Positions 1 through 64,000 of a stretch of 64,000 bases of DNA are shown one piece after another (the first letter of the stretch is position 1; each line of letters begins with the position of its first letter). Source of the stretch: Planctomycetota bacterium (lineage in GTDB: Bacteria > Planctomycetota > PLA2 > JAEUHO01); the NCBI GenBank assembly GCA_965222115.1, contig CBDCTJ010000007.1:2656001-2720000 (forward strand). The letters are read 5' to 3'. The translations under genes were made by a program, and so were the position numbers. A model generated the notes under the pieces. The model worked only from the letters and a program-made list of their open reading frames with translations, was not told the origin of the DNA and searched no databases.

Positions 1-421
1 TCTTGTTGGTCTTGTACTGGGGATGAAATGCAAGGCCTAGCAGCCCGCCTTGCGCCTTTTGACCGGCAATCACGCGTCGCAAATCCAAGAACACGCTGGC
101 GCGGGGGACGGGACCCGAGCCACGATACTTTTGGATCATCTTGATGCGGCCTGACTGTTCGATCACGTACAGCATGTCGGTGCCATCGCCCGCGTGCGTG
201 ACGAAGACGGGTGCCTCCCATTCGGAGTCGGGCCACGCTTCGATCAATTCCACGCCCTTCATGGGGGTTGGTTCGGCGGCTTCGGCGATCCCCGAGCGGC
301 TGGTAAAGCACGCCAACGCAACCAGGCACCCAAGGCTGAGCAACCCCAGCGACCGGCTTCCATGCTGGCGCGGCCCCGCATCCGGTGTGACACATCGGGG
401 TCGATTTCTAATCTGAATCAT
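1..421 (-). CDS. PQQ-dependent sugar (glucose/sorbosone) dehydrogenase family protein, N-terminal part, runs off the window start
   Basis: Not in the ORF track. Manual minus-strand translation gives a signal-like segment, then PVFVTHAGDGTDMLYVIEQSGRI and GGLLGLAFHPQYKTNK, typical of the GSDH beta-propeller family. Start uncertain. Confidence 0.8.
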   Translation of the reverse strand, partial: MIQIRNRPRCVTPDAGPRQHGSRSLGLLSLGCLVALACFTSRSGIAEAAEPTPMKGVELIEAWPDSEWEAPVFVTHAGDGTDMLYVIEQSGRIKMIQKYRGSGPVPRASVFLDLRRVIAGQKAQGGLLGLAFHPQYKTNK

Positions 422-665
422 GGGGCCTCCGCGCAGTTGGTTCCGCGGGGATGGTACCGAGAAACGCGTCCGACCGAAACGCTGCAATTCGGCGTTTCAG
501 CGTGGCAGTCGAGACGGCTCAAGGGGAGACAGGGATGACGCTGGAGTCCGGTCGCGGGGCCGGGTTTAGCGTGAGGCGAAACGAGTCGGCTTGTTACCCT
601 TCCCGGGCATTTGTCCACCCCCGCCGAGGCGGGAGGGCGACGCCGCCGTCGGACGGGAGTTTCGC

Positions 666-1181
666 TTGTACTTCGAGTTCGCCAACGTGCTCGTATTCAC
701 CGTATTGGGCGTCGCGTTCGTGGCCCTCAATTTGGTGATTGCGCGTCTCCTGCGGCCCAAGGGCCGCAAAGAAGGCAGCAAACACGAGATCTATGAATGC
801 GGCGAACCCACGGTGGGCCAGGCCTGGATTCGATTCGACATTCGCTTCTACACCGTGGCGCTCATGTTTGTCGTGTTCGACGTGGAAGTGGCGCTGCTGT
901 TTCCGTGGGGGGTGATCTTCCGCGACCTTGCGGAGCGCGGCCTTGGCACCCTGGCGATGATCGAGGCAGGCACGTTCATTGCCATCTTGATGGTTGGCCT
1001 CGCCTATGTCTGGGCGCGGGGCGATATCGACTGGACGCCCAAGGAAGACGAGATGGAGCTTCGCGGTGAAGGTTCCGATTATGCGCAGCGCAGCAGCATG
1101 ACTCACGCCAGCAGTAGCGAGCCGCTGCCGGTCGAGGCGGAACCCGTCGGTGCGGGCGCCGCCGTGGATCGGGGGAGTTAG
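666..1181 (+). CDS. nuoA: NADH-quinone oxidoreductase subunit A
   Basis: [20 protein letters not shown] and LFPW motifs; 3 TM helices; TTG start at 666 after GGGAG; acidic C-terminal extension. Confidence 0.93.
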
Positions 1182-1183
1182 TA

Positions 1184-1732
1184 ATGGCCGAATACGAGGT
1201 CGATCCCGAACTGCAACAGTCGTTGATCCTCACCAAAGTGGAGTGGGTTAAGGACTGGGGACGTCGGCACGCCCTCTGGCCCATGGCCTTCGGACTGGCG
1301 TGTTGTGCCATGGAGATGATGGCTACGGCAGCCACAAAGTACGACTTGGATCGCTTCGGTGCCGGTGTGTTTCGCGCGTCGCCGCGGCAAAGCGACCTCA
1401 TGATTGTTGCAGGTACCGTCACGCACAAGATGGCGCCACGCGTGAAGCGACTCTACGAGCAGATGCCCAATCCGAAGTACGTCATTGCCATGGGCGCATG
1501 CACGGTGGGGGGCGGTCCGTATGTCAAATACGGGTATCACGTGGTACAGGGCGTTGACTTGGTGGTTCCGGTCGACATCTATCTGCCCGGTTGCCCTCCT
1601 CGCCCCGAGGCGTTGATCGACGCCATTCGAAAGCTTCAGTTCCGCATTCTGGAACACGGTGGCTCCACACTTACGGAACTGCCCAAGGGTTCTCGCCCGC
1701 CATCCACGGAGGACAATCCTAGCGCCGCGTAG
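1184..1732 (+). CDS. nuoB: NADH-quinone oxidoreductase subunit B
   Basis: [22 protein letters not shown] and PGCPPRPE motifs. Confidence 0.97.
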
Positions 1733-1747
1733 GTTTTCCTTGCGTGT

Positions 1748-2341
1748 ATGCGATTCGTCATGAGCAAAGACACCGAACCATTGATCGCAGACCCGGTAAC
1801 CGAAGAAGCCCTCGGTCTAATCAAGCGCTCGTTTGCGGATGCCGTTGTTGCATCCGAGATCGGTGGATTGCATCCGTGGATTCAAGTCACTGCCGACAGC
1901 TTGCGCGACGTCTGCACATTGCTCAAGGCCGACGCCAGTGTGCGCATGGACTGCTTGCATTTGATTTCGGCCGTTGATTGGCCTAAGGCGGGCGACGCAG
2001 GTGAAATCGAAGTGGTCTATCACCTCTGTTCCTACGCGCGCAAGCCCAGTGCCGACTATCGCAAACGCGATCCACTGAAGGCCAAGAACGATCCGTGGAT
2101 TGCGCTGAAAGTTCGTGTGCCGCGTGACGCGCCCCACGTGCCCAGCGTAATGGACATCTGGACCGGTGCCGACTGGCACGAGCGTGAGACCTACGATCTC
2201 GTCGGCGTTGAGTTTACGGGTCGCCAAGGTCTACAACGCATTCTCTTGCCAGAGGACTGGCCGGGTCATCCCCTCTTGAAGGACTGGGAATTCCCCGCCG
2301 ATTATCACGGCATTCCTATCATTTCGCCGGAGGACCTGTGA
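1748..2341 (+). CDS. nuoC: NADH-quinone oxidoreductase subunit C
   Basis: ADWHERETYDLVGVEF and RILLPEDWPGHPLLKD motifs. Confidence 0.95.
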   Translation: MRFVMSKDTEPLIADPVTEEALGLIKRSFADAVVASEIGGLHPWIQVTADSLRDVCTLLKADASVRMDCLHLISAVDWPKAGDAGEIEVVYHLCSYARKPSADYRKRDPLKAKNDPWIALKVRVPRDAPHVPSVMDIWTGADWHERETYDLVGVEFTGRQGLQRILLPEDWPGHPLLKDWEFPADYHGIPIISPEDL

Positions 2342-3591
2342 ACACAGACGCTTCCGACACGCACGAGGCTGCGAGCCAGACGCCTTACGCCGGCACCGCC
2401 GGTGCGCCGGATGTGTATAGTGGCGCGGGCGAGCCCGAGAGTCAGGTACACGAGCGTCAATTGCTCGTTGGTCGTGACCTGCGTACCGAAGACATGGTGC
2501 TCAACATTGGCCCGCAGCACCCCGCCACGCACGGTGTGTTGCGTGTGGTCATCAAGACCGACGGCGAGATCGTCAAGGCGCTCCAACCCCACGTCGGCAA
2601 TCTCCATCGCTGTGTTGAGAAGATCGGCGAGAGCATTCCCTACTACCAGTGGCTGCCCTATGTCGATCGTATGGACTACCTCGCGGCCATGTGCAATGAA
2701 CACGTGGCGTGCATGGCCATTGAGCGTTTGGCCGGGTTAGAGATTCCGCGTCGCGCCGAGTTTTGTCGCGTCATCGTCGCCGAAGTGCAACGCATCTTGA
2801 GCCACTTGATGGCCATTGGTGTGTATGGCCTCGACTTGGGCGCCTTCACACCCTTCCTGCATCAGTTCCGCGAGCGTGAACGCGGCCTCGACCTCTTGGA
2901 TCACATTTCCGGCGGTCGCCTGCTCTACCACTACATTCAAATTGGTGGAGTGAAGCGCGACTTTGATCGCGAATGGATCGATGAACTCGAGGCGTTCCTC
3001 GATGCCGTTGAGAAGCGCGTGCCGGAATACAACACGTTGTTGATGCACAATCACATCTTCCAAGAGCGCACGTGCAACATCGGCCTTATTGATCGCGACA
3101 TGGCCACGCGTTGGGGCGTTACGGGCCCCGCGTTGCGTGCCGCAGGCGTTGACTGGGACGTGCGTCGTGACGCACCCTACAGCATCTACGACGAGTTTGA
3201 ATTCGACGTCCCACATGGCCACAGCGGCATTGCCGGTGTGCAGGGTGACTGCTTCCAGCGCCACTGGATCCGATTCCGTGAAGTGGAAGAGTCCGTCAAG
3301 ATCATTCGCCAAGCGTTGGCGGCGATGCCTGAGGGGCCCACGCGCGCTACGTTGCCGAAGAGCTTTAAGCCGCCCACGGGTGAGGTCTATGTGCGCGGCG
3401 AGAACCCGCGCGGTGAACTCGCCTGCTACATGGTGAGTGAGGGCAAAGACACCGCCTATCGCATACGTTGCCGTGGACCGTCGTTTAGCAACATTGCCGT
3501 GATTTGTGAGGTAGCCGAAGGCGTCTTGATCGCCGACTTGGTCGCTCTGATTGGAAGTCTCGACATCGTCCTAGGTGAGGTTGACCGCTGA
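2338..3591 (+). CDS. nuoD: NADH-quinone oxidoreductase subunit D
   Basis: NIGPQHPATHGVLR, DRMDY, ENPRGE and GSLDIVLGEVDR motifs. Confidence 0.97.
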   Translation: MNTDASDTHEAASQTPYAGTAGAPDVYSGAGEPESQVHERQLLVGRDLRTEDMVLNIGPQHPATHGVLRVVIKTDGEIVKALQPHVGNLHRCVEKIGESIPYYQWLPYVDRMDYLAAMCNEHVACMAIERLAGLEIPRRAEFCRVIVAEVQRILSHLMAIGVYGLDLGAFTPFLHQFRERERGLDLLDHISGGRLLYHYIQIGGVKRDFDREWIDELEAFLDAVEKRVPEYNTLLMHNHIFQERTCNIGLIDRDMATRWGVTGPALRAAGVDWDVRRDAPYSIYDEFEFDVPHGHSGIAGVQGDCFQRHWIRFREVEESVKIIRQALAAMPEGPTRATLPKSFKPPTGEVYVRGENPRGELACYMVSEGKDTAYRIRCRGPSFSNIAVICEVAEGVLIADLVALIGSLDIVLGEVDR

Positions 3592-3592
3592 G

Positions 3593-4714
3593 ATGCAGGA
3601 TTGGATTGACTCCCTCATCCGCGATACGTCTTGGATGCAGAGCCTGCCCAAGGGGTTGCTCTACACCGTAGGCATCATCATCGCCGCCAAACTGATCCTC
3701 GTCATGGTCAGTTTGCTGGCGGGTGAAACGGTATGGCTTGAACGGCGCGTGTCAGGACGCATGCAGGCGCGCATTGGACCCAACCGCGTGGGGCCGCAGG
3801 GACTGCTGCAGTTCTTGGCGGACGGTCTGAAGCTGCTCTCCAAGGAGGACGTGGTGCCGAGCACGGCCGACAAACCGGTGTTCCTGTTGGCGCCGCTCAT
3901 TGTTTTCATGGGTGCGTTTGCTGGCTTTGCGGTGTTGCCATTGGGCTACGGCCTTGTACCCGCCGACATGAATGTGGGCTTGTTCGTGATACTTGCCATT
4001 ACCAGCGTCGAGGTGGTCGGCGTGATCATGGCGGGGTGGGCGAGCAACTCGAAGTGGGCGGTGTTGGGTTCGATGCGCGAAGTGGCCCAGATGATTAGCT
4101 ACGAAATGCCGCTCAGCATCTCGGCGTTGGTGGTTGTGATCCTTGCCGGGACGATGAACCTCACCGACATCGTGCTGCAACAAGAAGGCATGCTTTGGAA
4201 CTGGTACGTCTTCCGTGGACCGTTTGCCTTTGCCGCGTTCTTCGTGTTCTTCACGTCAGCGCTGGCTAGCCTCAAGCGCGCGCCGTTTGACTTGCCCGAG
4301 GCGGAATCGGAACTCGTTGCGGGCTTCCACACGGAGTACACGGGATTTCGCTTCGCGGTGTTTTTCCTCGCCGAATACTCCGCCATGATTCTGTTCGCGG
4401 TGCTCACCACGTTGCTCTTCTTGGGGGGATGGTCGCCTGGCTTCCCCATCGACTTGTCGGGTCCGGGCGCGCGCTGGATTGGGTTTGGCATTGTGATGGC
4501 CAAGTCCATATTCCTGCTCTTCACCATGATTTGGATTCGCTGGAGCCTTCCGCGCTTCCGCATCGATAAGGTCATGTATCTCTGTTACAAGGTCTTGCTG
4601 CCCTTCAGTGTGATTTGCATTGTCGGTGCGGCGCTTCAGGTGTTGCTTGGTGCCCACCTTGGCGCAGCGGAAGGCAATGCATTTGCACGTTGGCTTGCGG
4701 GAGGTGCCCCATGA
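3593..4714 (+). CDS. nuoH: NADH-quinone oxidoreductase subunit H
   Basis: ERRVSGRMQARIGPNRVGP and RAPFDLPEAESELVAGFHTEY motifs; follows nuoD directly. Confidence 0.96.
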   Translation: MQDWIDSLIRDTSWMQSLPKGLLYTVGIIIAAKLILVMVSLLAGETVWLERRVSGRMQARIGPNRVGPQGLLQFLADGLKLLSKEDVVPSTADKPVFLLAPLIVFMGAFAGFAVLPLGYGLVPADMNVGLFVILAITSVEVVGVIMAGWASNSKWAVLGSMREVAQMISYEMPLSISALVVVILAGTMNLTDIVLQQEGMLWNWYVFRGPFAFAAFFVFFTSALASLKRAPFDLPEAESELVAGFHTEYTGFRFAVFFLAEYSAMILFAVLTTLLFLGGWSPGFPIDLSGPGARWIGFGIVMAKSIFLLFTMIWIRWSLPRFRIDKVMYLCYKVLLPFSVICIVGAALQVLLGAHLGAAEGNAFARWLAGGAP

Positions 4715-5254
4715 GCGCGGCCGGCAGCTACTTAAAGAATGTGCGCAATGGCATTACGTCCACAGCCAAGGGCATGTGGCTTACGTGGAAGCACTTCTTT
4801 ACCAAGCCCACAACGATTCAGTACCCCGATGTAGGCGAAGAGACCTACTTCAGCCCCTATGAGCGCGGGCTGCACGAGTTTGAGCCCGAGAAATGCATTG
4901 TGTGCTTCCTGTGCGCGAAGGCCTGTCCCGTGGATTGCATTCGCATTGAGGACGGTGGGAAGGGGCCCAAACGGCAAGATCTTGGCGGTCTACGAGATTG
5001 ACTACAGCAAGTGCCTGTTTTGCTCATTGTGCATCGATCCGTGTCCCGTGGACTGCATTCATATGGGCCAGCAGTACGACTTGTCCGCGTTCCAACGCGA
5101 TCAAGGCGGCGTGAAGATCGACTTCACAAACGGCGAGGGGTATTGGCGCACGGCCGAGACCAGTGCACACCCCGAGGCAGGCCTACGGATGCACTTAAAG
5201 GGTCCGCATCTCAAGGAAGCCAACGGCGAATCGGCGGAAGGGGGGGCGGAATGA
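4711..5254 (+). CDS. nuoI: NADH-quinone oxidoreductase subunit I, split by a +1 frameshift near 4950-4972
   Basis: TIQYP and CIVCFLCAKACP in the frame ending at 5001; second cluster motif IDYSKCLFCSLCIDPCP in the +1 frame ending at 5254. Confidence 0.88.
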
Positions 5255-5814
5255 TAATCCATGTGCCCTCCCAGCTTGCCGGACTCCCCATTCCCGACTT
5301 GACCCCCTACATCTTCCCCGGGGTGTTTTATGCGCTCGCGGCCATGTGTGTGATTGGTGGCATCGTTGCCGCGACGGCCCCAAAGATCGTGCACGCGGCA
5401 TTTGGACTCATGCTCGCGTTCTTTGGGGTTGCCGGGCTCTACGCCATGCTCGGTGCCGACTTCTTAACGTTTGCCCAAGTGATTGTCTACGTAGGTGGCA
5501 TCCTGGTGCTGTTGGTTTTCGGCATTTTGCTCACCGGTCGTACACGGCTGAGCCTCGGCTTAGAGAAACTGCCCAATGTTGCCCTGCCTATCATTACGGG
5601 CGGGGTGGTGTTCCTTGGACTCATCATCGCCATTTCGAGCAGCACGTTTAACGCCACCGCCACACCGGCTGAACCGAAAGCCACCACGGCAGCCATTGGA
5701 CGGGCGTTCCTCGATCCCGACCAGTATCTGATTCCGTTTGAGCTTGCATCGGTGTTGCTGCTCGCGGCACTTGTGGGCGCGGCCTACTTGGCACGAAGGA
5801 GGCGCGCAGGATGA
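5251..5814 (+). CDS. nuoJ: NADH-quinone oxidoreductase subunit J
   Basis: AQVIVYVGGILVL and PFELASVLLLAALVGA motifs. Confidence 0.94.
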   Translation: MIIHVPSQLAGLPIPDLTPYIFPGVFYALAAMCVIGGIVAATAPKIVHAAFGLMLAFFGVAGLYAMLGADFLTFAQVIVYVGGILVLLVFGILLTGRTRLSLGLEKLPNVALPIITGGVVFLGLIIAISSSTFNATATPAEPKATTAAIGRAFLDPDQYLIPFELASVLLLAALVGAAYLARRRRAG

Positions 5815-6119
5815 CCATTGGTCTGTACCACTTCCTGGTCGTGGGTGCAGCGCTATTTTGCGCCGGGCTCATTACCGTCATGGCGCGTCGCAACGCCATC
5901 GCGATTTTGATCGGCATTGAGTTGATGCTCAATGCGGCCAATCTCAACCTCGTTGCGTTTGATCGCTACGGCCCCGGACTGATTCGCGGTCAGTTGTTCG
6001 CGCTGTTCGTATTGGTCATTGCCGCTGCCGAGGCAGCCGTGGCGCTGGCCATCATTCTCAACGTCTTTGACGGACGCGATCGCATTGATGTCGATCAAGT
6101 CCAGAAACTCAAGGGGTAG
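5811..6119 (+). CDS. nuoK: NADH-quinone oxidoreductase subunit K
   Basis: IELMLNAANLN and AAAEAAVALA motifs. Confidence 0.96.
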   Translation: MTIGLYHFLVVGAALFCAGLITVMARRNAIAILIGIELMLNAANLNLVAFDRYGPGLIRGQLFALFVLVIAAAEAAVALAIILNVFDGRDRIDVDQVQKLKG

Positions 6120-6129
6120 TGCCCGACCG

Positions 6130-8115
6130 ATGTTGACACTCGCCCTCCTCATTCTGATTGCCCCGCTCGTAGGGTTCTGCCTGCAGTACAGCTTTGGCAG
6201 AAAGCTCCCGCGCCAAGGGGACTGGCTCACCGTCATTACGATTGGCGTGTCGCTCGCCTGTTCCGTCATGATCTTCTTTAAGACGATGGGTGGCGAGACA
6301 TTCTCAAAGGCATGGGACTGGTTCAATCCTGGCGGTGCGGGCGATTCGGCGTGGTCGATTGGCATTCACATCGACGGCTTGACTGCGGTCATGTTGGTCG
6401 TCGTCACGTTGGTGGCGTTCCTCGTTCACGTGTTCAGTATGGGCTACATGAAGGGGGATAAGAAGTATTGGGCGTTCTTCGCCTGGCTTCAGATGTTCTC
6501 CGTGTCCATGTTGATCTTGGTGTTGGCCAACAACCTGCTTCACCTCTTCATGGGTTGGGAGCTTGTGGGGCTTTGCTCCTACAAACTGATTGGCTTCTGG
6601 AACGAAAAACCTGATCCCTGCAATGCGTCCCGCAAGGCGTTCATCACCACGCGTATTGGCGACGTGGGCATGTTGATTGCCATCATGGCCATCTACAAAC
6701 ATGTGGGCTCGTTTGAGTTCGATGTTGTGCGCGAGGCAGTGGCCACAGGCACGTTCGGCGGCACTTGGCTCACAATTTCGGGACTAGGTCTTTTCTTCGC
6801 CGCGATGGGGAAGAGCGCGCAGTTGCCACTGCATGTGTGGTTGCCCGATGCGATGGAAGGCCCCACACCCGTCAGTGCATTGATTCACGCTGCCACCATG
6901 GTCGCGGCCGGTGTGTATTTGATTGGGCGCTTCATGCCCATTCTCACACCCGAGGCCCTTGTGGTCATCGCCACAGTCGGTGCCGTTACGGCGCTCATGG
7001 CCGGGTTCATTGCCCTTGCGCAAGACGACATCAAGCGTGTGTTGGCCTATTCAACGATCAGCCAACTCGGCTACATGTTCCTGGGGCTGGGCGTGGGCGC
7101 GTGGCACGCAGCGTTGTTCCACTTGACCACGCACGCCTTCTTCAAGGCGCTCATGTTCTTGGGTTCCGGTAGCGTGATTCACGCCTGCCATCACGAGCAG
7201 GACATGCGAAAAATGGGCGGGCTCTGGAAGAAGATGCCCATTACCGGTACCACGTTTTTCTTCGGTGTGTTGGCCATTGCCGGCGTGCCGTTTATTTCGG
7301 GCTTCTATTCGAAGGACGCGATTCTTGCGGGTGCCTATCACCGCTATCCCGCGCTGTTCTACATCGGTCTCTGTGCCGCCGTGCTCACGGCGTTCTACAT
7401 GATGCGACTGTTCGTGATGACGTTCATGGGCAAGCCCAAGGACAAGCACGTCTACGACCACGCTCATGAGTCGCCCTTCTCCATGACGTTCCCGCTCATC
7501 GTGCTCGGCGTATTGGCGGTGGCCGCCGGATGGGGCGCGTGGCACGGCACATTGCTAAACCCAGAACTTGTCGCCGATGCAAGTGGAATCGCTGCGGTTG
7601 GGCAACCCGCCGCGTCGCACCCCGGCGTTGCCACGGTCGGCGATCTCGCGCACTTTGAGCACAGCACCACGGTGGCCACGATGGCAATCATCGCCGGGCT
7701 GGGTGGGCTGCTAATGGGCTTTTTGATCTTTGGCGTCATGACGGCGCGGGTACCCGCCATCAAGAAGCCCTTTGCCGCCCTTGAGCGCGCCTTCCATAAC
7801 AAGTTCTATTTCGACGAGCTGTACCGTGAGGTGATTTTGCGTCCGGCGTATGCCATTGCGAATCTCTTCAATGCGGCCGATGCCTATGGCGTCGATGGCT
7901 TGGTCAATGCGACCGGTCGCGGCGGCAAACGCGCGGCCACGTTGTCGGGTTCCGTTGACGACCATGTGGTGGACGGCGTCGTGCGCGGCACCGGCACCGT
8001 TTCGCAGGCCTTGGGCGCGGGCGTAAGTGCCACGCAAAGCGGCAAGGTGCGACTGTATCTCTCCCTCAGCGTGGGTGCGTTGGCGCTCGCCTTACTCCTG
8101 CGTTGGGTGTTTTAG
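6130..8115 (+). CDS. nuoL: NADH-quinone oxidoreductase subunit L
   Basis: GKSAQLPLHVWLPDAMEGPTPVSALIHAATMV and HAFFKALMFL motifs. Confidence 0.97.
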   Translation: MLTLALLILIAPLVGFCLQYSFGRKLPRQGDWLTVITIGVSLACSVMIFFKTMGGETFSKAWDWFNPGGAGDSAWSIGIHIDGLTAVMLVVVTLVAFLVHVFSMGYMKGDKKYWAFFAWLQMFSVSMLILVLANNLLHLFMGWELVGLCSYKLIGFWNEKPDPCNASRKAFITTRIGDVGMLIAIMAIYKHVGSFEFDVVREAVATGTFGGTWLTISGLGLFFAAMGKSAQLPLHVWLPDAMEGPTPVSALIHAATMVAAGVYLIGRFMPILTPEALVVIATVGAVTALMAGFIALAQDDIKRVLAYSTISQLGYMFLGLGVGAWHAALFHLTTHAFFKALMFLGSGSVIHACHHEQDMRKMGGLWKKMPITGTTFFFGVLAIAGVPFISGFYSKDAILAGAYHRYPALFYIGLCAAVLTAFYMMRLFVMTFMGKPKDKHVYDHAHESPFSMTFPLIVLGVLAVAAGWGAWHGTLLNPELVADASGIAAVGQPAASHPGVATVGDLAHFEHSTTVATMAIIAGLGGLLMGFLIFGVMTARVPAIKKPFAALERAFHNKFYFDELYREVILRPAYAIANLFNAADAYGVDGLVNATGRGGKRAATLSGSVDDHVVDGVVRGTGTVSQALGAGVSATQSGKVRLYLSLSVGALALALLLRWVF

Positions 8116-8233
8116 CGTGAAAGCGAAGGCGTGAAGTCAATGACAACCGTGCTCGATGACCAGATCCGCAGTCACGTGCGCCGTCCCTCGGCGGACGGCG
8201 CTCCGCGTTCACGAAGGATCGTAGGGTTCTAAG

Positions 8234-9730
8234 ATGCTCACAATCACCGTATTCCTCCCCGTGCTAGGCGTACTGCTCTGCTGGATCTCTCCGGAGAAAG
8301 CAGCCAAGTCGATCAATGTGCTGTGTTGCGCGGTTGTGTTCGTGCTTACCGCCGTGATCGCCATGAACACGGGTGACACCGGCTACAGCCTCGTCGAACG
8401 AGTTGACTGGATTTCGAGCGTTGGCATTGAGTACTACCTGGGTGTTGATGGGCTCGGCGTTGCTCTGCTCTTGCTTACCAGTTTCGTTTCGCTGGTTTCG
8501 GCTATCGCCTCATGGAACATCAAGACCATGTCGCGCGGCTATCACATGATGTTCCTGTTGTTGTTGACCGGAATGCTCGGCGTGTTTGTGGCGCTCGACC
8601 TCTTCCTGTTCTATTGCTTCTGGGAGCTCATGCTCCTGCCGATGTTCTTCCTGATCGGTATCTGGGGCGGACCCAATCGGAAGTACGCGTCGATCAAGTT
8701 CTTCCTCTACACCTTGGCAGGCTCCGTGCTCCTGCTCGCCGGCATTATCTTGGTGCGCCTCAAGCTGGGAACGTGGTCAATCCCCCAAATCTCCGAGATC
8801 GCCAAGACGGCCGGGGCGGGTGGCGTTCTCGAGAATTCAACGCTCAGCCTGTTGGCATTCATCGGCATGTTTATTGGCTTCGCCGTCAAGATCCCTTCGT
8901 TCCCGTTCCACACGTGGCTTCCGGATGCCCACGTGCAGGCACCCACGCCCATCTCGATGATTCTTGCCGGCGTGCTGCTGAAAATGGGTGGCTATGGGCT
9001 GATGCGCATCGCCTATCCCTTCTTCCCCGATGCGGCGGTTGCGTGTGGCGCATTTATCTCGGCGATCTCAGTAATTGCGATTGTTTATGGCGCGTTTGTG
9101 GCGATGGCGCAGACCGACTTCAAGAAGATGATCGCCTACTCCTCGGTGAGCCATATGGGCTTTGTCACCTTGGGACTTGCAGCAGGCACCGCGGAAGGTA
9201 TCAACGGCGCGATGTACATGATGCTCGCGCACGGCACCATCAGCGCCATGCTCTTTATGATTGTGGGCGTCATATACGACCGCGCCCATCATCGCGACAT
9301 CGATCGTTTCGGCGGGCTCATGACGCCCATGCCCAAGTATTCGATGTGGGCCACGTTCGCCTTTTTCGCAAGTTTGGGGCTGCCCCTCTTGAGCGGGTTT
9401 ATCGCCGAACTCACCACTTTTGTAGGTGCGTTCAAGGGACCCCATGTGTGGGCGGCCGTCATCTCGTTGCTCGGTGTGGTGATCACGGCGGCCTACTACC
9501 TGATTACGCTCCAGAAGGTCTATCTCGGGAAGACGCCCGAGGTGTACATGGACAAGAAGTCCTATCCCGACCTGAGTGCGCGTGAGTTGGCCGTGTTGGT
9601 GCCGCTCGGCGTGGTTACGCTCGTCATGGGTGTGATGCCAAGCCTCGCCATGGACCTCTATAGTGGCTTCGTTGGTGGCCTGGAGGAGCTGCTCACTGCG
9701 GCCATTACCACCACGCGGGGAGGTGTGTAG
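8234..9730 (+). CDS. nuoM: NADH-quinone oxidoreductase subunit M
   Basis: PFHTWLPDAHVQAPT, LLKMGGYG and IAYSSVSHMG motifs. Confidence 0.97.
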   Translation: MLTITVFLPVLGVLLCWISPEKAAKSINVLCCAVVFVLTAVIAMNTGDTGYSLVERVDWISSVGIEYYLGVDGLGVALLLLTSFVSLVSAIASWNIKTMSRGYHMMFLLLLTGMLGVFVALDLFLFYCFWELMLLPMFFLIGIWGGPNRKYASIKFFLYTLAGSVLLLAGIILVRLKLGTWSIPQISEIAKTAGAGGVLENSTLSLLAFIGMFIGFAVKIPSFPFHTWLPDAHVQAPTPISMILAGVLLKMGGYGLMRIAYPFFPDAAVACGAFISAISVIAIVYGAFVAMAQTDFKKMIAYSSVSHMGFVTLGLAAGTAEGINGAMYMMLAHGTISAMLFMIVGVIYDRAHHRDIDRFGGLMTPMPKYSMWATFAFFASLGLPLLSGFIAELTTFVGAFKGPHVWAAVISLLGVVITAAYYLITLQKVYLGKTPEVYMDKKSYPDLSARELAVLVPLGVVTLVMGVMPSLAMDLYSGFVGGLEELLTAAITTTRGGV

Positions 9731-9736
9731 TTCCCG

Positions 9737-11224
9737 ATGGTTGATCTCTCACCCATCTCCCCGGCCATTGTGCTCACCATCGGCTTGCTGGCGGTGATCA
9801 TTGCCGATCTCGTTACGCGCGGCAAGCGCCCCACGATACCGATCGCGATAGCCATTATTTCGCTGGCCGTGAGCGTGGTGCTTGCTTGGACGCTCAAGGA
9901 CCAAGACAAGACCGTGCTCGGTGTCTTGCGCGCCGATCGATTCGGCAATGTGTTTACGCTTATCTGTTGCATTACCGGATTGATTACGGTCATTGCCACC
10001 ACCCGCGGTGAAGCGTTCCGTACACCGGGCGGTGAGTATCTCACCTTGATCCTGGCCGCAGTCATCGGTATGTCGCTGCTATCGATGTCGGTGGATCTGC
10101 TCACGCTTTATTTGGCGTTTGAAACCGTTTCGATTCCCAGCTACGTCCTGGTGGGCATGCGCCGGGCCGACGTGCGTGCCAACGAAGCGAGTCTCAAGTA
10201 TGTACTTTTTGGGGCCGTGTCATCGGGCGTGATGCTCTATGGCCTGTCCATGTTTGTGGGACTCGCCGGAACCACAACGCTCGACGGGCTGTCCGTAGCC
10301 ATCCAAAACGGCGCGGCTTCGCAACCCATCTTCTGGGTGGCGAGCTTGATGGTGTTGGCTGGATTCGCGTTCAAGATCTCAGCCGTACCGTTTCACTTTT
10401 GGGCACCGGATGTTTACGGGGGCGCCCCGGCAGCCGTTGGCGGCTTTTTGGCCGTTGCAAGTAAGGCGGCGGGCTTTGCGGCGCTCGTTCGCGTCGTGGC
10501 GGCAACCTTACCCAATGTGCTTCCAGCGGAAAACCCCATCACGGCGTTCTTGCCGGATGGCAATTTCCTCATGAAAGCCATCGCGGTTTGCGCAATTCTC
10601 ACAATGACGTTTGGCAACTTGGCAGCGCTCAAGCAGCGTGAAATCAAGCGACTCTTGGCGTGGTCGAGCATTGCCCACGCGGGCTACATCTTGCTGGCGA
10701 TATCCGTGTGGGGCAAAGACGCGATTGCGGGCCTTGTGCTCTATCTCGTCGCCTACTTGTTGATGAATCTCGCGGCGTTTTTCGTGGCGGGTATCGCCAT
10801 TCGGGAAACGGGGACCGGCAAAATTTCGGCGTTCCGTGGCCTCGCCAAGCGCAATGTGTGGCTCGCCGCCTCACTCACGCTCTGCCTGTTTAGCCTCACG
10901 GGACTGCCGCCCTTCTTTGGTTTCATCGGCAAGTTGCAGATCTTTACGGCCATCTTTGAAAAGGGCTACGCGTGGCTCGGCGTCATCGGCCTCGTCAATG
11001 GCGTCATTTCGCTTTACTACTATGCCAAAGTTGCCATGGCCATGTGGCCGTTCGATAGCGATGAGACGTCGCCCCAGCACGCGCCCATACGCCTGTCCTT
11101 GGTTGATGGCGTGTTGTGTGCCGTATTGGCGCTGCCGTTGCTTGGCTTCTTTGTGTGGTGGGGGCCCCTCTGGGAGTGGGCGCAGACCGTCGTGCCCACC
11201 CTCGCGGGAGGGATGCCGTCATGA
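9737..11224 (+). CDS. nuoN: NADH-quinone oxidoreductase subunit N
   Basis: EASLKY, FKISAVPFHFWAPDVYGGAP and KRLLAWSSIAHAGY motifs. Confidence 0.96.
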   Translation: MVDLSPISPAIVLTIGLLAVIIADLVTRGKRPTIPIAIAIISLAVSVVLAWTLKDQDKTVLGVLRADRFGNVFTLICCITGLITVIATTRGEAFRTPGGEYLTLILAAVIGMSLLSMSVDLLTLYLAFETVSIPSYVLVGMRRADVRANEASLKYVLFGAVSSGVMLYGLSMFVGLAGTTTLDGLSVAIQNGAASQPIFWVASLMVLAGFAFKISAVPFHFWAPDVYGGAPAAVGGFLAVASKAAGFAALVRVVAATLPNVLPAENPITAFLPDGNFLMKAIAVCAILTMTFGNLAALKQREIKRLLAWSSIAHAGYILLAISVWGKDAIAGLVLYLVAYLLMNLAAFFVAGIAIRETGTGKISAFRGLAKRNVWLAASLTLCLFSLTGLPPFFGFIGKLQIFTAIFEKGYAWLGVIGLVNGVISLYYYAKVAMAMWPFDSDETSPQHAPIRLSLVDGVLCAVLALPLLGFFVWWGPLWEWAQTVVPTLAGGMPS

Positions 11225-12495
11225 CCGACACGCTACCTGGACTCTCGCCCGAATTGCGGCGTCGCCTCAACACCCTCTTCTCGCGTTCGTATTACAGCGC
11301 GGCGGGGTACGTATTCGAGTCGCAACCCTATCTCGTTGATACCGACCTCCCGGTCATGAACCGTCTTGCCGACGTGCGCGAGGATGATCGCCAACATGCA
11401 CTGTTGCTTGCCGGCCTCACCGAAATGTACGACCTCGTGCCTGAACCTGGCGCGTTTCCCTATTGGCACCGTGATCTCAATTACCTGACGGCTCCCTATA
11501 TGGCGGGCTTCGTAGTCGAGTCACTGGAAGACGATATTGCGCTCTACAAGGAAACGATTAGCGCGTTTCCGGAGGAAATGCGCGTTGCCCACACGGCTCT
11601 GCGTACGATTCTTCGAGAGAAGGAGACGACGCTCGGCGAGTTGCGAGCCGTCGCTGCCAATGCGAAAGCGCGCGAAGCAGAGACGTATGCGGAGAAGATC
11701 GTTGCCGTCAAGAAGGCGCGCGCCGATCGGTTGGCGGCGGAAAAAGCCGCCAAAGCTGCCGCGCGCAAGAAGAAGTCTGCCAAACCTGTCAAGGTCACCC
11801 TCGACTACGATCCCACGGAAGGCATGCCCGATCCTCACGAAGCGGGCATTTCCATGGAAGAGAATGCGCGACGAAAGATTGCGCGCCTGAAAGCTGTCAA
11901 AGAAGCCATGGCGAAGGCAGCCGCTGGTGTCGGCGCAGCATCCAGCGGACCGGTGTATGTGGATCTCAGCAAGTATCCCGATCCCGCCGAACCGGGCATC
12001 TCCATGGAGGAGAACGCCAAGCGCAAGATCGCGCGCTTGAAGGCACTCAAAGATGCGGGGCCCGGCGCCATTGCAGGGAAACCGCCTGCCGGTGTGACCG
12101 CGGCTGCAGGCGGCGACGACAACTTCGGTCTGCCCGATCCCAATGAAAAGGGCATCAGTCCTAAGGAACGAGCCAAGCGCACCATGATGATCAAACGTGC
12201 GCGCAAAAAGGCCGAAGCGGAAGGCGGAGCCGCCTCACCCACAAGCGATCCGGCCGCAGGCATGCCCGACCCCAACGAGCCTGGCATCTCGTCGAAAGAG
12301 AAAGCCAAGCGCACCATGATGATCAAACGTGCGCAAAAGAAGGCCGAAGCAGCAGGTGGTGCGGGCGCCGCCGCACCTGCGAGTGATCCCGCCGCCGGAA
12401 TGCCGGATCCCGATGAACCGGGTATCTCGCCGAAGGAGAAGGCGAAGCGCACGATGATGATTAAGCGGGCACGGAAGAAGGCGGAAGAGGGGTAG
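11221..12495 (+). CDS. Hypothetical protein: putative ferritin-like N-terminal helical domain plus five C-terminal PDPxExGIS-basic-helix repeats
   Basis: Start overlaps the nuoN stop (ATGA); EDDRQH helix resembles a ferritin-like ExxH; five ~30-aa repeats visible. The fold assignment is inference. Confidence 0.75.
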   Translation: MTDTLPGLSPELRRRLNTLFSRSYYSAAGYVFESQPYLVDTDLPVMNRLADVREDDRQHALLLAGLTEMYDLVPEPGAFPYWHRDLNYLTAPYMAGFVVESLEDDIALYKETISAFPEEMRVAHTALRTILREKETTLGELRAVAANAKAREAETYAEKIVAVKKARADRLAAEKAAKAAARKKKSAKPVKVTLDYDPTEGMPDPHEAGISMEENARRKIARLKAVKEAMAKAAAGVGAASSGPVYVDLSKYPDPAEPGISMEENAKRKIARLKALKDAGPGAIAGKPPAGVTAAAGGDDNFGLPDPNEKGISPKERAKRTMMIKRARKKAEAEGGAASPTSDPAAGMPDPNEPGISSKEKAKRTMMIKRAQKKAEAAGGAGAAAPASDPAAGMPDPDEPGISPKEKAKRTMMIKRARKKAEEG

Positions 12496-12542
12496 GGGAT
12501 TCGATCATGGGCTCATGCGCGGCGACGCCATTCGCTCGTTTC

Positions 12543-12716
12543 CCCGTCACCCGAAACCCGAACTCAAGTGTGAGCGTCCGGTGATCGATTCGCGCCAGTT
12601 CGTGGACGTCAAGAGCAAATGGCTTTGCCATTTGCGCGAAGACCGTGAGTAAGCACCAGCAGATCTCTGATCCGCGCAGTGCGCATCGATCGGTGGACGT
12701 GGACGTACAAGTGGAC
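12543..12716 (+). repeat. Structured repeat module R, copy 1 (full; 1 internal GTGGAC)
   Basis: CCCGTCA CCCGAAA ladder, CTCAAGTGTGAGCGTCC, GATCGATTCGCGCC, GCAAATGGC-TTT-GCCATTTGC hairpin, GAGTAAGCACCAGC, GATCTCTGATCCGCGCAGTGCGCATCGA..GTGGACG. Confidence 0.9.
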
Positions 12717-12736
12717 AAAAGCGTGTATCGGAGAAG

Positions 12737-12782
12737 GACCCCAACGGGGTCACGTGTAATAGCCTGGGGTTTTAACCCCAGG
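12737..12782. repeat. REP-like double palindrome
   Basis: GACCCC-AAC-GGGGTC (12737-12751) and CCTGGGGTT-TT-AACCCCAGG (12763-12782). Confidence 0.6.
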
Positions 12783-12878
12783 TATAGTCGTCTCTTCTCT
12801 TTAGCGTTCTGTAGGGACGCCGCCCGACTGCATGCAAGTCCGAGTGAGCTCCTGCGATTTCTAATCTGCGCAGAACGC

Positions 12879-13041
12879 ACCGAACTGCTTGCTGTATGAC
12901 TTGAAAGTGCACGGGGCAACACCCTTTGGGAAGTGCTACGTGCATGCCCCACTCGCCACGAGGGCGAGGGCACGCACTCGCATTCCCGCGGGTGTTTCCT
13001 CGTGGAGCTTCTCGTATGTCATACAGCAAACAGTTCTCGGT
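12879..13041 (+). promoter_or_regulatory. Long leader hairpin (type A) overlapping the start of the four-helix-bundle gene
   Basis: 12882-12900 pairs with 13018-13036 (18/19); nested stems CACGGGGCAACACCC/GGGTGTTTCCTCGTG, GTGCATGCCC/GGGCACGCAC and CTCGCC/GGCGAG. Confidence 0.8.
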
Positions 13042-13402
13042 TACTTCCACGGCGGGTCGGCTTGAACGATTCGATGTGTATCGAATCGCACGTCGTGTCG
13101 CGGCCAGTATTCACCAGCTCTGTGGATCGCTGCCTCGAGGCAACGCCGAGCTTGCAAGCCAAGCTCGACGAGCCTCTACAGCCGTCGTCCTCAACATCGC
13201 GGAGGGTATCGGCCGCGCTGGCGCGGGCGCCAAACACCGCTCGTTCTCAATTGCTCGCGGTGAGTGCGTCGAGGCCGCCGCGGCACTCGACCTCATGCAG
13301 GCGATGGGCATTATCACAGGAGCCAGCGCCGCACCGACGCTTCATGATCTAGATCGCGTCCGCGCGATGCTGAATGCGCTGATCCGCCGCTGGCGGGAGT
13401 GA
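13016..13402 (+). CDS. Four-helix-bundle protein (bAvd / 23S rRNA IVP-like family), subfamily A copy 1
   Basis: 128 aa; RFDVY...LASQARRASTAVVLNIAEGIGR...FSIARGECVE matches the family signature; GGAG upstream of the ATG. Confidence 0.9.
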   Translation: MSYSKQFSVTSTAGRLERFDVYRIARRVAASIHQLCGSLPRGNAELASQARRASTAVVLNIAEGIGRAGAGAKHRSFSIARGECVEAAAALDLMQAMGIITGASAAPTLHDLDRVRAMLNALIRRWRE

Positions 13403-13468
13403 GGCACGCCCATTCGCAGCGAACCTCGCAAAAAGTGCCGGGTGTAATTTTGCACCGGTTAGCGCACT

Positions 13469-13845
13469 CCCGCCACCCGTCACCCGTTCCCCGAAACCCG
13501 TCACCCGGACTCAAGTGTGAGCGTCCGATAATCGATTCGTGTCGCGTTCAAAACGTGGACGTGGACGTGGACGTGGACGTGGACGTGGACGTGGACGTGG
13601 ACGTGGACGTGGACGTGGACGTGGACGTGGACGTGGACGTGGACGTGGACGTGGACGTGGACGTGGACGTGGACGTGGACGTGGACGTGGACGTGGACGT
13701 GGACGTGGACGTGGACGTGGACGTGGACGTGGACGTGGACGTGGACGTGGACGTCGAGAGCAGATGGGCGAAGCCCGTTTGCACGAGACCCTGAGCAAGC
13801 ACCAGAGGATCTGTGATCCGCGCGGTGCGCATCGAAGGGTGGACG
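13469..13845 (+). repeat. Module R copy 2 (full) containing (GTGGAC)33 at 13555-13752
   Basis: Five-heptamer ladder, CTCAAGTGTGAGCGTCC, perfect 198-bp hexamer array, GATGGGC-GAA-GCCCGTT hairpin, conserved 3' tail. Confidence 0.95.
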
Positions 13846-13858
13846 CCCTCGATGCCTA

Positions 13859-14551
13859 TCACGCACGGCGTGGCGGGCCGTCGAGGATGTCGGCGTGTGG
13901 CGCGTCTCTTATTGTCTTTCGTTCCGCTCCGCGTTCGCGGAGATGAAGAGTCAGGTCGACTACGATCTTCGCGATGACGAGAACAGCCAGGATGCCGATG
14001 GTGCTGTTGAAGAGCAAGACAACAAAGTTACCTAAAATAATGGCGAACTGCATGATAAAGATTCGCGTGTACGCCGCGGCCATGGGATCGAAGGATGCGT
14101 CCGCTGCCTGGACAACGTTCTTCTTAAAGTTCAAGGCATACGAAATGCCGTGGCTAACAAACATCGCGCCTATCACCAGAAGCCAGTGCGGTTCCAGTCT
14201 ACCAAGTGTATCGATCGTGTAGTTGAAGAACGAGTGGGACTTGGGTCGCGAAATCAGGATGCTGTTTGACCATGAAGGTCTCGTCAGTATCCACAGGAAC
14301 AATGCGTGTCCCACCATAAACCCACCGAAGTGCAGCGTGAAGAAGGACACGTCAAAGAACGCATTCCTTTTCCTCTTGAGTGAGAACAACTTCAGAATGG
14401 AGTAGAATCCGATGACGGCAGATTCGGCCCAGTATAGATAGAGCACCATGGCGAGGTCCCACCCCCCTGCCAGCACGCCGTAGAGTGGAATCAAGTTGAC
14501 GGCAATCAGTGTGAAGATTGCGAGTGGATGGGAGCGTGCAAATTGCGTCAT
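13859..14551 (-). CDS. Membrane protein, DUF6498-like
   Basis: NLIPLYGVLAGGW...LYWAESAVIG, FFTLHFGGF..GH and YTRIFIMQ pattern; multiple TM helices. Confidence 0.75.
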   Translation of the reverse strand: MTQFARSHPLAIFTLIAVNLIPLYGVLAGGWDLAMVLYLYWAESAVIGFYSILKLFSLKRKRNAFFDVSFFTLHFGGFMVGHALFLWILTRPSWSNSILISRPKSHSFFNYTIDTLGRLEPHWLLVIGAMFVSHGISYALNFKKNVVQAADASFDPMAAAYTRIFIMQFAIILGNFVVLLFNSTIGILAVLVIAKIVVDLTLHLRERGAERKTIRDAPHADILDGPPRRA

Positions 14552-14713
14552 GATCGCGAGACTCCTGAATCGGGAATGCATGTCAAGCGCAGTTCGAGTA
14601 TCGGGGGCATCGCATGGCGCAAAATTTCAGTTTCAGCATCCGAGGCGAATTTCTAGCCCCCTGCGGTGCGCTTCGGAAGGGACTCCGGTACGTGATTCGG
14701 TAAGCTCTCGACC

Positions 14714-15709
14714 ATGGCCAGCAGTTTCGGAAGCGTGTTCTGTTCGACGTATGCCCTCGCTACATTCGAGAGCGGGGGCTGGAGTCCATGGACGCTTGCG
14801 CCTGTGGCACCCATCTCGATTCATCCGGGGGCGCACGGGCTGCACTACGGAAGCAGTTGTTTCGAAGGGCTCAAGGCGTATCGCCGCGACGACGGACGAG
14901 TACACATCTTTCGCCTTGACCGGCATGTTGAACGCATGCAGGCGAGCGCAGAGGCTTTGCGGCTGCCCGTTCCCGATGCCTCGCAATTTCACGACATGAT
15001 CTATGCGTTGGTTGATCGGTGCCGCGATGAGGTTCCGGTCTATCCAGGCGCCCTCTACATTCGACCGATTCTCTTTGGCACGTTGGAGTCGGTTGGCGCG
15101 GCCGGATCCGCGAGCGACGAAGCGCAACTCGTTGTTTTGGTGTGTCCCGTGGGAGACTACTTTGAGGGCGGTATGCGACCGCTTCGTATAGCCACTGTCA
15201 CCGATCGTGCACGCGCCGCACCTGGATTCGGTTGCGTAAAGACGGGTTCGAACTATGCCGCGGCGCTGCGCCCTGTCCTCACCGCGAAGCGAGACCATGA
15301 CGCCGATCAAGTGTTGTTTTGTCCAGATGGCAACGTTCAGGAGACAGGCGCCGCCAACTTCATCGTGATTCACAACAAGACGGTGATTACCAAACCACTG
15401 GACGACACGATCTTGCACGGCGTCACCCGCGACTCCCTGCTGACGATTGCACCTTCACTTGGCTTCAATGTAGAAGAACGCGAGTTCTCCGTGGATGAGC
15501 TACTTACGTGGGCGCCGAACGCAGAAGCAGGTTTGTCCGGTACCGCGGCCGTACTTGCGCCGGTTGGCGTGCTCATTCACGAGGGCAAAGAGCACGTGGT
15601 GGGTGATGGGAGCATTGGTCCGAACGTCAGAAAGCTGCGTGAAGCATTGACCGCGATTCAATCCGGCGATGCCGAAGATGAGTACGGGTGGTTGCTGTCC
15701 GTGACGTAA
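14714..15709 (+). CDS. ilvE: Branched-chain amino acid aminotransferase (PLP class IV)
   Basis: LHYGSSCFEGLKAYR, LYIRP, KTGSNY, ETGAAN and ILHGVTRDS motifs. Confidence 0.93.
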   Translation: MASSFGSVFCSTYALATFESGGWSPWTLAPVAPISIHPGAHGLHYGSSCFEGLKAYRRDDGRVHIFRLDRHVERMQASAEALRLPVPDASQFHDMIYALVDRCRDEVPVYPGALYIRPILFGTLESVGAAGSASDEAQLVVLVCPVGDYFEGGMRPLRIATVTDRARAAPGFGCVKTGSNYAAALRPVLTAKRDHDADQVLFCPDGNVQETGAANFIVIHNKTVITKPLDDTILHGVTRDSLLTIAPSLGFNVEEREFSVDELLTWAPNAEAGLSGTAAVLAPVGVLIHEGKEHVVGDGSIGPNVRKLREALTAIQSGDAEDEYGWLLSVT

Positions 15710-15752
15710 CGCATGCATGTGCTACTCGACATATGTCCCGCGCTCATCGTTT

Positions 15753-15834
15753 CCCTTTTCCCGTTTCCCGTCACCCGGAATCCAGATTTGTGCCGGGTGC
15801 ATTTTCGCGCGCGGTGTGCATCGAAGGGTAGACG
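15753..15834 (+). repeat. Module R copy 3 (partial: heptamers plus 3' tail)
   Basis: CCCGTTT CCCGTCA CCCGGAA ... GCGCGGTGTGCATCGAAGGGTAGACG. Confidence 0.75.
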
Positions 15835-15835
15835 C

Positions 15836-16210
15836 TCATGGAACGTTGAATCGCCGCTGGAGGACGAACAACATCGCGGCGGTTCGCTCCAGCGTGTTCA
15901 TGACTCGCGAAACTTTGAGTTCACTCGAGAGACGGAGTAGGAGCGCGTGATGTAGAGCCGCGATGGCTTCGGTGCATTCGGCGTGTGCAATGTCGTAGGC
16001 CCTGCGCTTCTCGGCTGCCCGCCGTTTCGATAGGCCTTCGGCGACGTTTAGGGCAACGCTGGTGCTTGCGCGCCTGAGTTGATCGGCAAGTTTTGCGTTG
16101 CCTCGTGGCCACTCGGCGCAGATGGCGACGCACTCGACTGCCGCGGCCTGCGAAGCACGGTAGACGTCGAAGCGTTTGAGGTACTCGAGCGTTGAAGACG
16201 CGCTTGTCAT
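15836..16210 (-). CDS. Four-helix-bundle protein, subfamily B copy 1
   Basis: 124 aa; RFDVY...LADQLRRASTSVALNVAEG...YDIAHAECTE; GGAG SD 7 nt upstream. Confidence 0.9.
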   Translation of the reverse strand: MTSASSTLEYLKRFDVYRASQAAAVECVAICAEWPRGNAKLADQLRRASTSVALNVAEGLSKRRAAEKRRAYDIAHAECTEAIAALHHALLLRLSSELKVSRVMNTLERTAAMLFVLQRRFNVP

Positions 16211-16366
16211 GATGGAACTCCAGTTGAAGGGAACGCAAGCCGTTTGCTCGCGTGTGCCCTTCGCAAAAGAGCCGAAGGCGAAGGAGGGCACACGCGAGCG
16301 GGTCGTACAAACAGAGCCCGCGTGACAGCGACAACTCGTTCCCAAACTGGAGTTCCATCACAAGCG
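16201..16366 (-). promoter_or_regulatory. Long leader hairpin (type B) sequestering the SD and start codon
   Basis: 16201-16225 pairs with 16345-16366 with a 3-nt bulge at the start codon; inner stems GGGAACG/CGTTCCC and GCTCGCGTGTGCCCT/AGGGCACACGCGAGC. Confidence 0.82.
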
Positions 16367-16417
16367 GCGCCTGCGCGTACCGAACGCGCTATGGCAACCG
16401 GCGGTGCTGTCCAAGGC

Positions 16418-16657
16418 CCAGTCACCCTTCACCCGTTACCCGTTACCCGTAAACCGAATCCCAGACTCAAGGGTGAGCGTCGGATGGACGATTCGCGCCG
16501 TCTTTACGTGGACGTGGACGTGGACGTGGACGTGGACGTGGACGTGGACGTGGACGTGGACGTGGACGTGGACGTGGACGTGGACGTGGACGTGGACGTG
16601 GACGTGGACGTGGACGTGGACGTGGACGTGGACGTGGACGTGGACGTGGACGTGGAA
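16418..16657 (+). repeat. Module R copy 4 (5' half) with (GTGGAC)24 at 16508-16651
   Basis: Heptamer ladder, CTCAAGGGTGAGCGTCGG, GATTCGCGCC, perfect 144-bp array. Confidence 0.95.
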
Positions 16658-16673
16658 TCAGATTGGGTGCATC

Positions 16674-17474
16674 TTAGTCGTCGTCTTTCTTGGGTACGTC
16701 TTTCTCAATCCACGACGTAATCATGTACCGCACTTCGACCCATGAAAGCGTGATTGTGTACTCGCGCGTTAGATGCTCATAGGTTACGAGGTACTTTGCT
16801 TGTAGGGAGTCGTTTTCACCGGGCCCAAACGATGTGCGCATGAGATTCTTGAACGCGCCTTGTTTTCCATCGACGAGATCGATCTTGGTTGGCAGTGACT
16901 CACGCTCAATCATATCGCCCGATACGAACTTCGAGATGGTTTGAGGATTGCCTTGCGCGACCTGCTCAACGGCGCCGCGCATGGCGTCCTGTTCGAGCAG
17001 TTTCCGCTGTTCATCGCGGGCAGTGATTACGTGCTCAGCCTGTGCGGCGCGAGGGGTTAACGTGTAACGTGCGATTAGCCAGCGGCCGCCTGTGGCTGGA
17101 TTTCGCCTAAGATGAAACGTGGAATCAAGGATGACGTGTTCGCAACTCAGCGTAGCAAGTACCGTCTTTCGCGCCTTGCCTCCTGTTTCCGACACCTCCT
17201 CGATTCGAATGTCGTTTACCGCTCTCACGTTTCCGAATTGGGCTTGATACTGTTTCCGCTGTTCGCCGAATGCATGGGGGTGCCAATACACAAGAAGGGG
17301 CTTAGCGACATGTGGAAGTGTTTCGATGGAGTCATGCACCGCGTTGGACAACAGCGCCTTTGCGAATTCGGTAACGATGACCTCATGGGCGTCCTTCGTG
17401 GTTAGCGAGCTGATGGCGGCGAATAGCACACACGCCAACAACGTAAGCCCAAGCGCCTTGAATACGGGACCCAC
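16674..17474 (-). CDS. Hypothetical exported or membrane-anchored protein
   Basis: 266-aa ORF with an N-terminal hydrophobic helix; directly downstream of the dehydrogenase gene. Confidence 0.7.
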   Translation of the reverse strand: MGPVFKALGLTLLACVLFAAISSLTTKDAHEVIVTEFAKALLSNAVHDSIETLPHVAKPLLVYWHPHAFGEQRKQYQAQFGNVRAVNDIRIEEVSETGGKARKTVLATLSCEHVILDSTFHLRRNPATGGRWLIARYTLTPRAAQAEHVITARDEQRKLLEQDAMRGAVEQVAQGNPQTISKFVSGDMIERESLPTKIDLVDGKQGAFKNLMRTSFGPGENDSLQAKYLVTYEHLTREYTITLSWVEVRYMITSWIEKDVPKKDDD

Positions 17475-17485
17475 GGCGCGGCCTC

Positions 17486-18517
17486 CTACGAAGATGCCTT
17501 CGGCTGCTTCTTCACTTCTTCAACGATCGCGCGCGTGATGTCATCGGTGGTGCCATTCCCGCCTAGGTCAGGCGTCAATGCTTCCTTGCGATGGCTCGTT
17601 ACGGCGGCGACACCACGGCGAATGCGATGGTACGCATCTACATCACCCAAGTGATGACACATCATGGCAGCACTGAGAATCATTGCGATTGGATTGGCGA
17701 CACCTTTGCCCGCAATGTCTGGGGCGGTGCCGTGGATCGCCTCAAACACGGCGCACTCTGCCCCGTAGTTTCCGCCCGGAGCCAAACCGAGGCCGCCAAT
17801 CAGGCCGGCCGCCAGGTCGCTCACAATGTCCCCGTATAGATTTTCAAGAAGAAGAACGTCGTAACGGCCGGGATTGGTCACTAGGTGCATGCACAACGCG
17901 TCAACGAGGACATCGGTAAACTCGACGGTGCCCCTAAACGGTTCCGATGATTCTTCTGCACAGCGCAAGAACAGGCCATCCGCCTTCTTCATGATGTTTG
18001 CCTTGTGAACGGCAGTGACCTTCTTACGCTCCCAGCGCTTGGCGTAGGAAAACGCGAACTCGGCGATGCGACGACTGGCGCGATCTGTAATAACCTTTAG
18101 TGAGGTGACGACGCCCGGTGCAACCTCGTTCTCCATGCCGGCATAAAGGTCTTCCGTGTTCTCACGAACGATGACCAAATCGACGGGACCGTGCGACGTC
18201 TCGAGACCGGGAACCGTTTTCACCGGACGAACATTGGCGAACAGTTCGAGCGCTTTCCGCAGTCGAACGTTGGCAGATACGTGGCCACCGCCACTTGGCG
18301 TGGTCGTGGGTCCCTTGAGCGCTACCCCAATGTCCCGAACGAGATCCACCGTCTTTGTAGGCATGGCGTCGCCGTGCTTCTCAAGGGCGCACAGGCCGAG
18401 ATCAGCCTCGATCCAGTCAAAGTTCATCTCAGCAGCATCAAGCACGCGACGCGCTGATGCAGCCACCTCCGGGCCGATACCGTCGCCGGGTAGATAGACA
18501 ACACGTGTACCGCTCAT
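17486..18517 (-). CDS. Isocitrate/isopropylmalate dehydrogenase family protein (NAD-dependent IDH-like)
   Basis: PGDGIGPEV, IVRENTEDLY, VHKANIMK, NLYGDIVSDL and FEAIHGTAPDIAGKG motifs. Confidence 0.92.
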   Translation of the reverse strand: MSGTRVVYLPGDGIGPEVAASARRVLDAAEMNFDWIEADLGLCALEKHGDAMPTKTVDLVRDIGVALKGPTTTPSGGGHVSANVRLRKALELFANVRPVKTVPGLETSHGPVDLVIVRENTEDLYAGMENEVAPGVVTSLKVITDRASRRIAEFAFSYAKRWERKKVTAVHKANIMKKADGLFLRCAEESSEPFRGTVEFTDVLVDALCMHLVTNPGRYDVLLLENLYGDIVSDLAAGLIGGLGLAPGGNYGAECAVFEAIHGTAPDIAGKGVANPIAMILSAAMMCHHLGDVDAYHRIRRGVAAVTSHRKEALTPDLGGNGTTDDITRAIVEEVKKQPKASS

Positions 18518-18655
18518 GCGGGGTATCCTCCGAACACACCGCGTGGGGCGCGCGAAAAAAGGCTTTGTGAACGACGCAAAGTATCGAGCATTTCGCGGCG
18601 CGTAGCGAATTGTCCAGGCGCCCAATGCGCCCATTTCTGATGGAGACCGCCGATC

Positions 18656-20524
18656 ATGGAGCGCCGGCCCGGAGCTTTCCGACGCGTGCTGTCGGCGTTG
18701 CTGGGACAGGTCGTTCCCGCGTCACTCGGTCTCGTCGCTGGCTCGTTGGCACTAACCTTCGTCCCACTCAACAACCACGGCATTGGCGCCTGCATTGCGA
18801 CGTTTCTGCTGGTTTGGTTCTCCGCTGCCTGGGGCCTTGCACGCGTCCGCGAAAACAAACAATGGCGGCGTCTCTACCGTCTCGCCGTTTTCGGCCACGT
18901 ACTGTTTTGGTCCTACGTAGGCATCGCTGGATCTTCACTTCGTGCGCCCGGCGTGCCCCAAGTGCGACCCGGGACGCACGATGGCGCTGACATGGGTCAG
19001 ATTCGCGCGGGCGTCGGTGAAGCGGCGTTTGTCATTCCCAGGGATGTGACGCTTGGTGGTTGGGGTATGCGACCCCGTCGCTATCGTGTTCCCGCCTTTG
19101 GAGGTATAGGGATTCTGGGGCGCCTAAGTCAAGACTTCATGGCCGGGACGGGTGGCGACGGCATGCCGCGCAAGCCGCTCTTCTTTTCGGCCGCGAAAGA
19201 GGATGCGCCCCAGACGTTGGAACGCGTTGGCGCGCGCGCCATTTCGATTTCGTGTGGAGACGGCGTGCCAATGACGTGGGTGCGTCTAGATTTGGTCACG
19301 GTGTCGCCGGGACTCGTTGCAGACATTCTCACACGCGTCAAGAAGTCTCACCCGCGTGTGACGCCTGATCGTCTTGTGGTGGCCGCATCACATACGCACA
19401 GTTGTATGGCCGGGTATAGCGAGCAACGCCTCTCCGCGCTTGCGGGTACGGACCATCTTCGTTCAGACGTTCGAAAGGCAGTCGCCGACGCGGCTCTTCA
19501 GGCCATTTCTATCGCCTGGTCAACCCGCTCGGCTGCTCAGCTAGCACCGTTTATGACGCATGATCGTTTGGCAGATGGACGTAGCGCGCTTGCCCGCAAT
19601 CGGCGTAAGAAGAATGACACCGACATTGACGATCGCGTCTTTGGGATACGTGTCGACTCGCAGGCTAGGGAGACGATTGCGATTCTGCTGAACTACGCCG
19701 TTCATCCAACGGTCCTAAAACGACATACATGTTCCCTTCACCGAGACTTGGTGGGGTCCGTAGAGGAGGCGGTTAGTAAGACGATTCCCAGTCGACCGAT
19801 GACACTCTTCTTGAATGGCGCGCAGGGCGATATTGGACCTGCACGCATCGAGGGGTATTCGGATGAGTTTCGTGCCGACGCGCTTGCCGAACGATTTGCC
19901 CGCGTCCTAAAGGACACGGTCACTTCCGCGGCGCCATACACCCATGGACGTATGCACACCGCGTTTGCAACGTGCGATCCAGGGTCCCCCTTTGCGATTG
20001 TTGCTGGTGAAGACCGCGCGGGTTGGGCGGAGCGATTTCGGTCGGGATACGTCGAGGGATCCACGAGTCAGTCGATCTGTGACGTGCTTTCGTATCCTGG
20101 CAACGCGCTTCTTTGGAGTATTGGGCTATCTGAAGCGCGCGTTGCATTCGATTTTGGTGGAGGCGGTGCAACGATGGTCTCACTGGATCCATCGATGGAA
20201 CAAACCGAGCTGCAGGTCGGCGCGTGGATACTTGAGCTGGGTGATTCGACCAATGTGAGGTTTCGTACAGTAGGTGTGTGGCAGCCCGGCGAAGCAACAC
20301 AGGCGCTGGGCAAGTCATGGCGCGCCATGGCCGCGTCACGTGGCTACGACCATTGCATGATTGCCGGACTGGCTGGGGGTGCGTGTGCCTACTTGACCAC
20401 GCCAGAAGAGTATGACGCCGGGGGCTACGAGGCACTTGCCACCCTCTATGGCCCCCGCGGCGGCGAGTTGATCGGTGCGGCGTTTGAGGGTGCGTTGGAT
20501 GCGTGTGATCCGAAGGGTGAATAG
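18656..20524 (+). CDS. Neutral/alkaline ceramidase-like hydrolase with N-terminal TM helices
   Basis: ASHTHS, NYAVHPT, FLNGAQGD and YLTTPEEYDAGGYE motifs; three N-terminal hydrophobic segments. Confidence 0.8.
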   Translation: MERRPGAFRRVLSALLGQVVPASLGLVAGSLALTFVPLNNHGIGACIATFLLVWFSAAWGLARVRENKQWRRLYRLAVFGHVLFWSYVGIAGSSLRAPGVPQVRPGTHDGADMGQIRAGVGEAAFVIPRDVTLGGWGMRPRRYRVPAFGGIGILGRLSQDFMAGTGGDGMPRKPLFFSAAKEDAPQTLERVGARAISISCGDGVPMTWVRLDLVTVSPGLVADILTRVKKSHPRVTPDRLVVAASHTHSCMAGYSEQRLSALAGTDHLRSDVRKAVADAALQAISIAWSTRSAAQLAPFMTHDRLADGRSALARNRRKKNDTDIDDRVFGIRVDSQARETIAILLNYAVHPTVLKRHTCSLHRDLVGSVEEAVSKTIPSRPMTLFLNGAQGDIGPARIEGYSDEFRADALAERFARVLKDTVTSAAPYTHGRMHTAFATCDPGSPFAIVAGEDRAGWAERFRSGYVEGSTSQSICDVLSYPGNALLWSIGLSEARVAFDFGGGGATMVSLDPSMEQTELQVGAWILELGDSTNVRFRTVGVWQPGEATQALGKSWRAMAASRGYDHCMIAGLAGGACAYLTTPEEYDAGGYEALATLYGPRGGELIGAAFEGALDACDPKGE

Positions 20525-20593
20525 GTGGCGGGAAGGAAGTAGATCCTGCGAAACAGGCCGGATGGAGTCTGAAGGATTCGTGCGTATTTCCTT

Positions 20594-20764
20594 ACCGTTA
20601 CCCGAAACCCGAAACCCGGGCTCAAGTGTGAGCGCTCAATGATCGATTCACGCCGGGTCGTCGAGAGTGAATGGCTTTGCCATTTGCACGAAGACCCTGA
20701 GTAAGCACCAGCGGATCTCTGATCCGCGCAGTGCGCATCAAAGGGTGCGCATCGAAGGGTGGAC
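20594..20764 (+). repeat. Module R copy 5 (full; no internal GTGGAC)
   Basis: CCCGAAA ladder, CTCAAGTGTGAGC, ATGGC-TTT-GCCAT hairpin, GCGGATC-TCT-GATCCGC, duplicated GTGCGCATC.AAGGG tail. Confidence 0.9.
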
Positions 20765-20807
20765 CTCAAGTAGCGTAATAGTCGTATGCGTTCGGTACCG
20801 ATGGACC

Positions 20808-20965
20808 ACCGAACTGTTTGCTGTGTGACGTGAACGCGCACTGGGCAACACCCTTTGAGAAGTGCTACGTGCATGCCCCATTCGCCATGAGGGCGAGGGC
20901 ACGCACTCGCATTCCCGCGGGTGTTTCCTCGTGGAGTTTCTCGTATGTCACACAGCAAACAGTTC
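20808..20965 (+). promoter_or_regulatory. Long leader hairpin (type A), second copy
   Basis: 20811-20829 is the perfect reverse complement of 20947-20965; same nested stems as 12879-13041. Confidence 0.82.
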
Positions 20966-21331
20966 TCGATTACTTCCACGGCAGGTCGGCTTGAACGTTT
21001 CGACGTGTATCGAATCGCACGCCGTGCCGCGGCCAGCATTCACCAGCTTTGTGGATCCCTGCCGCGAGGCAACGCCGAGCTTGCAAGCCAAGCTCGACGA
21101 GCCTCTACAGCCGTCGTCCTCAACATCGCCGAGGGCATCGGGCGCGCTGGCGCAGGCGCCAAGCACCGTTCGTTCTCCATCGCTCGCGGCGAGTGCGTCG
21201 AGGCCACCGCGGCACTCGACCTCATGCACGCGATGGGAATCCTTACAGGCGCCCACGCCGCGCCAACGCTTCGCGACCTTGACCGCGTTCGCGCAATGTT
21301 GAACGCGCTCATCCGGCGCTGGAGGGAATGA
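20945..21331 (+). CDS. Four-helix-bundle protein, subfamily A copy 2
   Basis: 128 aa; 8 substitutions relative to 13016-13402 by eye. Confidence 0.9.
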   Translation: MSHSKQFSITSTAGRLERFDVYRIARRAAASIHQLCGSLPRGNAELASQARRASTAVVLNIAEGIGRAGAGAKHRSFSIARGECVEATAALDLMHAMGILTGAHAAPTLRDLDRVRAMLNALIRRWRE

Positions 21332-21339
21332 GGGGGTGT

Positions 21340-21572
21340 CCCGTTACCCGAGACCCGTTACCCGGACTCAAGTGTGAGCCTCTGATGATCGATTCGCGCC
21401 GTTCGTGGACGTGGACGTGGACGTGGACGTGGACGTGGACGTGGACGTGGACGTGGACGTGGACGTGGACGTGGACGTGGACGTGGACGTGGACGTGGAC
21501 GTGGACGTGGACGAAACCCTGAGTAAGCACCAACGGATCTCTGATCCGCGCGGTGCGCACCGAACGGTGGAC
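21340..21572 (+). repeat. Module R copy 6 with (GTGGAC)18 at 21405-21512
   Basis: Heptamer ladder, CTCAAGTGTGAGC, perfect 108-bp array, CCCTGAGTAAGCACC...GTGGAC tail; first 3' hairpin deleted. Confidence 0.95.
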
Positions 21573-21578
21573 ATGATG

Positions 21579-22283
21579 CTAGTTCAGTTCCGGTCGTGTC
21601 CCTGGAGGCACAGGAGGGTCACTTGCGTAGGCTTGTTTTTCTAGATACGAAACGAGCTGGGTGAAGCGTTTCAAGATGTCGGGCTCGGCCAATAACGCAT
21701 AGCGTTCATTAGGTTCAAGATCGCTAGCCGTGGCGACGGCATCCGCGTAGCGGCCCGGGCTCGCGTCCACGCCGCGGGTTTGATTGGCCATGCGGCGCAT
21801 TTCCCAAATGATGTTTTGACGGCCCGGGAGCATGTCGAGTGCGCGCTTCATAGCCTTTGCGATGTCGCCCGATTGATCGGGGCGCATGGTGTCACCAATG
21901 ACTTCGACGCGCGCGCGACGATACGGGTCGTGTGGAATCTCATCGACAATGCGGGCGCGGAAAAGTCCGTAGAGCAAAATGTCGCACTTACCGGTGGGCT
22001 GTTCGTGGTGGCGAAATATTTGCCCCACCGTAATGACGTCGTGAATCGGTGGGTTGCCGAGGTAGGAATCGTCAGCGTCGTCCCAGCCGGGCTTGAGCAG
22101 CGCGGTGGCGATGAGGCCGTCGTCTTCGAGGGCGTCGGTCACCATCTTCACGTAACGCCGTTCATAGACTTTGAGGGGCGCAAGGCCATCAGGAAAGAGC
22201 ACCAGATTAGGTAGGGGAAACAGGCGTACGTCCCCGGAGAAGTTCTCCAGCACCATCTTCAAATTCAGGGGCGGCTTCTGCAT
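21579..22283 (-). CDS. Lon peptidase N-terminal (substrate-binding) domain protein
   Basis: LFPLPNLVLFP...PLKVYERRYVKMV motif; no ATPase or protease domain. Confidence 0.88.
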   Translation of the reverse strand: MQKPPLNLKMVLENFSGDVRLFPLPNLVLFPDGLAPLKVYERRYVKMVTDALEDDGLIATALLKPGWDDADDSYLGNPPIHDVITVGQIFRHHEQPTGKCDILLYGLFRARIVDEIPHDPYRRARVEVIGDTMRPDQSGDIAKAMKRALDMLPGRQNIIWEMRRMANQTRGVDASPGRYADAVATASDLEPNERYALLAEPDILKRFTQLVSYLEKQAYASDPPVPPGTRPELN

Positions 22284-22322
22284 CGCCGTACTATACCCGC
22301 TGGTTCACCCCGGAGTCGGTCC

Positions 22323-23147
22323 ATGCAACATGACGCGCTCGAGTCGCTGCTGCGCGATGTTCGCGAGGGCTCGGTCGATGTGGCCACCGCCATGGGGCGC
22401 ATTTCGGGCGTTACAAACGCTGCACCAGCCTTTCAAGCAGAAGCAGTGATTGCGCGCTTGGACGCGAATCGTGCCGATCGCTGTGGATTCCCGGAAGTGA
22501 TCTATGGTGAATCCAAAGAGCCGAGCGACTTGGCTCGACTTGTACGGGCGGCCCTGGACGCGTCCGGTTCGTTGCTGGTTACGCGTGCGGATAGGCGACG
22601 ATTTGAGGCGGTCTTGAACGCCGTACCGGTCGCGATGTATCACGAACGCGCTCGCTGCATCACCGTCATGCCTGAGGCTCCGACGGAATCTCGAACGGGC
22701 GTATTGATCGCCTGTGCCGGTACAAGTGATGTGCCGGTGGCTGAAGAGGCGCGGGTCACGGCCTCAATGATGGGGGAGGCACCCGAAACGCGCTACGACG
22801 TGGGCGTGGCAGGACTTCAACGAATCCTGGCAGAGCTCGACACGCTACGAATGTCGCGCGTCATTGTGGTCGTAGCGGGTATGGACGGGGCGCTTCCGAG
22901 TGTGGTCGCGGGACTGACCGCGGCGCCCGTTATCGCAGTACCCACGAGTGTTGGGTACGGCGCGGCATGGCAGGGCGTGGCGCCCCTGCTCACCATGCTA
23001 AATGCCTGCGCTCCCGGCGTGTCCGTGGTCAATATCGACAATGGCTTCGGTGCAGGCTACCTGGCCGCAACCATCAACGCCATGGCTTCCGCGCATCCAG
23101 AACATGCGAGCCACCAATCTCTGAAGCGTGCGGTGCCCTCCGAGTAG
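22323..23147 (+). CDS. larB: Nickel pincer cofactor biosynthesis protein LarB
   Basis: GFPEVIYGESK, AGTSDVPVAEEA, VAGMDGALPSVV, PTSVGYG and VNIDNGFGA motifs. Confidence 0.92.
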   Translation: MQHDALESLLRDVREGSVDVATAMGRISGVTNAAPAFQAEAVIARLDANRADRCGFPEVIYGESKEPSDLARLVRAALDASGSLLVTRADRRRFEAVLNAVPVAMYHERARCITVMPEAPTESRTGVLIACAGTSDVPVAEEARVTASMMGEAPETRYDVGVAGLQRILAELDTLRMSRVIVVVAGMDGALPSVVAGLTAAPVIAVPTSVGYGAAWQGVAPLLTMLNACAPGVSVVNIDNGFGAGYLAATINAMASAHPEHASHQSLKRAVPSE

Positions 23148-23157
23148 CCTCTCGGGC

Positions 23158-24339
23158 ATGAATGCACCCTCACCGGCCACCCTCGTTCTTGCCGACGGGT
23201 CGGTCTTTCACGGACGACACTTCGGCGCCGACAAAGCGCGCGCGGGCGAAGTCGTGTTCAACACGGCCATGACCGGATACCAAGAGATCGCGACCGATCC
23301 GTCGTACGCGGGGCAAATTGTCTGCATGACGTACCCCCACATCGGCAATACCGGCGTGAATGACGAAGACCTCGAAGCGGCCCACCCGTGGATCGAGGCC
23401 TTCGTCGTGCGCGAACATTCGCCGATTGCCAGCAACTTTCGTTCGAACAACACCTTGGATGGATGGCTCAAGGCACACGACATCATTGGCATAGAAGGTG
23501 TTGATACGCGGCGCCTCACGCGTCATGTACGAACTATGGGAGCCATTGGCGGTGTCGTCGGCGGACCGGGAAGCAAGACCGACGCACTTTTGGAACAAGC
23601 GAAAGCGTTGCCTTCAATGGCCGGCATGGATCTTGTGACCACGGTGACATGCAAAGAGCCGTATTCCTTTGGTGAAGCGTGGCCCGAGCCATGGTTCCCT
23701 TCGCCAGAACACATCGGACAAGGACGCGACGGTGTTGGGCCTTCGAAGGCCGATTCGCTCTCGCCCAAGTCGGTCGTTGTCATGGACTTTGGTGTGAAAC
23801 GCAACATTCTTCGTTCACTTCGTACCTTTGGCTTAGAGCCTTACGTGGTTCCTGCCTCGACCTCAGCCGCCGACATTTTGGCGCGTAATCCCGACGGCGT
23901 GTTTTTTAGCAATGGTCCGGGAGATCCCGCCGCCGTTACCTATGCCATTGACACCATCAAGGAACTGCTGGGCAAGGTTCCCACATTCGGGATTTGCCTC
24001 GGGCACCAACTGATGGCGTTGGCGGCGGGGGCAAAGACCCGCAAGCTCAAGTTCGGTCACCGCGGCGCCAACCATCCCATTCGCGAACACGCCACGGGTC
24101 GCATAGAAATCACGAGCCAAAATCACGGCTTTGTGGTGGAAGAAGAGAGCCTGGGCGGCACCCCATTCAAGCCTACGCACACCAACCTCAACGACAACAC
24201 CAATGCCGGCATGGCCAGCGAGGCCCTACGCGCATTCGCCGTCCAGTACCACCCCGAGGCCGCCCCCGGTCCACGCGACGCCGGGCATCTGTTTTATCGC
24301 TTTCGCCAGCTGATTGAAGGTAGTGCAACGTTGGTGTGA
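23158..24339 (+). CDS. carA: Carbamoyl-phosphate synthase small subunit
   Basis: GEVVFNTAMTGYQE, SNGPGDP, GICLGHQL and VQYHPEA motifs. Confidence 0.97.
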   Translation: MNAPSPATLVLADGSVFHGRHFGADKARAGEVVFNTAMTGYQEIATDPSYAGQIVCMTYPHIGNTGVNDEDLEAAHPWIEAFVVREHSPIASNFRSNNTLDGWLKAHDIIGIEGVDTRRLTRHVRTMGAIGGVVGGPGSKTDALLEQAKALPSMAGMDLVTTVTCKEPYSFGEAWPEPWFPSPEHIGQGRDGVGPSKADSLSPKSVVVMDFGVKRNILRSLRTFGLEPYVVPASTSAADILARNPDGVFFSNGPGDPAAVTYAIDTIKELLGKVPTFGICLGHQLMALAAGAKTRKLKFGHRGANHPIREHATGRIEITSQNHGFVVEEESLGGTPFKPTHTNLNDNTNAGMASEALRAFAVQYHPEAAPGPRDAGHLFYRFRQLIEGSATLV

Positions 24340-24363
24340 CCCCAGTGAGCTTCCTCGCGGTTG

Positions 24364-24466
24364 CCCGTTACCCGTGATGCGCGGCCCGACACCCGTTACC
24401 CGATACCCGGACTCAAACGTGAGCGTACGATGGTCGATCTGTGCAGCGCGCATCGAACGGTGGACG
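24364..24466 (+). repeat. Module R copy 7 (internally collapsed)
   Basis: Heptamer ladder, GGACTCAAACGTGAGCGTAC, joined to GCGCATCGAACGGTGGACG. Confidence 0.85.
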
Positions 24467-24467
24467 G

Positions 24468-24842
24468 TCAGGGACCGCCGAATTTGTGTTGAAGCACGAA
24501 CAACATGGCGGCGGCGCGTTCTAGGGTGTTCATCGCCTGCGACGTTGCGCGCTCGCTTGCGATTCCAAGCAGCTGGGCGTGATGCAGCGCAGCGATCGCT
24601 TCGGTGCACTCGGCGTGGGCGATGTCGTATGCCTTGCGCTTCTCGGCGGGGCGGCGCTTCGCCAGCCCCTCTGCGACGTTGAGTGCAACGCTGGTACTAG
24701 CGCGCCGGAGTTGATCGGCGAGTTTTGCGTGGCCTCGAGGCCATGTTGCGCAGAGCGCGACGCACTCGACTGCTGCTGCCTGCGAAGCACGGTAGACATC
24801 GAAGCGTTTGAGGTAATGGAGCGTGGAAGACGCGCTTGTCAT
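24468..24842 (-). CDS. Four-helix-bundle protein, subfamily B copy 2
   Basis: 124 aa; LADQLRRASTSVALNVAEG; antisense to the flanking carA and purA. Confidence 0.9.
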   Translation of the reverse strand: MTSASSTLHYLKRFDVYRASQAAAVECVALCATWPRGHAKLADQLRRASTSVALNVAEGLAKRRPAEKRKAYDIAHAECTEAIAALHHAQLLGIASERATSQAMNTLERAAAMLFVLQHKFGGP

Positions 24843-25000
24843 GATGGAACTCCAGCGTGAAGGGAACGCAAGCCGTTTGCTCGCGTGTGCCCTTCACAAA
24901 AGAGCCGAAGGCGAAGGAGGGCACACGCGAGCGGGTCGTACAAAAAGTCCCCTCGTGACAGCGACAACTCGTTCTCAAGCTGGAGTTCCATCACAAGCGC
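24832..25000 (-). promoter_or_regulatory. Long leader hairpin (type B), second copy
   Basis: GCGCTTGT-cat-GATGGAACTCCAGC pairs with GCTGGAGTTCCATC-ACAAGCGC. Confidence 0.82.
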
Positions 25001-25041
25001 AGCCCGCGCGTAACGGTCGCGCATGCCTTGCCCGCGGCCCG

Positions 25042-25220
25042 CCCGGAATCCGTCACCCGTATCCCGTCATCCGGACTCAAATGTGGACATCCGATGATCG
25101 ATTCACGCCGGTTCGTGGACGTGGACGTGGAGAGCAGATGGGCGAAGCCCATTTGCGCGAAGACCCTGAGTAAGCACCAGCGGATCTCTGATCCGCGCAG
25201 TGCGCATCGAAGGGTGGACG
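25042..25220 (+). repeat. Module R copy 8 (full; (GTGGAC)2)
   Basis: Heptamers, GGACTCAAATGTG, GATGATCGATTCACGCC, GCAGATGGGC-GAA-GCCCATTTGC, conserved tail. Confidence 0.92.
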
Positions 25221-25250
25221 CAAATTGGTGCCGGGCGCGAACGTGCGTGC

Positions 25251-25351
25251 CCCGCGACCCGTTCCCCCGTACCCCGAGCCCCGATTCCCGTCACCCATCA
25301 CTCGTTACCCGACACCCGGTCGCCAGTGTGAGCGTTCAATGAACGACTTGC
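25251..25351 (+). repeat. Module R copy 9 (5' fragment, degenerate)
   Basis: About nine degenerate CCCGNNN units, then CAGTGTGAGCGTTCAATGAACGA. Confidence 0.75.
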
Positions 25352-25454
25352 AGTGCAAATTGCCACCGGGAGCGAACTCCGCGAATTGCGCTCATTTTGA
25401 GTCGTTCCCCGTCATCTGCCCGGGTAGAATCCGCTTTTACACGGAGAATGCGCC

Positions 25455-26777
25455 ATGAGCGTAACCTGTGTCTTTGGTATGCACTGGGGCGACGAGGGTA
25501 AGGGGCGCATTGTAGACCTGCTCGCCGCGCAGTCCGATGTGGTTGTCCGTTTTCAGGGTGGCGCAAACGCGGGCCACACCGTCATTGTGGACGACCAAAA
25601 ATATGTGCTTCACCTCCTGCCCTCGGGCGTGATTCAACCCAGCACGATCAATGTGATCGGAAACGGCGTCGTGGTGGATCCCGAAGTCGTGCTGGCCGAA
25701 ATCGACGAGCTTGTGGGCCGTGGGATCAAGCTCGATGGGCGTCTATTCATCTCGGACCGCGCCCACGTTGTGCTGCCGCATCACAAGTTGCTTGACCGTG
25801 CGTTTGAGGCGTTGCGTGGCGATGGCGCGCTGGGCACGACCTTTCGCGGCATCGGACCTGCATATTCGGACAAAGCGAGCCGAGACGGCGTGCGGATCGT
25901 TGACTTGCTTGAGACCAAACGTTTTGCTCCGGCGCTCACCATGGCGAAGCGCTACGGCGATCCGATTCTTGAGAAGGTGGGCATGGACCCCATCGACGTG
26001 GACGCGTCGGCAAAACAACTGTCCGCGTGGGGGAAACGATTGCGCCCCTTTGTTCGCGACACGGTTTCGTTTCTTCTTGATCAGCAAGAGAAGGGCGTGC
26101 GCATCTTGCTCGAAGGTGCGCAAGGGTACGCACTCGACATCGATCACGGCACTTATCCGTTTGTTACGTCAAGTAGTACGTGCCCGGCGGGTGCGGCTGC
26201 AGGCACGGGGTTGCCGCCGCGCGCGATCGACGAAATGGTTGGTGTTGTTAAGGCCTATAGCACGCGCGTGGGCGCTGGACCATTTCCCACGGCAGCGGAA
26301 CCGTCGGTCGCGGAACATCTTGGCAAGCACGGCGCCGAATTTGGCGCTACGACCGGGCGACCACGGGGCTGCGGCTGGTTCGATGGCGTGATCGCGAAGC
26401 GTGCCATTGAAACGCAGGGCGTCGATTCTGTTTGCCTCATGAAGATGGACGTGCTCTCGGGACTCACCGAAATCAAGGTGTGCACGGCCTACACATACCA
26501 AGGAGAAACGCTTACTGCGCCGCCGGCTTGGATTGGTGACTGGGACGACCTGAAACCGGTCTATACCACCTATGACGGTTGGAACGAGGACATTTCTGGC
26601 GTTCGGCACTTCATCGACTTGCCGGTCGCGGCGCAACATTACGTACATGCGATTGAATCGTTCCTCAACACGCCCATATCCATTGTGAGCGTGGGGCCGG
26701 AACGCGATCAGTTTATTGACATGACGCGTCCGCATCAATCTGTAAAAAACGTGGGTTCCAAAGTACAGGCCGGATAG
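25455..26777 (+). CDS. purA: Adenylosuccinate synthase
   Basis: WGDEGKG, GGANAGHT, DIDHGTYPFVTSS and EFGATTGRPR motifs. Confidence 0.98.
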   Translation: MSVTCVFGMHWGDEGKGRIVDLLAAQSDVVVRFQGGANAGHTVIVDDQKYVLHLLPSGVIQPSTINVIGNGVVVDPEVVLAEIDELVGRGIKLDGRLFISDRAHVVLPHHKLLDRAFEALRGDGALGTTFRGIGPAYSDKASRDGVRIVDLLETKRFAPALTMAKRYGDPILEKVGMDPIDVDASAKQLSAWGKRLRPFVRDTVSFLLDQQEKGVRILLEGAQGYALDIDHGTYPFVTSSSTCPAGAAAGTGLPPRAIDEMVGVVKAYSTRVGAGPFPTAAEPSVAEHLGKHGAEFGATTGRPRGCGWFDGVIAKRAIETQGVDSVCLMKMDVLSGLTEIKVCTAYTYQGETLTAPPAWIGDWDDLKPVYTTYDGWNEDISGVRHFIDLPVAAQHYVHAIESFLNTPISIVSVGPERDQFIDMTRPHQSVKNVGSKVQAG

Positions 26778-26806
26778 CGGCCTGGCACGAAAGAGGCACG
26801 TCGCGC

Positions 26807-27715
26807 ATGACCAGCGATTCCACGTCTACGTCAAAGAGCAGTCGCGATGTGCGCGTGCGACTCGTCGTAGCACCCATCGTCTTGGCCGTCGTATTGGGCA
26901 CGATCTGGCTCGCTGAACACTTCGAGTCGCGCCTTCCACTTCATCTCTTGATCATGTTTTTTGCCATTGGTTCAGGCATTGAGTTTGTGCGCATGCTTGC
27001 GCCGTCAGGGACAAGCGAGCGCCTCAAGGGCGGAGCGTTGGCGTGGATCACGTGCGGACTGCTTGCGGGGGTGGGTTTGATCGAGCTTCTGCGGCCCACG
27101 TCAAGTTACGTCGCCGATGCGGGTCTGCGCATGGAACTGCGCGTACTCATCGTCATCGCATTCACCTGGTGCATCTTGGTGGGCAAGTACTTCTTGGATA
27201 CACGTCACAAATCCACGTCCGAAATTGGCCGCGTCTTTCTGCCCGTGCTCTACATCGGCCTACCGCTCTCGCTAGCATGTGAAATTTGTGCTGGCCCTCT
27301 TGCGGCGCGTCGGGTCATGTGGGTGGTCTTGGTCGCCAAAGCGTGTGACATCGGTGGCTGGGTATTTGGCAAGCTGTTTGGCAAGCACAAAATGGTGCCC
27401 ACCGTGTCGCCAGGAAAGTCGTGGGAAGGCACCACGGGGGGCATTGTCCTGAGCATCGCCGCGGCGGTATTCCTTCCCGACCTATTCGGATTGCCTGAGT
27501 CCGAGTGGTCCGTAGCGATGCGCGTGGGATTCGGATTCATGGTGGGGGCGGCCACCATCTTGGTGGGCGTCACGCAAAGCGGATGGAAACGCCGTGCAGG
27601 CGTCAAGGACTCAAGCGCCCTGATTCCGGAGATGGGCGGCATCCTCGACATGACCGATTCGCTGCTCTTTGCGGTTCCGGTGGCGTATCTGTGGTATCGA
27701 TTTGTGGTGGCGTAG
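26807..27715 (+). CDS. cdsA: Phosphatidate cytidylyltransferase
   Basis: SPGKSWEG and KRRAGVKDS..IPEMGGILD motifs; polytopic membrane protein. Confidence 0.9.
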   Translation: MTSDSTSTSKSSRDVRVRLVVAPIVLAVVLGTIWLAEHFESRLPLHLLIMFFAIGSGIEFVRMLAPSGTSERLKGGALAWITCGLLAGVGLIELLRPTSSYVADAGLRMELRVLIVIAFTWCILVGKYFLDTRHKSTSEIGRVFLPVLYIGLPLSLACEICAGPLAARRVMWVVLVAKACDIGGWVFGKLFGKHKMVPTVSPGKSWEGTTGGIVLSIAAAVFLPDLFGLPESEWSVAMRVGFGFMVGAATILVGVTQSGWKRRAGVKDSSALIPEMGGILDMTDSLLFAVPVAYLWYRFVVA

Positions 27716-27778
27716 TTGAACGCGTTAGAGTGGCCGGCCCTTTCGAAGACATATCATCAAAAGCACCACGAGTTCCAC

Positions 27779-28846
27779 ATGCCCCAAGTCCGCATCGCCA
27801 ACACCGGAGAAGCCGCGCAGCGCGTGTTGTTTGGTCCTATGGACAAACATCTGCGCCGGATTCGTGAGCATTTCGGCGTGCGCATAAGCGCTCGCAACGA
27901 AGTACTCACGCTTGAGGGCGACGATGTGGACGCGGTTGAAGATGTCGCGCGACGATTGAAGCGCGTGTTGGGTCGCATGAATGGGCGCACCGAGCCACCT
28001 GAGAACGAAGTCGAAGAGATTTTGCTTGGATCCGGAAAGCCATCGTCGAGTCGCAAGATTCGAACCTCAAACGGACCACGCACGGGCACAGGCCAAGCGC
28101 CTCACCGCATGTCGAAGACCACGGCGCGTGATCACGGCGGTTCGATTGCACCCAAACCAAAGACGCCGGGCCAAGAACGCTACATCGATGCCATCCGAGA
28201 GCACGACGTCGTGTTTGCCTTGGGGCCGGCGGGCACGGGCAAAACGTTTTTGGCAGTCGTAGAAGCCGTGCGTTGCCTACGAGACGGCACGGCCCGCAAG
28301 ATTATCCTCACGCGTCCCGCGGTGGAGGCAGGTGAGAAGCTAGGATTTTTGCCGGGTGATTTTCAAGCGAAGATCAATCCCTATTTACGACCGCTCTATG
28401 ATGCGCTGGGCGAGTTGCTAACGCACGCCGAAGTACAACGCTACTTCGAGGCCGACGTGATTGAAATTGTGCCGTTGGCCTATATGCGCGGTCGCACCTT
28501 GAAAGAGGCATTCATCATTCTTGACGAGGCGCAGAATACGACTCCCGCGCAGATGAAGATGTTTCTCACACGTATGGGCGAACGATCCAAAGTCGTCGTA
28601 AATGGCGACGCATCCCAGGTGGACTTGCCCGGTGGAACTACATCATCGGGGCTGAGTCAAAGCGTTCGCATTCTTGAGGATGTTCCCGGAATCGCCGTGG
28701 TTCGCTTCGCACCAACCGACATATTGCGTCATCCGTTGGTTCAACGCATTGTGGATGCCTATGACCGCGAAGACGATCGACGAGCAGCGAATGAGTCATC
28801 AAGCGACGCAGACGATGTGAGCGACGACGAATCGCAAGGCGCATGA
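27779..28846 (+). CDS. phoH: PhoH family ATPase
   Basis: [31 protein letters not shown] and DEAQN motifs. Confidence 0.95.
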
Positions 28847-29310
28847 GTGGCGGTTCCCCAACGGCTTCCGTATCGATTGTCGATTGCGTAGAGATTCCCG
28901 GAGGTAAGTCGGTTTTCGAGCGACGCATGCAAGCTGTGGCACACATGGCGGCTGCCTATGCCGGGTGTTCGTTGGAGCTCGTCTATGTGGTGCTTGGGGA
29001 CGACGAGATGCGCGCGCAGAACAAAGCTGCGCTCAACCATGACTATCCAACCGATGTGCTCTCCTTTGACATGGGTCACACACACGACATACGTCACGGC
29101 GAGATCCTTGTGTCGGCCGACACCGCCGTTCGTGAAGCAGCATCTCGCGCACACAGTGGGGCAGATGAGTTGTGCCTGTATGCAGTTCACGGCACACTCC
29201 ACTTCGTGGGGTACGACGATCACGATCCCGCCGATCGAAGACGAATGCGTGCTGCCGAGAGGCGATGGCTACGCCGATTGGGTTGCAATGCAATCTACGG
29301 ACGTCGGTAA
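28843..29310 (+). CDS. ybeY: rRNA maturation RNase YbeY
   Basis: PTDVLSF and [12 protein letters not shown] motifs; follows phoH. Confidence 0.92.
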
Positions 29311-29395
29311 TCGCCCCCGCCCTACTCACGCCCCCCGCGAATGATTGCCCTTTACGCCTCTCTCTCCGAGGATAGGGCGTCCTTCGGAGATCGTC

Positions 29396-30589
29396 ATGTC
29401 GAGTCAGCAGCACCTTGTCGAACGCGTCTTAGAAATGGGCGTGGCCACCCGTGAGCAGGTGGATGAGGCCCTTGAAATTTGCAGTCGGCTCAGTGAAATG
29501 GGCATGAAGTCGCGCTCCGTGATCGACGTTCTTTTCGAAAAGGAATACATCGACAAGGAAGTTTTCGATCGGCTCCAGCGCGAAGCCAAGCGTGTGGAGG
29601 GCAAAGAGCAAATTGCCGGCTATCGCCTCCTCGATCGTCTCGGTGAGGGCGCGATGGGTGCCGTCTATCGTGCAAAGCAGCTTTCGCTGGATAGAGAAGT
29701 GGCTGTCAAGGTTCTCGACCCCGAACTGGCGAGCAATGACGAGTACGTCAAGCGTTTCATGAGCGAGGCGCGCGCCGTGGCCCGACTCAATCACACAAAC
29801 ATTATCAGCGGCATCGATGTGGGCGACGCAGACGGCATCAAATATCTCGTTATGGAGTATGCCGACGGAATGACGGTGAGTTCCCTGCTTGAACGCGGCG
29901 GTGCGCTCGATGAAGAGCGCGCGTTGTGGGTTGTGCTCCAAATGGCTCGTGCCTTAGATCACGCGCATCGCAACAACTTGGTTCACCGCGACGTCAAACC
30001 CGACAACATCATCATCACGAAAGATGGCGTCGCGAAGCTGTGTGACTTGGGTCTTGCCCGATTGGAAAGCGCGGAGGGTGAGGCGCCCCAACGTATGGGC
30101 ACCCCCGCCTACATTTCGCCCGAGCAGGCTCGCGGCGATGTAACCGTGGACGAACGTACCGATCTCTATAGCTTGGGCGCCACGTGGTTTCACATGGTAA
30201 CCGGTCGCCCGCCCTACACCGGCAACGACGCAGGTGCTGTACTCGCCAAACACCTCACGGAACCCGTGCCCCACGTGCGAACAATCGATCCCACGATTAG
30301 CGAGATGAGCGATGAACTGGTCTTTGGTCTGCTCCAAAAGCGCCGCGGCGACCGAACCGAGTCCGCCAGCGTTTTGATTCCGCAGTTGGAATCCGCCATT
30401 CGCGAATTGCAGTTGGCTCGTGGTGCCAGCCCCTCCAGTGCGATGGGCGTAGCAGCGAAAGCAAAACCAGCCGCCGGTTCCATCAAGGTTCCTGTGCGTC
30501 CCGCAGCCCCGGAACCGCGCTCCGCGGATGTTCCCAGTCGTCCAAGTGCTCCGATCGCTCCAAGACCAAGGCGTCGGCGAAGGCGTTAG
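29396..30589 (+). CDS. Hanks-type Ser/Thr protein kinase
   Basis: LGEGAMGAVY, VAVK, HRDVKPDN, DLGLA and GTPAYISPEQ motifs; Pro/Arg-rich tail. Confidence 0.95.
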   Translation: MSSQQHLVERVLEMGVATREQVDEALEICSRLSEMGMKSRSVIDVLFEKEYIDKEVFDRLQREAKRVEGKEQIAGYRLLDRLGEGAMGAVYRAKQLSLDREVAVKVLDPELASNDEYVKRFMSEARAVARLNHTNIISGIDVGDADGIKYLVMEYADGMTVSSLLERGGALDEERALWVVLQMARALDHAHRNNLVHRDVKPDNIIITKDGVAKLCDLGLARLESAEGEAPQRMGTPAYISPEQARGDVTVDERTDLYSLGATWFHMVTGRPPYTGNDAGAVLAKHLTEPVPHVRTIDPTISEMSDELVFGLLQKRRGDRTESASVLIPQLESAIRELQLARGASPSSAMGVAAKAKPAAGSIKVPVRPAAPEPRSADVPSRPSAPIAPRPRRRRRR

Positions 30590-30645
30590 GGTTCGCCTCC
30601 TAGCGGACAGTTTTCTGCACGTGGTTCCCGACTCTGTTTTCAGCG

Positions 30646-30759
30646 CCCGTATGCCGTTACCCGTTACCCGAGACCCGATACCCGATACCCGATACCCGAT
30701 ACCCGGTCTCAAGTGTGAGCATCCGATGATCGATTCGAGGCACGTTTAAGACGTGGACG
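30646..30759 (+). repeat. Module R copy 10 (5' half; 1 GTGGAC)
   Basis: Eight heptamers including (CCCGATA)4, CTCAAGTGTGAGCATCCGATGATCGATTCG, ends in GTGGACG. Confidence 0.9.
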
Positions 30760-30760
30760 A

Positions 30761-31135
30761 TCACGGTTCGTCGAATCGGCGCTGAAGTACGAACAACATG
30801 GCGGCGGATCGCTCCAAGCTGTTCATGACGAGTGAGATTGCGGCTTCGCTGGCGAGACCAAGCAATAGCGCGTGGTGTAGAGCGGCAATGGCCTCGGTGC
30901 ATTCGGCGTGTGCGATGTCGTAGGCCCTGCGCTTTTCGGCTGGCCGCCGTTTCGATAGGCCTTCAGCGACGTTTAGCGCAACGCTGGTACTTGCGCGCCT
31001 GAGTTGATCGGCGAGCTTTGCGTGGCCGCGAGGCCATGCGGCGCAGATTGCGACGCACTCGATCGCCGCGGCTTGCGAAGTACGGTAGACATCGAAGCGT
31101 TTGAGGTACTCGAGCGTAGAAGAGGCGCTTGTCAT
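30761..31135 (-). CDS. Four-helix-bundle protein, subfamily B copy 3
   Basis: 124 aa; same signature as the other B copies. Confidence 0.9.
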   Translation of the reverse strand: MTSASSTLEYLKRFDVYRTSQAAAIECVAICAAWPRGHAKLADQLRRASTSVALNVAEGLSKRRPAEKRRAYDIAHAECTEAIAALHHALLLGLASEAAISLVMNSLERSAAMLFVLQRRFDEP

Positions 31136-31291
31136 GATGGAACTCCAGATGAAGGGAACGCAAGCAGTTTGCTCGCGTGTGCCCTTCGCAAAAAAGCCGA
31201 AGGCGAAGGAGGGCACACGCGAGCGGGTCGTACAAAAAGAACCCGCGTGAAAACGACAACTCGTTCCCAAGCTGGAGTTCCATCACAAGCG
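31126..31291 (-). promoter_or_regulatory. Long leader hairpin (type B), third copy
   Basis: CGCTTGT-cat-GATGGAACTCCAG pairs with CTGGAGTTCCATC-ACAAGCG; inner stem conserved. Confidence 0.82.
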
Positions 31292-31342
31292 GCGCCCGCG
31301 CGTACCGTTTGCGCTGGAGCTACCGGCGGTGCTGTCCAAAGT

Positions 31343-31598
31343 CCCGTCACCCGTTACCCGTCACCCGTTACCCGTCACCCGTTCCCCGTGACCCGTACTC
31401 AAGGGCGGGCATCCGATGAACGATTTGCGCCGTCTTAACGTGGACGTGGACGTGGACGTGGACGTGGACGTGGACGTGGACGTGGACGTGGACGTGGACG
31501 TGGACGTGGACGTGGACGTGGACGTGGACGTGGACGTGGACGTGGACGTGGACGTGGACGTGGACGTGGACGTGGACGTGGACGTGGACGTGGACGTG
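31343..31598 (+). repeat. Module R copy 11 (5' half) with (GTGGAC)26 at 31440-31595
   Basis: Seven CCCGT(C/T)A-type heptamers, CTCAAGGGCGGGCATCCGATGAACGATTTGCGCC, perfect 156-bp array. Confidence 0.95.
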
Positions 31599-31610
31599 CG
31601 ATCTGCAATA

Positions 31611-31675
31611 CCCGTTACCCGAACCCCGTCACCCGCTACCCGGGCTCAAGTGTGAGGCTCCGATGATCGATGCGC
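31611..31675 (+). repeat. Module R copy 12 (5' fragment)
   Basis: Four heptamers plus GGGCTCAAGTGTGAGGCTCCGATGATCGATGCGC abutting the next gene's stop. Confidence 0.85.
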
Positions 31676-34342
31676 CTACTTATCCTCTTCTTGCGCAGGT
31701 ATCACGTACGCCCCCTGATGAACATCTGACGTGGTCATGGCGACGGTCTTTACAATCAGCCCTTCCCAGCCTTCGGCAGTGGAAAGCGTGATTTTGGCGC
31801 CGACTTTGCCGTCCTTTATGACGCCGCTTACGCGTGCAATGGCCCAGTCGTTCATGCGCTTGTGGTTCTCGCGAATGGTGGGGAAGGCCTCGGGGTCAAG
31901 CACGTTGGCGACACGCTTGGGTTTGTAGGCATTGGCGGTGCGAGGAAATTCGACGGAGATCTGCACGGGGGTGTCGTCAGGAAGGTCTGCCTTCGCGAGA
32001 ATGTTTAGGGTGACGGGCTCTTCGCCGCGTGCGGCGGTCACGTGAATATTGTTCTTTGGGAAGGCGATCTTTGTGGCGGGATCACCGAGCAAGATAAACA
32101 TCTCAGACGCTTCGCGCACCAGGCGGTCGGGGCTCACGCCGCCAACCATCATCTTGATGCCGAATCGAATCGCGGTAAGTCCGGGATCCGGCTTGGTGGG
32201 GGCGATGCACTCATCAATCGCATTGCGAATGACATCGCCCAGCCGCATGTTACCACCATCGCCGTGGAGGTAGCGGGTCATAGCGCGCGCAATGAGCGTA
32301 TTGGCCGCTGGGTGGCAGATGCGCGTTGCACCCCAAAAGGCAATCGGCCCCTGCGGGCGTTTCATGAGCGCCTCGCCGATACCGTCCCCGCGCTTCTGCT
32401 TTCGATCAAACTGCGCCGTTGTGCAGGCCAGCACCAATACGATGGGCTTTGTTCCCTTTACGTCAATCTGGGGTGCATGGCGGACGGTGAGAATGGGGAA
32501 GCGCCTTCCTCCCGCTTGAAGTTCATCAAAGCCCTCCGCAAAGCCGTGCCCAACGTAGGTATAGAACAGCGCTCCGTCGTTGACGCCCTTGATGACCTTT
32601 GCGTTGAACTCGGGCGGCGGCCAAAGAAACGGCGAACGCGCGCTCGCGAAGGTAACTTCGATGTCGTAGGCAGGCGGAATGCCATCGGCAACGACTTTGC
32701 GAAATGCGCTCTCCAGTAGCGTATCGACAATGGGGCCAAAGCGCCCTTCCGATGTGATGAATCGCATCATGCGCCGAGAAGCGTGCTTCGGCGGCGCGTT
32801 TTCATACTTAATCAGGCGATCGACAAATGCTTGTACATCCTTCGGCTCGCGAAACGGCAACCGACCCAAGGCGGGGCCCCCCGTGTGAACCACGCCACCC
32901 ACAGGACGTGTGTAGAGCCGATCTGAAGCAGTAGCGCCGTTGTACATCGTGCGGGCCATCGGTGTGGGGATGGTCCATGTCTTGGTAAAATCGGTGCGGT
33001 CATAGACTGCATCGCCGACAAGCAGTACATATTTGAGCGGTACATCTTTACGCTGCATCAAATGCACAATGAAGGCGCGGAGCGCTTCGGGTGTGTGCTC
33101 GCCATAGCCGAATCGGCTGTAGATCTCCGCGATGGACACGACGGTTGAGGGCGTACCCGTTTTCCCGCGATGATCCACAAGCGGCTTTACCGCGTCCAAG
33201 AGTTCGGGCACAGCAACGATGACGTGTTGTGTGCCCGAGGGAACCAGGAACTGATCTTCGGGTGCGAGTGTTCGTTTTGTCGGCGTCACTTCCGTTGCGT
33301 TTGTTGCCGCATACAGCACCGCATCGCTGGGAACATCAGGTATCAGATACGCGCCGTCCCGGGATCGCCAACGTGCAGGCATCGGGTAGGTGGACCCACG
33401 GCTGAGTACGAACGCAATGCCCTTGTCGGGTGCAGGCACCCGATCGCCGGAGGCAACGGGCACACGCGCGAAGGGCTCGTAGGTAAGTTGCTCCTCAACG
33501 GCCCCCATGGGTCCCACCAAATGAAACCCATCGATCCAAATCGAACCGTAACCAGCGGACATGTCATTTCGCGCGCGCGGAGGAAGCGATTTCGTCACGT
33601 CTCGAAGACGAATCGATTCGCGCATGTTGGGAATGGCCTTCGCGGGGACCTTCCACTCGAGGACGGCACCCCCCGACGCGCGCTGCGTTGTTGCAACACC
33701 GAGGTCCACATTGTTCCACGCCGCTTTAAGACTCACGGGGCCCGTGTGGGTTGCATACACATGTGCGCGCAAGATCTGTTCCTTGCCCCGTGCGGCGCCC
33801 ATGCCACCGAGCAACATGGAGCCCTCGCCAAGTGATTCCAGGCCCATCGCAAACCACACGGGACGATTGCCCGCATACACGGTTGGATCCGCCGAGGCAA
33901 GGGCGCCTAAGTAGTGGTCCGGTGCGTGAACGCGACGAAGAATTCGGGATTCGTTTCCGGTTGCAGGAACCGGATTTGGCTCCTCGGCCGTCCGATCCAC
34001 ATAGGAGGTGTGTTCGATTCGATACGTAGCTACACGACTGTGGGGTCCAGACGTAGACAGCGCCAAAAACACCAATTCGCCGTCCGCCAATATGCTCGGT
34101 ACGGGCACACCGCGCCGCGTGACGACAAGGTCCGATGGCTTCCCAGCGTCCAATGCACTCAACGCCTTGGTGGACACACGGTAAAACCCGTCAGTTGCCA
34201 CACGGATTTCGCCCACATTCCGAGTTTGCTGCTTGGCCACCTCTTTCGCTTCGCCACGCTGGGGTGTCCACACCACCGTGCCGATCGCTGCGACGAGCAA
34301 GAGAGACACGGGGAGCTCGAAGCGGGTACGGAGAAATCGCAT
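31676..34342 (-). CDS. C25 family (gingipain-like) cysteine peptidase, exported
   Basis: Signal peptide; YVLLVGD, ASDRLY, LGRLP, catalytic YVGHG and LACTT, and LLGDPA motifs. Confidence 0.88.
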   Translation of the reverse strand: MRFLRTRFELPVSLLLVAAIGTVVWTPQRGEAKEVAKQQTRNVGEIRVATDGFYRVSTKALSALDAGKPSDLVVTRRGVPVPSILADGELVFLALSTSGPHSRVATYRIEHTSYVDRTAEEPNPVPATGNESRILRRVHAPDHYLGALASADPTVYAGNRPVWFAMGLESLGEGSMLLGGMGAARGKEQILRAHVYATHTGPVSLKAAWNNVDLGVATTQRASGGAVLEWKVPAKAIPNMRESIRLRDVTKSLPPRARNDMSAGYGSIWIDGFHLVGPMGAVEEQLTYEPFARVPVASGDRVPAPDKGIAFVLSRGSTYPMPARWRSRDGAYLIPDVPSDAVLYAATNATEVTPTKRTLAPEDQFLVPSGTQHVIVAVPELLDAVKPLVDHRGKTGTPSTVVSIAEIYSRFGYGEHTPEALRAFIVHLMQRKDVPLKYVLLVGDAVYDRTDFTKTWTIPTPMARTMYNGATASDRLYTRPVGGVVHTGGPALGRLPFREPKDVQAFVDRLIKYENAPPKHASRRMMRFITSEGRFGPIVDTLLESAFRKVVADGIPPAYDIEVTFASARSPFLWPPPEFNAKVIKGVNDGALFYTYVGHGFAEGFDELQAGGRRFPILTVRHAPQIDVKGTKPIVLVLACTTAQFDRKQKRGDGIGEALMKRPQGPIAFWGATRICHPAANTLIARAMTRYLHGDGGNMRLGDVIRNAIDECIAPTKPDPGLTAIRFGIKMMVGGVSPDRLVREASEMFILLGDPATKIAFPKNNIHVTAARGEEPVTLNILAKADLPDDTPVQISVEFPRTANAYKPKRVANVLDPEAFPTIRENHKRMNDWAIARVSGVIKDGKVGAKITLSTAEGWEGLIVKTVAMTTSDVHQGAYVIPAQEEDK

Positions 34343-34425
34343 CGGCGTATCCTACGGGCCCGGCAGGCACATGATTCACCGTGGCAATTGCGAGCCGAGA
34401 GTGTTGGTCGTTCTAGGCTAGCCAC

Positions 34426-34608
34426 ATGTACTACGTTGGCCGCGCATTGCAGTTCTTCGGACTGATTCTCGTACCGTTCGCGCTGTACTACGGCCTCAAG
34501 GGCGGTGCGGCAAGGGGAGTGGCCCAGCGTGAACTCATGATGTTGGCAGCCGGGGCGCTCGCCTTCTGGCTCGGACGAGGGATCGAGGGGAAGTACGGCG
34601 GGTCGTGA
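34426..34608 (+). CDS. Small two-TM membrane protein
   Basis: 60-aa ORF with two hydrophobic helices (GRALQFFGLILVP), fills an intergenic gap. Confidence 0.65.
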   Translation: MYYVGRALQFFGLILVPFALYYGLKGGAARGVAQRELMMLAAGALAFWLGRGIEGKYGGS

Positions 34609-34618
34609 ATCAACGCGA

Positions 34619-35098
34619 CTAGCTGGCCGCGGCGGCTTCCTGTTCCTTCTTGAGGCGGATGATTTCTTCGGCCTCTTCGCTGGTGCGCGGGTGGAGCTGG
34701 ATCGCTTCCTTGATGCACACCGTGGTGCAGAGCATGTCGCAGCCCTTGCAGGCGTCGGGATCTACATGGGCGACGTTGAAGAAGCCATCGTCCACTTTCA
34801 CGTAGTTGATGGCGTCGTAGGGACATACGTCGAAGCAGAAATCGCACGCCGTGCATCGATCCGTGTTGACAATGGCGAGACGCTCTTTGTCCTGGCGGCG
34901 CTTGAAACGTGTGGCCACGTCGCCATTGAAATCGAGAATGGCTTCCGGCGGGCACACGTAGCCGCACAGGCCGCAATCCACGCAGATATCGGGGTGAATC
35001 ACGTGCATTTCACCGCGCACGCCCGAGATGGCGGTCACGGGGCAGGCCTTTTCGCAGGCCGTACATCCGATGCAGGTGTCGATGATCTCGTATGCCAT
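34619..35098 (-). CDS. Polyferredoxin with four [4Fe-4S] motifs
   Basis: CIGCTACEKACP, CVDCGLCGYVCP, CTACDFCFDVCP and CKGCDMLCTTVC. Confidence 0.92.
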   Translation of the reverse strand: MAYEIIDTCIGCTACEKACPVTAISGVRGEMHVIHPDICVDCGLCGYVCPPEAILDFNGDVATRFKRRQDKERLAIVNTDRCTACDFCFDVCPYDAINYVKVDDGFFNVAHVDPDACKGCDMLCTTVCIKEAIQLHPRTSEEAEEIIRLKKEQEAAAAS

Positions 35099-35234
35099 GG
35101 AGTGGCGGTCTCACAGGGGGGCGGTGTTGAGGCCGTGAGCATACCGGGAGGAGGCAATCTCTGCACGATTCCCGCCCTTGGCCAGACGGCGGGTCCATCT
35201 GGGCATAATCTCTTGAAGACCGTAGGAGCCCGCC

Positions 35235-35714
35235 ATGAGTGCATCGTCCCGCCTGATTATCGCCCTGATACTCCGCATCCTGCTACTGCTATTTGCGGGC
35301 TGGTTCGCCTTCGCGCCCGATGCCCTACCGGAAGGGGTCTCGATCGTCTCTCGTATTGGGCTCGCCACGGCCTTCTTGGTGCTCATGATGCTGATCGGCG
35401 AGGTCGGAACCATGCGTATGCACATGGGCATGCTCGTAAGTGCGCTGCGGGCCGGTGGCACACCCGGCGCGTCGGCCGCGGCCGTTGCAGCGACCGCGAA
35501 TGCCATGGGTGTGGGCGCCAGTGGCGGGACGCGCAATGACGCCGCCTCAGTAGACATTCTGATCCAGGCCCTCAAGACCAACGACGCCGACGTTCGCGCA
35601 AAGGCCCACGCCCACCTCACGCGCCTCACCGGCCAGACGATGCCCGACGACGTAGCGACCTGGCAAAAGTGGTGGGACGACAATCGAGATACGTTTCAAG
35701 CCAAGCAATCATGA
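35235..35714 (+). CDS. Hypothetical membrane protein with a HEAT-like C-terminus
   Basis: Two TM helices; LIQALK...VRAKAHAHLTRLTGQ...WQKWW tail; AGGAG SD. Confidence 0.75.
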   Translation: MSASSRLIIALILRILLLLFAGWFAFAPDALPEGVSIVSRIGLATAFLVLMMLIGEVGTMRMHMGMLVSALRAGGTPGASAAAVAATANAMGVGASGGTRNDAASVDILIQALKTNDADVRAKAHAHLTRLTGQTMPDDVATWQKWWDDNRDTFQAKQS

Positions 35715-36289
35715 GTCTCGTAAAGTCCTACGACGGATTCGAAACCAAACGTCTGAGATTGCGCGAGCCGCAGCTTGGCGATGCCCCCGTCATGTTTCGC
35801 AGATGGACGTCGGATCCACAAGTGGCGCGCTACGTTACGTATGAAACGCACCGCGAGATCTCAGAAACGGAAGACTACCTCGAGCGCTGCAGAACATTTT
35901 GGAGCGACCCCACGAGCCCGCACGCACAATTCATCCTTGTCCGCAAAGTGGAACAGGATGCTGTTGGCTTTATGGACCTCAGTCACAAGCGATCCTGCAT
36001 TGGGCTCGGCTACGTATTGGCGCGGGACGTGTGGGGGCAGGGTCTCATGACAGAGTTGATTGACACACTTTCGTCAGATTTGCTCGGACGCAAAGCGATC
36101 TACCGCGTGGATGCTACCGTCGATGTGGAAAACATTGCTTCGGCCCGCGTGCTAGAGAAAGCGGGGTTTCAACGCGAAGCTGTGCTTCGAAAGTACGGCA
36201 TGTGTCCCACCATTGGCCCCGAACCACGAGACTTGTGGATGTATGCGCGGGTGAAAGCACGATCGACGGGCGAAAGCGTTACGGTATGA
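35711..36289 (+). CDS. GNAT N-acetyltransferase (RimJ/RimL family)
   Basis: ETKRLRLR, LGYVLARDVWGQGLMTE and NIASARVLEKAGFQRE motifs. Confidence 0.92.
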   Translation: MSLVKSYDGFETKRLRLREPQLGDAPVMFRRWTSDPQVARYVTYETHREISETEDYLERCRTFWSDPTSPHAQFILVRKVEQDAVGFMDLSHKRSCIGLGYVLARDVWGQGLMTELIDTLSSDLLGRKAIYRVDATVDVENIASARVLEKAGFQREAVLRKYGMCPTIGPEPRDLWMYARVKARSTGESVTV

Positions 36290-36855
36290 GGCATTTCGAG
36301 GGGTTCGAGACCAACCGAACACGACTTCGCCGACCGGCGATTGAAGACGCCTCAGCTATCTACGAAGGTTGGACGTCGGATTCTGTCGTCACCAAGTATC
36401 TGACATGGAAACCCCACACGGCGCTTCGGGACAGCGAAGGGTTTCTGCAACACTGCCTAGAGCTCTGGGAATCAGCGAAGGCGACGCGCAGTCCGTACAT
36501 GATTGTTGCGCACGAAGACGATCGAGTCTTGGGTATGGTGGACATCCGACTGGCTCCCCGTCGGATTGCATTTGGCTATGTACTCGCGCGGCGGGAGTGG
36601 GGAAAGGGCATTATGACCGAGGTCGTTGGTGCCGTGGCCGATGCGGCGCTTGCACTAGACGACACTGTACAAAACGACACTGTACTAGGCGAAATTGTCC
36701 GCGTCGAAGCAACGACGAGCATCAAGAATATACCGTCTCAGCGTGTATTAGAACGGGCAGGGTTCGAGAGGGAGGGAATATTACGGTGTTATATGCACCA
36801 CCCGAACATTAGCGACGAGCCGTCGGATGTGTACATGTATTCGCGGGTGGAATAG
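36286..36855 (+). CDS. GNAT N-acetyltransferase (RimJ/RimL family), tandem paralog
   Basis: ETNRTRLR, FGYVLARREWGKGIMTE and NIPSQRVLERAGFEREG motifs. Confidence 0.92.
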   Translation: MRHFEGFETNRTRLRRPAIEDASAIYEGWTSDSVVTKYLTWKPHTALRDSEGFLQHCLELWESAKATRSPYMIVAHEDDRVLGMVDIRLAPRRIAFGYVLARREWGKGIMTEVVGAVADAALALDDTVQNDTVLGEIVRVEATTSIKNIPSQRVLERAGFEREGILRCYMHHPNISDEPSDVYMYSRVE

Positions 36856-36888
36856 CTTGTTTAAGATCAGGGTGGGCGCGATGCGTAT

Positions 36889-36968
36889 GCCGTCACCCGA
36901 TACCCGTCAGCCGACACCCGGACTCCACTGTGAGCATCCGAAGATCGATTCGCATCGAACGGTGGACG
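36889..36968 (+). repeat. Module R copy 13 (solo, collapsed, no cargo gene)
   Basis: Four heptamers, GGACTCCACTGTGAGCATCCGAAGATCGATTCGCATCGAACGGTGGACG. Confidence 0.85.
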
Positions 36969-36995
36969 GAACTAGCTAGGCGAAGCGGTTGTTAT

Positions 36996-37817
36996 CTACC
37001 ACCGCCAATCACTCGCCGTAGGCAGAATGACAAACAACAGGAACGTTGCTAGTAGCGTGGCAATGCGCACACCGGCTTGAACTTCACCCGAGGGTTGCAC
37101 AAGGCCGCGAACCGGTAGGGGGAGCGCTTCTTCACCGCGGTTGTCCGAGCGCATGATGGACAGGCGCATTAGCAAATCGAACACGGAAATGCCCGCGACG
37201 AGAAACACGGCGATGCCGGTCTTGCCCATGAGTGCGCCCAATGCGAGAACCAGCAGTCGCTCGGCCCACGACCAAAGTGTTGGCCCTTCCGGCAAGCGTC
37301 CTTCGGTCGCATCCAATGCACGTGTAAGCGCAAGAAGCAGGACGGCGCCAAGGGCGATCAACAAAATGAGCGTGCGAAACGAAGAGCCGTCACTTGCGGC
37401 GTCCAAGATCATGCCGCCGATCAATGCGAGCGGAACCCCCTCACTCAAGAGTGAAACGAACGCGTCCTTACGTGTCTGATCGATTTTCATTTGTGCGCCG
37501 CGTCGTCGGCTCTCGGGTCGTGAAAACCACGCCAGCACAATCGCGGGAATCGCCAGCAGTGCGCCCACACCGGGATGCGCGAGGGCGAAGCAAGCACTTG
37601 ACAAGCCAGCAATGATGAGAGCTACCAGTACGAGGCGAATCGACGACCAGCCTCGCTTGGCTAGCCATCCCGATGCGTCTCGATGGATTCGCCGAAGCCA
37701 CGACAACTCCGGCGCGCCTACGGGTGCACCTGCAGGCGTAGGCGTCGTTGTCGGCGCTTGCTCTGGAGAGGGTGGAGACGTCTCGGAAACGCTGGGAGAT
37801 TCGTCGGGGTCAGTCAT
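36996..37817 (-). CDS. Hypothetical polytopic membrane protein
   Basis: Pro-rich N-terminus followed by about six hydrophobic segments; start uncertain. Confidence 0.65.
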   Translation of the reverse strand: MTDPDESPSVSETSPPSPEQAPTTTPTPAGAPVGAPELSWLRRIHRDASGWLAKRGWSSIRLVLVALIIAGLSSACFALAHPGVGALLAIPAIVLAWFSRPESRRRGAQMKIDQTRKDAFVSLLSEGVPLALIGGMILDAASDGSSFRTLILLIALGAVLLLALTRALDATEGRLPEGPTLWSWAERLLVLALGALMGKTGIAVFLVAGISVFDLLMRLSIMRSDNRGEEALPLPVRGLVQPSGEVQAGVRIATLLATFLLFVILPTASDWRW

Positions 37818-37861
37818 GGGTCCGGCAAGATAGCAGGCGCAATCCAGCAAGGAGGCAGACC

Positions 37862-39037
37862 GTGCAACCATGGCCCATCGCAACGCGTCTACAACGCATG
37901 GGAACCGAGGCGGCGTTTCGCGTGTTTGCACGTGCGAAGGCTCTGGAGGCCGGTGGGCGAGACATTGTCCACCTGGAGATGGGACAACCCGATTTTCCGA
38001 CGCCTGGCTTCATTACCGAAGCCGCGATTGCCGCGCTTAAGGATGGACACACGGGCTATGCGCCCGCGGCTGGGCTCCCTGCACTAAGAGAAGCGATTGC
38101 CTCGTATGTCTCTACGACCCGTTCGATTGAAGTGGGGGCAGATGAAGTCGTTGTGTTTCCCGGTGGGAAACCGGTGATTTTCGCAACCTACATGGCGCTA
38201 CTGGAGCCCGGCGACGAAGTCATTTATCCGGATCCCGGTTTTCCAATCTTCGAGTCGATGGCCGACGCGTTGGGGGCCGTGAAACGCCCATGGCATCCAG
38301 GGTCGGGTTCGACGCGTCGACCCAATTTGGATCAGCTCGCCGAGCTCATGGGGCCCAAGACAAAGTTATTGGTGCTCAACAGTCCCGGCAATCCAACGGG
38401 CATTGTTCATTCGCACGAAGAGCTGCATGCCATTGCGGCGCTCGCGATCGAGCACGACGTTCAAGTGCTCAGTGATGAAATCTACTCGCGCATAATCTTT
38501 GGCAAACAGCACCACAGCATTGCGGCCATCGACGGCATGCGCCAGCGCACCATTATTCTCGATGGCTTTAGCAAGACGTGGAGCATGACGGGCTGGCGAC
38601 TGGGCTACAGCGTTTCGCCAGTGCCCATGGCAGAAACGTTCGCCAAACTTATGACCAACGATGCGTCGTGCGCCGTGAACTTTGCCCAACACGGCGCGTT
38701 GGCCGCGTTGCGTGGCCCCACATCCGATGTGGAGCGCATGGTGAGTGCGTTCGCGTCGCGCGCCCGTGTGCTTTCGGGTGGATTGAACGACCTTCCCGGC
38801 GTCACATGCGACATGCCCGGGGGTTCGTTCTTTGCCTTTGCGGACGTGTCCGGTACCGGCATCGATGCCACGCGGTTGGCGGGTCGATTCCTGGAAGAAG
38901 GTGGCGTCGCGTGCGTCGAAGGACCGTCCTTTGGCGGTAATGGCGAAAGCCATATTCGCTTCTCGTTCGCCGCCGACGAGGCACGGATTCGCGAAGCCGT
39001 TGCACGTATGCGCCGCGTACTTGAGTCGCCGTCGTAG
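37862..39037 (+). CDS. Class I/II PLP-dependent aminotransferase (aspartate aminotransferase-like)
   Basis: GQPDFPTP, NSPGNPTG, SDEIY and GFSKTWSMTGWRLG motifs; GTG start after AGGAGG. Confidence 0.94.
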   Translation: MQPWPIATRLQRMGTEAAFRVFARAKALEAGGRDIVHLEMGQPDFPTPGFITEAAIAALKDGHTGYAPAAGLPALREAIASYVSTTRSIEVGADEVVVFPGGKPVIFATYMALLEPGDEVIYPDPGFPIFESMADALGAVKRPWHPGSGSTRRPNLDQLAELMGPKTKLLVLNSPGNPTGIVHSHEELHAIAALAIEHDVQVLSDEIYSRIIFGKQHHSIAAIDGMRQRTIILDGFSKTWSMTGWRLGYSVSPVPMAETFAKLMTNDASCAVNFAQHGALAALRGPTSDVERMVSAFASRARVLSGGLNDLPGVTCDMPGGSFFAFADVSGTGIDATRLAGRFLEEGGVACVEGPSFGGNGESHIRFSFAADEARIREAVARMRRVLESPS

Positions 39038-39136
39038 AACGCGCGTGTTCTCCGAGTCAGTCGTCGCGGGAGGCTCGCGGCCCACTACCATGGTGCCCAC
39101 AGCACGTCGCCCCATCGCGATCTTGAAGGAGTTCCC

Positions 39137-41347
39137 ATGTCGATGTCATTGTCTCAAAACATGCTGTCCCACCCAATTTTGAAGCTCGCGTGCCTTCCCG
39201 TGGCGCTTGTCGTGCTCACGCTCACTCTTCGTACCGGTCATGCTGAGGAGAAAGCTCCTTGGCGTCTCGAAGCTCGCATTCCCGGCACCACGCTCGCCTA
39301 CTTGGGCGTCAATGACATTGGCTCACTGTCGGAGAAACTGGGGAACACGTCGTTCGGCAGAATGATGCAAGAACCGGAGATGCAGGAGTTCCTGAAACCC
39401 CTGACGGATTTCGCGCAGTCGATGATGGACGACGCGGCGAGTGCCGCGCCGGGGCAAGGCGGACCGGTGCCTCCCATGCTCATGGATTTCTTCAAGCAGC
39501 TTCAAGGGCTCAAGGGTCAACTCGGAATTGCCCTGCTTGACTTGTCACAGGAAACGGGCACGCCGTCCCTCGTTGCAAGTCTCGATTTCGGCGGCAACGT
39601 CGGGGATTTCGTAACGTTTCTCAACCGCGTTCGGGGTGAAGTGGATCCGGGCGGTGAACACATCAAGAGCACCGAGCGTGACGGCCGTACATGGTGGACG
39701 CTTGATGGTGGCGATGTGCCCATCGTCGCCACCACGTTTGGATCCGCATTCGTGATCGGAACCGATGAGGCCACCGTGACCCAGACGATCGCGTCGCCGG
39801 GCGCTGAGTCACTCGCGTCGTCAGCCGCCTACACCAAGACGTTGGCGCGTATGGGTGGCCATTCGCAGTCGTTGATGCTCTACGGAAACGTCGCTGAAGT
39901 GATGGGTCGCTTCGGTTCGCAAATGGGCAAGCAGGCCGGCGGCATGATGAAGCTCTTGGGCGTTGACACAATTCACGCAGCAGCCTATGGCATGGCGTTC
40001 GTGGAAGAGGGCTTCCGCGACTCCGTGGTGGTGTATGCGCCCAATCCCACGCATGGCATCTTTTCGTTGATTCGTGGTCGCCCCTACGCGGGCGAAGCCG
40101 CCCCATTCGTTCCCAAGGACGCGGTCTATTACTCCGAAGGCGCGTTTGATGTCGAAGGACTGATGTCCAACATTCGCAAGTTCGCTGCAGAGATCGATCC
40201 CGGCGCGGAACAAGAGTTCTCCCAAGCACTCGATCATCTGCGTCAGGCGTTAGGTGTTGATGTCGAGAAGGACGTCATCAATCAATTGGACGGCAGCATG
40301 GCGTCGTACCTGTCGATGCCAATGACGGGAGGGCTATTTCCTGAATTCGTCTTTATGCTGAAGATGAAAGATGCCGCGGTGGCCCAACAAAATATGGAGC
40401 GGCTGGCAAATGGCATCGCGGGCATGGTGAATGAGAGTGGCGAAGCGATTTGCAGCGTAGAGTCACGTACCTATCACGACAAGCCCATGAATCTGTTCCA
40501 TCTCCAGGCAGCACGAGGGCGAGACGTACTCCCGTTCACGCCCACATGGAGCTTCATGGGCGACTGGATGATGGTGAGTCTCGTTCCGCACACTATGAAA
40601 GAATTGATTCTGCGCAGCAGAGAGACGGGCGAAAGCATCACAGCGAGTCCGGATTTTCAAAGTCTACTCAAGCACAAGCCCGATCACGCATCGTTCGTGA
40701 CCTACTACGATACGGCGTCCATTATGGGACTCATCTACGACACGGCCGTCCCGTTGTTGCAAACAGCGGTGAAGCCCAACATGATGCCGCGCGAGATGCC
40801 ACCGCTCGATTTCAGCAAGCTCCCTGCGGCACGCACGATGAAGCCCTACATGCACAGCATGGCGGCCTTCACCACCATGGACGATGAGGGACTTGCCGTA
40901 TCCGTGCAGGGACCCATGCCCATGATCATGGGCCAGATGGTGTTTATGGCCGGGCTTGGTGCAGCAACGTTCGCGGTGCGTAGTAGATCTTGGCAAAGTC
41001 GCGAACGAGACGTAATGAACGATGTGACCGAAGAAGAGATAGACCGTGTCGCGAAGTCCATGCACGATGGCAACACATTTATGCGAGCGATCAAGGCGTT
41101 TACGAAGCTGCACGGACGCCTACCGAAGTCGCTTTCGGAGCTAACACAAGCGTCGCAAGGTCAGAAGCCAATACTTCGCTACATACCGAGAGACTATTGG
41201 AATCGATCCTATGTGTATCGCCTAAAAGACGGTTCCTACGACATTTATTCCATGGGCCAAGACGGTATTGAGGGCACCAAGGACGACGATCATGTCGCGC
41301 CCATGGGAACGATAGGGCTCGCTCGCGACAAGGATTCGGGGAAGTAG
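39137..41347 (+). CDS. Exported DUF3352-like protein with a C-terminal GspG-like domain
   Basis: Signal peptide, long alpha/beta body, TM helix, then GRLPKSLSEL...PRDYWNRSYVY...SMGQDGIEGTKDD. The DUF label is tentative. Confidence 0.7.
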   Translation: MSMSLSQNMLSHPILKLACLPVALVVLTLTLRTGHAEEKAPWRLEARIPGTTLAYLGVNDIGSLSEKLGNTSFGRMMQEPEMQEFLKPLTDFAQSMMDDAASAAPGQGGPVPPMLMDFFKQLQGLKGQLGIALLDLSQETGTPSLVASLDFGGNVGDFVTFLNRVRGEVDPGGEHIKSTERDGRTWWTLDGGDVPIVATTFGSAFVIGTDEATVTQTIASPGAESLASSAAYTKTLARMGGHSQSLMLYGNVAEVMGRFGSQMGKQAGGMMKLLGVDTIHAAAYGMAFVEEGFRDSVVVYAPNPTHGIFSLIRGRPYAGEAAPFVPKDAVYYSEGAFDVEGLMSNIRKFAAEIDPGAEQEFSQALDHLRQALGVDVEKDVINQLDGSMASYLSMPMTGGLFPEFVFMLKMKDAAVAQQNMERLANGIAGMVNESGEAICSVESRTYHDKPMNLFHLQAARGRDVLPFTPTWSFMGDWMMVSLVPHTMKELILRSRETGESITASPDFQSLLKHKPDHASFVTYYDTASIMGLIYDTAVPLLQTAVKPNMMPREMPPLDFSKLPAARTMKPYMHSMAAFTTMDDEGLAVSVQGPMPMIMGQMVFMAGLGAATFAVRSRSWQSRERDVMNDVTEEEIDRVAKSMHDGNTFMRAIKAFTKLHGRLPKSLSELTQASQGQKPILRYIPRDYWNRSYVYRLKDGSYDIYSMGQDGIEGTKDDDHVAPMGTIGLARDKDSGK

Positions 41348-41408
41348 AACCGCCCCACTGGGCGCACCGTCTCGTGCGATAACACGCGCGAAGGTGGGGG
41401 GCAAGATC

Positions 41409-43514
41409 ATGAGTCTTCGGAATGCGCTTGTTGGCGGCTCGTTATTGGCGGTGCTTGCGCTCGTCGCAATTGGGCTGCGTGCGGGGAACGCGGGTGCCAA
41501 GGACGCGTGGGACTTGGCTTCTCGCGTCCCGGCTTCCACGGTGGCGTACGTGGCAATCGAAGACGTTGCGTCACTGGACGACCAGTTTGCGCAGACCTCA
41601 CTCGGTGAGTTTCTCGATGAACCCGAGATGAAGGCGTTCCTGGCGCCCGTGATTGAGCGCATCAAGCGATTTCGAGACGAATTGACGTCCGACGGGCGCG
41701 AGTCAGGGATGCCGCCCGAGTTGGTTTCGGTGCTAGAGCACGTGCTCACGCTAAAGGGCCAATTGAGTATTGCTCTCTTGGCGTTGGCGCCGGATGGCGG
41801 GCCTCCGTCCTTCGTGGCCAGCTTTGATGCCCAGGGCGATCTCGATGACTTCGTTGAGAGCATGGAACAATTGCGCGCGAGCGTAGATCCCTCGGGCGAA
41901 CGCGTTGCGAGCGAAGCGCGCGAGGGCCGTACCTGGTGGGCGTTAGACAGCGGCGGATTGTCGATGGCGGCAACCACCTTTGGTGCCACGTTCTTAGTTG
42001 GTTCGAGCGTAGAAGCGGTAAAACACGTCATCGATGCCCCACCTTCCGACTCGTTGGCGTTATCAGAAATCTATACGAAGACCTTGGCCCGCATGGGTAC
42101 GGATGCACGCTCACTGGTGCTCTTTGCCAACGCAGAGTCACTCGTCGCCGCGGGGGGTGAACCCGCTCAAGTCGCGGCACGCATATTCGGCGGCGAGGCG
42201 CTGCGCGGATTGGCCTATGGGATGTCGTTCGTTGAACGCGGATTTCGCGACTCTTTTGTAGTTTACGTGCCGAACGCAACCGGGGGTTTGTTCTCGTTGA
42301 TTCAGGCGCGACCGTATCGCGGCGAAACAGTGGCGTTGGCGCCGAAGAACGCCGTGTATTTTTCCGAGGGTTGTATTGTGCTGTCGGATGTAGTTGCAAG
42401 AATCCGTGCGTTCAACGATGAGCTCGACCCCGAAGCGAATCGTGCGGTGGAGCGGTTCGTAGACCGTCTTCGTCGACATCTGGACATAAACATCGAGGAC
42501 GAGGTTCTGTCTCAGCTCGAAGGCGGTTTGGCGAGTTACGTTGCGATGCCAGCCACGGGCGGGTTGTATCCCGAGGTCGTCATCATGGTGAAAGTCAAGG
42601 ATGCACAAACAGCGGCGCCGCGCATGATGCGCCTCGCAGGCGCCATCGCCGGCGCGCTCAACGAGGAAGGCGAAGTCCTCGCGAATGTCGAGTCACGAAC
42701 GTTTCGAGGTAAGCAGCTGCACCTTGTCAAGTTGCAAGCCGCTAAGGGCGACGACCTCGTCCCGCTAACGCCTACGTGGTCATTCATCGGCGATTGGATG
42801 GTGCTGAGTTTGGTCCCTCACACCATGAAGGAGCTGATTCTCCGCCACGAAGCCAAGGGCGAATCCCTTGCAGCCAACACGGAGTTTCAGCGATTGGTCA
42901 AGAGCCGACCCGCGCACACGTCGTTCGTGACCTATTACGACACGGCGGCAATGATGCGCATGCTTTATGATACCGCCGTGCCGTTGCTCCAAGCCGCGGG
43001 CAAGCCCAATATGCTGCCACGCGATTTCCCAATGCTCGACTTTACGAAGCTTCCTGCGGCGCGCGTAGTGAACAAGTATTTTGACGGCACGATGACATTT
43101 ACAACAATCGATGGAAAGGGGCTGGCAGTCTCTGTGCAGGGACCCATGCCAATGATCATGAGCCAATACACCTTCTTGCTCGCAGTTGCGGTCGGAATGA
43201 ACGTCGTGCGCGCATTGCCGCTCGGCGATCAAAAGGACGAGCTTGCAAGGACGCAGCTCTTTGCGTTCCGAAACGCAGTCAGTATGTACAAGCTTATGAA
43301 TAAGCGACTCCCCACATCGCTTGACGACCTCACGAAACCGGATGCGGACGGTGAGCGGTTCTTAGGTGACGACCGCATACCTCTGGATCCTTGGGGGCGC
43401 CCGTACATGTATCTTGCGACCGACCGAGCGTTTTCCATTGCATCTGCCGGGCCCGATGGAAAGTTCGGGACCGAGGACGACATCGCCTATCCAACGGAGA
43501 GTCGCACGAAGTGA
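41409..43514 (+). CDS. Paralog of the previous gene, with a C-terminal GspG-like domain
   Basis: Shares MPxTGGLxPE, PxTPTWSFxGDWMxxSLVPHTMKELILR and YDTAVPLLQ; C-terminus PLDPWGRPYMY...SAGPDGKFGTEDDI. Confidence 0.75.
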   Translation: MSLRNALVGGSLLAVLALVAIGLRAGNAGAKDAWDLASRVPASTVAYVAIEDVASLDDQFAQTSLGEFLDEPEMKAFLAPVIERIKRFRDELTSDGRESGMPPELVSVLEHVLTLKGQLSIALLALAPDGGPPSFVASFDAQGDLDDFVESMEQLRASVDPSGERVASEAREGRTWWALDSGGLSMAATTFGATFLVGSSVEAVKHVIDAPPSDSLALSEIYTKTLARMGTDARSLVLFANAESLVAAGGEPAQVAARIFGGEALRGLAYGMSFVERGFRDSFVVYVPNATGGLFSLIQARPYRGETVALAPKNAVYFSEGCIVLSDVVARIRAFNDELDPEANRAVERFVDRLRRHLDINIEDEVLSQLEGGLASYVAMPATGGLYPEVVIMVKVKDAQTAAPRMMRLAGAIAGALNEEGEVLANVESRTFRGKQLHLVKLQAAKGDDLVPLTPTWSFIGDWMVLSLVPHTMKELILRHEAKGESLAANTEFQRLVKSRPAHTSFVTYYDTAAMMRMLYDTAVPLLQAAGKPNMLPRDFPMLDFTKLPAARVVNKYFDGTMTFTTIDGKGLAVSVQGPMPMIMSQYTFLLAVAVGMNVVRALPLGDQKDELARTQLFAFRNAVSMYKLMNKRLPTSLDDLTKPDADGERFLGDDRIPLDPWGRPYMYLATDRAFSIASAGPDGKFGTEDDIAYPTESRTK

Positions 43515-43903
43515 GTAACTTGAGCGACAGCACGCCGCGCCTCAAGTTCGGCGTCTTGAAATGGGTCGCCCTGGTATTCGTTGTAGGTATGGCAATCGCC
43601 GTGCTGGGGCCCAATGTCTGGAACGGCAAGCAAAGCAAGAAGAGTCTGGCCAAGTCTCAGATTATTTTGTTTCGTGATGCATTGAGTCAATTCCGTCTAA
43701 AACATGAGCGACTTCCTGGCACACTTGATGAACTTGTGCGCGTCGGGCTGCTCAACGAAGATCCCGTTCCCGCAGATCCATGGGGGAATCCCTATTTGTA
43801 TCGCTCTGAGGATCGCACGTTCTACATTGCAAGCGCCGGCCCCGACGGCATATTTGAGAACGAGGACGACATCGTGTATCCAGAACTGAGGCACAACGGA
43901 TGA
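43511..43903 (+). CDS. Type II secretion GspG-like pseudopilin domain protein
   Basis: TM helix, then LPGTLDELV, PADPWGNPYLY and SAGPDGIFENEDDI; no canonical GFTLIE motif. Confidence 0.8.
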   Translation: MSNLSDSTPRLKFGVLKWVALVFVVGMAIAVLGPNVWNGKQSKKSLAKSQIILFRDALSQFRLKHERLPGTLDELVRVGLLNEDPVPADPWGNPYLYRSEDRTFYIASAGPDGIFENEDDIVYPELRHNG

Positions 43904-44970
43904 GTCGCTCGGGCGCCAGTGCACCCCGCGTGCCCGAAGGGATGCACGCAGCCGACTTCCGAAGCGATACGGTAACCAAACCATCGCAGGCCATGCGCGG
44001 CGCCATGGCCGCGGCGTTGGTCGGGGACGATGTGTTTGCCGACGATCCCACGGTGCTTGAACTTGAGCGCGAAGTCGCTGCGATGTTTGGGAAAGAGGCG
44101 TCGCTCTTTGTGCCGTCGGGAACACAAGGCAATCAGATCGCGGTGCGATTGCACACACGACCCGGTCAGGAAGTGGTCGTGGGGGAGAACAGCCACACAC
44201 TCGATTGGGAGCTTGCCGGTTTGGCGGCACTCTCCGGTGTGCAGGCCCGCGCAATTCCGGCGCCGGCGGGTCGTGTCGATGTTGATGCGGCGCGCATGAC
44301 TTTGCGTCACGCGGGAGGATTCCGACCCGCGTGTCGTCTACTCATTGTTGAGAACACACACAACTTCTGCGGTGGTGCAGTGGTTCCCTTGGATCACATG
44401 CGTGCCCTTTGGGATGCAGTTGTTGATGCAGGCGCCACGCTCCACATCGACGGCGCGCGCATTTGGAACGCGTCAGTCGCTAGCGACACGACGTTGGCCG
44501 ACTATGGCGCACTCTGTCACACCATGATGGTCTGTCTTAGCAAGGGGATCGGGGCGCCCATTGGTTCACTTTTGCTCGGCACCGAAGCGGCAATGACCGA
44601 GGCGCGCGAGATTCGCAAGCTCTTGGGAGGGGGCATGCGGCAGACGGGGGTGCTTGCGGCACCGGCCTTGGTGGGTCTTAAGGATTATCGCGAACGGCTG
44701 GCCGAGGATCATCGACGTGCGAGTGCTCTCGGTTCCGCGCTCGATTCGCTTGCCTCCGTCTCATTGCCTCTGGGCATGCCCGAGACCAACATATTGTTCG
44801 TTCAAGTCAACAATCACGATGCGCGCGAGGTTCAATCAGCGTTGGCGGGGGAAGGCGTGTTGGCCGTGGCGACAGCGATCGACAGGTTGCGGTTTGTCAC
44901 GCACTGCGATGTGAACGATGATGACGTCAAGCGTGCGGTGAGCGCCATGGCGTCGGCGCTGTCGGACTAG
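43900..44970 (+). CDS. ltaE: Low-specificity L-threonine aldolase
   Basis: DFRSDTVTKP, PSGTQGNQ, ENTHN, HIDGARIWNA, CLSKGIGAP and GGGMRQ motifs. Confidence 0.94.
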   Translation: MSRSGASAPRVPEGMHAADFRSDTVTKPSQAMRGAMAAALVGDDVFADDPTVLELEREVAAMFGKEASLFVPSGTQGNQIAVRLHTRPGQEVVVGENSHTLDWELAGLAALSGVQARAIPAPAGRVDVDAARMTLRHAGGFRPACRLLIVENTHNFCGGAVVPLDHMRALWDAVVDAGATLHIDGARIWNASVASDTTLADYGALCHTMMVCLSKGIGAPIGSLLLGTEAAMTEAREIRKLLGGGMRQTGVLAAPALVGLKDYRERLAEDHRRASALGSALDSLASVSLPLGMPETNILFVQVNNHDAREVQSALAGEGVLAVATAIDRLRFVTHCDVNDDDVKRAVSAMASALSD

Positions 44971-44979
44971 CACGGCGTC

Positions 44980-46140
44980 GTGGCGCGTGGTTCCCAAGCA
45001 GGGTGCGACGTCCTTCGATTTATTACGCGCCTCAATGTCGGAGGTCCGCTGCGACAACTCGAAGCGCTCTGCCCCGGGTTGGCGGAAACACATTGGCGCG
45101 GCCCCGTCATCCACGGCAGGGTCGAACCCCACGAAACAGACGGTGCGCATCGACTGCGCGAGCGCGGTGTGCATTTGATTTCGCTGCCAGGCCTCGCGCG
45201 CGGCATCCAACCTGTGACGGATCTCGTCACCCTTCGCCGCGCGTTGGGTGTCGTGCGTCGTTTGCGCCCACGCATTTTGCATTCGCATACATTCAAAGCC
45301 GGCGCGCTTGCGCGCGCGGTTGGGCGCATTGAGGGCATACCTACGGTCCACACGTTTCACGGACATCATTTTCTTGAACCGGGCGTTCGTGGCCGCGCGA
45401 TTCGCATGATTGAGCGTGGACTGATTCCTGCGCCGGATCATTTGATCGCACTCTCCACGCGTCAGCGCCGTGACTTAGCGCGTGTGTTTGGCGATTCCGT
45501 TCCGATCCATGTGATTTCACCGGGCATTTCCCTTCGAGCGCTGCACATCGACGCGATGGAAGAGGTGGACGACACGCCGTGGTCGAATCCGCGTGCCATG
45601 AAGTGGATTTGGACGGGCCGCATGGTTGGCGTGAAACGACTGCGCATATTGTTGGAAGCGCTCTCCAAGACCAAGCACACGCACGAGTTGTTGCTGATCG
45701 GGGATGGCCCCGAACGACCTGCTATAGGGGAGGCTGCGCGCGCCATGGGACTCGAACATCTCGTGATGTTCGCCGGTGCACTGCCTATCGCCGATGTGCC
45801 CCGCCTTGTCGCGCGGGCCGATGCGTTTGTGTTGAGCTCGCGATCCGAAGGAACACCGATTTCGGTGATCGAGGCCATGGCACTTGGCGTGCCGCCGGTC
45901 GTGCCCACGGTGGGAGGGCTGCCCGACGTGGTGGCGCACGAACGCACCGGCCTGTGGTTTGCCCCGGGCGACACACGTGACCTGGCGCGCGCCATGGATC
46001 GACTGGCCACACATCCGACGTTGCGCTTTCGACTCGGTGCGGCAGCACGAGAAGCGGCCCATGAACGATTTTCCGCGGCGCGTTTGGTCGCTGATACGTG
46101 TGCGCTCTACGACGAGGTCGCTGCGGGCGCCCACGCCTGA
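44980..46140 (+). CDS. Glycosyltransferase family 4
   Basis: ITRLNVGGP, HTFKAG, HTFHGH and SRSEGTPISVIEAMALG motifs. Confidence 0.92.
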   Translation: MARGSQAGCDVLRFITRLNVGGPLRQLEALCPGLAETHWRGPVIHGRVEPHETDGAHRLRERGVHLISLPGLARGIQPVTDLVTLRRALGVVRRLRPRILHSHTFKAGALARAVGRIEGIPTVHTFHGHHFLEPGVRGRAIRMIERGLIPAPDHLIALSTRQRRDLARVFGDSVPIHVISPGISLRALHIDAMEEVDDTPWSNPRAMKWIWTGRMVGVKRLRILLEALSKTKHTHELLLIGDGPERPAIGEAARAMGLEHLVMFAGALPIADVPRLVARADAFVLSSRSEGTPISVIEAMALGVPPVVPTVGGLPDVVAHERTGLWFAPGDTRDLARAMDRLATHPTLRFRLGAAAREAAHERFSAARLVADTCALYDEVAAGAHA

Positions 46141-46153
46141 GTACGATGGGCCC

Positions 46154-47119
46154 ATGACGTCAAGTCCCTCGCCCCATCCGCTTCGCGATCCTTCGTTGAA
46201 ATCCCCCGACGCCCCGCGCGAGCGGTTGGCGCCCTGGCTCAAGAAGCGCCTTCCCCGCGGCAACGAAGTCGCCGACGTTCGCAAGCTGATGGACGATTTG
46301 GAGCTGCACACCGTTTGTCAGAGTGCGCGCTGTCCCAACCTCAATGAGTGTTGGTCGCGCAGTGCGGCCACGTTCATGATCATGGGCGATATCTGCACGC
46401 GCACGTGTCGGTTCTGCACGGTGCCCAAGGGCAAACCGTTGCCGCTCGATCAAGATGAACCAACGAAAGTGGCTGAGGCCGCGGCGAAACTCAATCTGCG
46501 GCACGTCGTTGTGACGAGCGTGGATCGCGACGAGCTTCCCGATCAGGGCGCAGCGCATTTCGCGAAGACCATTCGCGCCATTCGTGAGCGCCTACCTGAA
46601 GCGGTCATCGAAGTATTGACGCCCGACTTTCGTGGCGAGGAATCTTGCATCGATATCGTTTGCAATGCACGCCCCGACATCTTCAATCACAATTTGGAGA
46701 CCGTGCCGCGGCTCTACAAACGCGTGCGTCCTGGTGCTGGCTACGAGCGCAGTCTGCGCCTCTTGGAGCGCGTCAAGGAGACCGACGACACGATCTTTAC
46801 AAAGTCGGGGCTCATGCTCGGGCTTGGTGAATCGAGCGACGATCTGTTGAGGGTCCTGCGTGATTTGCGCAAGGTCAAGGTCGATATCCTCACGTTGGGG
46901 CAGTACTTGCGACCGAGCTTGGCTCAGCTTCCGGTGGAGCGTTTCATTCCGCCAGAGGAGTTTTCGTCGTGGGAAACGAGAGCGTACGAACTTGGCTTTC
47001 TTTCGGCCGCGTGCGGTCCGTTCGTGCGCTCGTCCTACAACGCCGACAAAGTCTACGAAGTGCTTGGATCACGGTCCGGTGCAGGCAGCCACACAGTTGA
47101 AGGCAATGTAGCCAAGTGA
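46154..47119 (+). CDS. lipA: Lipoyl synthase
   Basis: CQSARCPNLNEC and CTRTCRFC cluster motifs; VRSSY. Confidence 0.97.
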   Translation: MTSSPSPHPLRDPSLKSPDAPRERLAPWLKKRLPRGNEVADVRKLMDDLELHTVCQSARCPNLNECWSRSAATFMIMGDICTRTCRFCTVPKGKPLPLDQDEPTKVAEAAAKLNLRHVVVTSVDRDELPDQGAAHFAKTIRAIRERLPEAVIEVLTPDFRGEESCIDIVCNARPDIFNHNLETVPRLYKRVRPGAGYERSLRLLERVKETDDTIFTKSGLMLGLGESSDDLLRVLRDLRKVKVDILTLGQYLRPSLAQLPVERFIPPEEFSSWETRAYELGFLSAACGPFVRSSYNADKVYEVLGSRSGAGSHTVEGNVAK

Positions 47120-48399
47120 GCGAGCGCGTCTGCTACATCGATGCGCCTGCCGGACTGTCCGGCGATATGTTTCTCGGCGCGTTGATCGACGCGGGTCTTT
47201 CGCCGGACGTACTAACAGCATTGCCCGCGCGACTTGGGCTTCCCCATGTCGAAGTACGAATCACCAAGACCGAGCGTGCCGCGTTCGCCGCGACCAAAGT
47301 CGATGTACTCGTAAACGACAAACACGTCACGCCCGCGATCGATGTTCACCAACGTGCCTTCGATTCACATGACGGGCACGACCACGACCACGGTCACAAT
47401 CACGTGCACCGCACCCTCGCCGATGTCCTGCACATCTTGAGCCACGCCGGTTCACTTGAAATCGGTCCGCTTGCGACGGCCGCGCGCGCCTTTCGGTTGC
47501 TTGCCGAAGCCGAGGCGGCTGTTCATGGCACCGACGTCGAGCGCGTTCATTTTCACGAAGTCGGCGCGGCTGACGCGATTGTCGATATCGCCGGTACGTG
47601 CATTGGATTCGCAGAGCTTGGCGTGTCTCGACTTGCGGTATCGCCCCTGCCTTGGGGCACCGGGACCGTACACGGCGCCCACGGTGAGATGCCGATTCCC
47701 GCTCCTGCAACCGTGCGATTGCTAACAGGACTGGCGACGTTTCCAAGTGGCGAGACGTATGAGCAAGTAACGCCCACCGGCGCGGCTCTTGTGCGTGCAC
47801 TCGTTACCGACGAGGCGCTCCCCAACGATTTTTGCCCGGAGCACGTGGGCATGGGCGCTGGTCATCATCCCGGTGGGCGGCTTGCGAACGTCTTGCGTCT
47901 CGTCATAGGTACCGTTGCCACTATCCGCAAGCCGGAAGCCGGCGAAGCCTTACTACTTGAAACCAATCTCGACGATTGCACGGGTGAGCAGATGGGCTAT
48001 GTCATTGAACGTGCACTCGCACTCGGCGCACTCGATGCGTGGGCTACTCCGTCCACGATGAAGAAAGGGCGCCCGGGCGTCGTGTTGAGCGTTCTCACCA
48101 ATCGAGCCCATCGCGAAACACTCGAAGCACTACTGTTCGAAGAAACCACCACCCTTGGCATTCGCGCGAGCACCGTGACGCGTTCAACGCTCCCACGACG
48201 TCTGCAGCAAGTCATGACGCCGTGGGGGCTAGTACAAGTCAAAGTACGTACACTGCCTTCGGGCGAAGAACGTGCATCGCCCGAGTATGAGGACTGTGCA
48301 ACGATTGCGCACACACACGGTGTGGCCCTACGCGACGTCATGGACGCCGCCATGCTTGCGTACCGAGAGGTAGCTACGTCGACATCGAACGAATCGTAG
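47116..48399 (+). CDS. larC: Nickel pincer cofactor nickel insertase LarC (single ORF)
   Basis: GLSGDMFLGALID, His-rich stretch, HFHEVGA, TPTGAAL, LETNLDD, MKKGRPG and PEYEDC motifs. Confidence 0.94.
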   Translation: MSERVCYIDAPAGLSGDMFLGALIDAGLSPDVLTALPARLGLPHVEVRITKTERAAFAATKVDVLVNDKHVTPAIDVHQRAFDSHDGHDHDHGHNHVHRTLADVLHILSHAGSLEIGPLATAARAFRLLAEAEAAVHGTDVERVHFHEVGAADAIVDIAGTCIGFAELGVSRLAVSPLPWGTGTVHGAHGEMPIPAPATVRLLTGLATFPSGETYEQVTPTGAALVRALVTDEALPNDFCPEHVGMGAGHHPGGRLANVLRLVIGTVATIRKPEAGEALLLETNLDDCTGEQMGYVIERALALGALDAWATPSTMKKGRPGVVLSVLTNRAHRETLEALLFEETTTLGIRASTVTRSTLPRRLQQVMTPWGLVQVKVRTLPSGEERASPEYEDCATIAHTHGVALRDVMDAAMLAYREVATSTSNES

Positions 48400-49444
48400 A
48401 CTCGATAGCGGCCAAGCACGGATCCAACGTCTCGACATCGAGTCCAAATGAGATGCGTATTGCGTCGGGGAGTTGGAAGTACTCGCCGGGAATTGCGATG
48501 ACGTCGTGTTGCGCGCGCAACGCGTCACAGAATGCATGTGAAGCAATACCCTGCTTGAGTGCGTCGATAAACAACACACCGGTGATGCCGCCATGAGGCT
48601 GGGTCCAGGACACGCCTTCCGTAGCCTCGACCCAAGCGTTCACGCGACGTGCGCGCTTAAAGCCCAGTCGTCGTGCATTGGCCGCATGTCCTGGGGCATC
48701 GCGAAGATAGGCCGCGGCGTGCAGCATAGGTTCGGGCGGTAGCACAGGGCACACCAAGTCATCCCATTCGGCAAGGCGCGTAATCACGTCAGGCGCGGCC
48801 AGCGTCCAACCGAATCGCAAGTGCTGCCGTCCGTGGACTTTGGTCAGACTATTCGTTACGACGAAACGAGGATGGCGCAGAGCGGCGGAGGGGCGCTCCA
48901 CGGGATCAAAGTCGGCATAGACCTCGTCGACCAATACATGCGCGTCGTATTTGTCGGCAATTCGTCCGAGCGCCTCGTAGTCCTCATCCGTTATGCGGCA
49001 GCCGCTTGGATTGTGTAGGTCCGTTACTGCAATCAGGTCCACGCCGCGCCGCGCTTCGTTCTCAAGCGCATCCAGATCGAATTTCCAATCGTTCTTTGGA
49101 TCGCGTTCTACGAACGCGAGATCGGCATTCACCGCACCCGCGAGTCGATGCAACGCCTCATAGGCCGGCCGTTCGGCAATCACGCGACCCGACTTCGCCA
49201 GCGCCAAGTAACAAACAAAGTTGGCGTGCGATGAGCCGCATGTGAGGTGAATTTGATCGTGCCCGACGTTGTATAGCTCGCCGAGGCGTGATTTTGCAGC
49301 CGTCGCGGGGCTGCCGTCCTTGGCCCACGAAGGGGCGTCATCCGGCAGCGGCATGCCACTCAACCCCATGGTGCGTGGGTGGGGTTCCACGAGATTTTGC
49401 TTCGCAAAGCGCATGTACGGAAACGGCGCATCGGCGTGTGGCAT
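48374..49444 (-). CDS. Class I/II PLP-dependent aminotransferase
   Basis: DLHNPSG, VDEVY and NSLTKVHG..LRFGW motifs; start uncertain. Confidence 0.87.
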   Translation of the reverse strand: MPHADAPFPYMRFAKQNLVEPHPRTMGLSGMPLPDDAPSWAKDGSPATAAKSRLGELYNVGHDQIHLTCGSSHANFVCYLALAKSGRVIAERPAYEALHRLAGAVNADLAFVERDPKNDWKFDLDALENEARRGVDLIAVTDLHNPSGCRITDEDYEALGRIADKYDAHVLVDEVYADFDPVERPSAALRHPRFVVTNSLTKVHGRQHLRFGWTLAAPDVITRLAEWDDLVCPVLPPEPMLHAAAYLRDAPGHAANARRLGFKRARRVNAWVEATEGVSWTQPHGGITGVLFIDALKQGIASHAFCDALRAQHDVIAIPGEYFQLPDAIRISFGLDVETLDPCLAAIESTIRSMST

Positions 49445-49587
49445 CCCGTCAGACGGCGACGAATGGCGCATTGGACCCTCCCAGGCTGATGCAATCATAG
49501 ATGCACGCGGCCGCCGCCGAGAGTCCTGTGTCCTGAATACAATGGCGGTGTCCAGGAGACGAATCCGCAATGTACGGAGGCTTCACG

Positions 49588-51000
49588 ATGGCCATGCCCA
49601 CATGCCGATCCGCTCGCCCATGCATCGCAATGGGGACCCTTGTCGCTATCGCCGTCTTGGCCATCAGCAGCCTTGTTTGGGCCGACGTACCAGGCGAGTC
49701 GCCAACGGAGGCACCCAAGAAGGTCGATGCACCTGAGTCAGAGAAGGACGCACCGAAGAAAGAGAATGCCGCCACTAACAAAGAAGACGTATCGGGCGCG
49801 AAGCCAGAGGGTGAAACCAAAGATCCTCTCGCGCAGCCCTTAGATGCCCCCAAGCCGCCTAAGGACGTGGAGCCGCCTAGCAAGACGCGTGTTGTGGTGC
49901 CGAAGGGGCCGGACAAGAACGCGGACGGAATCATCGGTATCGTGCGCGGACAAAATGTGAATCTGCGCGTGGGTCCGCGCCGAGGACCGCATCGAATTGC
50001 GCAACTCAACCGCGGCGCGGTCGTCGTCATTGTTGAGCGAATTGATGACTGGTTGGGCATACATGTACCGGTTGGATTTCCTGCCGTCGCGTCCATGCGT
50101 TATCTAAAGCCGGTGGCCGAAGGTCGCGTGCAGATCGATGCCACCAATCTCAATTTGCGGGTGGCGATTCCCGGTTCAGGTAGGGCAGCGCCCCCTGCAT
50201 TTCGCGACCACCCCAAGCCTGGTGCTGTCGTTCCCGTGATTCGAACGGAGGGGGATTGGGCCTGGGTGTTGGCTCCCGAGTATGTCCGCGCCTACATCAG
50301 CGCGCGCTATGTGAAGGAACTGGGTCCTGCTCGCGAGCACCAAGACGTTCTCGCCAAGGCCCGCGAGTTTCGCAAGAAGAACATTGCGATTCTTGATGCG
50401 CGTCGCAAAGAGCACGTTTCACGCGTATCGGCCAATCGACTGCGCGAAGTCATCGGACACGTGCAGCGTGAGTTGGCAGAACTACGCCGCAAGAACACCC
50501 TCGATCAAGCGCCGGTCATCGCGTTGAGGGATCACTTACGCGATGGACTTAAGGCGCACGCAAGTGCATTACCCCGCGTGCGGCGACTTGCAACTGCGAT
50601 GTATTTAGACCTGGAGGCCGAAGCTGCGCTGCGCGCGGCACGTGCCGACGAAGCCCTGGCCAGCGGGCCACCTACCGGGAAGGCCAGTCCAGCACCAAGA
50701 AAGCCGACACCGCACGCTGTGGGGCCCGTGGCCCTCACAGGTATCCCGCGTTTTGAACCCACGGAAAACAATCAGGGCGAATGGGTCCTGTGGCAGCGCG
50801 AGGCACCTTCCCACGTATTGCGTCCTGCACCGGGCGTGAATGTGAGCTTTCCCGATTTGCGCCGCTACGACGGAAAGCAAACCAAAGTCGTGGGCAAGCA
50901 GACCAAGCATCGTGTATTCGGCTTGCCGCTCGTCATGGTCCACACGCTTGAGCCGTTGCCCGAACCCGTCGTTCGAAAGAACCCCACCGGCACGCGTTAA
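49588..51000 (+). CDS. Exported protein with tandem bacterial SH3-like domains
   Basis: Signal or TM segment, Pro/Lys linker, NVNLRVGP...DDWLGI and NLNLRV...GDWAWV...YISARYV repeats. Confidence 0.75.
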   Translation: MAMPTCRSARPCIAMGTLVAIAVLAISSLVWADVPGESPTEAPKKVDAPESEKDAPKKENAATNKEDVSGAKPEGETKDPLAQPLDAPKPPKDVEPPSKTRVVVPKGPDKNADGIIGIVRGQNVNLRVGPRRGPHRIAQLNRGAVVVIVERIDDWLGIHVPVGFPAVASMRYLKPVAEGRVQIDATNLNLRVAIPGSGRAAPPAFRDHPKPGAVVPVIRTEGDWAWVLAPEYVRAYISARYVKELGPAREHQDVLAKAREFRKKNIAILDARRKEHVSRVSANRLREVIGHVQRELAELRRKNTLDQAPVIALRDHLRDGLKAHASALPRVRRLATAMYLDLEAEAALRAARADEALASGPPTGKASPAPRKPTPHAVGPVALTGIPRFEPTENNQGEWVLWQREAPSHVLRPAPGVNVSFPDLRRYDGKQTKVVGKQTKHRVFGLPLVMVHTLEPLPEPVVRKNPTGTR

Positions 51001-52223
51001 CTTTCGGCTCGCTCCTTACGGAGTTGCTCATCTCGCTCACGCGCTGCCTGGCTGCGCTCAAGTGCCTCTGGATCCGCCGCGTGTTCGATCGCCGAACGCT
51101 CCTCACCCGCCGTGTAGCGTGCAGCGAAGGCCTCATGCCAGTCATCAAATGTTCCCGCCTCAATCTCTTTGCGTGCGCGCCGGACGAGATTCAGGAGGAA
51201 CGCCAGGTTGTGCAGGGATCCAAGTGTGATTGCGGACTGTTCGCGGGACTTGAATAGATGGCGCAGGTAGCCTCGGGAGTAGTTGCGACTGACGGCGTGG
51301 GGGGTTTCCGCATCAATCGGGCGGTCATCGCGCTCGTACTTGCGCGCACCTATGCGAATCACGCCGTCGTGCGTATAGAGATAACCCCGGCGACCATTGC
51401 GAGTAGGTAGCACGCAATCGAACATGTCAATCCCCGATGCGATGGCATGGAGCATGTCTAACGGATGTCCCACGCCCATGAGGTAACGCGGTTTGTTGGG
51501 TGGCAATCGTCTCGCCGTGTGCTTGACCACCCGGTACTGAGTCTCCTTCGACTCGCCAACAGCCAATCCGCCAATCGCGTAGCCAGGCAACTCCAGCGCT
51601 ACAAGTGCGTCCGTCGACAGTTCGCGAAGCGCCTCGTCATCCCCGCCCTGCACAATCCCAAAAAGCAGTTGGTCGTTACGCGTACGCGCCCTCATGGCAA
51701 GTTCCGTCCAGCGCGTCGTGCGGTGAACAGCCGCCTCCATGTCATCGCGTGAAGCCGGTAGACCCACACAGTGATCAAACGCCATGATGATGTCGGCACC
51801 GAGGGCTTCTTGAATGGCGATCGAGCGAGCAGGCGTTAGATTCATGATGGATCCGTCAAGATGACTCTTCACCTTGACGCCGTCTTCACGAAGCTTCACC
51901 AGCGCGCCCAGCGAAAAGACTTGATAGCCACCTGAATCCGTCAACCACGGGCGCTGCCAACCTGTAAAGCCATGCAACCCGCCCATGTCCTCAATGAGTG
52001 CTTCACCGGGGCGCTGATGCAAGTGGTAGGTGTTGGCGACGAGCAAATCGGGGCGTAGCTCGTCCAACTGCTCATTCGTCACGCCCTTGAGCGAAGCGCG
52101 CGTCGCGACCGGCATAAAGGCCGGGGTTTGCACGGTGCCATGCGCGGTTTCGAAGGTCGTCACGCGTGCGTCACCGCACTTGGCGAGGCAATGAAATGAC
52201 GGCGAATGGGATGTGGGGGACAC
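50997..52223 (-). CDS. tgt: Queuine tRNA-ribosyltransferase
   Basis: TPAFMPV, NTYHL, TDSGGYQVFSL, FGIVQGG, RYLMGVG and DMFDCVLPTR motifs. Confidence 0.96.
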   Translation of the reverse strand: MSPTSHSPSFHCLAKCGDARVTTFETAHGTVQTPAFMPVATRASLKGVTNEQLDELRPDLLVANTYHLHQRPGEALIEDMGGLHGFTGWQRPWLTDSGGYQVFSLGALVKLREDGVKVKSHLDGSIMNLTPARSIAIQEALGADIIMAFDHCVGLPASRDDMEAAVHRTTRWTELAMRARTRNDQLLFGIVQGGDDEALRELSTDALVALELPGYAIGGLAVGESKETQYRVVKHTARRLPPNKPRYLMGVGHPLDMLHAIASGIDMFDCVLPTRNGRRGYLYTHDGVIRIGARKYERDDRPIDAETPHAVSRNYSRGYLRHLFKSREQSAITLGSLHNLAFLLNLVRRARKEIEAGTFDDWHEAFAARYTAGEERSAIEHAADPEALERSQAARERDEQLRKERAES

Positions 52224-52291
52224 GAGTTGCCTAGTTCACAGTCCCTTGAAGAAGCTGCTGTCCGTTACCCTGATGCTGCGTGATAGGACGC

Positions 52292-52897
52292 CTAATCGCG
52301 CAGCGGCTTCATCTTGCTCGCGAGCCGCCACCCGCCGTCAACAAATACGAACGACCAAAGCTTCATGCCCGCCAATTCACCCGGCTCAACGAATTTGACC
52401 GAGTAGAGTTTGACTGGGTTCTTCATCGCCTTCAGTGCCGACACCTGAAGACCTGTGGCAAGCGTGCTCGAAGCGTTATCGACTGAGATAACATCCACCA
52501 CCGTCTTACCCGATTCATGGACGCCCTTAAACAAGGACGTAAGCTGGCCAATACTCTCGGCTGCCTTGTCGTAATCGTCGCCGAGCTTGGACCCCATCTC
52601 CTCTCCAAAGACGTGCTTAAACCAGGCCTTGTGGTTCGGGATGAGCAGCGCTTTACAGTCGTCTACGACGTCTTCACCTGCAGCCACCTTCTTCAAAATG
52701 GCGACCATATGGTCCCGAAGTCCGGTATTGGATTCTGTGACGGAGGTCGATTCGGGAGCGACCGCCGTACCGCTTGACGACGTAGTTGCGGCGTTGTCCC
52801 CTTTGGACGTGCCTGACGTGTCATCGCCGCCGCATCCGATCGAAATGGCGGCAAGGAAAAGGAGGGACAAAACGGTGCGTGGAGTGGAGTTGTGCAT
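52292..52897 (-). CDS. Hypothetical lipoprotein
   Basis: Lipobox-like SIGC after a hydrophobic stretch; Ser/Thr linker. Confidence 0.75.
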   Translation of the reverse strand: MHNSTPRTVLSLLFLAAISIGCGGDDTSGTSKGDNAATTSSSGTAVAPESTSVTESNTGLRDHMVAILKKVAAGEDVVDDCKALLIPNHKAWFKHVFGEEMGSKLGDDYDKAAESIGQLTSLFKGVHESGKTVVDVISVDNASSTLATGLQVSALKAMKNPVKLYSVKFVEPGELAGMKLWSFVFVDGGWRLASKMKPLRD

Positions 52898-52962
52898 GCG
52901 TCTACCATAATCACGCTGTGGGCGCGTCGTCAACGACTCGTCACCGTCCCAAAGGAGGCAAG

Positions 52963-53694
52963 ATGGCTGCAAAACGTGGATCAACGAAACGCGCGTCCGC
53001 AACGCGTACCCGGAAGGCGCCCTTCGGACCCGGACTCATGCGGTTTCTCAAGGAGCTACAGGCCAACAACACGCGCGATTGGTTTGCCGAGAACAAAGAG
53101 CGCTACGAGACGCACGTCCGCGAACCTGCCTTGGCATTTATTCGCGCGATGGAAAAGCCGCTTGAGAAGATCTCGCCCCACTTCGTGGCGAGCGATCGCA
53201 AGGTCGGGGGATCGCTGATGCGCGTGCATCGAGACGTCCGCTTCTCCAAGGACAAGTCCCCCTACAAGACCAACCTCGGCATTCAGTTTCGGCACGAGTC
53301 TGGCAAGGATGTCCACGCGCCGGGCTTCTACCTTCACGTCGATCCAACGAATGTCTTTTTGGGCGCCGGTATGTGGCACCCGGATGCATCGGCCCTTAAA
53401 GCCATGCGCGAGGCGATCGATGCCGATGGCGCCGCCTGGAAGCGGGCTTCGCGAGCCAAGCGCCTACGTGACAACTGGGAACTCGCAGGGGACAGCCTCA
53501 AGCGCGCACCCAAGGGTTATCCAATAGACCATCCATTGATCGAGGATCTGCGGCGCAAGGACCACATTGCGGTCTGCAACCTCAAAAAATCGGATGTGAC
53601 GCGCGCCGATCTCGTGACGTTCCTTGCGCAGCGCTTTCGAGACGTTCGCAGCTACATGGCATTCCAGGCAGAGGCGTTGGGGCTACCTTTTTGA
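52963..53694 (+). CDS. DUF2461 (TIGR02453) family protein
   Basis: FLKELQANNTRDWF, RVHRDVRFSKDKSPYKT and LKRAPKGY motifs; AGGAGG SD. Confidence 0.9.
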   Translation: MAAKRGSTKRASATRTRKAPFGPGLMRFLKELQANNTRDWFAENKERYETHVREPALAFIRAMEKPLEKISPHFVASDRKVGGSLMRVHRDVRFSKDKSPYKTNLGIQFRHESGKDVHAPGFYLHVDPTNVFLGAGMWHPDASALKAMREAIDADGAAWKRASRAKRLRDNWELAGDSLKRAPKGYPIDHPLIEDLRRKDHIAVCNLKKSDVTRADLVTFLAQRFRDVRSYMAFQAEALGLPF

Positions 53695-53863
53695 ACGCAT
53701 GTGAACCGCGCCGCGAAGCCTTGCGCCGCAGTGTGCCGTTGGGCCGCGGAGTTTGGGGCCACGCGTTTGGGCGCTGTTGGGTGGGGGGCGCGCATGCTCA
53801 TTTTCTGCTCGCGAGTTGGACTTTTTTGGTGCGGCAAAACCCCTGCGCGGGGAAGATCACGGC

Positions 53864-55207
53864 GTGAACGGTCGCACCCCCGAGTCTGCCCCGAACGCTG
53901 TGGATCCCGCTGTAACGCCGGAGGCCGCGCTTCGTCGTCGCGCGTCCACCGTCCAGGCGCCTTCGTCCGCGACGGATTCGCGGCGAGCGGCCACCGGCCC
54001 GGTGCCACTTATGGATCCGTCGCGAGTGTATGCTTCGTGGGGCCCCGAAGCAGAAACCGAAGTCGTTCAGATTCTTCGAAGCCAGCGCTACGTGCGTGGC
54101 ATCCATGTAGAGCGACTTGAAGCGGAGTTTGCGGCCTATGTGGGCGTGCGCCACGCCATCGCGCTCGATTCCTGCACCGACGCGCTCACGCTGGCATTGC
54201 AAGCCTGTTTCGAGGGACGTCCCGCAAGTCAGCGTGAGGTGATCCTTCCGTCATTTACATTCATCGCCACCGCGGGGGCTGTTGTCAACGCGGGTGGCAT
54301 CCCACGCTTCGCCGATGTCGATCTCGATACGCATTGTATTGATCCCAAGAGCGTGGATGCGCTGCTCGGTCCCCAAACCGCGGCGATCATTCCCGTGCAT
54401 CTATTTGGTATGCCTGCGGATATGCATGCCCTCGATGAGGTGCTCATCGCGGCAGGACGGCGCGAGCACGTGTTCGTGCTGGAAGATGCCGCACAGTCCA
54501 TTCACGCCGATATCCGTCTGCCTGCCCAAAGTCACGCGAGGACGACAGGCGGCAGTAACGGGTCGAGTCACGCCGCAAATGGTGTTTCGCATGGCTCAGG
54601 CTCCGCGCTTCGAACAGGCGCCATCGGCGACGCGGGTACGTTCTCGTTCTACCCATCCAAGAACGTGGGCGCCGCGGGCGACGCCGGCATGTTGGTCACC
54701 AACAGCGAAGCCATCAATGGGTTGGCCCGTAGTCTTCGCAACCACGGGCAGGCCGACGTTGCGTACGAATACGAACGCGTGGGCACCAACAGCCGCATGG
54801 ACGAAATTCAAGCTGCAGTTCTGCGCATCAAACTGCTCCATGTCGCGGCGTGGACCGAGGCGCGTCAGGCGATTGCGGCTCGCTATGAGCAAGCTTTTTC
54901 ATCAACGCTCGCCGTACAGTGTCAGGGTAAGACGCCGGGCGCCCGCTCGGCCTATCACCTCTTTACGATCCGCGTGCCCGGGCGGGATCACGTGCGCGGT
55001 GCAATGGAGGAAGCGGGGATTGCAACGGGGATCTACTACCCCAATCCACTCCACAGCCAACACTGCTTTGCCTCCTACTCACAAGACCCGTGCCCCAACA
55101 CCGAGCGCCTCAGCGGGGAGGTGCTGTCGCTTCCGTGCTTCCCTGGCCTCTCCATCGATGAGCAGCAGCGAGTCATCGACGCCACATTGGACGCCATAGG
55201 CGATTAG
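53864..55207 (+). CDS. DegT/DnrJ/EryC1/StrS sugar aminotransferase
   Basis: FTFIATA, PVHLFG, EDAAQS, FSFYPSKNVGAAGDAG and NSRMDEIQAA motifs; start uncertain. Confidence 0.93.
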   Translation: MNGRTPESAPNAVDPAVTPEAALRRRASTVQAPSSATDSRRAATGPVPLMDPSRVYASWGPEAETEVVQILRSQRYVRGIHVERLEAEFAAYVGVRHAIALDSCTDALTLALQACFEGRPASQREVILPSFTFIATAGAVVNAGGIPRFADVDLDTHCIDPKSVDALLGPQTAAIIPVHLFGMPADMHALDEVLIAAGRREHVFVLEDAAQSIHADIRLPAQSHARTTGGSNGSSHAANGVSHGSGSALRTGAIGDAGTFSFYPSKNVGAAGDAGMLVTNSEAINGLARSLRNHGQADVAYEYERVGTNSRMDEIQAAVLRIKLLHVAAWTEARQAIAARYEQAFSSTLAVQCQGKTPGARSAYHLFTIRVPGRDHVRGAMEEAGIATGIYYPNPLHSQHCFASYSQDPCPNTERLSGEVLSLPCFPGLSIDEQQRVIDATLDAIGD

Positions 55208-55352
55208 CCCGACTGTTTTGGGTCCATGTTGACCCAGATCAACGTTTTTTGCTCGATGTTGATCGGCTTCGACGTATTTCAGGGTAAGCGCGCGCGAAAC
55301 GGCAGATCGTCGGCCATGGCACGGTGGGCATGGTGAGTGCGTAGCCGCAGGC

Positions 55353-55760
55353 ATGTTGACGGGCATACGCACCATGAAAGAACGTAGACGAGATCCCCGC
55401 ATCCCTGCGACTGCACTTGTGCGTCTGGCCTCGCGCGACGAGCCGGGCGACCGTGGGGCCGCGAACATTGTGGTGGCGAACCTGCTGGACGTGAGCGCAG
55501 GCGGACTCCGCGCCTCGTGCCCCACCGGCTCTCGCCTGGATGTGGGTTCGGAAGTGGTGGTCGAGATTCAACTTGACGAAGAGGGCGATCGCCGAGCCGC
55601 ACCACCCAGCGTTGATCTCCGCGGCACCGGCGTCGTCGTTCGCATGCGCAAGGCCGCCAGCGACGGGTCCGATGGAAAAGGCGGCGCTTGTGTCACGGCG
55701 CTTCGATTCATCGGCCCGCTCACAATGCGCGAACCGTTCGCAAACATGCTGCTTTTCTAG
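55353..55760 (+). CDS. PilZ domain protein
   Basis: RRRDPR (RxxxR) and DVSAGG (DxSxxG) c-di-GMP motifs. Confidence 0.85.
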   Translation: MLTGIRTMKERRRDPRIPATALVRLASRDEPGDRGAANIVVANLLDVSAGGLRASCPTGSRLDVGSEVVVEIQLDEEGDRRAAPPSVDLRGTGVVVRMRKAASDGSDGKGGACVTALRFIGPLTMREPFANMLLF

Positions 55761-55878
55761 TCGAGTGTTTGACGTCAAGGCTGTGAGGGCCAAAACGGCG
55801 AGCGCCCTCGATTGGCCTGAACCAACAAGGGCGCGTTGCATCCATCACGTGTAGCGGAAATTTCCGGTTGCGTTTGCG

Positions 55879-56442
55879 CTACCGCAGGGCGAGTAGCGTA
55901 AACCCATGATTCACGAGAATCGCAGTGGTCGATGAGAAGATCTGGACGATGATTCCCTCATTGCCATTGGCAAGTGTCCCTACTTGTACTTCAAGGTTAC
56001 GGCTGAGGCCGAACCCATGGGTCATCGTGGCGCTGAGGTAGGCTTGGTTTAGGAACTGCGCGCGCGCAAGTGCCGTGATGTTGGTGAGGTCGATCTCGTA
56101 GTAGCCCGGATTGGGGCGCGTAACGACGGGGATCATGTCACTCGTGGCAGCATAGCTTTCGACGTTGGCGCTAGCATCGACCTTGATCGCCAGACGCGGA
56201 CGAATCAAGTGGATGTTGTCCAGTTCCGACCTGTTCTGCGTAATGCGCGAATCGTTGTCATTCACCGCGCTGGCAATGGCCGTGAAGTTGGCGTTGACTT
56301 CATCCGCAGAGGCCACCGTGCCCGGTACAAACGTATGTGGCAGGGTCACGCTGCTTGCGAGGCTGACGCCCGCAATGATGGCAACGACGAGCAGTGACGG
56401 CATGAGCAATGAAGCAATGGGGGTAGGGCGTTGGGTGAACAT
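55879..56442 (-). CDS. Hypothetical secreted protein
   Basis: Signal-like helix, TFVPGTVASADEVNANF motif, short coiled coil, beta-rich C-terminus; AGGAG SD. Confidence 0.75.
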   Translation of the reverse strand: MFTQRPTPIASLLMPSLLVVAIIAGVSLASSVTLPHTFVPGTVASADEVNANFTAIASAVNDNDSRITQNRSELDNIHLIRPRLAIKVDASANVESYAATSDMIPVVTRPNPGYYEIDLTNITALARAQFLNQAYLSATMTHGFGLSRNLEVQVGTLANGNEGIIVQIFSSTTAILVNHGFTLLALR

Positions 56443-56487
56443 AGAAACTCCTTGATACGGCGGTACTGGCGAAAGGCGGGCGGCGGG

Positions 56488-56625
56488 CTACGCCCACTGC
56501 CCCTGATTCCACTGAAGGCTGTCCCAGTTGTTGGTGGGTACGTCGAAATCGGAACCACCGCCGCTGCTTCCACATCCAGCGAGGGTGAGGCAAACGAGGG
56601 CAAGGGCGAGAGCGAGCATACGCAT
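56488..56625 (-). CDS. Small lipoprotein (45 aa) with a Trp-periodic tail
   Basis: GGAG SD, MRMLALALALVCLTLAGC lipobox, tail WDSLQWNQGQWA. Confidence 0.72.
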   Translation of the reverse strand: MRMLALALALVCLTLAGCGSSGGGSDFDVPTNNWDSLQWNQGQWA

Positions 56626-56814
56626 GGGAATCTCCAAAGGCGCCGACACGCGTCGGACATAGGGGAGTGCCCGGAGTCCCAAGGAACTTGCAGAAATAAA
56701 GATTTTTGAATTTCGGGATGGGCTCTCGTCGAGTGGATGTGCGTGATATGACCTATCGCCAGCGACCGTAAATCCGCCTAGACTCTTCGCATCGAATCAC
56801 CGCGACCATTCGCC

Positions 56815-59800
56815 ATGCGCGTCATAGGGCCCATGCTCGGCGCGTTGCTGATCTTTGGCACATCGTCCGTCTCCTCCGTGTTTGGCGCTCCGCAAACCGA
56901 CGAACAGGTTGCCGATGCGGCGAATGAGATTCATGCGGCATGGTCGACGAAGGATGACGCGTTTGATGCGCTCGTTCGAAGAGGATTGCCCGATCGTTTT
57001 CAGGTGATTCTTGCCGTTGCACTGAATGCCCGCGATACGGAATCACGAAAGCAGGTTCTTGAGGCCATGGCGGCATCGCTGCGTCGTGACGATGCCCATG
57101 CGGGTGCCGCGACGGAGGCCGACTACTGGGCTCAAGCATCGGAGGCGCGCCTGAAGGTGGAGCGAAATCGGCTTCGCGCGCTGCAATCCTATAAGCATCG
57201 CTTGAATCAAGGAGCGGTCGATGCGCGCTTTGGTGACGGCTTGAGCGACGAGGATGCATCCAGTGTTCCTCGATCGGTGGTGCAACCTCTGGCGGTGTTG
57301 TTCAAGTTGCGTGCGCTGACGAAGGCGGATCGCACAGATGCCGCCCTCCGAGAAGCTCAACAACTCGCCATCACGGTGAGGATTCGGCGCTGGCACTACC
57401 TCGGCGTTCGCCTCGAACAGGCACGCGCGGAGGCCCTGCGCGCGGCGAAACGACCGAGCGAAGCCGTTGATGCCTACCGCCGAATGGCTGACCACGCTGC
57501 CTTGTTGAAAAGCAGTGAGCACGAGTCGCTCGCGCTTCAGTTTGCGATCGTCTTGCTGACCCATCAAGGCCGCATGGCACAACGCTACGCGCTGGGGCTC
57601 CGATTGCATGAACTGGCACTCCGTTCCGCACCCAAGTCAGCGCAGCTTGCAAGCGAGTTGTGGCTGACCGACTGCGAACACCGTCTTGGCGAATTTGGCA
57701 AAGGGGTCGCGCGCGCCAAACGTGTTATGGACGCGGCAAAGAAGATTGATGTCCCGGACGTGTACCGTCGCGCGCGTACACAACTTCTGTCGTTACGCCG
57801 ATCCCAGGGTCAGTTTGGTGAAGCGCTTAAAATCGCCGACGAGATCCGTAGTGAACCCGCATTTGCCGATCCGTCTACCCGCGACGTCCGTGATGTCATG
57901 GCGATCGCGCAGTTGTTTCGAGACGTCGGACAGGAATCCGAAGCCCTACGTCTATGCCAGACGGCGCTGACGCATGCCTCAAGCGCCCGGCAGCGGGCGC
58001 GCACGTCGAGCGCCATGCTGCTGGGATTGACAGCCTCGTTATTGAACCAAGTCGGCAAGCAGGACGAGTCGCGGGAACTGCACGAGCGAACCGCCAAAGT
58101 CTATCGATCGTTGAATCAGCCGCACAGGCTCATGGAATCCTTAACTGCGCTTGTCCAGTTCGATCTGGATAAGGGAGACATCGATGCGGCACGCAACCGA
58201 GCAGACGAGGTCCGGCGACTATCTGAACGTCTTTCACGCGGGAAACAAGCGAGCGCTCTGGAGCTGGTTGGGCGCGTGCAGTTTGCGGCAGGTCAGTTCG
58301 AGGCATGCGCCCTGACCCTTCGGTCCGCCCTCCAACTCACCAAATCCGACGAGTCTCAACCAGCGATCGATGCATACCGACTGGCGCTGCTCGGCAAGGC
58401 CCATGATCGCCTTGGACACGACGCGACGGCACTGAAGCTGCATCGAGGTGCCACGGAAACGCTTGTTCGCATCGCCACTGGAATAGGCGAACGCCATGCA
58501 CTGGCGCTACGCACACGGGCGCACGACGTGGCCATGGCGGGCGTGACGTGTGCACAGCGCTTACAGCGCCCGGGCGATCTTTGGTGGTTTCGCGAGGCGG
58601 GTCACTCACTCTTACTCGCAGATTTCATTGAGAATCGCGACGATCACTCGCAGGCCAATCTTCCTCCTCAAGCGCGTGCGGATGAAGAGACTGCCCTGCG
58701 CAGACTCTCTAGCGCGCAGACGCGTTTACTCTCCGGTATCGTGGGGGACGAGCGCCAAAGGGAAGCGCAAGAGACGTTTCGTGACGCACGCAAGCACTAT
58801 GAATCGATCGTGCAGCGCTCCGATCGTCTGCTCCGTGAACAGCGTGGGTGGCGTCGTGCGAAGCCTGTAGCGCTGGACGTATTTCAACGATATCTGGCAC
58901 CGCAACAAGCCGCGCTGGCCTACGTTCTGGCTGGTGATCGAATCTTGGGTTCTTGCATCACGAATCTGCGAGTTGCAACGCACGATCTTGGGCATGCAAA
59001 AGAAGTGACACGACTCGTTTCGGCGTGGCGTGACCTTGCTTCGGCGCCCGGTGGACCCACGAATACGCTCGGCGCAATACTCTACGACCGCCTCATGAGA
59101 CCTTTCGAGAAGGCATTGAATGCATGCTCGTCGATCCTCGTACTGCCGGCGGGTGCGCTTGCGAATCTTCCGTTCAGTGGTCTTGTGTGCGAGCGTAAGC
59201 ACAAGAACACTGGCGTGACGTACGTTCTCGATCGTTGGCGGGTGAGCTATGTACCGTCGGGCACGGTCTATGTCGCGTTGTCCACCGCCCGCTCTGAACG
59301 CAAAATGGGGACTGGCTTGTTGGCTGTGGGCGATCCGGACTACAGCGAGTCAGGCGCCCATTGGGTGGAGTCGCTAGGAGGCACGCAGGCGGAAATCCGT
59401 GCCATTGCGTCGCTTTACCCTAAGGATCAGCAACTCGTCTTGGCGGGTACGGACGCCACGGTCGCCAATTGGGAGCAAGCTCGCTCAAGTGACAAGGCGT
59501 GGCGCGCGGTGCATGTCGCGTGTCATGGACTCGTTGATACAGAACGACCCTGGTTGAGTGGTCTGGTGTTTTCGGGCGGGCACGTGTTGAGTATCGAGCA
59601 GGTGTGTAGACGCCGACTTCTGTCCGATGTTGTGGTGCTATCGGCATGTGAAACGGCCTACGGTACGAGCCGTCGAGGGGAGGGTGTTATGGCGATGACA
59701 CGTGCTTTCTTCCAGGCAGGTGTTCCTAGTGTGGTTGCATCGACGTGGGCCGTGTCTGATGCAGCTACGGGCGGGCTGATGGCGACGTTTCATCGATCAT

Positions 59801-59922
59801 GGCAGCAACCGCTAGCCCAAGCATCCTCAGCATTGAGAAACGCCCGCCTATCGCTACGTCGGCAACATGGTCATTATGCGCATCCCTACTTCTGGGCGCC
59901 ATTCGTGCTCTGGGGCAGATAG
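56815..59922 (+). CDS. TPR-CHAT (caspase-like) protease, probably exported
   Basis: Signal-like N-terminus, TPR-like helices, HVACHG and VVLSACET catalytic motifs, HPYFWAPF. Confidence 0.92.
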   Translation: MRVIGPMLGALLIFGTSSVSSVFGAPQTDEQVADAANEIHAAWSTKDDAFDALVRRGLPDRFQVILAVALNARDTESRKQVLEAMAASLRRDDAHAGAATEADYWAQASEARLKVERNRLRALQSYKHRLNQGAVDARFGDGLSDEDASSVPRSVVQPLAVLFKLRALTKADRTDAALREAQQLAITVRIRRWHYLGVRLEQARAEALRAAKRPSEAVDAYRRMADHAALLKSSEHESLALQFAIVLLTHQGRMAQRYALGLRLHELALRSAPKSAQLASELWLTDCEHRLGEFGKGVARAKRVMDAAKKIDVPDVYRRARTQLLSLRRSQGQFGEALKIADEIRSEPAFADPSTRDVRDVMAIAQLFRDVGQESEALRLCQTALTHASSARQRARTSSAMLLGLTASLLNQVGKQDESRELHERTAKVYRSLNQPHRLMESLTALVQFDLDKGDIDAARNRADEVRRLSERLSRGKQASALELVGRVQFAAGQFEACALTLRSALQLTKSDESQPAIDAYRLALLGKAHDRLGHDATALKLHRGATETLVRIATGIGERHALALRTRAHDVAMAGVTCAQRLQRPGDLWWFREAGHSLLLADFIENRDDHSQANLPPQARADEETALRRLSSAQTRLLSGIVGDERQREAQETFRDARKHYESIVQRSDRLLREQRGWRRAKPVALDVFQRYLAPQQAALAYVLAGDRILGSCITNLRVATHDLGHAKEVTRLVSAWRDLASAPGGPTNTLGAILYDRLMRPFEKALNACSSILVLPAGALANLPFSGLVCERKHKNTGVTYVLDRWRVSYVPSGTVYVALSTARSERKMGTGLLAVGDPDYSESGAHWVESLGGTQAEIRAIASLYPKDQQLVLAGTDATVANWEQARSSDKAWRAVHVACHGLVDTERPWLSGLVFSGGHVLSIEQVCRRRLLSDVVVLSACETAYGTSRRGEGVMAMTRAFFQAGVPSVVASTWAVSDAATGGLMATFHRSWQQPLAQASSALRNARLSLRRQHGHYAHPYFWAPFVLWGR

Positions 59923-59951
59923 ACGTCACCGCGAACTGATCGCTTCCACGC

Positions 59952-60893
59952 ATGGGCATCTATCATGCGGCGATGAACGAAGCACTCCCGCAATCAGCCC
60001 ATGCGTTGTTGCGTGCCGGGTTCGATGCGGGGCGTGTTGCGTTCGGCCCCCTGGATCTCACGTTCGACTCCTATGCGTCCGACGTGGTGCAACTCGTTCG
60101 ACGTGCTCGTGAGGCGCTGGGACTTGAGACAACCCCCGATGACCTCATCGTGGCGCTGAAGTACCGTGCACTGAAAGATCTCACGCTTGCGCGCGCGTGC
60201 GAAGCCGGATGCGAACGTGCATGGGGCGTCTTGGTCAGCGTTTACCAACCCCGGCTCGTCTCACACGTCCAACGTCGTGGCGGACGAGGGGCCACACCAT
60301 TACATACCGTGAGTGCCCTGTTATCGGATCTCGCACTTCGCCCTCCGTCGGGCAAGGGGCGCACGCAGATGGGGACCTATGCGGGCATGGGGGCACTTGG
60401 TGCATGGCTCGCTACGCAAGTTGCGCGGCGCCTATGGAAGGATCGCCGCCGACGAGATCGAGACGGTTCCACCTCGTTCGTAGATCGTGAGCGCGACGCC
60501 CGAGCTTCGCCGGTTTGGGCGGGCTCCGTGTCGGCCGAAACCGCGGCTGCATTGGAATTGGCGCTCGACGGCGCGTGGAAAGCCCTTACTGCCGAAGAGC
60601 GCACGTGCACGCTACTCAAGCATCGGCATGGATGTGCCCAACGGCGCATTGCGACCCTACTTGGCATGAAGGAATACCAAGTCAGTCGGATTGTCAAGCG
60701 CGCGAGCGAGAAGCTCAAAGCGGCAATCGTGCACGGGGTTCGGCGACCCTCGTCGGACGAATCGTCCACATGGGATCACTTAAAGGCGCGTCTGGAAAAT
60801 AAGCTTGCGACTTTTGAGGCGCTCGAGCCACTCCCAGGTGGCGCCCCGTCCACAGAAACGCTGCCCTCAGAAACGGACCCTTATGACCGATGA
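59952..60893 (+). CDS. ECF-type sigma-70 family factor (divergent)
   Basis: DLTLARAC..G.ERAW, YAGMGALGAWL region 2 and LTAEER...QRRIATLLG...VSR region 4 HTH. Confidence 0.8.
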   Translation: MGIYHAAMNEALPQSAHALLRAGFDAGRVAFGPLDLTFDSYASDVVQLVRRAREALGLETTPDDLIVALKYRALKDLTLARACEAGCERAWGVLVSVYQPRLVSHVQRRGGRGATPLHTVSALLSDLALRPPSGKGRTQMGTYAGMGALGAWLATQVARRLWKDRRRRDRDGSTSFVDRERDARASPVWAGSVSAETAAALELALDGAWKALTAEERTCTLLKHRHGCAQRRIATLLGMKEYQVSRIVKRASEKLKAAIVHGVRRPSSDESSTWDHLKARLENKLATFEALEPLPGGAPSTETLPSETDPYDR

Positions 60894-61815
60894 CCAGCTG
60901 ATAGCGGCTCTTCTTCGCCATCTTGACGCCGGGGGAGAACTCCCGGCGATGGATTTTCCCTACGATGACCTCTTGGCGGGACTCGCATCGGGAACGCTCC
61001 TCGACGATGAACGTGCAAAGGCCCTTCAGTTGCTGGACCGCGAGCCTGCATTCCGCGAATTGTTGGCTGAGATTTGCGAGACAGATGGTGAGGCCCAACC
61101 CAGCACGACGTCGGCGCCCAACGAGCCGCTCCGGCGCTGGTTCCCGTTGGGCGTGGCGGCGGCGCTGATCCTGGGTGTGGGCGCCGCGGTGTTCTTCCTC
61201 ACCCGCGAGCCTCGTCCCGCCACGCTCGAAGCGCAACTTGTTGCTTACGTGGATACGCTAACGCAGTCACACCCCAAGCTCTTCGAGGGATTCTCTCCCG
61301 CAACATCGAAGGATCGACTTGCGCCTTACGATCGCGTGCGTCGTGGAGCACCCACACTCATAGCGCCCCACGGTGCCTTGATTTCAGGACGACCCACATT
61401 TCGTTGGAAAGCGGTTCACGGCGCCACGTCTTATGTAGTGACGGTTGTGAGTGAGACGGGTGACACGCTCATCAAGGAATCTTGCGAGTCGACCGAACTC
61501 GCTTGGCCGGAGCATGAATCGGAACTTCCCCCGGGCAAGTATGTTTGGAAGTTGGTGGCGAAAACGCCCGCGCGCCGTGCAACGGCCGCCATGGCGATTC
61601 ATCGGTTGAGTCAAGATGAATCGCGTCGGTATCGCGAAGGGCTGGCGGCGATCAACGTGCGCGGCGGACCCCTAGCGTCTCTGACGGCATCGCAGTGGGC
61701 AGCCCACTGGGAACGTTGGTCCGAGGCGCATCAACTGCTGCAAGATGCACCAGATAACCATGCTCTAGTTCGGGAAACGCGAGCGTGGATTCGGTCCTAC
61801 CTCAAGCCCAAGTGA
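60883..61815 (+). CDS. Putative transmembrane anti-sigma factor
   Basis: Overlaps the sigma gene; N-terminal LLAGLASGTL...LLDREPAFRELL, one TM helix, extracytoplasmic RRG..LIAP..PTFRW domain. Confidence 0.65.
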   Translation: MTDDQLIAALLRHLDAGGELPAMDFPYDDLLAGLASGTLLDDERAKALQLLDREPAFRELLAEICETDGEAQPSTTSAPNEPLRRWFPLGVAAALILGVGAAVFFLTREPRPATLEAQLVAYVDTLTQSHPKLFEGFSPATSKDRLAPYDRVRRGAPTLIAPHGALISGRPTFRWKAVHGATSYVVTVVSETGDTLIKESCESTELAWPEHESELPPGKYVWKLVAKTPARRATAAMAIHRLSQDESRRYREGLAAINVRGGPLASLTASQWAAHWERWSEAHQLLQDAPDNHALVRETRAWIRSYLKPK

Positions 61816-61912
61816 GTTCGGCCAACATACACAGTGGTCCTTGCTGCAGTGTTCTTTGCTGCACGCCTCTCTGCTGCATGTAGACCGTAACGGCGCGACG
61901 CCGCATCGGTCT

Positions 61913-63379
61913 CTATGCCGTCCCGTTGCGACCGTTCCCGTTGCTGCCTACAGGATAGGTGGAGCGTGAACTGCCGGGACCGCTGCGAGACGCGCTGCCC
62001 TTCTTGTCGCGCCGGCTTCCCAACAGGCCGTATTTGCGCATCTTATTGAAGAGTGTCGTGCGATTGATCATGAGTGCCGCTGCGGTCTCTTGGCGGTTCC
62101 AGCCGTGACTGCGAAGCGTGCGTTCAATGATCTCGCGTTCGGGAATCTCCAGCGCCTTGCGCAGGGGAAGCACTTGTCCCGGCTCCGGTGCACTTACCGA
62201 GTGCGTGAGGCCCGGAGGCAAGAACTTGGTGGTCAACACATCCCCTTTGCAGAGGATGACGCCGCGCTCGATCACGTTTTCGAGCTCGCGAATGTTGCCG
62301 GGCCAGTGGTGGGCTTGCAGCACCGTGAGCGCGCTGTCCTCAATCGTCTCCACGTTCTTCTCGTTTTCGCTGGCGAAGCGATCAAGAAAATGTGCGGCAA
62401 GCAAAGGAATGTCGGCGATACGCTCGCGAAGTGGCGGCAGGTGAATGGGAATGATGTTGATGCGATAGAAAAGATCCTGCCGGAAGCGCCCCTGCTCCAC
62501 CGCTTCCGACAAGTCTTCGTTCGTAGCAAGGATCAAACGCACATCTACGTTGACTGTGGTCTCACTGCCGACCGGCTCAAAGCTTCGTTCTTGAAGCACG
62601 CGCAGCAGTTTGACTTGTAGGGCTGGGCTCGCGGTTCCAATCTCATCCAGGAAGAGCGTGCCGCCATCCGCCGCTTGAAAGCGACCCACGCGCTCGCCCG
62701 ATGCACCGGTAAACGCGCCCTTGGCGTGGCCAAAGAGTTCACTTTCAAGAAGGCCTTCGGGCAGCGCGCCGCAGTTGATCTCGACAAACGGCTTGTCGGC
62801 GCGACCCGACGACTCATGAATGCGTCGCGCGACAAGCGACTTGCCTGTGCCGCTTTCGCCGGTGATCAATACGGTTGCGCGTGTGGGGGCCGCAGCGTCC
62901 ACTGTTTCAAACACGCGTAAGAACGCGGGGTCCTGACCTATAGGGTCACCGGGGCGTGAGCCGCGCTTCGCATCGGCAAGTTGCGCGCGCAAGTTGCGAT
63001 TCTCATTGCGCAGTCGCGTGGACTCAAGCGCGCGCTCCACAACCATCACCATTTCTTCGTCGAGCACCGGTTTGGTCACATAGTCAAACGCGCCTTCGCG
63101 CATGCCGCGGACCGCATTCTCAATGGTGCCGTAGCCCGTGACCAGAATCACTTCTGTATGTGGGCTTTGCCGCTTGACGCGCGCCAACAACTCAAAACCA
63201 TCGGCCCCCGGCATATTGATATCCGAGATAATGAGATCGAAGGGCTGCGCATCCAGCAACGTCATTGCTTCATCAACGCGCGCGGCGGCCTCCACTTCAT
63301 GGCCGTGTTTACGCAGGAGAATGCGTAGGGTGCGCGGTACAAGTGGATCGTCATCCACAATGAGAATGTGAGCCGTCAT
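61913..63379 (-). CDS. Sigma-54-dependent response regulator (NtrC family)
   Basis: Receiver domain, GESGTGKS, GAFTGA, FLDEI, WPGNIRELEN and a Fis-type HTH. Confidence 0.96.
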   Translation of the reverse strand: MTAHILIVDDDPLVPRTLRILLRKHGHEVEAAARVDEAMTLLDAQPFDLIISDINMPGADGFELLARVKRQSPHTEVILVTGYGTIENAVRGMREGAFDYVTKPVLDEEMVMVVERALESTRLRNENRNLRAQLADAKRGSRPGDPIGQDPAFLRVFETVDAAAPTRATVLITGESGTGKSLVARRIHESSGRADKPFVEINCGALPEGLLESELFGHAKGAFTGASGERVGRFQAADGGTLFLDEIGTASPALQVKLLRVLQERSFEPVGSETTVNVDVRLILATNEDLSEAVEQGRFRQDLFYRINIIPIHLPPLRERIADIPLLAAHFLDRFASENEKNVETIEDSALTVLQAHHWPGNIRELENVIERGVILCKGDVLTTKFLPPGLTHSVSAPEPGQVLPLRKALEIPEREIIERTLRSHGWNRQETAAALMINRTTLFNKMRKYGLLGSRRDKKGSASRSGPGSSRSTYPVGSNGNGRNGTA

Positions 63380-64000
63380 TGTTCACGTTCCTTAGAGTTT
63401 GCAGGTTCTGCGTTCGTCGTGAGTCGCTCAGATGGGGGAGGAGGCGACGAAGGGTCCGCGCGATCCCTCGGCAGCACAATCCGCGCAACGGTGCCGCCAT
63501 CGCGGGGGCTCTCAACACTGAGGCTGCCCCCAAACTTCTCCACCAAACGAGCGGAAATCGGAAGACCGAGGCCCGTACCTTTGCCGGGTTCCTTGGTCGT
63601 ATAGAAAGGTTCGAAGATGCGTGCCAACACATCTTCAGAGATGCCAGTGCCGTGATCCACAACTTCAATATGGACCGCGGCGGCCTTCTTGAATGCACGC
63701 ACCAAAATCGCGTGGCCGTTGAGGTTGGCGTCATTGGCATTACGCATCAGATTGATGAGCACTTGGTGAATGCCCCGTGGCAATGTGAGTTCACTCACGC
63801 CCGGGTCGATCGACACCTCAATGGGTGAGGCATTGGTGCCCAGCGCCATGTTGACGGCCGCGACCGCACCTTGAATCACGGTATTCAAAGGCTCGGGTGT
63901 TTGTTCAATTGCGGCATTGCGAGAAAATTTCAGCAGACTCTGAACGATATTGGCCATACGCTGCAATCCCGCATGGGCCAAATCCAGGTACTCGGTAGCT
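63376..64000 (-). CDS. Sensor histidine kinase, C-terminal part (starts beyond the window)
   Basis: QVLINLMRNA, DHGTGI and FEPFYTTKEPGKGTGLGL boxes. Confidence 0.93.
   Translation of the reverse strand, partial: ATEYLDLAHAGLQRMANIVQSLLKFSRNAAIEQTPEPLNTVIQGAVAAVNMALGTNASPIEVSIDPGVSELTLPRGIHQVLINLMRNANDANLNGHAILVRAFKKAAAVHIEVVDHGTGISEDVLARIFEPFYTTKEPGKGTGLGLPISARLVEKFGGSLSVESPRDGGTVARIVLPRDRADPSSPPPPSERLTTNAEPANSKEREQ

What the first reader, a model, noticed from the sequence alone, without database searches (positions are those of the whole stretch)
13555..31595. Perfect (GTGGAC)n arrays expand at one fixed slot, and only in the right-hand module
Uninterrupted arrays of 33 (13555-13752), 24 (16508-16651), 18 (21405-21512), 2 (25115-25126) and 26 (31440-31595) units sit at the same slot of the R copy to the right of each gene. 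Left-hand and solo copies carry 0-1 unit at that slot. The flanks have diverged but I see no mismatch inside any array, implying recent or continuing generation. Slippage can explain the purity but not obviously the left/right asymmetry. Speculation: templated, telomerase-like repeat addition or iterative insertion at GTGGAC during cassette movement. The module also ends in GTGGACG and has a complementary CGTCC at its 5' end.
Basis: partly seen in the sequence, partly recalled or inferred. Interest (0 to 1): 0.74.

Follow-up and report, generated by a model that had tools for sequence, protein, structure and literature searches.

The report
Expanding hexamer repeats beside four-helix-bundle genes
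The perfect GTGGAC runs are real, fast-changing microsatellites sitting in the repeat modules that bracket a family of small four-helix-bundle genes in a planctomycete, but they are not confined to one side of the genes and nothing points to a telomerase-like enzyme making them.

Summary
All five (GTGGAC)n arrays are at the stated coordinates and are perfect. They lie at one slot of a ~100-200-bp module: a CCCGNNN heptamer tract, a 39-nt core A, the slot, and an optional hairpin part B. This module flanks all 18 PF05635 four-helix-bundle genes of the genome.

The right-only rule holds in the window but not genome-wide. Arrays of 5 or more units occur at 10 of 13 right, 2 of 4 middle, 6 of 14 left and 5 of 15 solo modules.

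The gene copies are old (dS about 0.6, dN/dS about 0.1). Yet 24 of 26 arrays of 4 or more copies show no mismatch by Tandem Repeats Finder, so the arrays turn over continuously. Both strands fold into slipped hairpins.

All 7 reverse-transcriptase hits are group II intron or CRISPR types.

The best reading is slipped-strand microsatellite expansion of the hexamer "arm word" of these cassettes. The same hexamer arrays flank PF05635 genes in other bacteria, including Myxococcota (10 of 199 loci).

This scan had already noted repeat-armed PF05635 cassettes on other DNA. Array lengths could not be checked with reads.

The parts
13555..13752 (+). (GTGGAC)33, slot of the module downstream of fhb1 copy 1
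16508..16651 (+). (GTGGAC)24 plus GTGGA, slot of the module upstream of the minus-strand fhb2 copy; abuts the 3' end of the next host ORF (16674-17474, -)
21405..21512 (+). (GTGGAC)18, module downstream of fhb1 copy 2, followed by a shortened part B
25115..25126 (+). (GTGGAC)2 plus GTGGA, module upstream of minus-strand fhb2 copy 2, followed by part B
31440..31595 (+). (GTGGAC)26, module upstream of minus-strand fhb2 copy 3; followed directly by a further solo module (31609-31674, 0 units)
12693..12704 (+). 2-unit GTGGAC run at the second GTGGAC site (end of part B) of the left module of cassette 1
12541..12710 (+). Left module of cassette 1: heptamer tract, core A (12558-12596), 1 unit at the slot, part B (12621-12692)
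13469..13852 (+). Right module of cassette 1: heptamer tract 13469-13507, core A 13505-13539, array, part B 13764-13839
13016..13402 (+). fhb1 copy (PF05635 / TIGR02436 four-helix-bundle protein, 128 codons with the ATG)
15836..16210 (-). fhb2 copy (PF05635; about 43% identical to fhb1)
20945..21331 (+). fhb1 copy 2; left module 20600-20761 has 0 units and part B
24468..24842 (-). fhb2 copy 2; left module 24385-24468 is truncated
30761..31135 (-). fhb2 copy 3; left module 30654-30758 has 1 unit that abuts the stop codon
12882..13036 (+). Structured fhb1 leader closed by a 19-nt stem whose 3' arm covers the start of the ORF
16210..16360 (-). Structured fhb2 leader closed by a 16-nt perfect stem next to the start codon
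36890..36953 (+). Solo module (heptamers plus core A, 1 unit)

Best explanation
The arrays are hypermutable microsatellites. A GTGGAC seed, followed by a near-copy (GTCGAG or GTGGAG), sits between core A and part B of a repeat module. That module brackets every four-helix-bundle (PF05635) gene of this planctomycete. The seed expands and contracts by slipped-strand mispairing during replication. Recombination between copies is a possible further contributor (inferred, not tested).

Slippage is favoured because each unit junction makes the palindrome ACGT, so either single strand folds into register-independent hairpins. A 6-nt loop should also be poorly seen by mismatch repair; this step rests on general knowledge of mismatch repair and is recalled, not tested.

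Fast gain and loss of units purges point mutations. This keeps the arrays pure while the flanks and genes drift. Array length at any copy is largely a matter of chance, so the right-hand bias in this window is a local and partly inherited pattern, not a mechanism.

The hexamer tract itself is not an accident. It is the ACGT-core 'arm word' that accompanies PF05635 cassettes in several lineages.

Shown: anatomy, census, purity against age, hairpin potential, and absence of a dedicated enzyme nearby. Inferred: slippage as the process, and its current activity.
For:: the arrays are perfect. They are the only long pure microsatellites in 4.55 Mb: 26 arrays of 4 or more copies, 24 of them at 100% matches.

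the same slot holds 0 to 33 units across 42 core-A copies, in right, middle, left and solo positions.

core A is 79% and part B 78% identical between copies. The paralogs have dS 0.58 and 0.68 and dN/dS 0.08 and 0.11. The copies are therefore old and the arrays must turn over.

(GTGGAC)12 folds at -14.0 kcal/mol (z -4.9) and its complement at -11.2 kcal/mol (z -5.4), as 4-bp ACGT blocks.

MutS and MutL are present, and one search shows no long arrays of shorter units.

(GTGGAC)6+ arrays are widespread in high-GC bacteria, reaching up to 21 units in the 199 loci held. In locus L119 one arm has 15 units where its inverted partner has 4+3, an unmatched one-arm expansion of the kind slippage gives.

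no RT, Y1 transposase or integrase recurs next to the modules.
Against: No read-level or strain-level length variation could be measured. The four public runs that hold this DNA are short-read contigs at depth about 3-6 that break at the repeats, and no same-genus genome is held. Instability is therefore inferred from paralogs only.

Slippage alone does not explain three things. Arrays are longer next to genes (median 6, n = 27) than in solo modules (median 1, n = 15; Mann-Whitney p = 0.0085, copies not independent). All 8 arrays of 17 or more units are gene-adjacent. The right array is longer in 8 of 10 single cassettes.

The recurrence of short-word arrays beside PF05635 genes in other lineages hints at selection or at a cassette-linked process.

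Array lengths come from one assembly of unknown read type.
Confidence: 0.68

Rival explanations
1. The arrays are selected functional elements of the cassette. They could be iteron-like binding arrays or 'arms' read by the four-helix-bundle protein or by a host factor. Or they could be a tunable spacer that sets expression of the adjacent fhb genes, in the way of a contingency locus. Slippage would still be the generator, but length and presence would be under selection.
For: All 18 of 18 PF05635 genes in the genome have at least one module beside them. In the four fhb2-fhb1 pairs the module is the divergent intergenic region, with the heptamer tract towards the fhb2 leader and the hexamer array about 45 nt from the fhb1 leader. 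Arrays are longer beside genes than in solo modules. Relatives with multi-copy PF05635 genes also have 6-7-nt tandem repeats beside them. 10 of 199 outside loci with (GTGGAC)6+ have a Pfam-confirmed PF05635 gene 40-270 nt away. Known precedent: 7-bp repeats in the hmwA promoters of H. influenzae, 9-28 copies, with more repeats giving less transcript (PMC2424069, passages read).
Against: There is no consistent position relative to the gene. Long arrays lie downstream of fhb1, upstream of fhb2, abutting the fhb2 stop codon, or with no gene at all. The left (upstream) arrays of the four single fhb1 cassettes are 1, 0, 17 and 0 units, so fhb1 does not need an array. No promoter-like site was found in or next to the modules, with a sigma-70 consensus only. 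No RNA data exist. 189 of 199 outside arrays have no PF05635 gene, and 83 of 199 lie in long open frames.
Confidence: 0.25
2. Units are added by a templated, telomerase-like or retroelement-type reverse transcriptase.
For: The arrays are pure, unidirectional and often terminal in the module. PF05635 proteins are relatives of the Avd accessory protein of diversity-generating retroelements (recalled, not tested here).
Against: There are 7 RT hits in the genome. Six are group II intron RTs; for the two loci scanned, one of each copy type, intron RNA domains were found by Rfam. The seventh is a Cas6-RT-Cas1 fusion. Only one intron copy lies near a module (RT match about 1.3 kb from it). No gene other than fhb recurs within 3.5 kb of the 23 module loci. 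The arrays are internal to a chromosome, not at DNA ends.
Confidence: 0.03
3. Each unit is a footprint or target duplication left by repeated insertion and excision of the cassette at GTGGAC.
For: The array lies at the module edge where unique DNA, part B or the gene begins. Two cassette loci end a few to about 40 nt from the 3' ends of tRNA-Leu and tmRNA, which are classic insertion sites. 20 of 23 module loci are co-oriented with replication, as seen for single-strand transposons.
Against: dS of about 0.6 between copies argues against frequent recent movement. 33 error-free cycles at one site is implausible. The two Y1 transposase hits are more than 0.8 Mb away, and no recombinase recurs at the modules. 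Core A does not fold better than shuffles (z +1.08). Solo and both-side arrays need no such process.
Confidence: 0.04
4. The array lengths or their purity are assembly or polishing artefacts.
For: The lengths could not be checked with reads. The assembly method is unknown.
Against: There are 26 arrays of many different lengths at defined slots, with sharp, in-phase boundaries. Independent assemblies of other organisms hold the same kind of array. Short-read contigs of four runs break at the array in locus L023, as expected if the repeat is real.
Confidence: 0.05

Closest known systems
Bacterial simple-sequence-repeat (contingency-type) loci changed by slipped-strand mispairing, e.g. the 7-bp repeats in the hmw1A/hmw2A promoters of nontypeable Haemophilus influenzae (PMC2424069, passages read)
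   Same: Long, pure, non-coding arrays of a 6-7-nt unit next to genes. Copy number differs widely between homologous sites (9-28 there, 0-33 here).
   Different: Here the same array recurs at about 26 paralogous slots of a dispersed module in an environmental planctomycete. Its position relative to the gene is not fixed. No effect on expression and no population variation has been shown.
ORF-bearing intervening sequences of 23S rRNA carrying an S23p / PF05635 gene (Coxiella burnetii IVS, PMC4990558, abstract read)
   Same: The same protein family, carried as a small, apparently selfish unit with structured flanks.
   Different: These cassettes lie between protein genes, or next to tRNA and tmRNA genes, not in rRNA. 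The flanking modules are direct, not inverted, so they cannot form the RNase III stem. Each gene instead has its own 16-19-bp leader stem.
Repeat-armed PF05635 cassettes noted earlier in this scan on other genomes (e1-1105045, e1-730272, e1-2038898 and others; AI notes)
   Same: A four-helix-bundle gene bracketed by runs of a short word. A G3/C3-rich heptamer tract is present. I found the inverted-arm form with GTGGAC/GTCCAC arms in outside loci L076 and L119.
   Different: In this genome the runs on both sides are in the same orientation. There are two words per module (a degenerate heptamer and a perfect hexamer). The hexamer has expanded to 33 perfect units. The same hexamer word serves two separate 4HB clades, which argues against a strict word-to-subfamily rule.
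REP / BIME / REPIN-type extragenic repeats
   Same: Part B is a hairpin-rich, roughly 77-nt extragenic repeat (z -3.3). Of 42 copies, 15 follow a core A in a module; several of the others form inverted pairs.
   Different: No RAYT-type gene lies beside any copy. The hexamer slot lies outside part B.

Membership tests
Slipped-strand microsatellite (SSR / VNTR) | Head-to-tail perfect copies of a short unit | tested here: met
   100% matches and no indels in 24 of 26 arrays of 4 or more copies.
Slipped-strand microsatellite (SSR / VNTR) | Copy number differs between homologous sites while the flanks stay alignable | tested here: met
   0-33 units at the same slot of 42 paralogous modules. Orthologous sites could not be compared (0 of 40 relatives hold the module).
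Slipped-strand microsatellite (SSR / VNTR) | Length heterogeneity within a population or between strains | not testable with these tools
   only short-read contigs at depth 3-6, broken at the repeats.
Contingency locus (phase or level variation of a gene) | Repeat number changes expression of the adjacent gene | not testable with these tools
   No RNA run is listed. The position relative to the genes is inconsistent.
PF05635 / TIGR02436 four-helix-bundle gene cassette | The gene belongs to PF05635 | tested here: met
   18 of 18 copies are over the cut-off. PDB relative 2gsc.
PF05635 / TIGR02436 four-helix-bundle gene cassette | The gene is bracketed by runs of a short repeated word | tested here: met
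   heptamer tract and hexamer slot on both sides in most copies. All 18 have at least one module.
IVS-type (stem-gene-stem) cassette | The two flanking runs are reverse complements that enclose the gene in a long stem | tested here: not met
   all arrays and heptamer tracts of a locus are on one strand. The only inverted repeats found are the leader stems. The feature is met in outside loci L076 and L119.
IVS-type (stem-gene-stem) cassette | Inserted in a helix of 23S rRNA | tested here: not met
   the neighbours are protein genes, tRNA-Leu and tmRNA.
Telomerase-like / RT-templated repeat addition | A dedicated RT with a template RNA carrying the repeat complement, associated with the arrays | tested here: not met
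   6 group II intron RTs and 1 Cas6-RT-Cas1 fusion. None recurs at the modules.
IS200/IS605- or REP/RAYT-type single-strand elements | A Y1 (HUH) transposase encoded in or beside the copies | tested here: not met
   2 hits at C7 1.07 and 1.41 Mb, neither beside a module.
IS200/IS605- or REP/RAYT-type single-strand elements | Orientation tied to the direction of replication | tested here: met
   38 of 42 modules and 20 of 23 loci are co-oriented with the G-rich (leading) strand. Symmetric inversions around the terminus would give the same pattern.

The most novel reading that the evidence does not exclude
The hexamer arrays are not passive. ACGT-core hexamer runs, with GTGGAC as the expanding variant, are the recognition 'word' of a cassette system built around PF05635 four-helix-bundle proteins and shared between Planctomycetota and Myxococcota. 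New units would be produced by a cassette-linked process acting on one DNA strand during replication. That would account for the leading-strand orientation, the clustering around the terminus, the longer arrays beside genes, and the perfect purity despite old copies.
Probability: 0.12. Interest if true: 0.8.

Novelty: new variant of a known kind. Interest (0 to 1): 0.45.

Why it matters
Long perfect microsatellites are rare in bacteria outside host-adapted pathogens. A survey of 117,861 genomes found bacterial genomes not enriched in short tandem repeats (PMC12699852, abstract and passages read).

Here one hexamer has expanded at about 26 paralogous sites of a free-living planctomycete, and nowhere else in the genome. 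Every site belongs to the repeat modules that package the very large PF05635 family, whose function is unknown.

This gives a natural series of 0 to 33 units for testing two questions: whether these proteins read their flanking words, and whether array length tunes the genes.

There is no side-specific rule and no sign of a telomerase-like activity.

Tried and rejected
Reads. One search for runs listed 4 holders from one study, all kept as short-read contigs. No RNA holder was listed. I then laid them on locus L023, a cassette with 2- and 5-unit arrays. The contigs have depth 3-6 and stop at the repeats. The few indels seen belong to a paralogous copy. No length information was gained.

Relatives. 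(GTGGAC)4 was found in 0 of 40 relatives. The module DNA gave only two marginal short hits. No orthologous comparison was possible.

Rfam on 12000-32000 at E up to 1. The only hits were a sub-threshold Acido-Lenti-1 hairpin (25 bits against a gathering score of 37) and a chance RsmV hit. Weinberg 2010 (PMC2864571, Table 1 passage read) gives no function for Acido-Lenti-1.

Sigma-70 and terminator consensus scan of 12400-16800. Nothing was found in the modules, and counts were below the shuffle means.

Hairpin in core A. It folds no better than shuffles (z +1.08). The G-rich heptamer strand shows no duplex structure (z +0.70). G-quadruplex potential was not computed.

Recurrent neighbour genes within 3.5 kb of the 23 module loci. 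Only the 4HB gene recurs; the other clusters are overlapping frames or the same DNA counted twice.

Word-to-subfamily link. In a tree of 52 4HB proteins, 9 of the 10 GTGGAC-linked outside proteins fall in one weakly supported clade (79/98), apart from the fhb1+fhb2 clade (99/97). The bootstrap had not settled and long branches are present.

Literature. Searches for 'GTGGAC' with tandem repeat or hexanucleotide, and for intervening sequence protein with four helix bundle and 23S rRNA, found no description of such arrays beside these genes. Supplements were not consulted.
Full report
**Observation**

Tandem Repeats Finder and an exact search confirm five arrays of GTGGAC on the + strand at the stated coordinates. 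They have 33, 24, 18, 2 (plus a partial unit) and 26 units, with 100% matches and no indels. The 12-mer occurs 99 times in the window against 0.04 expected. A further 2-unit run at 12693-12704 lies at a second GTGGAC site. The window is C7:2656001-2720000 of a 4.55-Mb, 7-contig genome. Earlier notes of this scan place the genome in the Planctomycetota.

**Anatomy**

Each array sits at one slot of a composite module. The module has four parts:
- a tract of 2-8 imperfect CCCGNNN heptamers;
- a 39-nt core A;
- the slot, whose ancestral state is one GTGGAC followed by a near-copy;
- in 15 of 42 copies, a roughly 77-nt part B.

Part B folds into two strong hairpins (-21.3 kcal/mol, z -3.3). It belongs to a wider extragenic repeat family with 42 copies on four contigs (C1, C3, C5 and C7).

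The modules flank two paralogous four-helix-bundle genes, fhb1 (8 copies) and fhb2 (10 copies). These are all 18 PF05635 / TIGR02436 genes of the genome.

In module orientation a gene always lies between the hexamer end of one module and the heptamer start of the next. fhb1 is on the module strand and fhb2 on the opposite strand. Four loci carry an fhb2-fhb1 divergent pair with one module between the genes.

So 'right-hand' in the window means downstream of fhb1 but upstream of fhb2. All runs at a locus are direct, not inverted.

**Census**

The genome holds 41 runs of 2 or more units. Of these, 37 lie on C7 (35 of them between 2.27 and 2.94 Mb), three on C3 and one on C1. Tandem Repeats Finder lists 26 hexamer arrays of 4 or more copies. 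The exact-run count also gives 26 runs of 4 or more units (301 units, 1,806 bp).

By Tandem Repeats Finder, 24 of the 26 are 100% pure and the other two are 93% and 97%. No other unit forms a long pure array anywhere in the genome.

Arrays of 5 or more units, by position:

| Position | Arrays of 5+ units |
|---|---|
| Right | 10 of 13 |
| Middle | 2 of 4 |
| Left | 6 of 14 |
| Solo | 5 of 15 |

The left-hand arrays of 5 or more units have 17, 18, 9, 7, 6 and 5 units; the solo ones have 13, 10, 6, 5 and 5.

In the 10 single-gene cassettes the right array is longer in 8 and the left in 2 (p = 0.11). The window contributes 5 of those 8.

Arrays beside genes are longer (median 6, n = 27) than solo ones (median 1, n = 15; p = 0.0085). 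The copies are not independent, and solo cores are also more degenerate.

**Place and polarity**

GC skew puts the origin near 0.6 Mb and the terminus near 2.75-2.80 Mb of C7. Forty of the 42 core-A copies lie within 660 kb (14.5% of the genome) around that terminus.

38 of 42 copies, and 20 of 23 loci, have GTGGAC on the G-rich (leading) strand (p = 5.7e-8 and 4.9e-4). This fits a strand-specific process. It equally fits local duplication followed by symmetric inversions across the terminus.

**Age against purity**

- The paralogs are 84-86% identical in DNA.
- dS is 0.58 (fhb1) and 0.68 (fhb2).
- dN/dS is 0.08 (fhb1) and 0.11 (fhb2).
- Core A is 79% and part B 78% identical between copies.

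The cassettes are therefore old and the genes are under purifying selection. Yet the arrays carry essentially no substitutions.

**Mechanism**

The unit junction creates ACGT every 6 nt. Twelve units of either strand fold into stacked 4-bp blocks: -14.0 kcal/mol (z -4.9) and -11.2 kcal/mol (z -5.4), with 0 of 200 shuffles folding as well. Such register-free hairpins are the classic intermediates of slippage (established knowledge of repeat instability, recalled).

MutS and MutL are present, and no shorter-unit arrays have grown. This fits the known poor repair of loops longer than about 4 nt (recalled). I infer slipped-strand mispairing, perhaps aided by recombination between arrays.

Two long arrays in direct orientation would also be the longest perfect homology between the two sides of a cassette. 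Cassettes with one long and one short array should therefore survive longer. This is an inference. It would explain 'one long, one short' but not which side is long.

**Alternatives tested**

- Reverse transcriptase: there are 7 hits. Six are group II intron RTs; the two loci scanned, one of each copy type, also show the intron RNA domains by Rfam. One is a Cas6-RT-Cas1 fusion. Only one intron lies near a module.
- Y1 transposase: 2 hits, both far from any module.
- Tyrosine recombinases: 7 hits, one of them 1.4 kb from one module.
- Recurrent neighbours: nothing but fhb recurs within 3.5 kb of the modules.

**Outside this genome**

The module and the array were not found in 40 relatives; no same-genus genome is held. 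However, four relatives with multi-copy PF05635 genes (18, 5, 5 and 2 copies) also have 6-7-nt tandem repeats beside those genes. One of them has a divergent gene pair with a repeat-rich spacer containing GTGAAC-type hexamers.

These include Myxococcota, Streptomyces and Acidimicrobiia. Of the 199 loci held:
- 83 have the array in a long open frame, often (Ser-Thr)n;
- 16 have inverted arrays;
- 10 have a Pfam-confirmed PF05635 gene 40-270 nt from the array, and in none is that gene farther away in the 2-kb flanks.

In locus L119 the two arms are inverted runs of ACGT-core hexamers. GTGGAC has expanded to 15 units on one arm against 4+3 on the other.

In a rough tree, 9 of these 10 proteins form their own clade, apart from fhb1+fhb2.

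The hexamer tract is thus a recurrent companion of this gene family. This agrees with earlier notes of this scan on repeat-armed PF05635 cassettes. It differs from those notes in two respects: the arms here are direct, and one word serves two clades.

**What remains open**

Array lengths and their population variation could not be checked. No RNA data exist. Whether array length matters to the genes, and why arrays beside genes are longer, is unknown.

**Verdict**

The asymmetry rule and the telomerase-like idea are not supported. The arrays are best read as slippage-driven expansions of the hexamer arm word of four-helix-bundle gene cassettes. That makes them a new variant of known kinds (SSR loci and IVS-type cassettes), of moderate interest.

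Noticed in passing
window 12882-13036 (+) and 16210-16360 (-): Both fhb gene types have a roughly 150-nt leader closed by a 16-19-bp stem that covers the ribosome-binding and start-codon region. The consensus folds are -87 and -63 kcal/mol. The leaders are far better conserved than synonymous sites of the genes (dS about 0.6), with 2-3 compensatory pairs. This looks like a cis-acting RNA, possibly a processing or autoregulatory element.
   Followed up: partly
L056 2080-2164 (tRNA-Leu, -) and L052 921-1278 (tmRNA, +): Two cassette loci end next to the 3' ends of structured RNA genes. The 18-unit array at C7:2316281-2316388 stops about 6 nt from tRNA-Leu(taa). The 6-unit array at C7:2846579-2846614 lies about 40 nt from the tmRNA 3' end.
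   Followed up: partly
genome: C1 521058/521489, C3 314028/314187, C7 2420968/2421127, C7 2815152/2815310: The gene-free subfamily of part B is a dispersed hairpin repeat that often occurs as inverted pairs about 160-430 nt apart (REPIN-like). No Y1 transposase gene lies beside any copy.
   Followed up: partly
window 12737-12782 (-): A sub-threshold match to the Acido-Lenti-1 RNA motif (25 bits, gathering score 37). It lies in an extra roughly 170-nt insert found only in the left flank of cassette 1.
   Followed up: no
window 12171-12496 (+), inside ORF 11116-12495: A 138-nt tandem repeat (2.4 copies, 77% matches) encodes lysine- and arginine-rich 46-residue repeats at the C-terminus of a 459-aa protein with no Pfam family.
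   Followed up: no
L007 364-3354 (-), genome C7:262294 region: A 996-aa Cas6-RT-Cas1 fusion protein, of the kind that acquires CRISPR spacers from RNA.
   Followed up: no
genome contig C6 (48,116 bases): Its GC content is 0.397 against 0.55-0.59 for the other six contigs. It may be a foreign replicon, a phage or a binning contaminant.
   Followed up: no
relative G026, loci L042, L065, L067, L069 and others: This genome of the same order has 18 PF05635 copies, several within about 1 kb of contig ends. They are flanked by modules of (GGTTCG)12-19, (CCCGAC)6-9, (GGGGATC)7 and GTGAAC-type hexamers. This suggests that such cassettes break short-read assemblies.
   Followed up: partly

Follow-up and report, generated by a model that had tools for sequence, protein, structure and literature searches.

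A selected hairpin leader on the translation start of multi-copy PF05635 genes in a Planctomycetota genome, possibly one half of a sense/antisense pair

What does a giant hairpin do at the start codon of a small gene that a bacterial genome carries in many copies? The window (the whole 64,000-nt stretch of a Planctomycetota contig analysed here) contains three copies of a palindrome, type B, each of which forms the 5' leader of a minus-strand PF05635 gene of 124 aa (23S-rRNA-IVS protein, an Avd-like four-helix bundle). The available portions of PMC11270868 and PMC10053308 describe the PF05635 domain as functionally uncharacterised and as encoded in rRNA intervening sequences. PF05635 proteins are present in 85 of the 151 Planctomycetota genomes that we sampled, often in multiple copies. 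We know of no role for these proteins outside diversity-generating retroelements. As we show below, the type B hairpin is a genuine, selected element on a translation start, and it probably controls expression of its PF05635 gene. The reading we favour, to which we give a probability of roughly 45%, is that type B, a conserved palindrome of ~165 nt, serves as the 5' leader of an Avd-like (PF05635) gene that is stand-alone and multi-copy, and that it governs access to the translation start.

A first-pass annotation made from the letters alone had placed three copies of the hairpin in the window, and all three are where it put them (Table 1). The arms, too, are as described there: in the mRNA sense (minus strand) the 5' arm CGCUUGUGAUGGAACUCCAG faces CUGGAGUUCCAUC-AUG-ACAAGCG, and in each copy the GGAG is paired within a 13-bp helix next to three unpaired bases, AUG or UGA depending on the register. 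In the full-length mRNA the AUG forms a 3-nt bulge between the GGAG-containing 13-bp helix and a 7-bp helix with codons 2–4; between the arms lie ~125 nt of leader, and the arms reach as far as codon 4. For the 13-nt outer-arm word we counted six occurrences (three copies, two arms each) as compared to 1.28 expected, a number reached by none of 100 shuffles, and the 14-nt inner-arm word occurs exactly six times. The folding check that the annotation had called for supports the hairpin: positions 16190–16380 of the minus strand fold at -100.9 kcal/mol as compared to -66.3 ± 4.4 kcal/mol for 200 shuffled sequences (z -7.96; 0/200 as stable), a stability that should also rule out an RNA thermometer.

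Table 1. Positions of the PF05635 units and associated repeats in the window
Feature	Positions	Strand	Details
Type B leader hairpin, copy 1	16201..16366	-	Outer-stem 3' arm (mRNA) 16201-16223, ATG 16210-16208; 5' arm 16347-16366; inner stem arms 16246-16259 and 16286-16299
Type B leader hairpin, copy 2	24832..25000	-	ATG 24842-24840; outer stem closed by one additional G-C pair, G24832:C25000
Type B leader hairpin, copy 3	31126..31291	-	ATG 31135-31133
Type B PF05635 gene, copy 1	15836..16210	-	124 aa + stop; Pfam 23S_rRNA_IVP 62.9 bits (cut-off 33.8); TIGR02436 four helix bundle protein
Type B PF05635 gene, copy 2	24468..24842	-	Pfam 64.7 bits
Type B PF05635 gene, copy 3	30761..31135	-	Pfam 62.8 bits
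Type A leader hairpin	20810..20967	+	5' arm 20810-29, paired to 20947-66 (ATG from its G onward, then codons 2-7)
Type A PF05635 gene	20945..21331	+	128 aa + stop
Second type A PF05635 gene	13016-13402	+	
Repeat module 5' of leader 1 (mRNA sense)	16421..16656	+	7-nt repeats CCCGTNA on + (ACGGGTN in type B mRNA sense), then a ~40-nt conserved core, then (GTGGAC)x25 at 16506-16656
Like repeat module beside leader 3	31343..31598	+	Heptamers 31343-31396; hexamer array 31438-31598

The gene behind the hairpin is real and under purifying selection (dN 0.076, dS 0.684, dN/dS 0.11, with a leader distance of 0.115). Its product scores 62.8–69 bits against the PF05635 profile (curated cut-off 33.8) and 61.9 and 70.3 bits against TIGR02436 (cut-off 24); the closest solved structure is 2GSC, itself an uncharacterised PF05635 protein. 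The bulged ATG, which the hairpin model takes as the start, is the only plausible one: it is retained in 10/10 type B copies of the genome, and the open frame upstream of it varies between copies through 1-nt leader indels, yielding total lengths of 129–195 aa. These indels exclude a translated leader; the opposite strand likewise offers no conserved small ORF, the frames of copies 1 and 2 being unlike.

Genome-wide we found 10 full type B copies, each leader lying directly 5' of an intact type B gene, plus one truncated remnant, and eight copies of a second type, A, of the same build. There are no solo hairpins among the 18 (10/10 type B and 8/8 type A leaders abut their gene, and the sole fragment is the truncated unit); the gene-free copies by which a miniature inverted-repeat or REP-type element is recognised are therefore missing. 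The stretch from -175 to +30 folds with z below -4 in 8/10 type B and 8/8 type A copies. All 18 genes lie within 2.27–2.85 Mb of the contig, around the replication terminus (GC-skew maximum at ~2.76 Mb), 16–17 of them share one orientation relative to replication, and their neighbours are housekeeping (metabolic) protein genes.

The type B stems are under strong purifying selection. Across the 10 copies 97.4% of 577 cells are paired, and 62 of 178 leader columns vary as compared to 94 of 125 third codon positions; nucleotide diversity is 0.04–0.09 in the stems, 0.18–0.29 in the leader interior and 0.17–0.50 at third positions, and the stems change about six-fold more slowly than synonymous sites. 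The one covarying pair that had been noted, T16224:A16346 versus C24856:G24979 (columns 30:155), is C-G in eight copies, U-A in one and a C-U mismatch in copy 3. The inner stem of 14 bp, reported as invariant, is so in the three window copies and varies across the genome's 10, with one compensatory change from C-G to U-A and, in three copies, a U-to-C change that leaves a C-A mismatch in the mRNA sense. Covariation in type B is thin: two-sided changes affect 3 of 58 pairs, a level reached by 2/500 shuffles, most pairs are invariant, and 47 of the 58 are either invariant or changed on one side only. With so few compensatory changes, constraint on the sequence itself may account for part of the conservation; type A stems do carry genuine compensatory changes. 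A covariance model built from the 10 type B leaders scores its own copies at 200–220 bits and their reverse strands at 22–31 bits.

Is the hairpin a default-off translational lock, as the first-pass annotation had proposed? That claim survives in part. A selected hairpin does sit on the start of a real gene, and in type B the GGAG is predicted to be buried: the mean unpaired probability of positions -14 to +3 is 0.10–0.24 in type B mRNA as compared to 0.39 in 32 control genes, and the anti-SD is present at the 16S 3' end. What does not extend beyond type B is the occlusion, since the same stretch is no more occluded than the controls in type A leaders (0.37–0.46) or, on average, in 23 hairpin leaders of relatives (0.39; Mann-Whitney p 0.73); as predicted from these folds, start occlusion is not family-wide. 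A further point against a simple lock is that derived stem changes favour pairing of the antisense strand (see below). Full-length type B transcripts would be poorly translatable and good substrates for double-strand RNases, and expression would then require that the hairpin be processed (RNase III-type, as with the rRNA intervening sequences), that transcription start internally or that a partner RNA intervene.

Related genera carry hairpins of unrelated sequence at the same site of their PF05635 genes: about 17 of 23 such genes, from seven related genomes, have at their start a long hairpin, as judged by eye from the folds, and several of these place GGAG(G) within the 3' arm, with an internal loop or bulge at the ATG. 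For the region from -175 to +30, z fell below -4 in 7/23 relatives of the same order, 2/27 distant members of the phylum and 0/22 controls. In the G013 family the hairpin stops ~25–30 nt before an exposed GGAG. The PF05635 genes of distant Planctomycetota lack a start hairpin and have only upstream 7-nt repeats, 20–60 nt from the start; in the units of the window such repeats and the ATG flank the hairpin, an arrangement suggesting that it lies within the 5' UTR and that the leader is likely transcribed whole. A DNA search with the type B leader matched 0/40 other related genomes, a pattern search for related loci with the B/A alignment gave 103 matches of which none was confirmed, and a search with a narrower alignment gave 30 loci. 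The type B covariance model scores the hairpins of the G026 family at only 15–27 bits (E 1.6e-4 to 0.1) and has weaker matches of 11–21 bits in F1-family loci, on both strands and in part off the leader; these scores are too weak to set homology of the G026 and F1 hairpins to type B apart from generic hairpin likeness, and we do not claim it.

Which strand is selected? When minority pair states were counted on a strand-neutral, Watson-Crick-only consensus fold, 22 were A-C in the sense strand (that is, G-U in the antisense) as compared to six sense G-U (binomial p 0.0037), although these counts are small and come from paralogues of common ancestry. The derived states divide into 13 A-C versus five G-U in type B and nine versus one in type A, and the core helices alone give 13 versus two (p 0.007). 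The consensus folds at -69.5 kcal/mol in the sense and -81.8 in the antisense, and the antisense MFE is the lower one in 17/18 copies. As type A lies on the plus and type B on the minus strand, the asymmetry tracks gene orientation and not the replication strand. We think it most likely that control also involves a transcript of the complementary strand, since the derived substitutions keep that strand paired; such a transcript would fold into a hairpin opposite the leader, in cis-antisense to it. Type B is a structured leader and possibly a sense/antisense pair. Should the antisense signal prove genuine, each genome would carry ~18 copies of a new sense/antisense control module.

The same data admit another reading, in which the opposite-strand RNA is the only selected molecule: a non-coding RNA, structured and transcribed outward from the gene's 5' end, with the mRNA hairpin as its mirror image and the overlap with the gene start being either its mode of action on the mRNA or incidental. 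We regard this as somewhat unlikely. Beyond the minority states, it draws on the substitution skew in paired columns (G>A plus T>C 26 versus C>T plus A>G 11), which is reversed at third codon positions (28 versus 48; Fisher p 0.0012), and on the related F1 family, where nine leaders have 59 A-C versus 17 G-U states and alifold energies of -21.7 (sense) and -44.0 (antisense). However, unpaired leader columns are skewed likewise (19 versus 12; paired versus unpaired p 0.45), so that mutational bias instead of selection on pairing may be at work; static whole-hairpin counts show no antisense preference in type B (A-C 35 versus G-U 42) or type A (16 versus 23), and the F2 family is balanced (18 versus 21; alifold -51.7 and -49.3). 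Nor did consensus promoter and terminator scans around copies 1 and 2 reveal a promoter-like site or anything else relevant on either strand, and if the mRNA side is irrelevant, nothing accounts for the 3' arm carrying GGAG and ATG at a constant position.

That constant start-codon placement also speaks against a palindrome that acts as DNA, be it as a protein-binding operator or as a cruciform or single-strand hairpin site for the spread or recombination of PF05635 units with their flanking 7-nt and 6-nt arrays. Conservation of the arms as sequence rather than by covariation would fit such a site, as would multi-copy units set between housekeeping genes with direct repeat-module copies on their flanks, and so would the gathering of 18/18 genes around the GC-skew maximum in a largely common orientation. 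Yet the favoured strand is the lagging-strand template in type B and the leading-strand template in type A, so a replication-fork hairpin cannot account for both; the units hold no transposase, integrase or relaxase, the genome's only reverse transcriptases are of the group II intron type (one type scanned), and a between-copy dS of 0.68 indicates old rather than recent spread. We hold DNA-level action to be distinctly improbable. That the hairpin is a functionless decaying relic (a miniature inverted-repeat insertion or duplication scar), or else an N-terminal extension, is scarcely credible: some copies do have a leader free of stops in the gene's frame, e.g. with a 169-aa ORF from a TTG, but the slow stems, the lack of solo hairpins and the varying frame lengths all contradict this, and homogenisation of the stems by gene conversion is opposed by the divergent 40-nt interior between them.

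The preferred reading, a leader that governs start-site access, has partial precedents. In RNase III-activated leaders and hok-type locked mRNAs the ribosome site lies in a long helix, and processing or an (antisense) partner RNA is needed. Type B is alike in the predicted burial of its GGAG, its very stable fold and the hint of a functional antisense strand; it differs in being far larger (~-100 kcal/mol), multi-copy and tied to tandem-repeat arrays, and the 124-aa gene product, helical and soluble-looking, is unlike the small membrane toxin of hok-type systems. Closer by protein family are the rRNA intervening sequences, in which PF05635 was first found and which are excised by RNase III. 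Those with a PF05635 ORF share with type B a long RNase III-type double-stranded stem, but they lie inside a 23S or 16S rRNA gene and their terminal inverted repeats enclose the ORF, whereas type B has metabolic neighbours, the window has no rRNA match, and the arms enclose the leader and not the ORF. The hairpin leader nonetheless ties stand-alone PF05635 genes structurally to these hairpin-bearing sequences, and the giant start-codon hairpin, together with the phylum-wide upstream 7-nt repeats, offers first concrete handles on PF05635 control and binding partners. At gathering scores Rfam has no match in the window and none in seven loci; in the latter, microRNA precursor models reach a sub-threshold 26–40 bits (gathering 84–128), a generic long-hairpin likeness. 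A search of the literature outside subscription journals yielded nothing on stand-alone PF05635 genes that dealt with their leaders or repeats.

More speculatively, and in our estimate unlikely, the hairpin could be part of an undescribed class of chromosomal elements in Planctomycetota, with look-alikes in Myxococcota: stand-alone Avd-like genes accompanied by a giant palindromic leader, 7-nt repeats with G-tracts and perfect 6-nt arrays. Both strands of the leader would be transcribed, with mutual control between a locked mRNA and an antisense RNA that is itself structured, and the units would be replication-polarised and clustered at the terminus. If so, the Avd-like protein would be a nucleic-acid-binding protein that partners the hairpin and repeats of its own unit, and the rRNA intervening sequences would represent one particular form of that element.

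Finally, the Avd protein of diversity-generating retroelements works with structured RNA. As far as the available portion of PMC10053308 goes, its four-helix-bundle family is homologous to the type B protein. Such retroelements have an adjacent reverse transcriptase; none adjoins any type A or B unit. The genome has seven RVT_1 matches, multi-copy and none within a unit, and the one type that we scanned with NCBIfam and Rfam (L083, standing for three 445-aa copies of 137.1 bits) is a group II intron reverse transcriptase, with 343 bits to TIGR04416 plus a group II intron RNA; we reject a link of the units to reverse transcriptases. An intron RNA domain is also found in L004, beside copy 2633939.

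The type B hairpin, a ~165-nt leader preceding a 124-aa PF05635 gene, is confirmed as the first-pass annotation observed it. Sequence reading of all three stretches located both arms, the paired GGAG, the 3-nt bulge (which can be read as either AUG or UGA), the inner 14-bp stem (in each of the three window copies) and the single pair that covaries between copies. The fold check that the annotation called for gave −100.9 kcal/mol in mRNA sense (z −7.96; 0/200 shuffles fold as well), and the arm words occur far above chance expectation. As judged by this reading and by alignment of 1 kb around each stretch, one minus-strand unit is repeated three times. The bulged ATG is the true start, as the annotation had assumed: all type B copies keep it, with a conserved N-terminus MTSASSTLEYLKRFDVYR.

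Type B units and repeats (window positions)
Feature	Position	Strand	Remarks
Type B ORF, copy 1	15836-16210	minus	124 codons, directly after ~165-nt leader
Type B ORF, copy 2	24468-24842	minus	124 codons, directly after ~165-nt leader
Type B ORF, copy 3	30761-31135	minus	124 codons, directly after ~165-nt leader
7-nt repeats	16421-16456, 31343-31396, 30654-30705, 13470-13510		
(GTGGAC)n arrays	13553-13754, 16506-16656, 21404-21513, 31438-31598		
Conserved tail of repeat module, ~90 nt	13757-13850, 20660-20760, 21514-21575, 25130-25225	plus in every case	7-bp GCGGATC/GATCCGC hairpin, no T-run
138-nt tandem repeat	12171-12496		2.4 copies, 77% matches; in or beside minus-strand ORF without Pfam match

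Type B proteins match NCBIfam TIGR02436 (‘four helix bundle protein’), and the closest solved structure by sequence, 2GSC, is an uncharacterised family member. PMC10053308 relates the PF05635 family to Avd of diversity-generating retroelements, and PMC11270868 describes it as functionally uncharacterised and present in rRNA intervening sequences. Both settings are ruled out here: unlike rRNA intervening sequences with a PF05635 ORF, the element lies outside rRNA and its arms do not enclose the ORF, and as to a diversity-generating retroelement, no unit contains a reverse transcriptase, the reverse transcriptases are multi-copy, and a scan of one type identified it as a group II intron enzyme. 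The genome has seven RVT_1 (reverse transcriptase) hits, including C7:2631845 (locus L004, 111-187) and C7:881482 (locus L083); the copy chosen for scanning, L083, proved to be a group II intron RT/maturase accompanied by intron RNA domains, an intron RNA domain is also found in L004, and one RVT_1 copy lies ~0.8 kb from the B unit at 2633939. No Rfam family matched the element.

The type B hairpin is under selection. Among the 10 paralogues dS is 0.684 and dN 0.076 (ratio 0.11), with a leader distance of 0.115; 94/125 third codon positions vary vs 62/178 leader columns. Nucleotide diversity is 0.04–0.09 in the stems and up to 0.18–0.29 in a 40-nt interior stretch, a pattern that speaks against gene conversion having simply homogenised the copies. 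Pairing is retained in 97.4% of 577 cells; since only 3/58 pairs changed on both sides (a number reached by 2/500 shuffles), the evidence is one of conservation, not covariation.

Most single changes in the stems leave an A-C mismatch when read in mRNA sense and a G-U pair on the complementary strand. Minority pair states, counted on a Watson-Crick-only consensus fold that is neutral between strands, comprise 13 A-C and 5 G-U in sense for type B, and 9 and 1 for type A, the second PF05635 gene type (pooled 22 vs 6, p 0.0037; core outer and inner helices 13 vs 2, p 0.007). The type B consensus folds at −69.5 kcal/mol in sense and −81.8 kcal/mol in antisense, and antisense is the better-folding strand in 17 of 18 copies, sense in one. 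At third codon positions of these genes the transition bias runs the other way (28 vs 48; compared with paired leader columns, Fisher p 0.0012), and because types A and B occupy opposite genome strands, the asymmetry follows the gene and not replication. Of two leader families from related genomes, F1 agrees (59 A-C vs 17 G-U in 9 non-independent leaders; alifold −21.7 sense, −44.0 antisense) and F2 is balanced (18 vs 21 by static whole-hairpin counts). Such static counts give no antisense preference in this genome either (A-C vs G-U 35/42 for type B, 16/23 for type A). Unpaired leader columns are similarly skewed (19 vs 12; p 0.45 vs paired columns), so that a mutational cause, e.g. transcription of the other strand, is indistinguishable from selection on pairing. 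In our reading, the signal that the complementary strand may be transcribed or structurally constrained is real but modest.

The 16S rRNA 3′ end carries an anti-SD, and 15/32 control starts, themselves crudely assigned, have an SD-like word. Mean unpaired probability over −14..+3 is 0.10–0.24 for type B, 0.37–0.46 for type A, and on average 0.39 both for 23 relatives and for the 32 control genes of the window (minimum 0.19). Provided that both arms are transcribed, strong occlusion of the type B start is therefore predicted. This lends partial support to the default-off translational lock proposed in the first-pass annotation, but what the hairpin-bearing families have in common is not occlusion; they share a very long helix, and the start codon falls within its 3′ arm or next to it.

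A DNA search for the type B leader in 40 related genomes returned no match. PF05635 paralogues occur in 7/39 other genomes of the order, and folding −220..+45 of 23 of these genes (3 more lie too close to contig ends) gave, as judged by eye, a long near-perfect hairpin at the start in ~17, with quite different sequences; a second set of 23 relatives’ leaders likewise has start hairpins. Several families carry GGAG(G) within the 3′ arm. The G026 family follows the plan of type B, its ATG sitting in an internal loop between an AGGAG-bearing helix and one with codons 2–5; G013-family hairpins stop ~25–30 nt before an unpaired GGAG. PF05635 is present in 85/151 sampled phylum genomes, but at this distance the hairpin is missing: for 27 diverse phylum loci the upstream fold z is −0.74 vs −0.72 in controls. 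Fold z below −4 (−175..+30 in every set) is reached by 8/10 type B and 8/8 type A leaders, 7/23 order relatives, 2/27 phylum members and 0/22 controls, which makes the hairpin a feature peculiar to this order.

A profile search of the source genome (7 contigs, 4.55 Mb) found exactly 18 PF05635 genes: 10 of type B, each intact and adjoining one of the 10 full leaders (87–100% identity), and 8 of type A (128 aa, ~43% identical), each having a separate palindromic leader in which the G of ATG plus codons 2–7 make up the 3′ arm. All lie at 2.27–2.85 Mb of contig C7 and therefore cluster round the likely terminus (cumulative GC skew minimum 0.58 Mb, maximum ~2.76 Mb), 16–17 of 18 in one orientation relative to replication, amid ordinary housekeeping genes (NADH dehydrogenase, isocitrate dehydrogenase, carbamoyl-phosphate synthase, adenylosuccinate synthetase, PhoH, YbeY). 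Unit orientation flips at the skew maximum, and B and A genes often form divergent pairs ~600 bp apart. A repeat module flanks every unit and combines 7-nt repeats and a conserved core with perfect (GTGGAC)n arrays that reach 33 units; 25 of the genome’s 27 arrays of at least 3 units lie beside PF05635 units (C7, 2.27–2.94 Mb). One truncated remnant (C7:2443858-2443954; locus L008, ~1300-1460) has the module and leader 5′ half, without 3′ arm or gene.

We tentatively favour, with a probability of about 0.45, a structured leader that would gate the start of the PF05635 gene until processing or a partner opened it, with probable involvement of an antisense transcript. A consensus scan round copies 1 and 2 found no promoter-like site. 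If it acts at all, the type B leader would resemble RNase III-dependent or antisense-controlled locked leaders, from which it is set apart by size, copy number, gene product and the attached repeat arrays. Literature searches outside subscription journals turned up no account of the leaders that precede stand-alone PF05635 genes.

An RNA made from the antisense strand only is a weaker candidate: the minority pair states and fold energies lean towards that strand, the static counts do not, and the scan found no promoter or terminator on it. Rather unlikely is a palindrome acting as DNA and connected with the repeat module and with how the unit spread; the module does flank every unit. The frame is open upstream of the type B ATG for 129–195 aa, varying by copy because the leaders differ by 1-nt indels, and a relic or coding extension is very improbable for a hairpin so well retained.

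Period-7 tandem repeats (at least 15/21 self-matches at lag 7, at most 120 nt from the start) precede PF05635 genes at 17/27 loci (L085-L113) from 27 Planctomycetota genomes vs 17/557 control windows (p 6e-17); period 8 occurs at 4 more of these loci and period 9 at 1. Many are G-tracts (GGG every 7 nt), which by their sequence could form G-quadruplexes, and the repeats are similar to the STRR heptamers of cyanobacteria. Arrays of GTGGAC/GTTGAC and GGCGAC likewise lie upstream at a PF05635 locus from Myxococcaceae (L077). Finally, contig C6 (48,116 bp) has a GC of 0.397 vs 0.55–0.59 in the other six contigs and may be foreign DNA or mis-binned.
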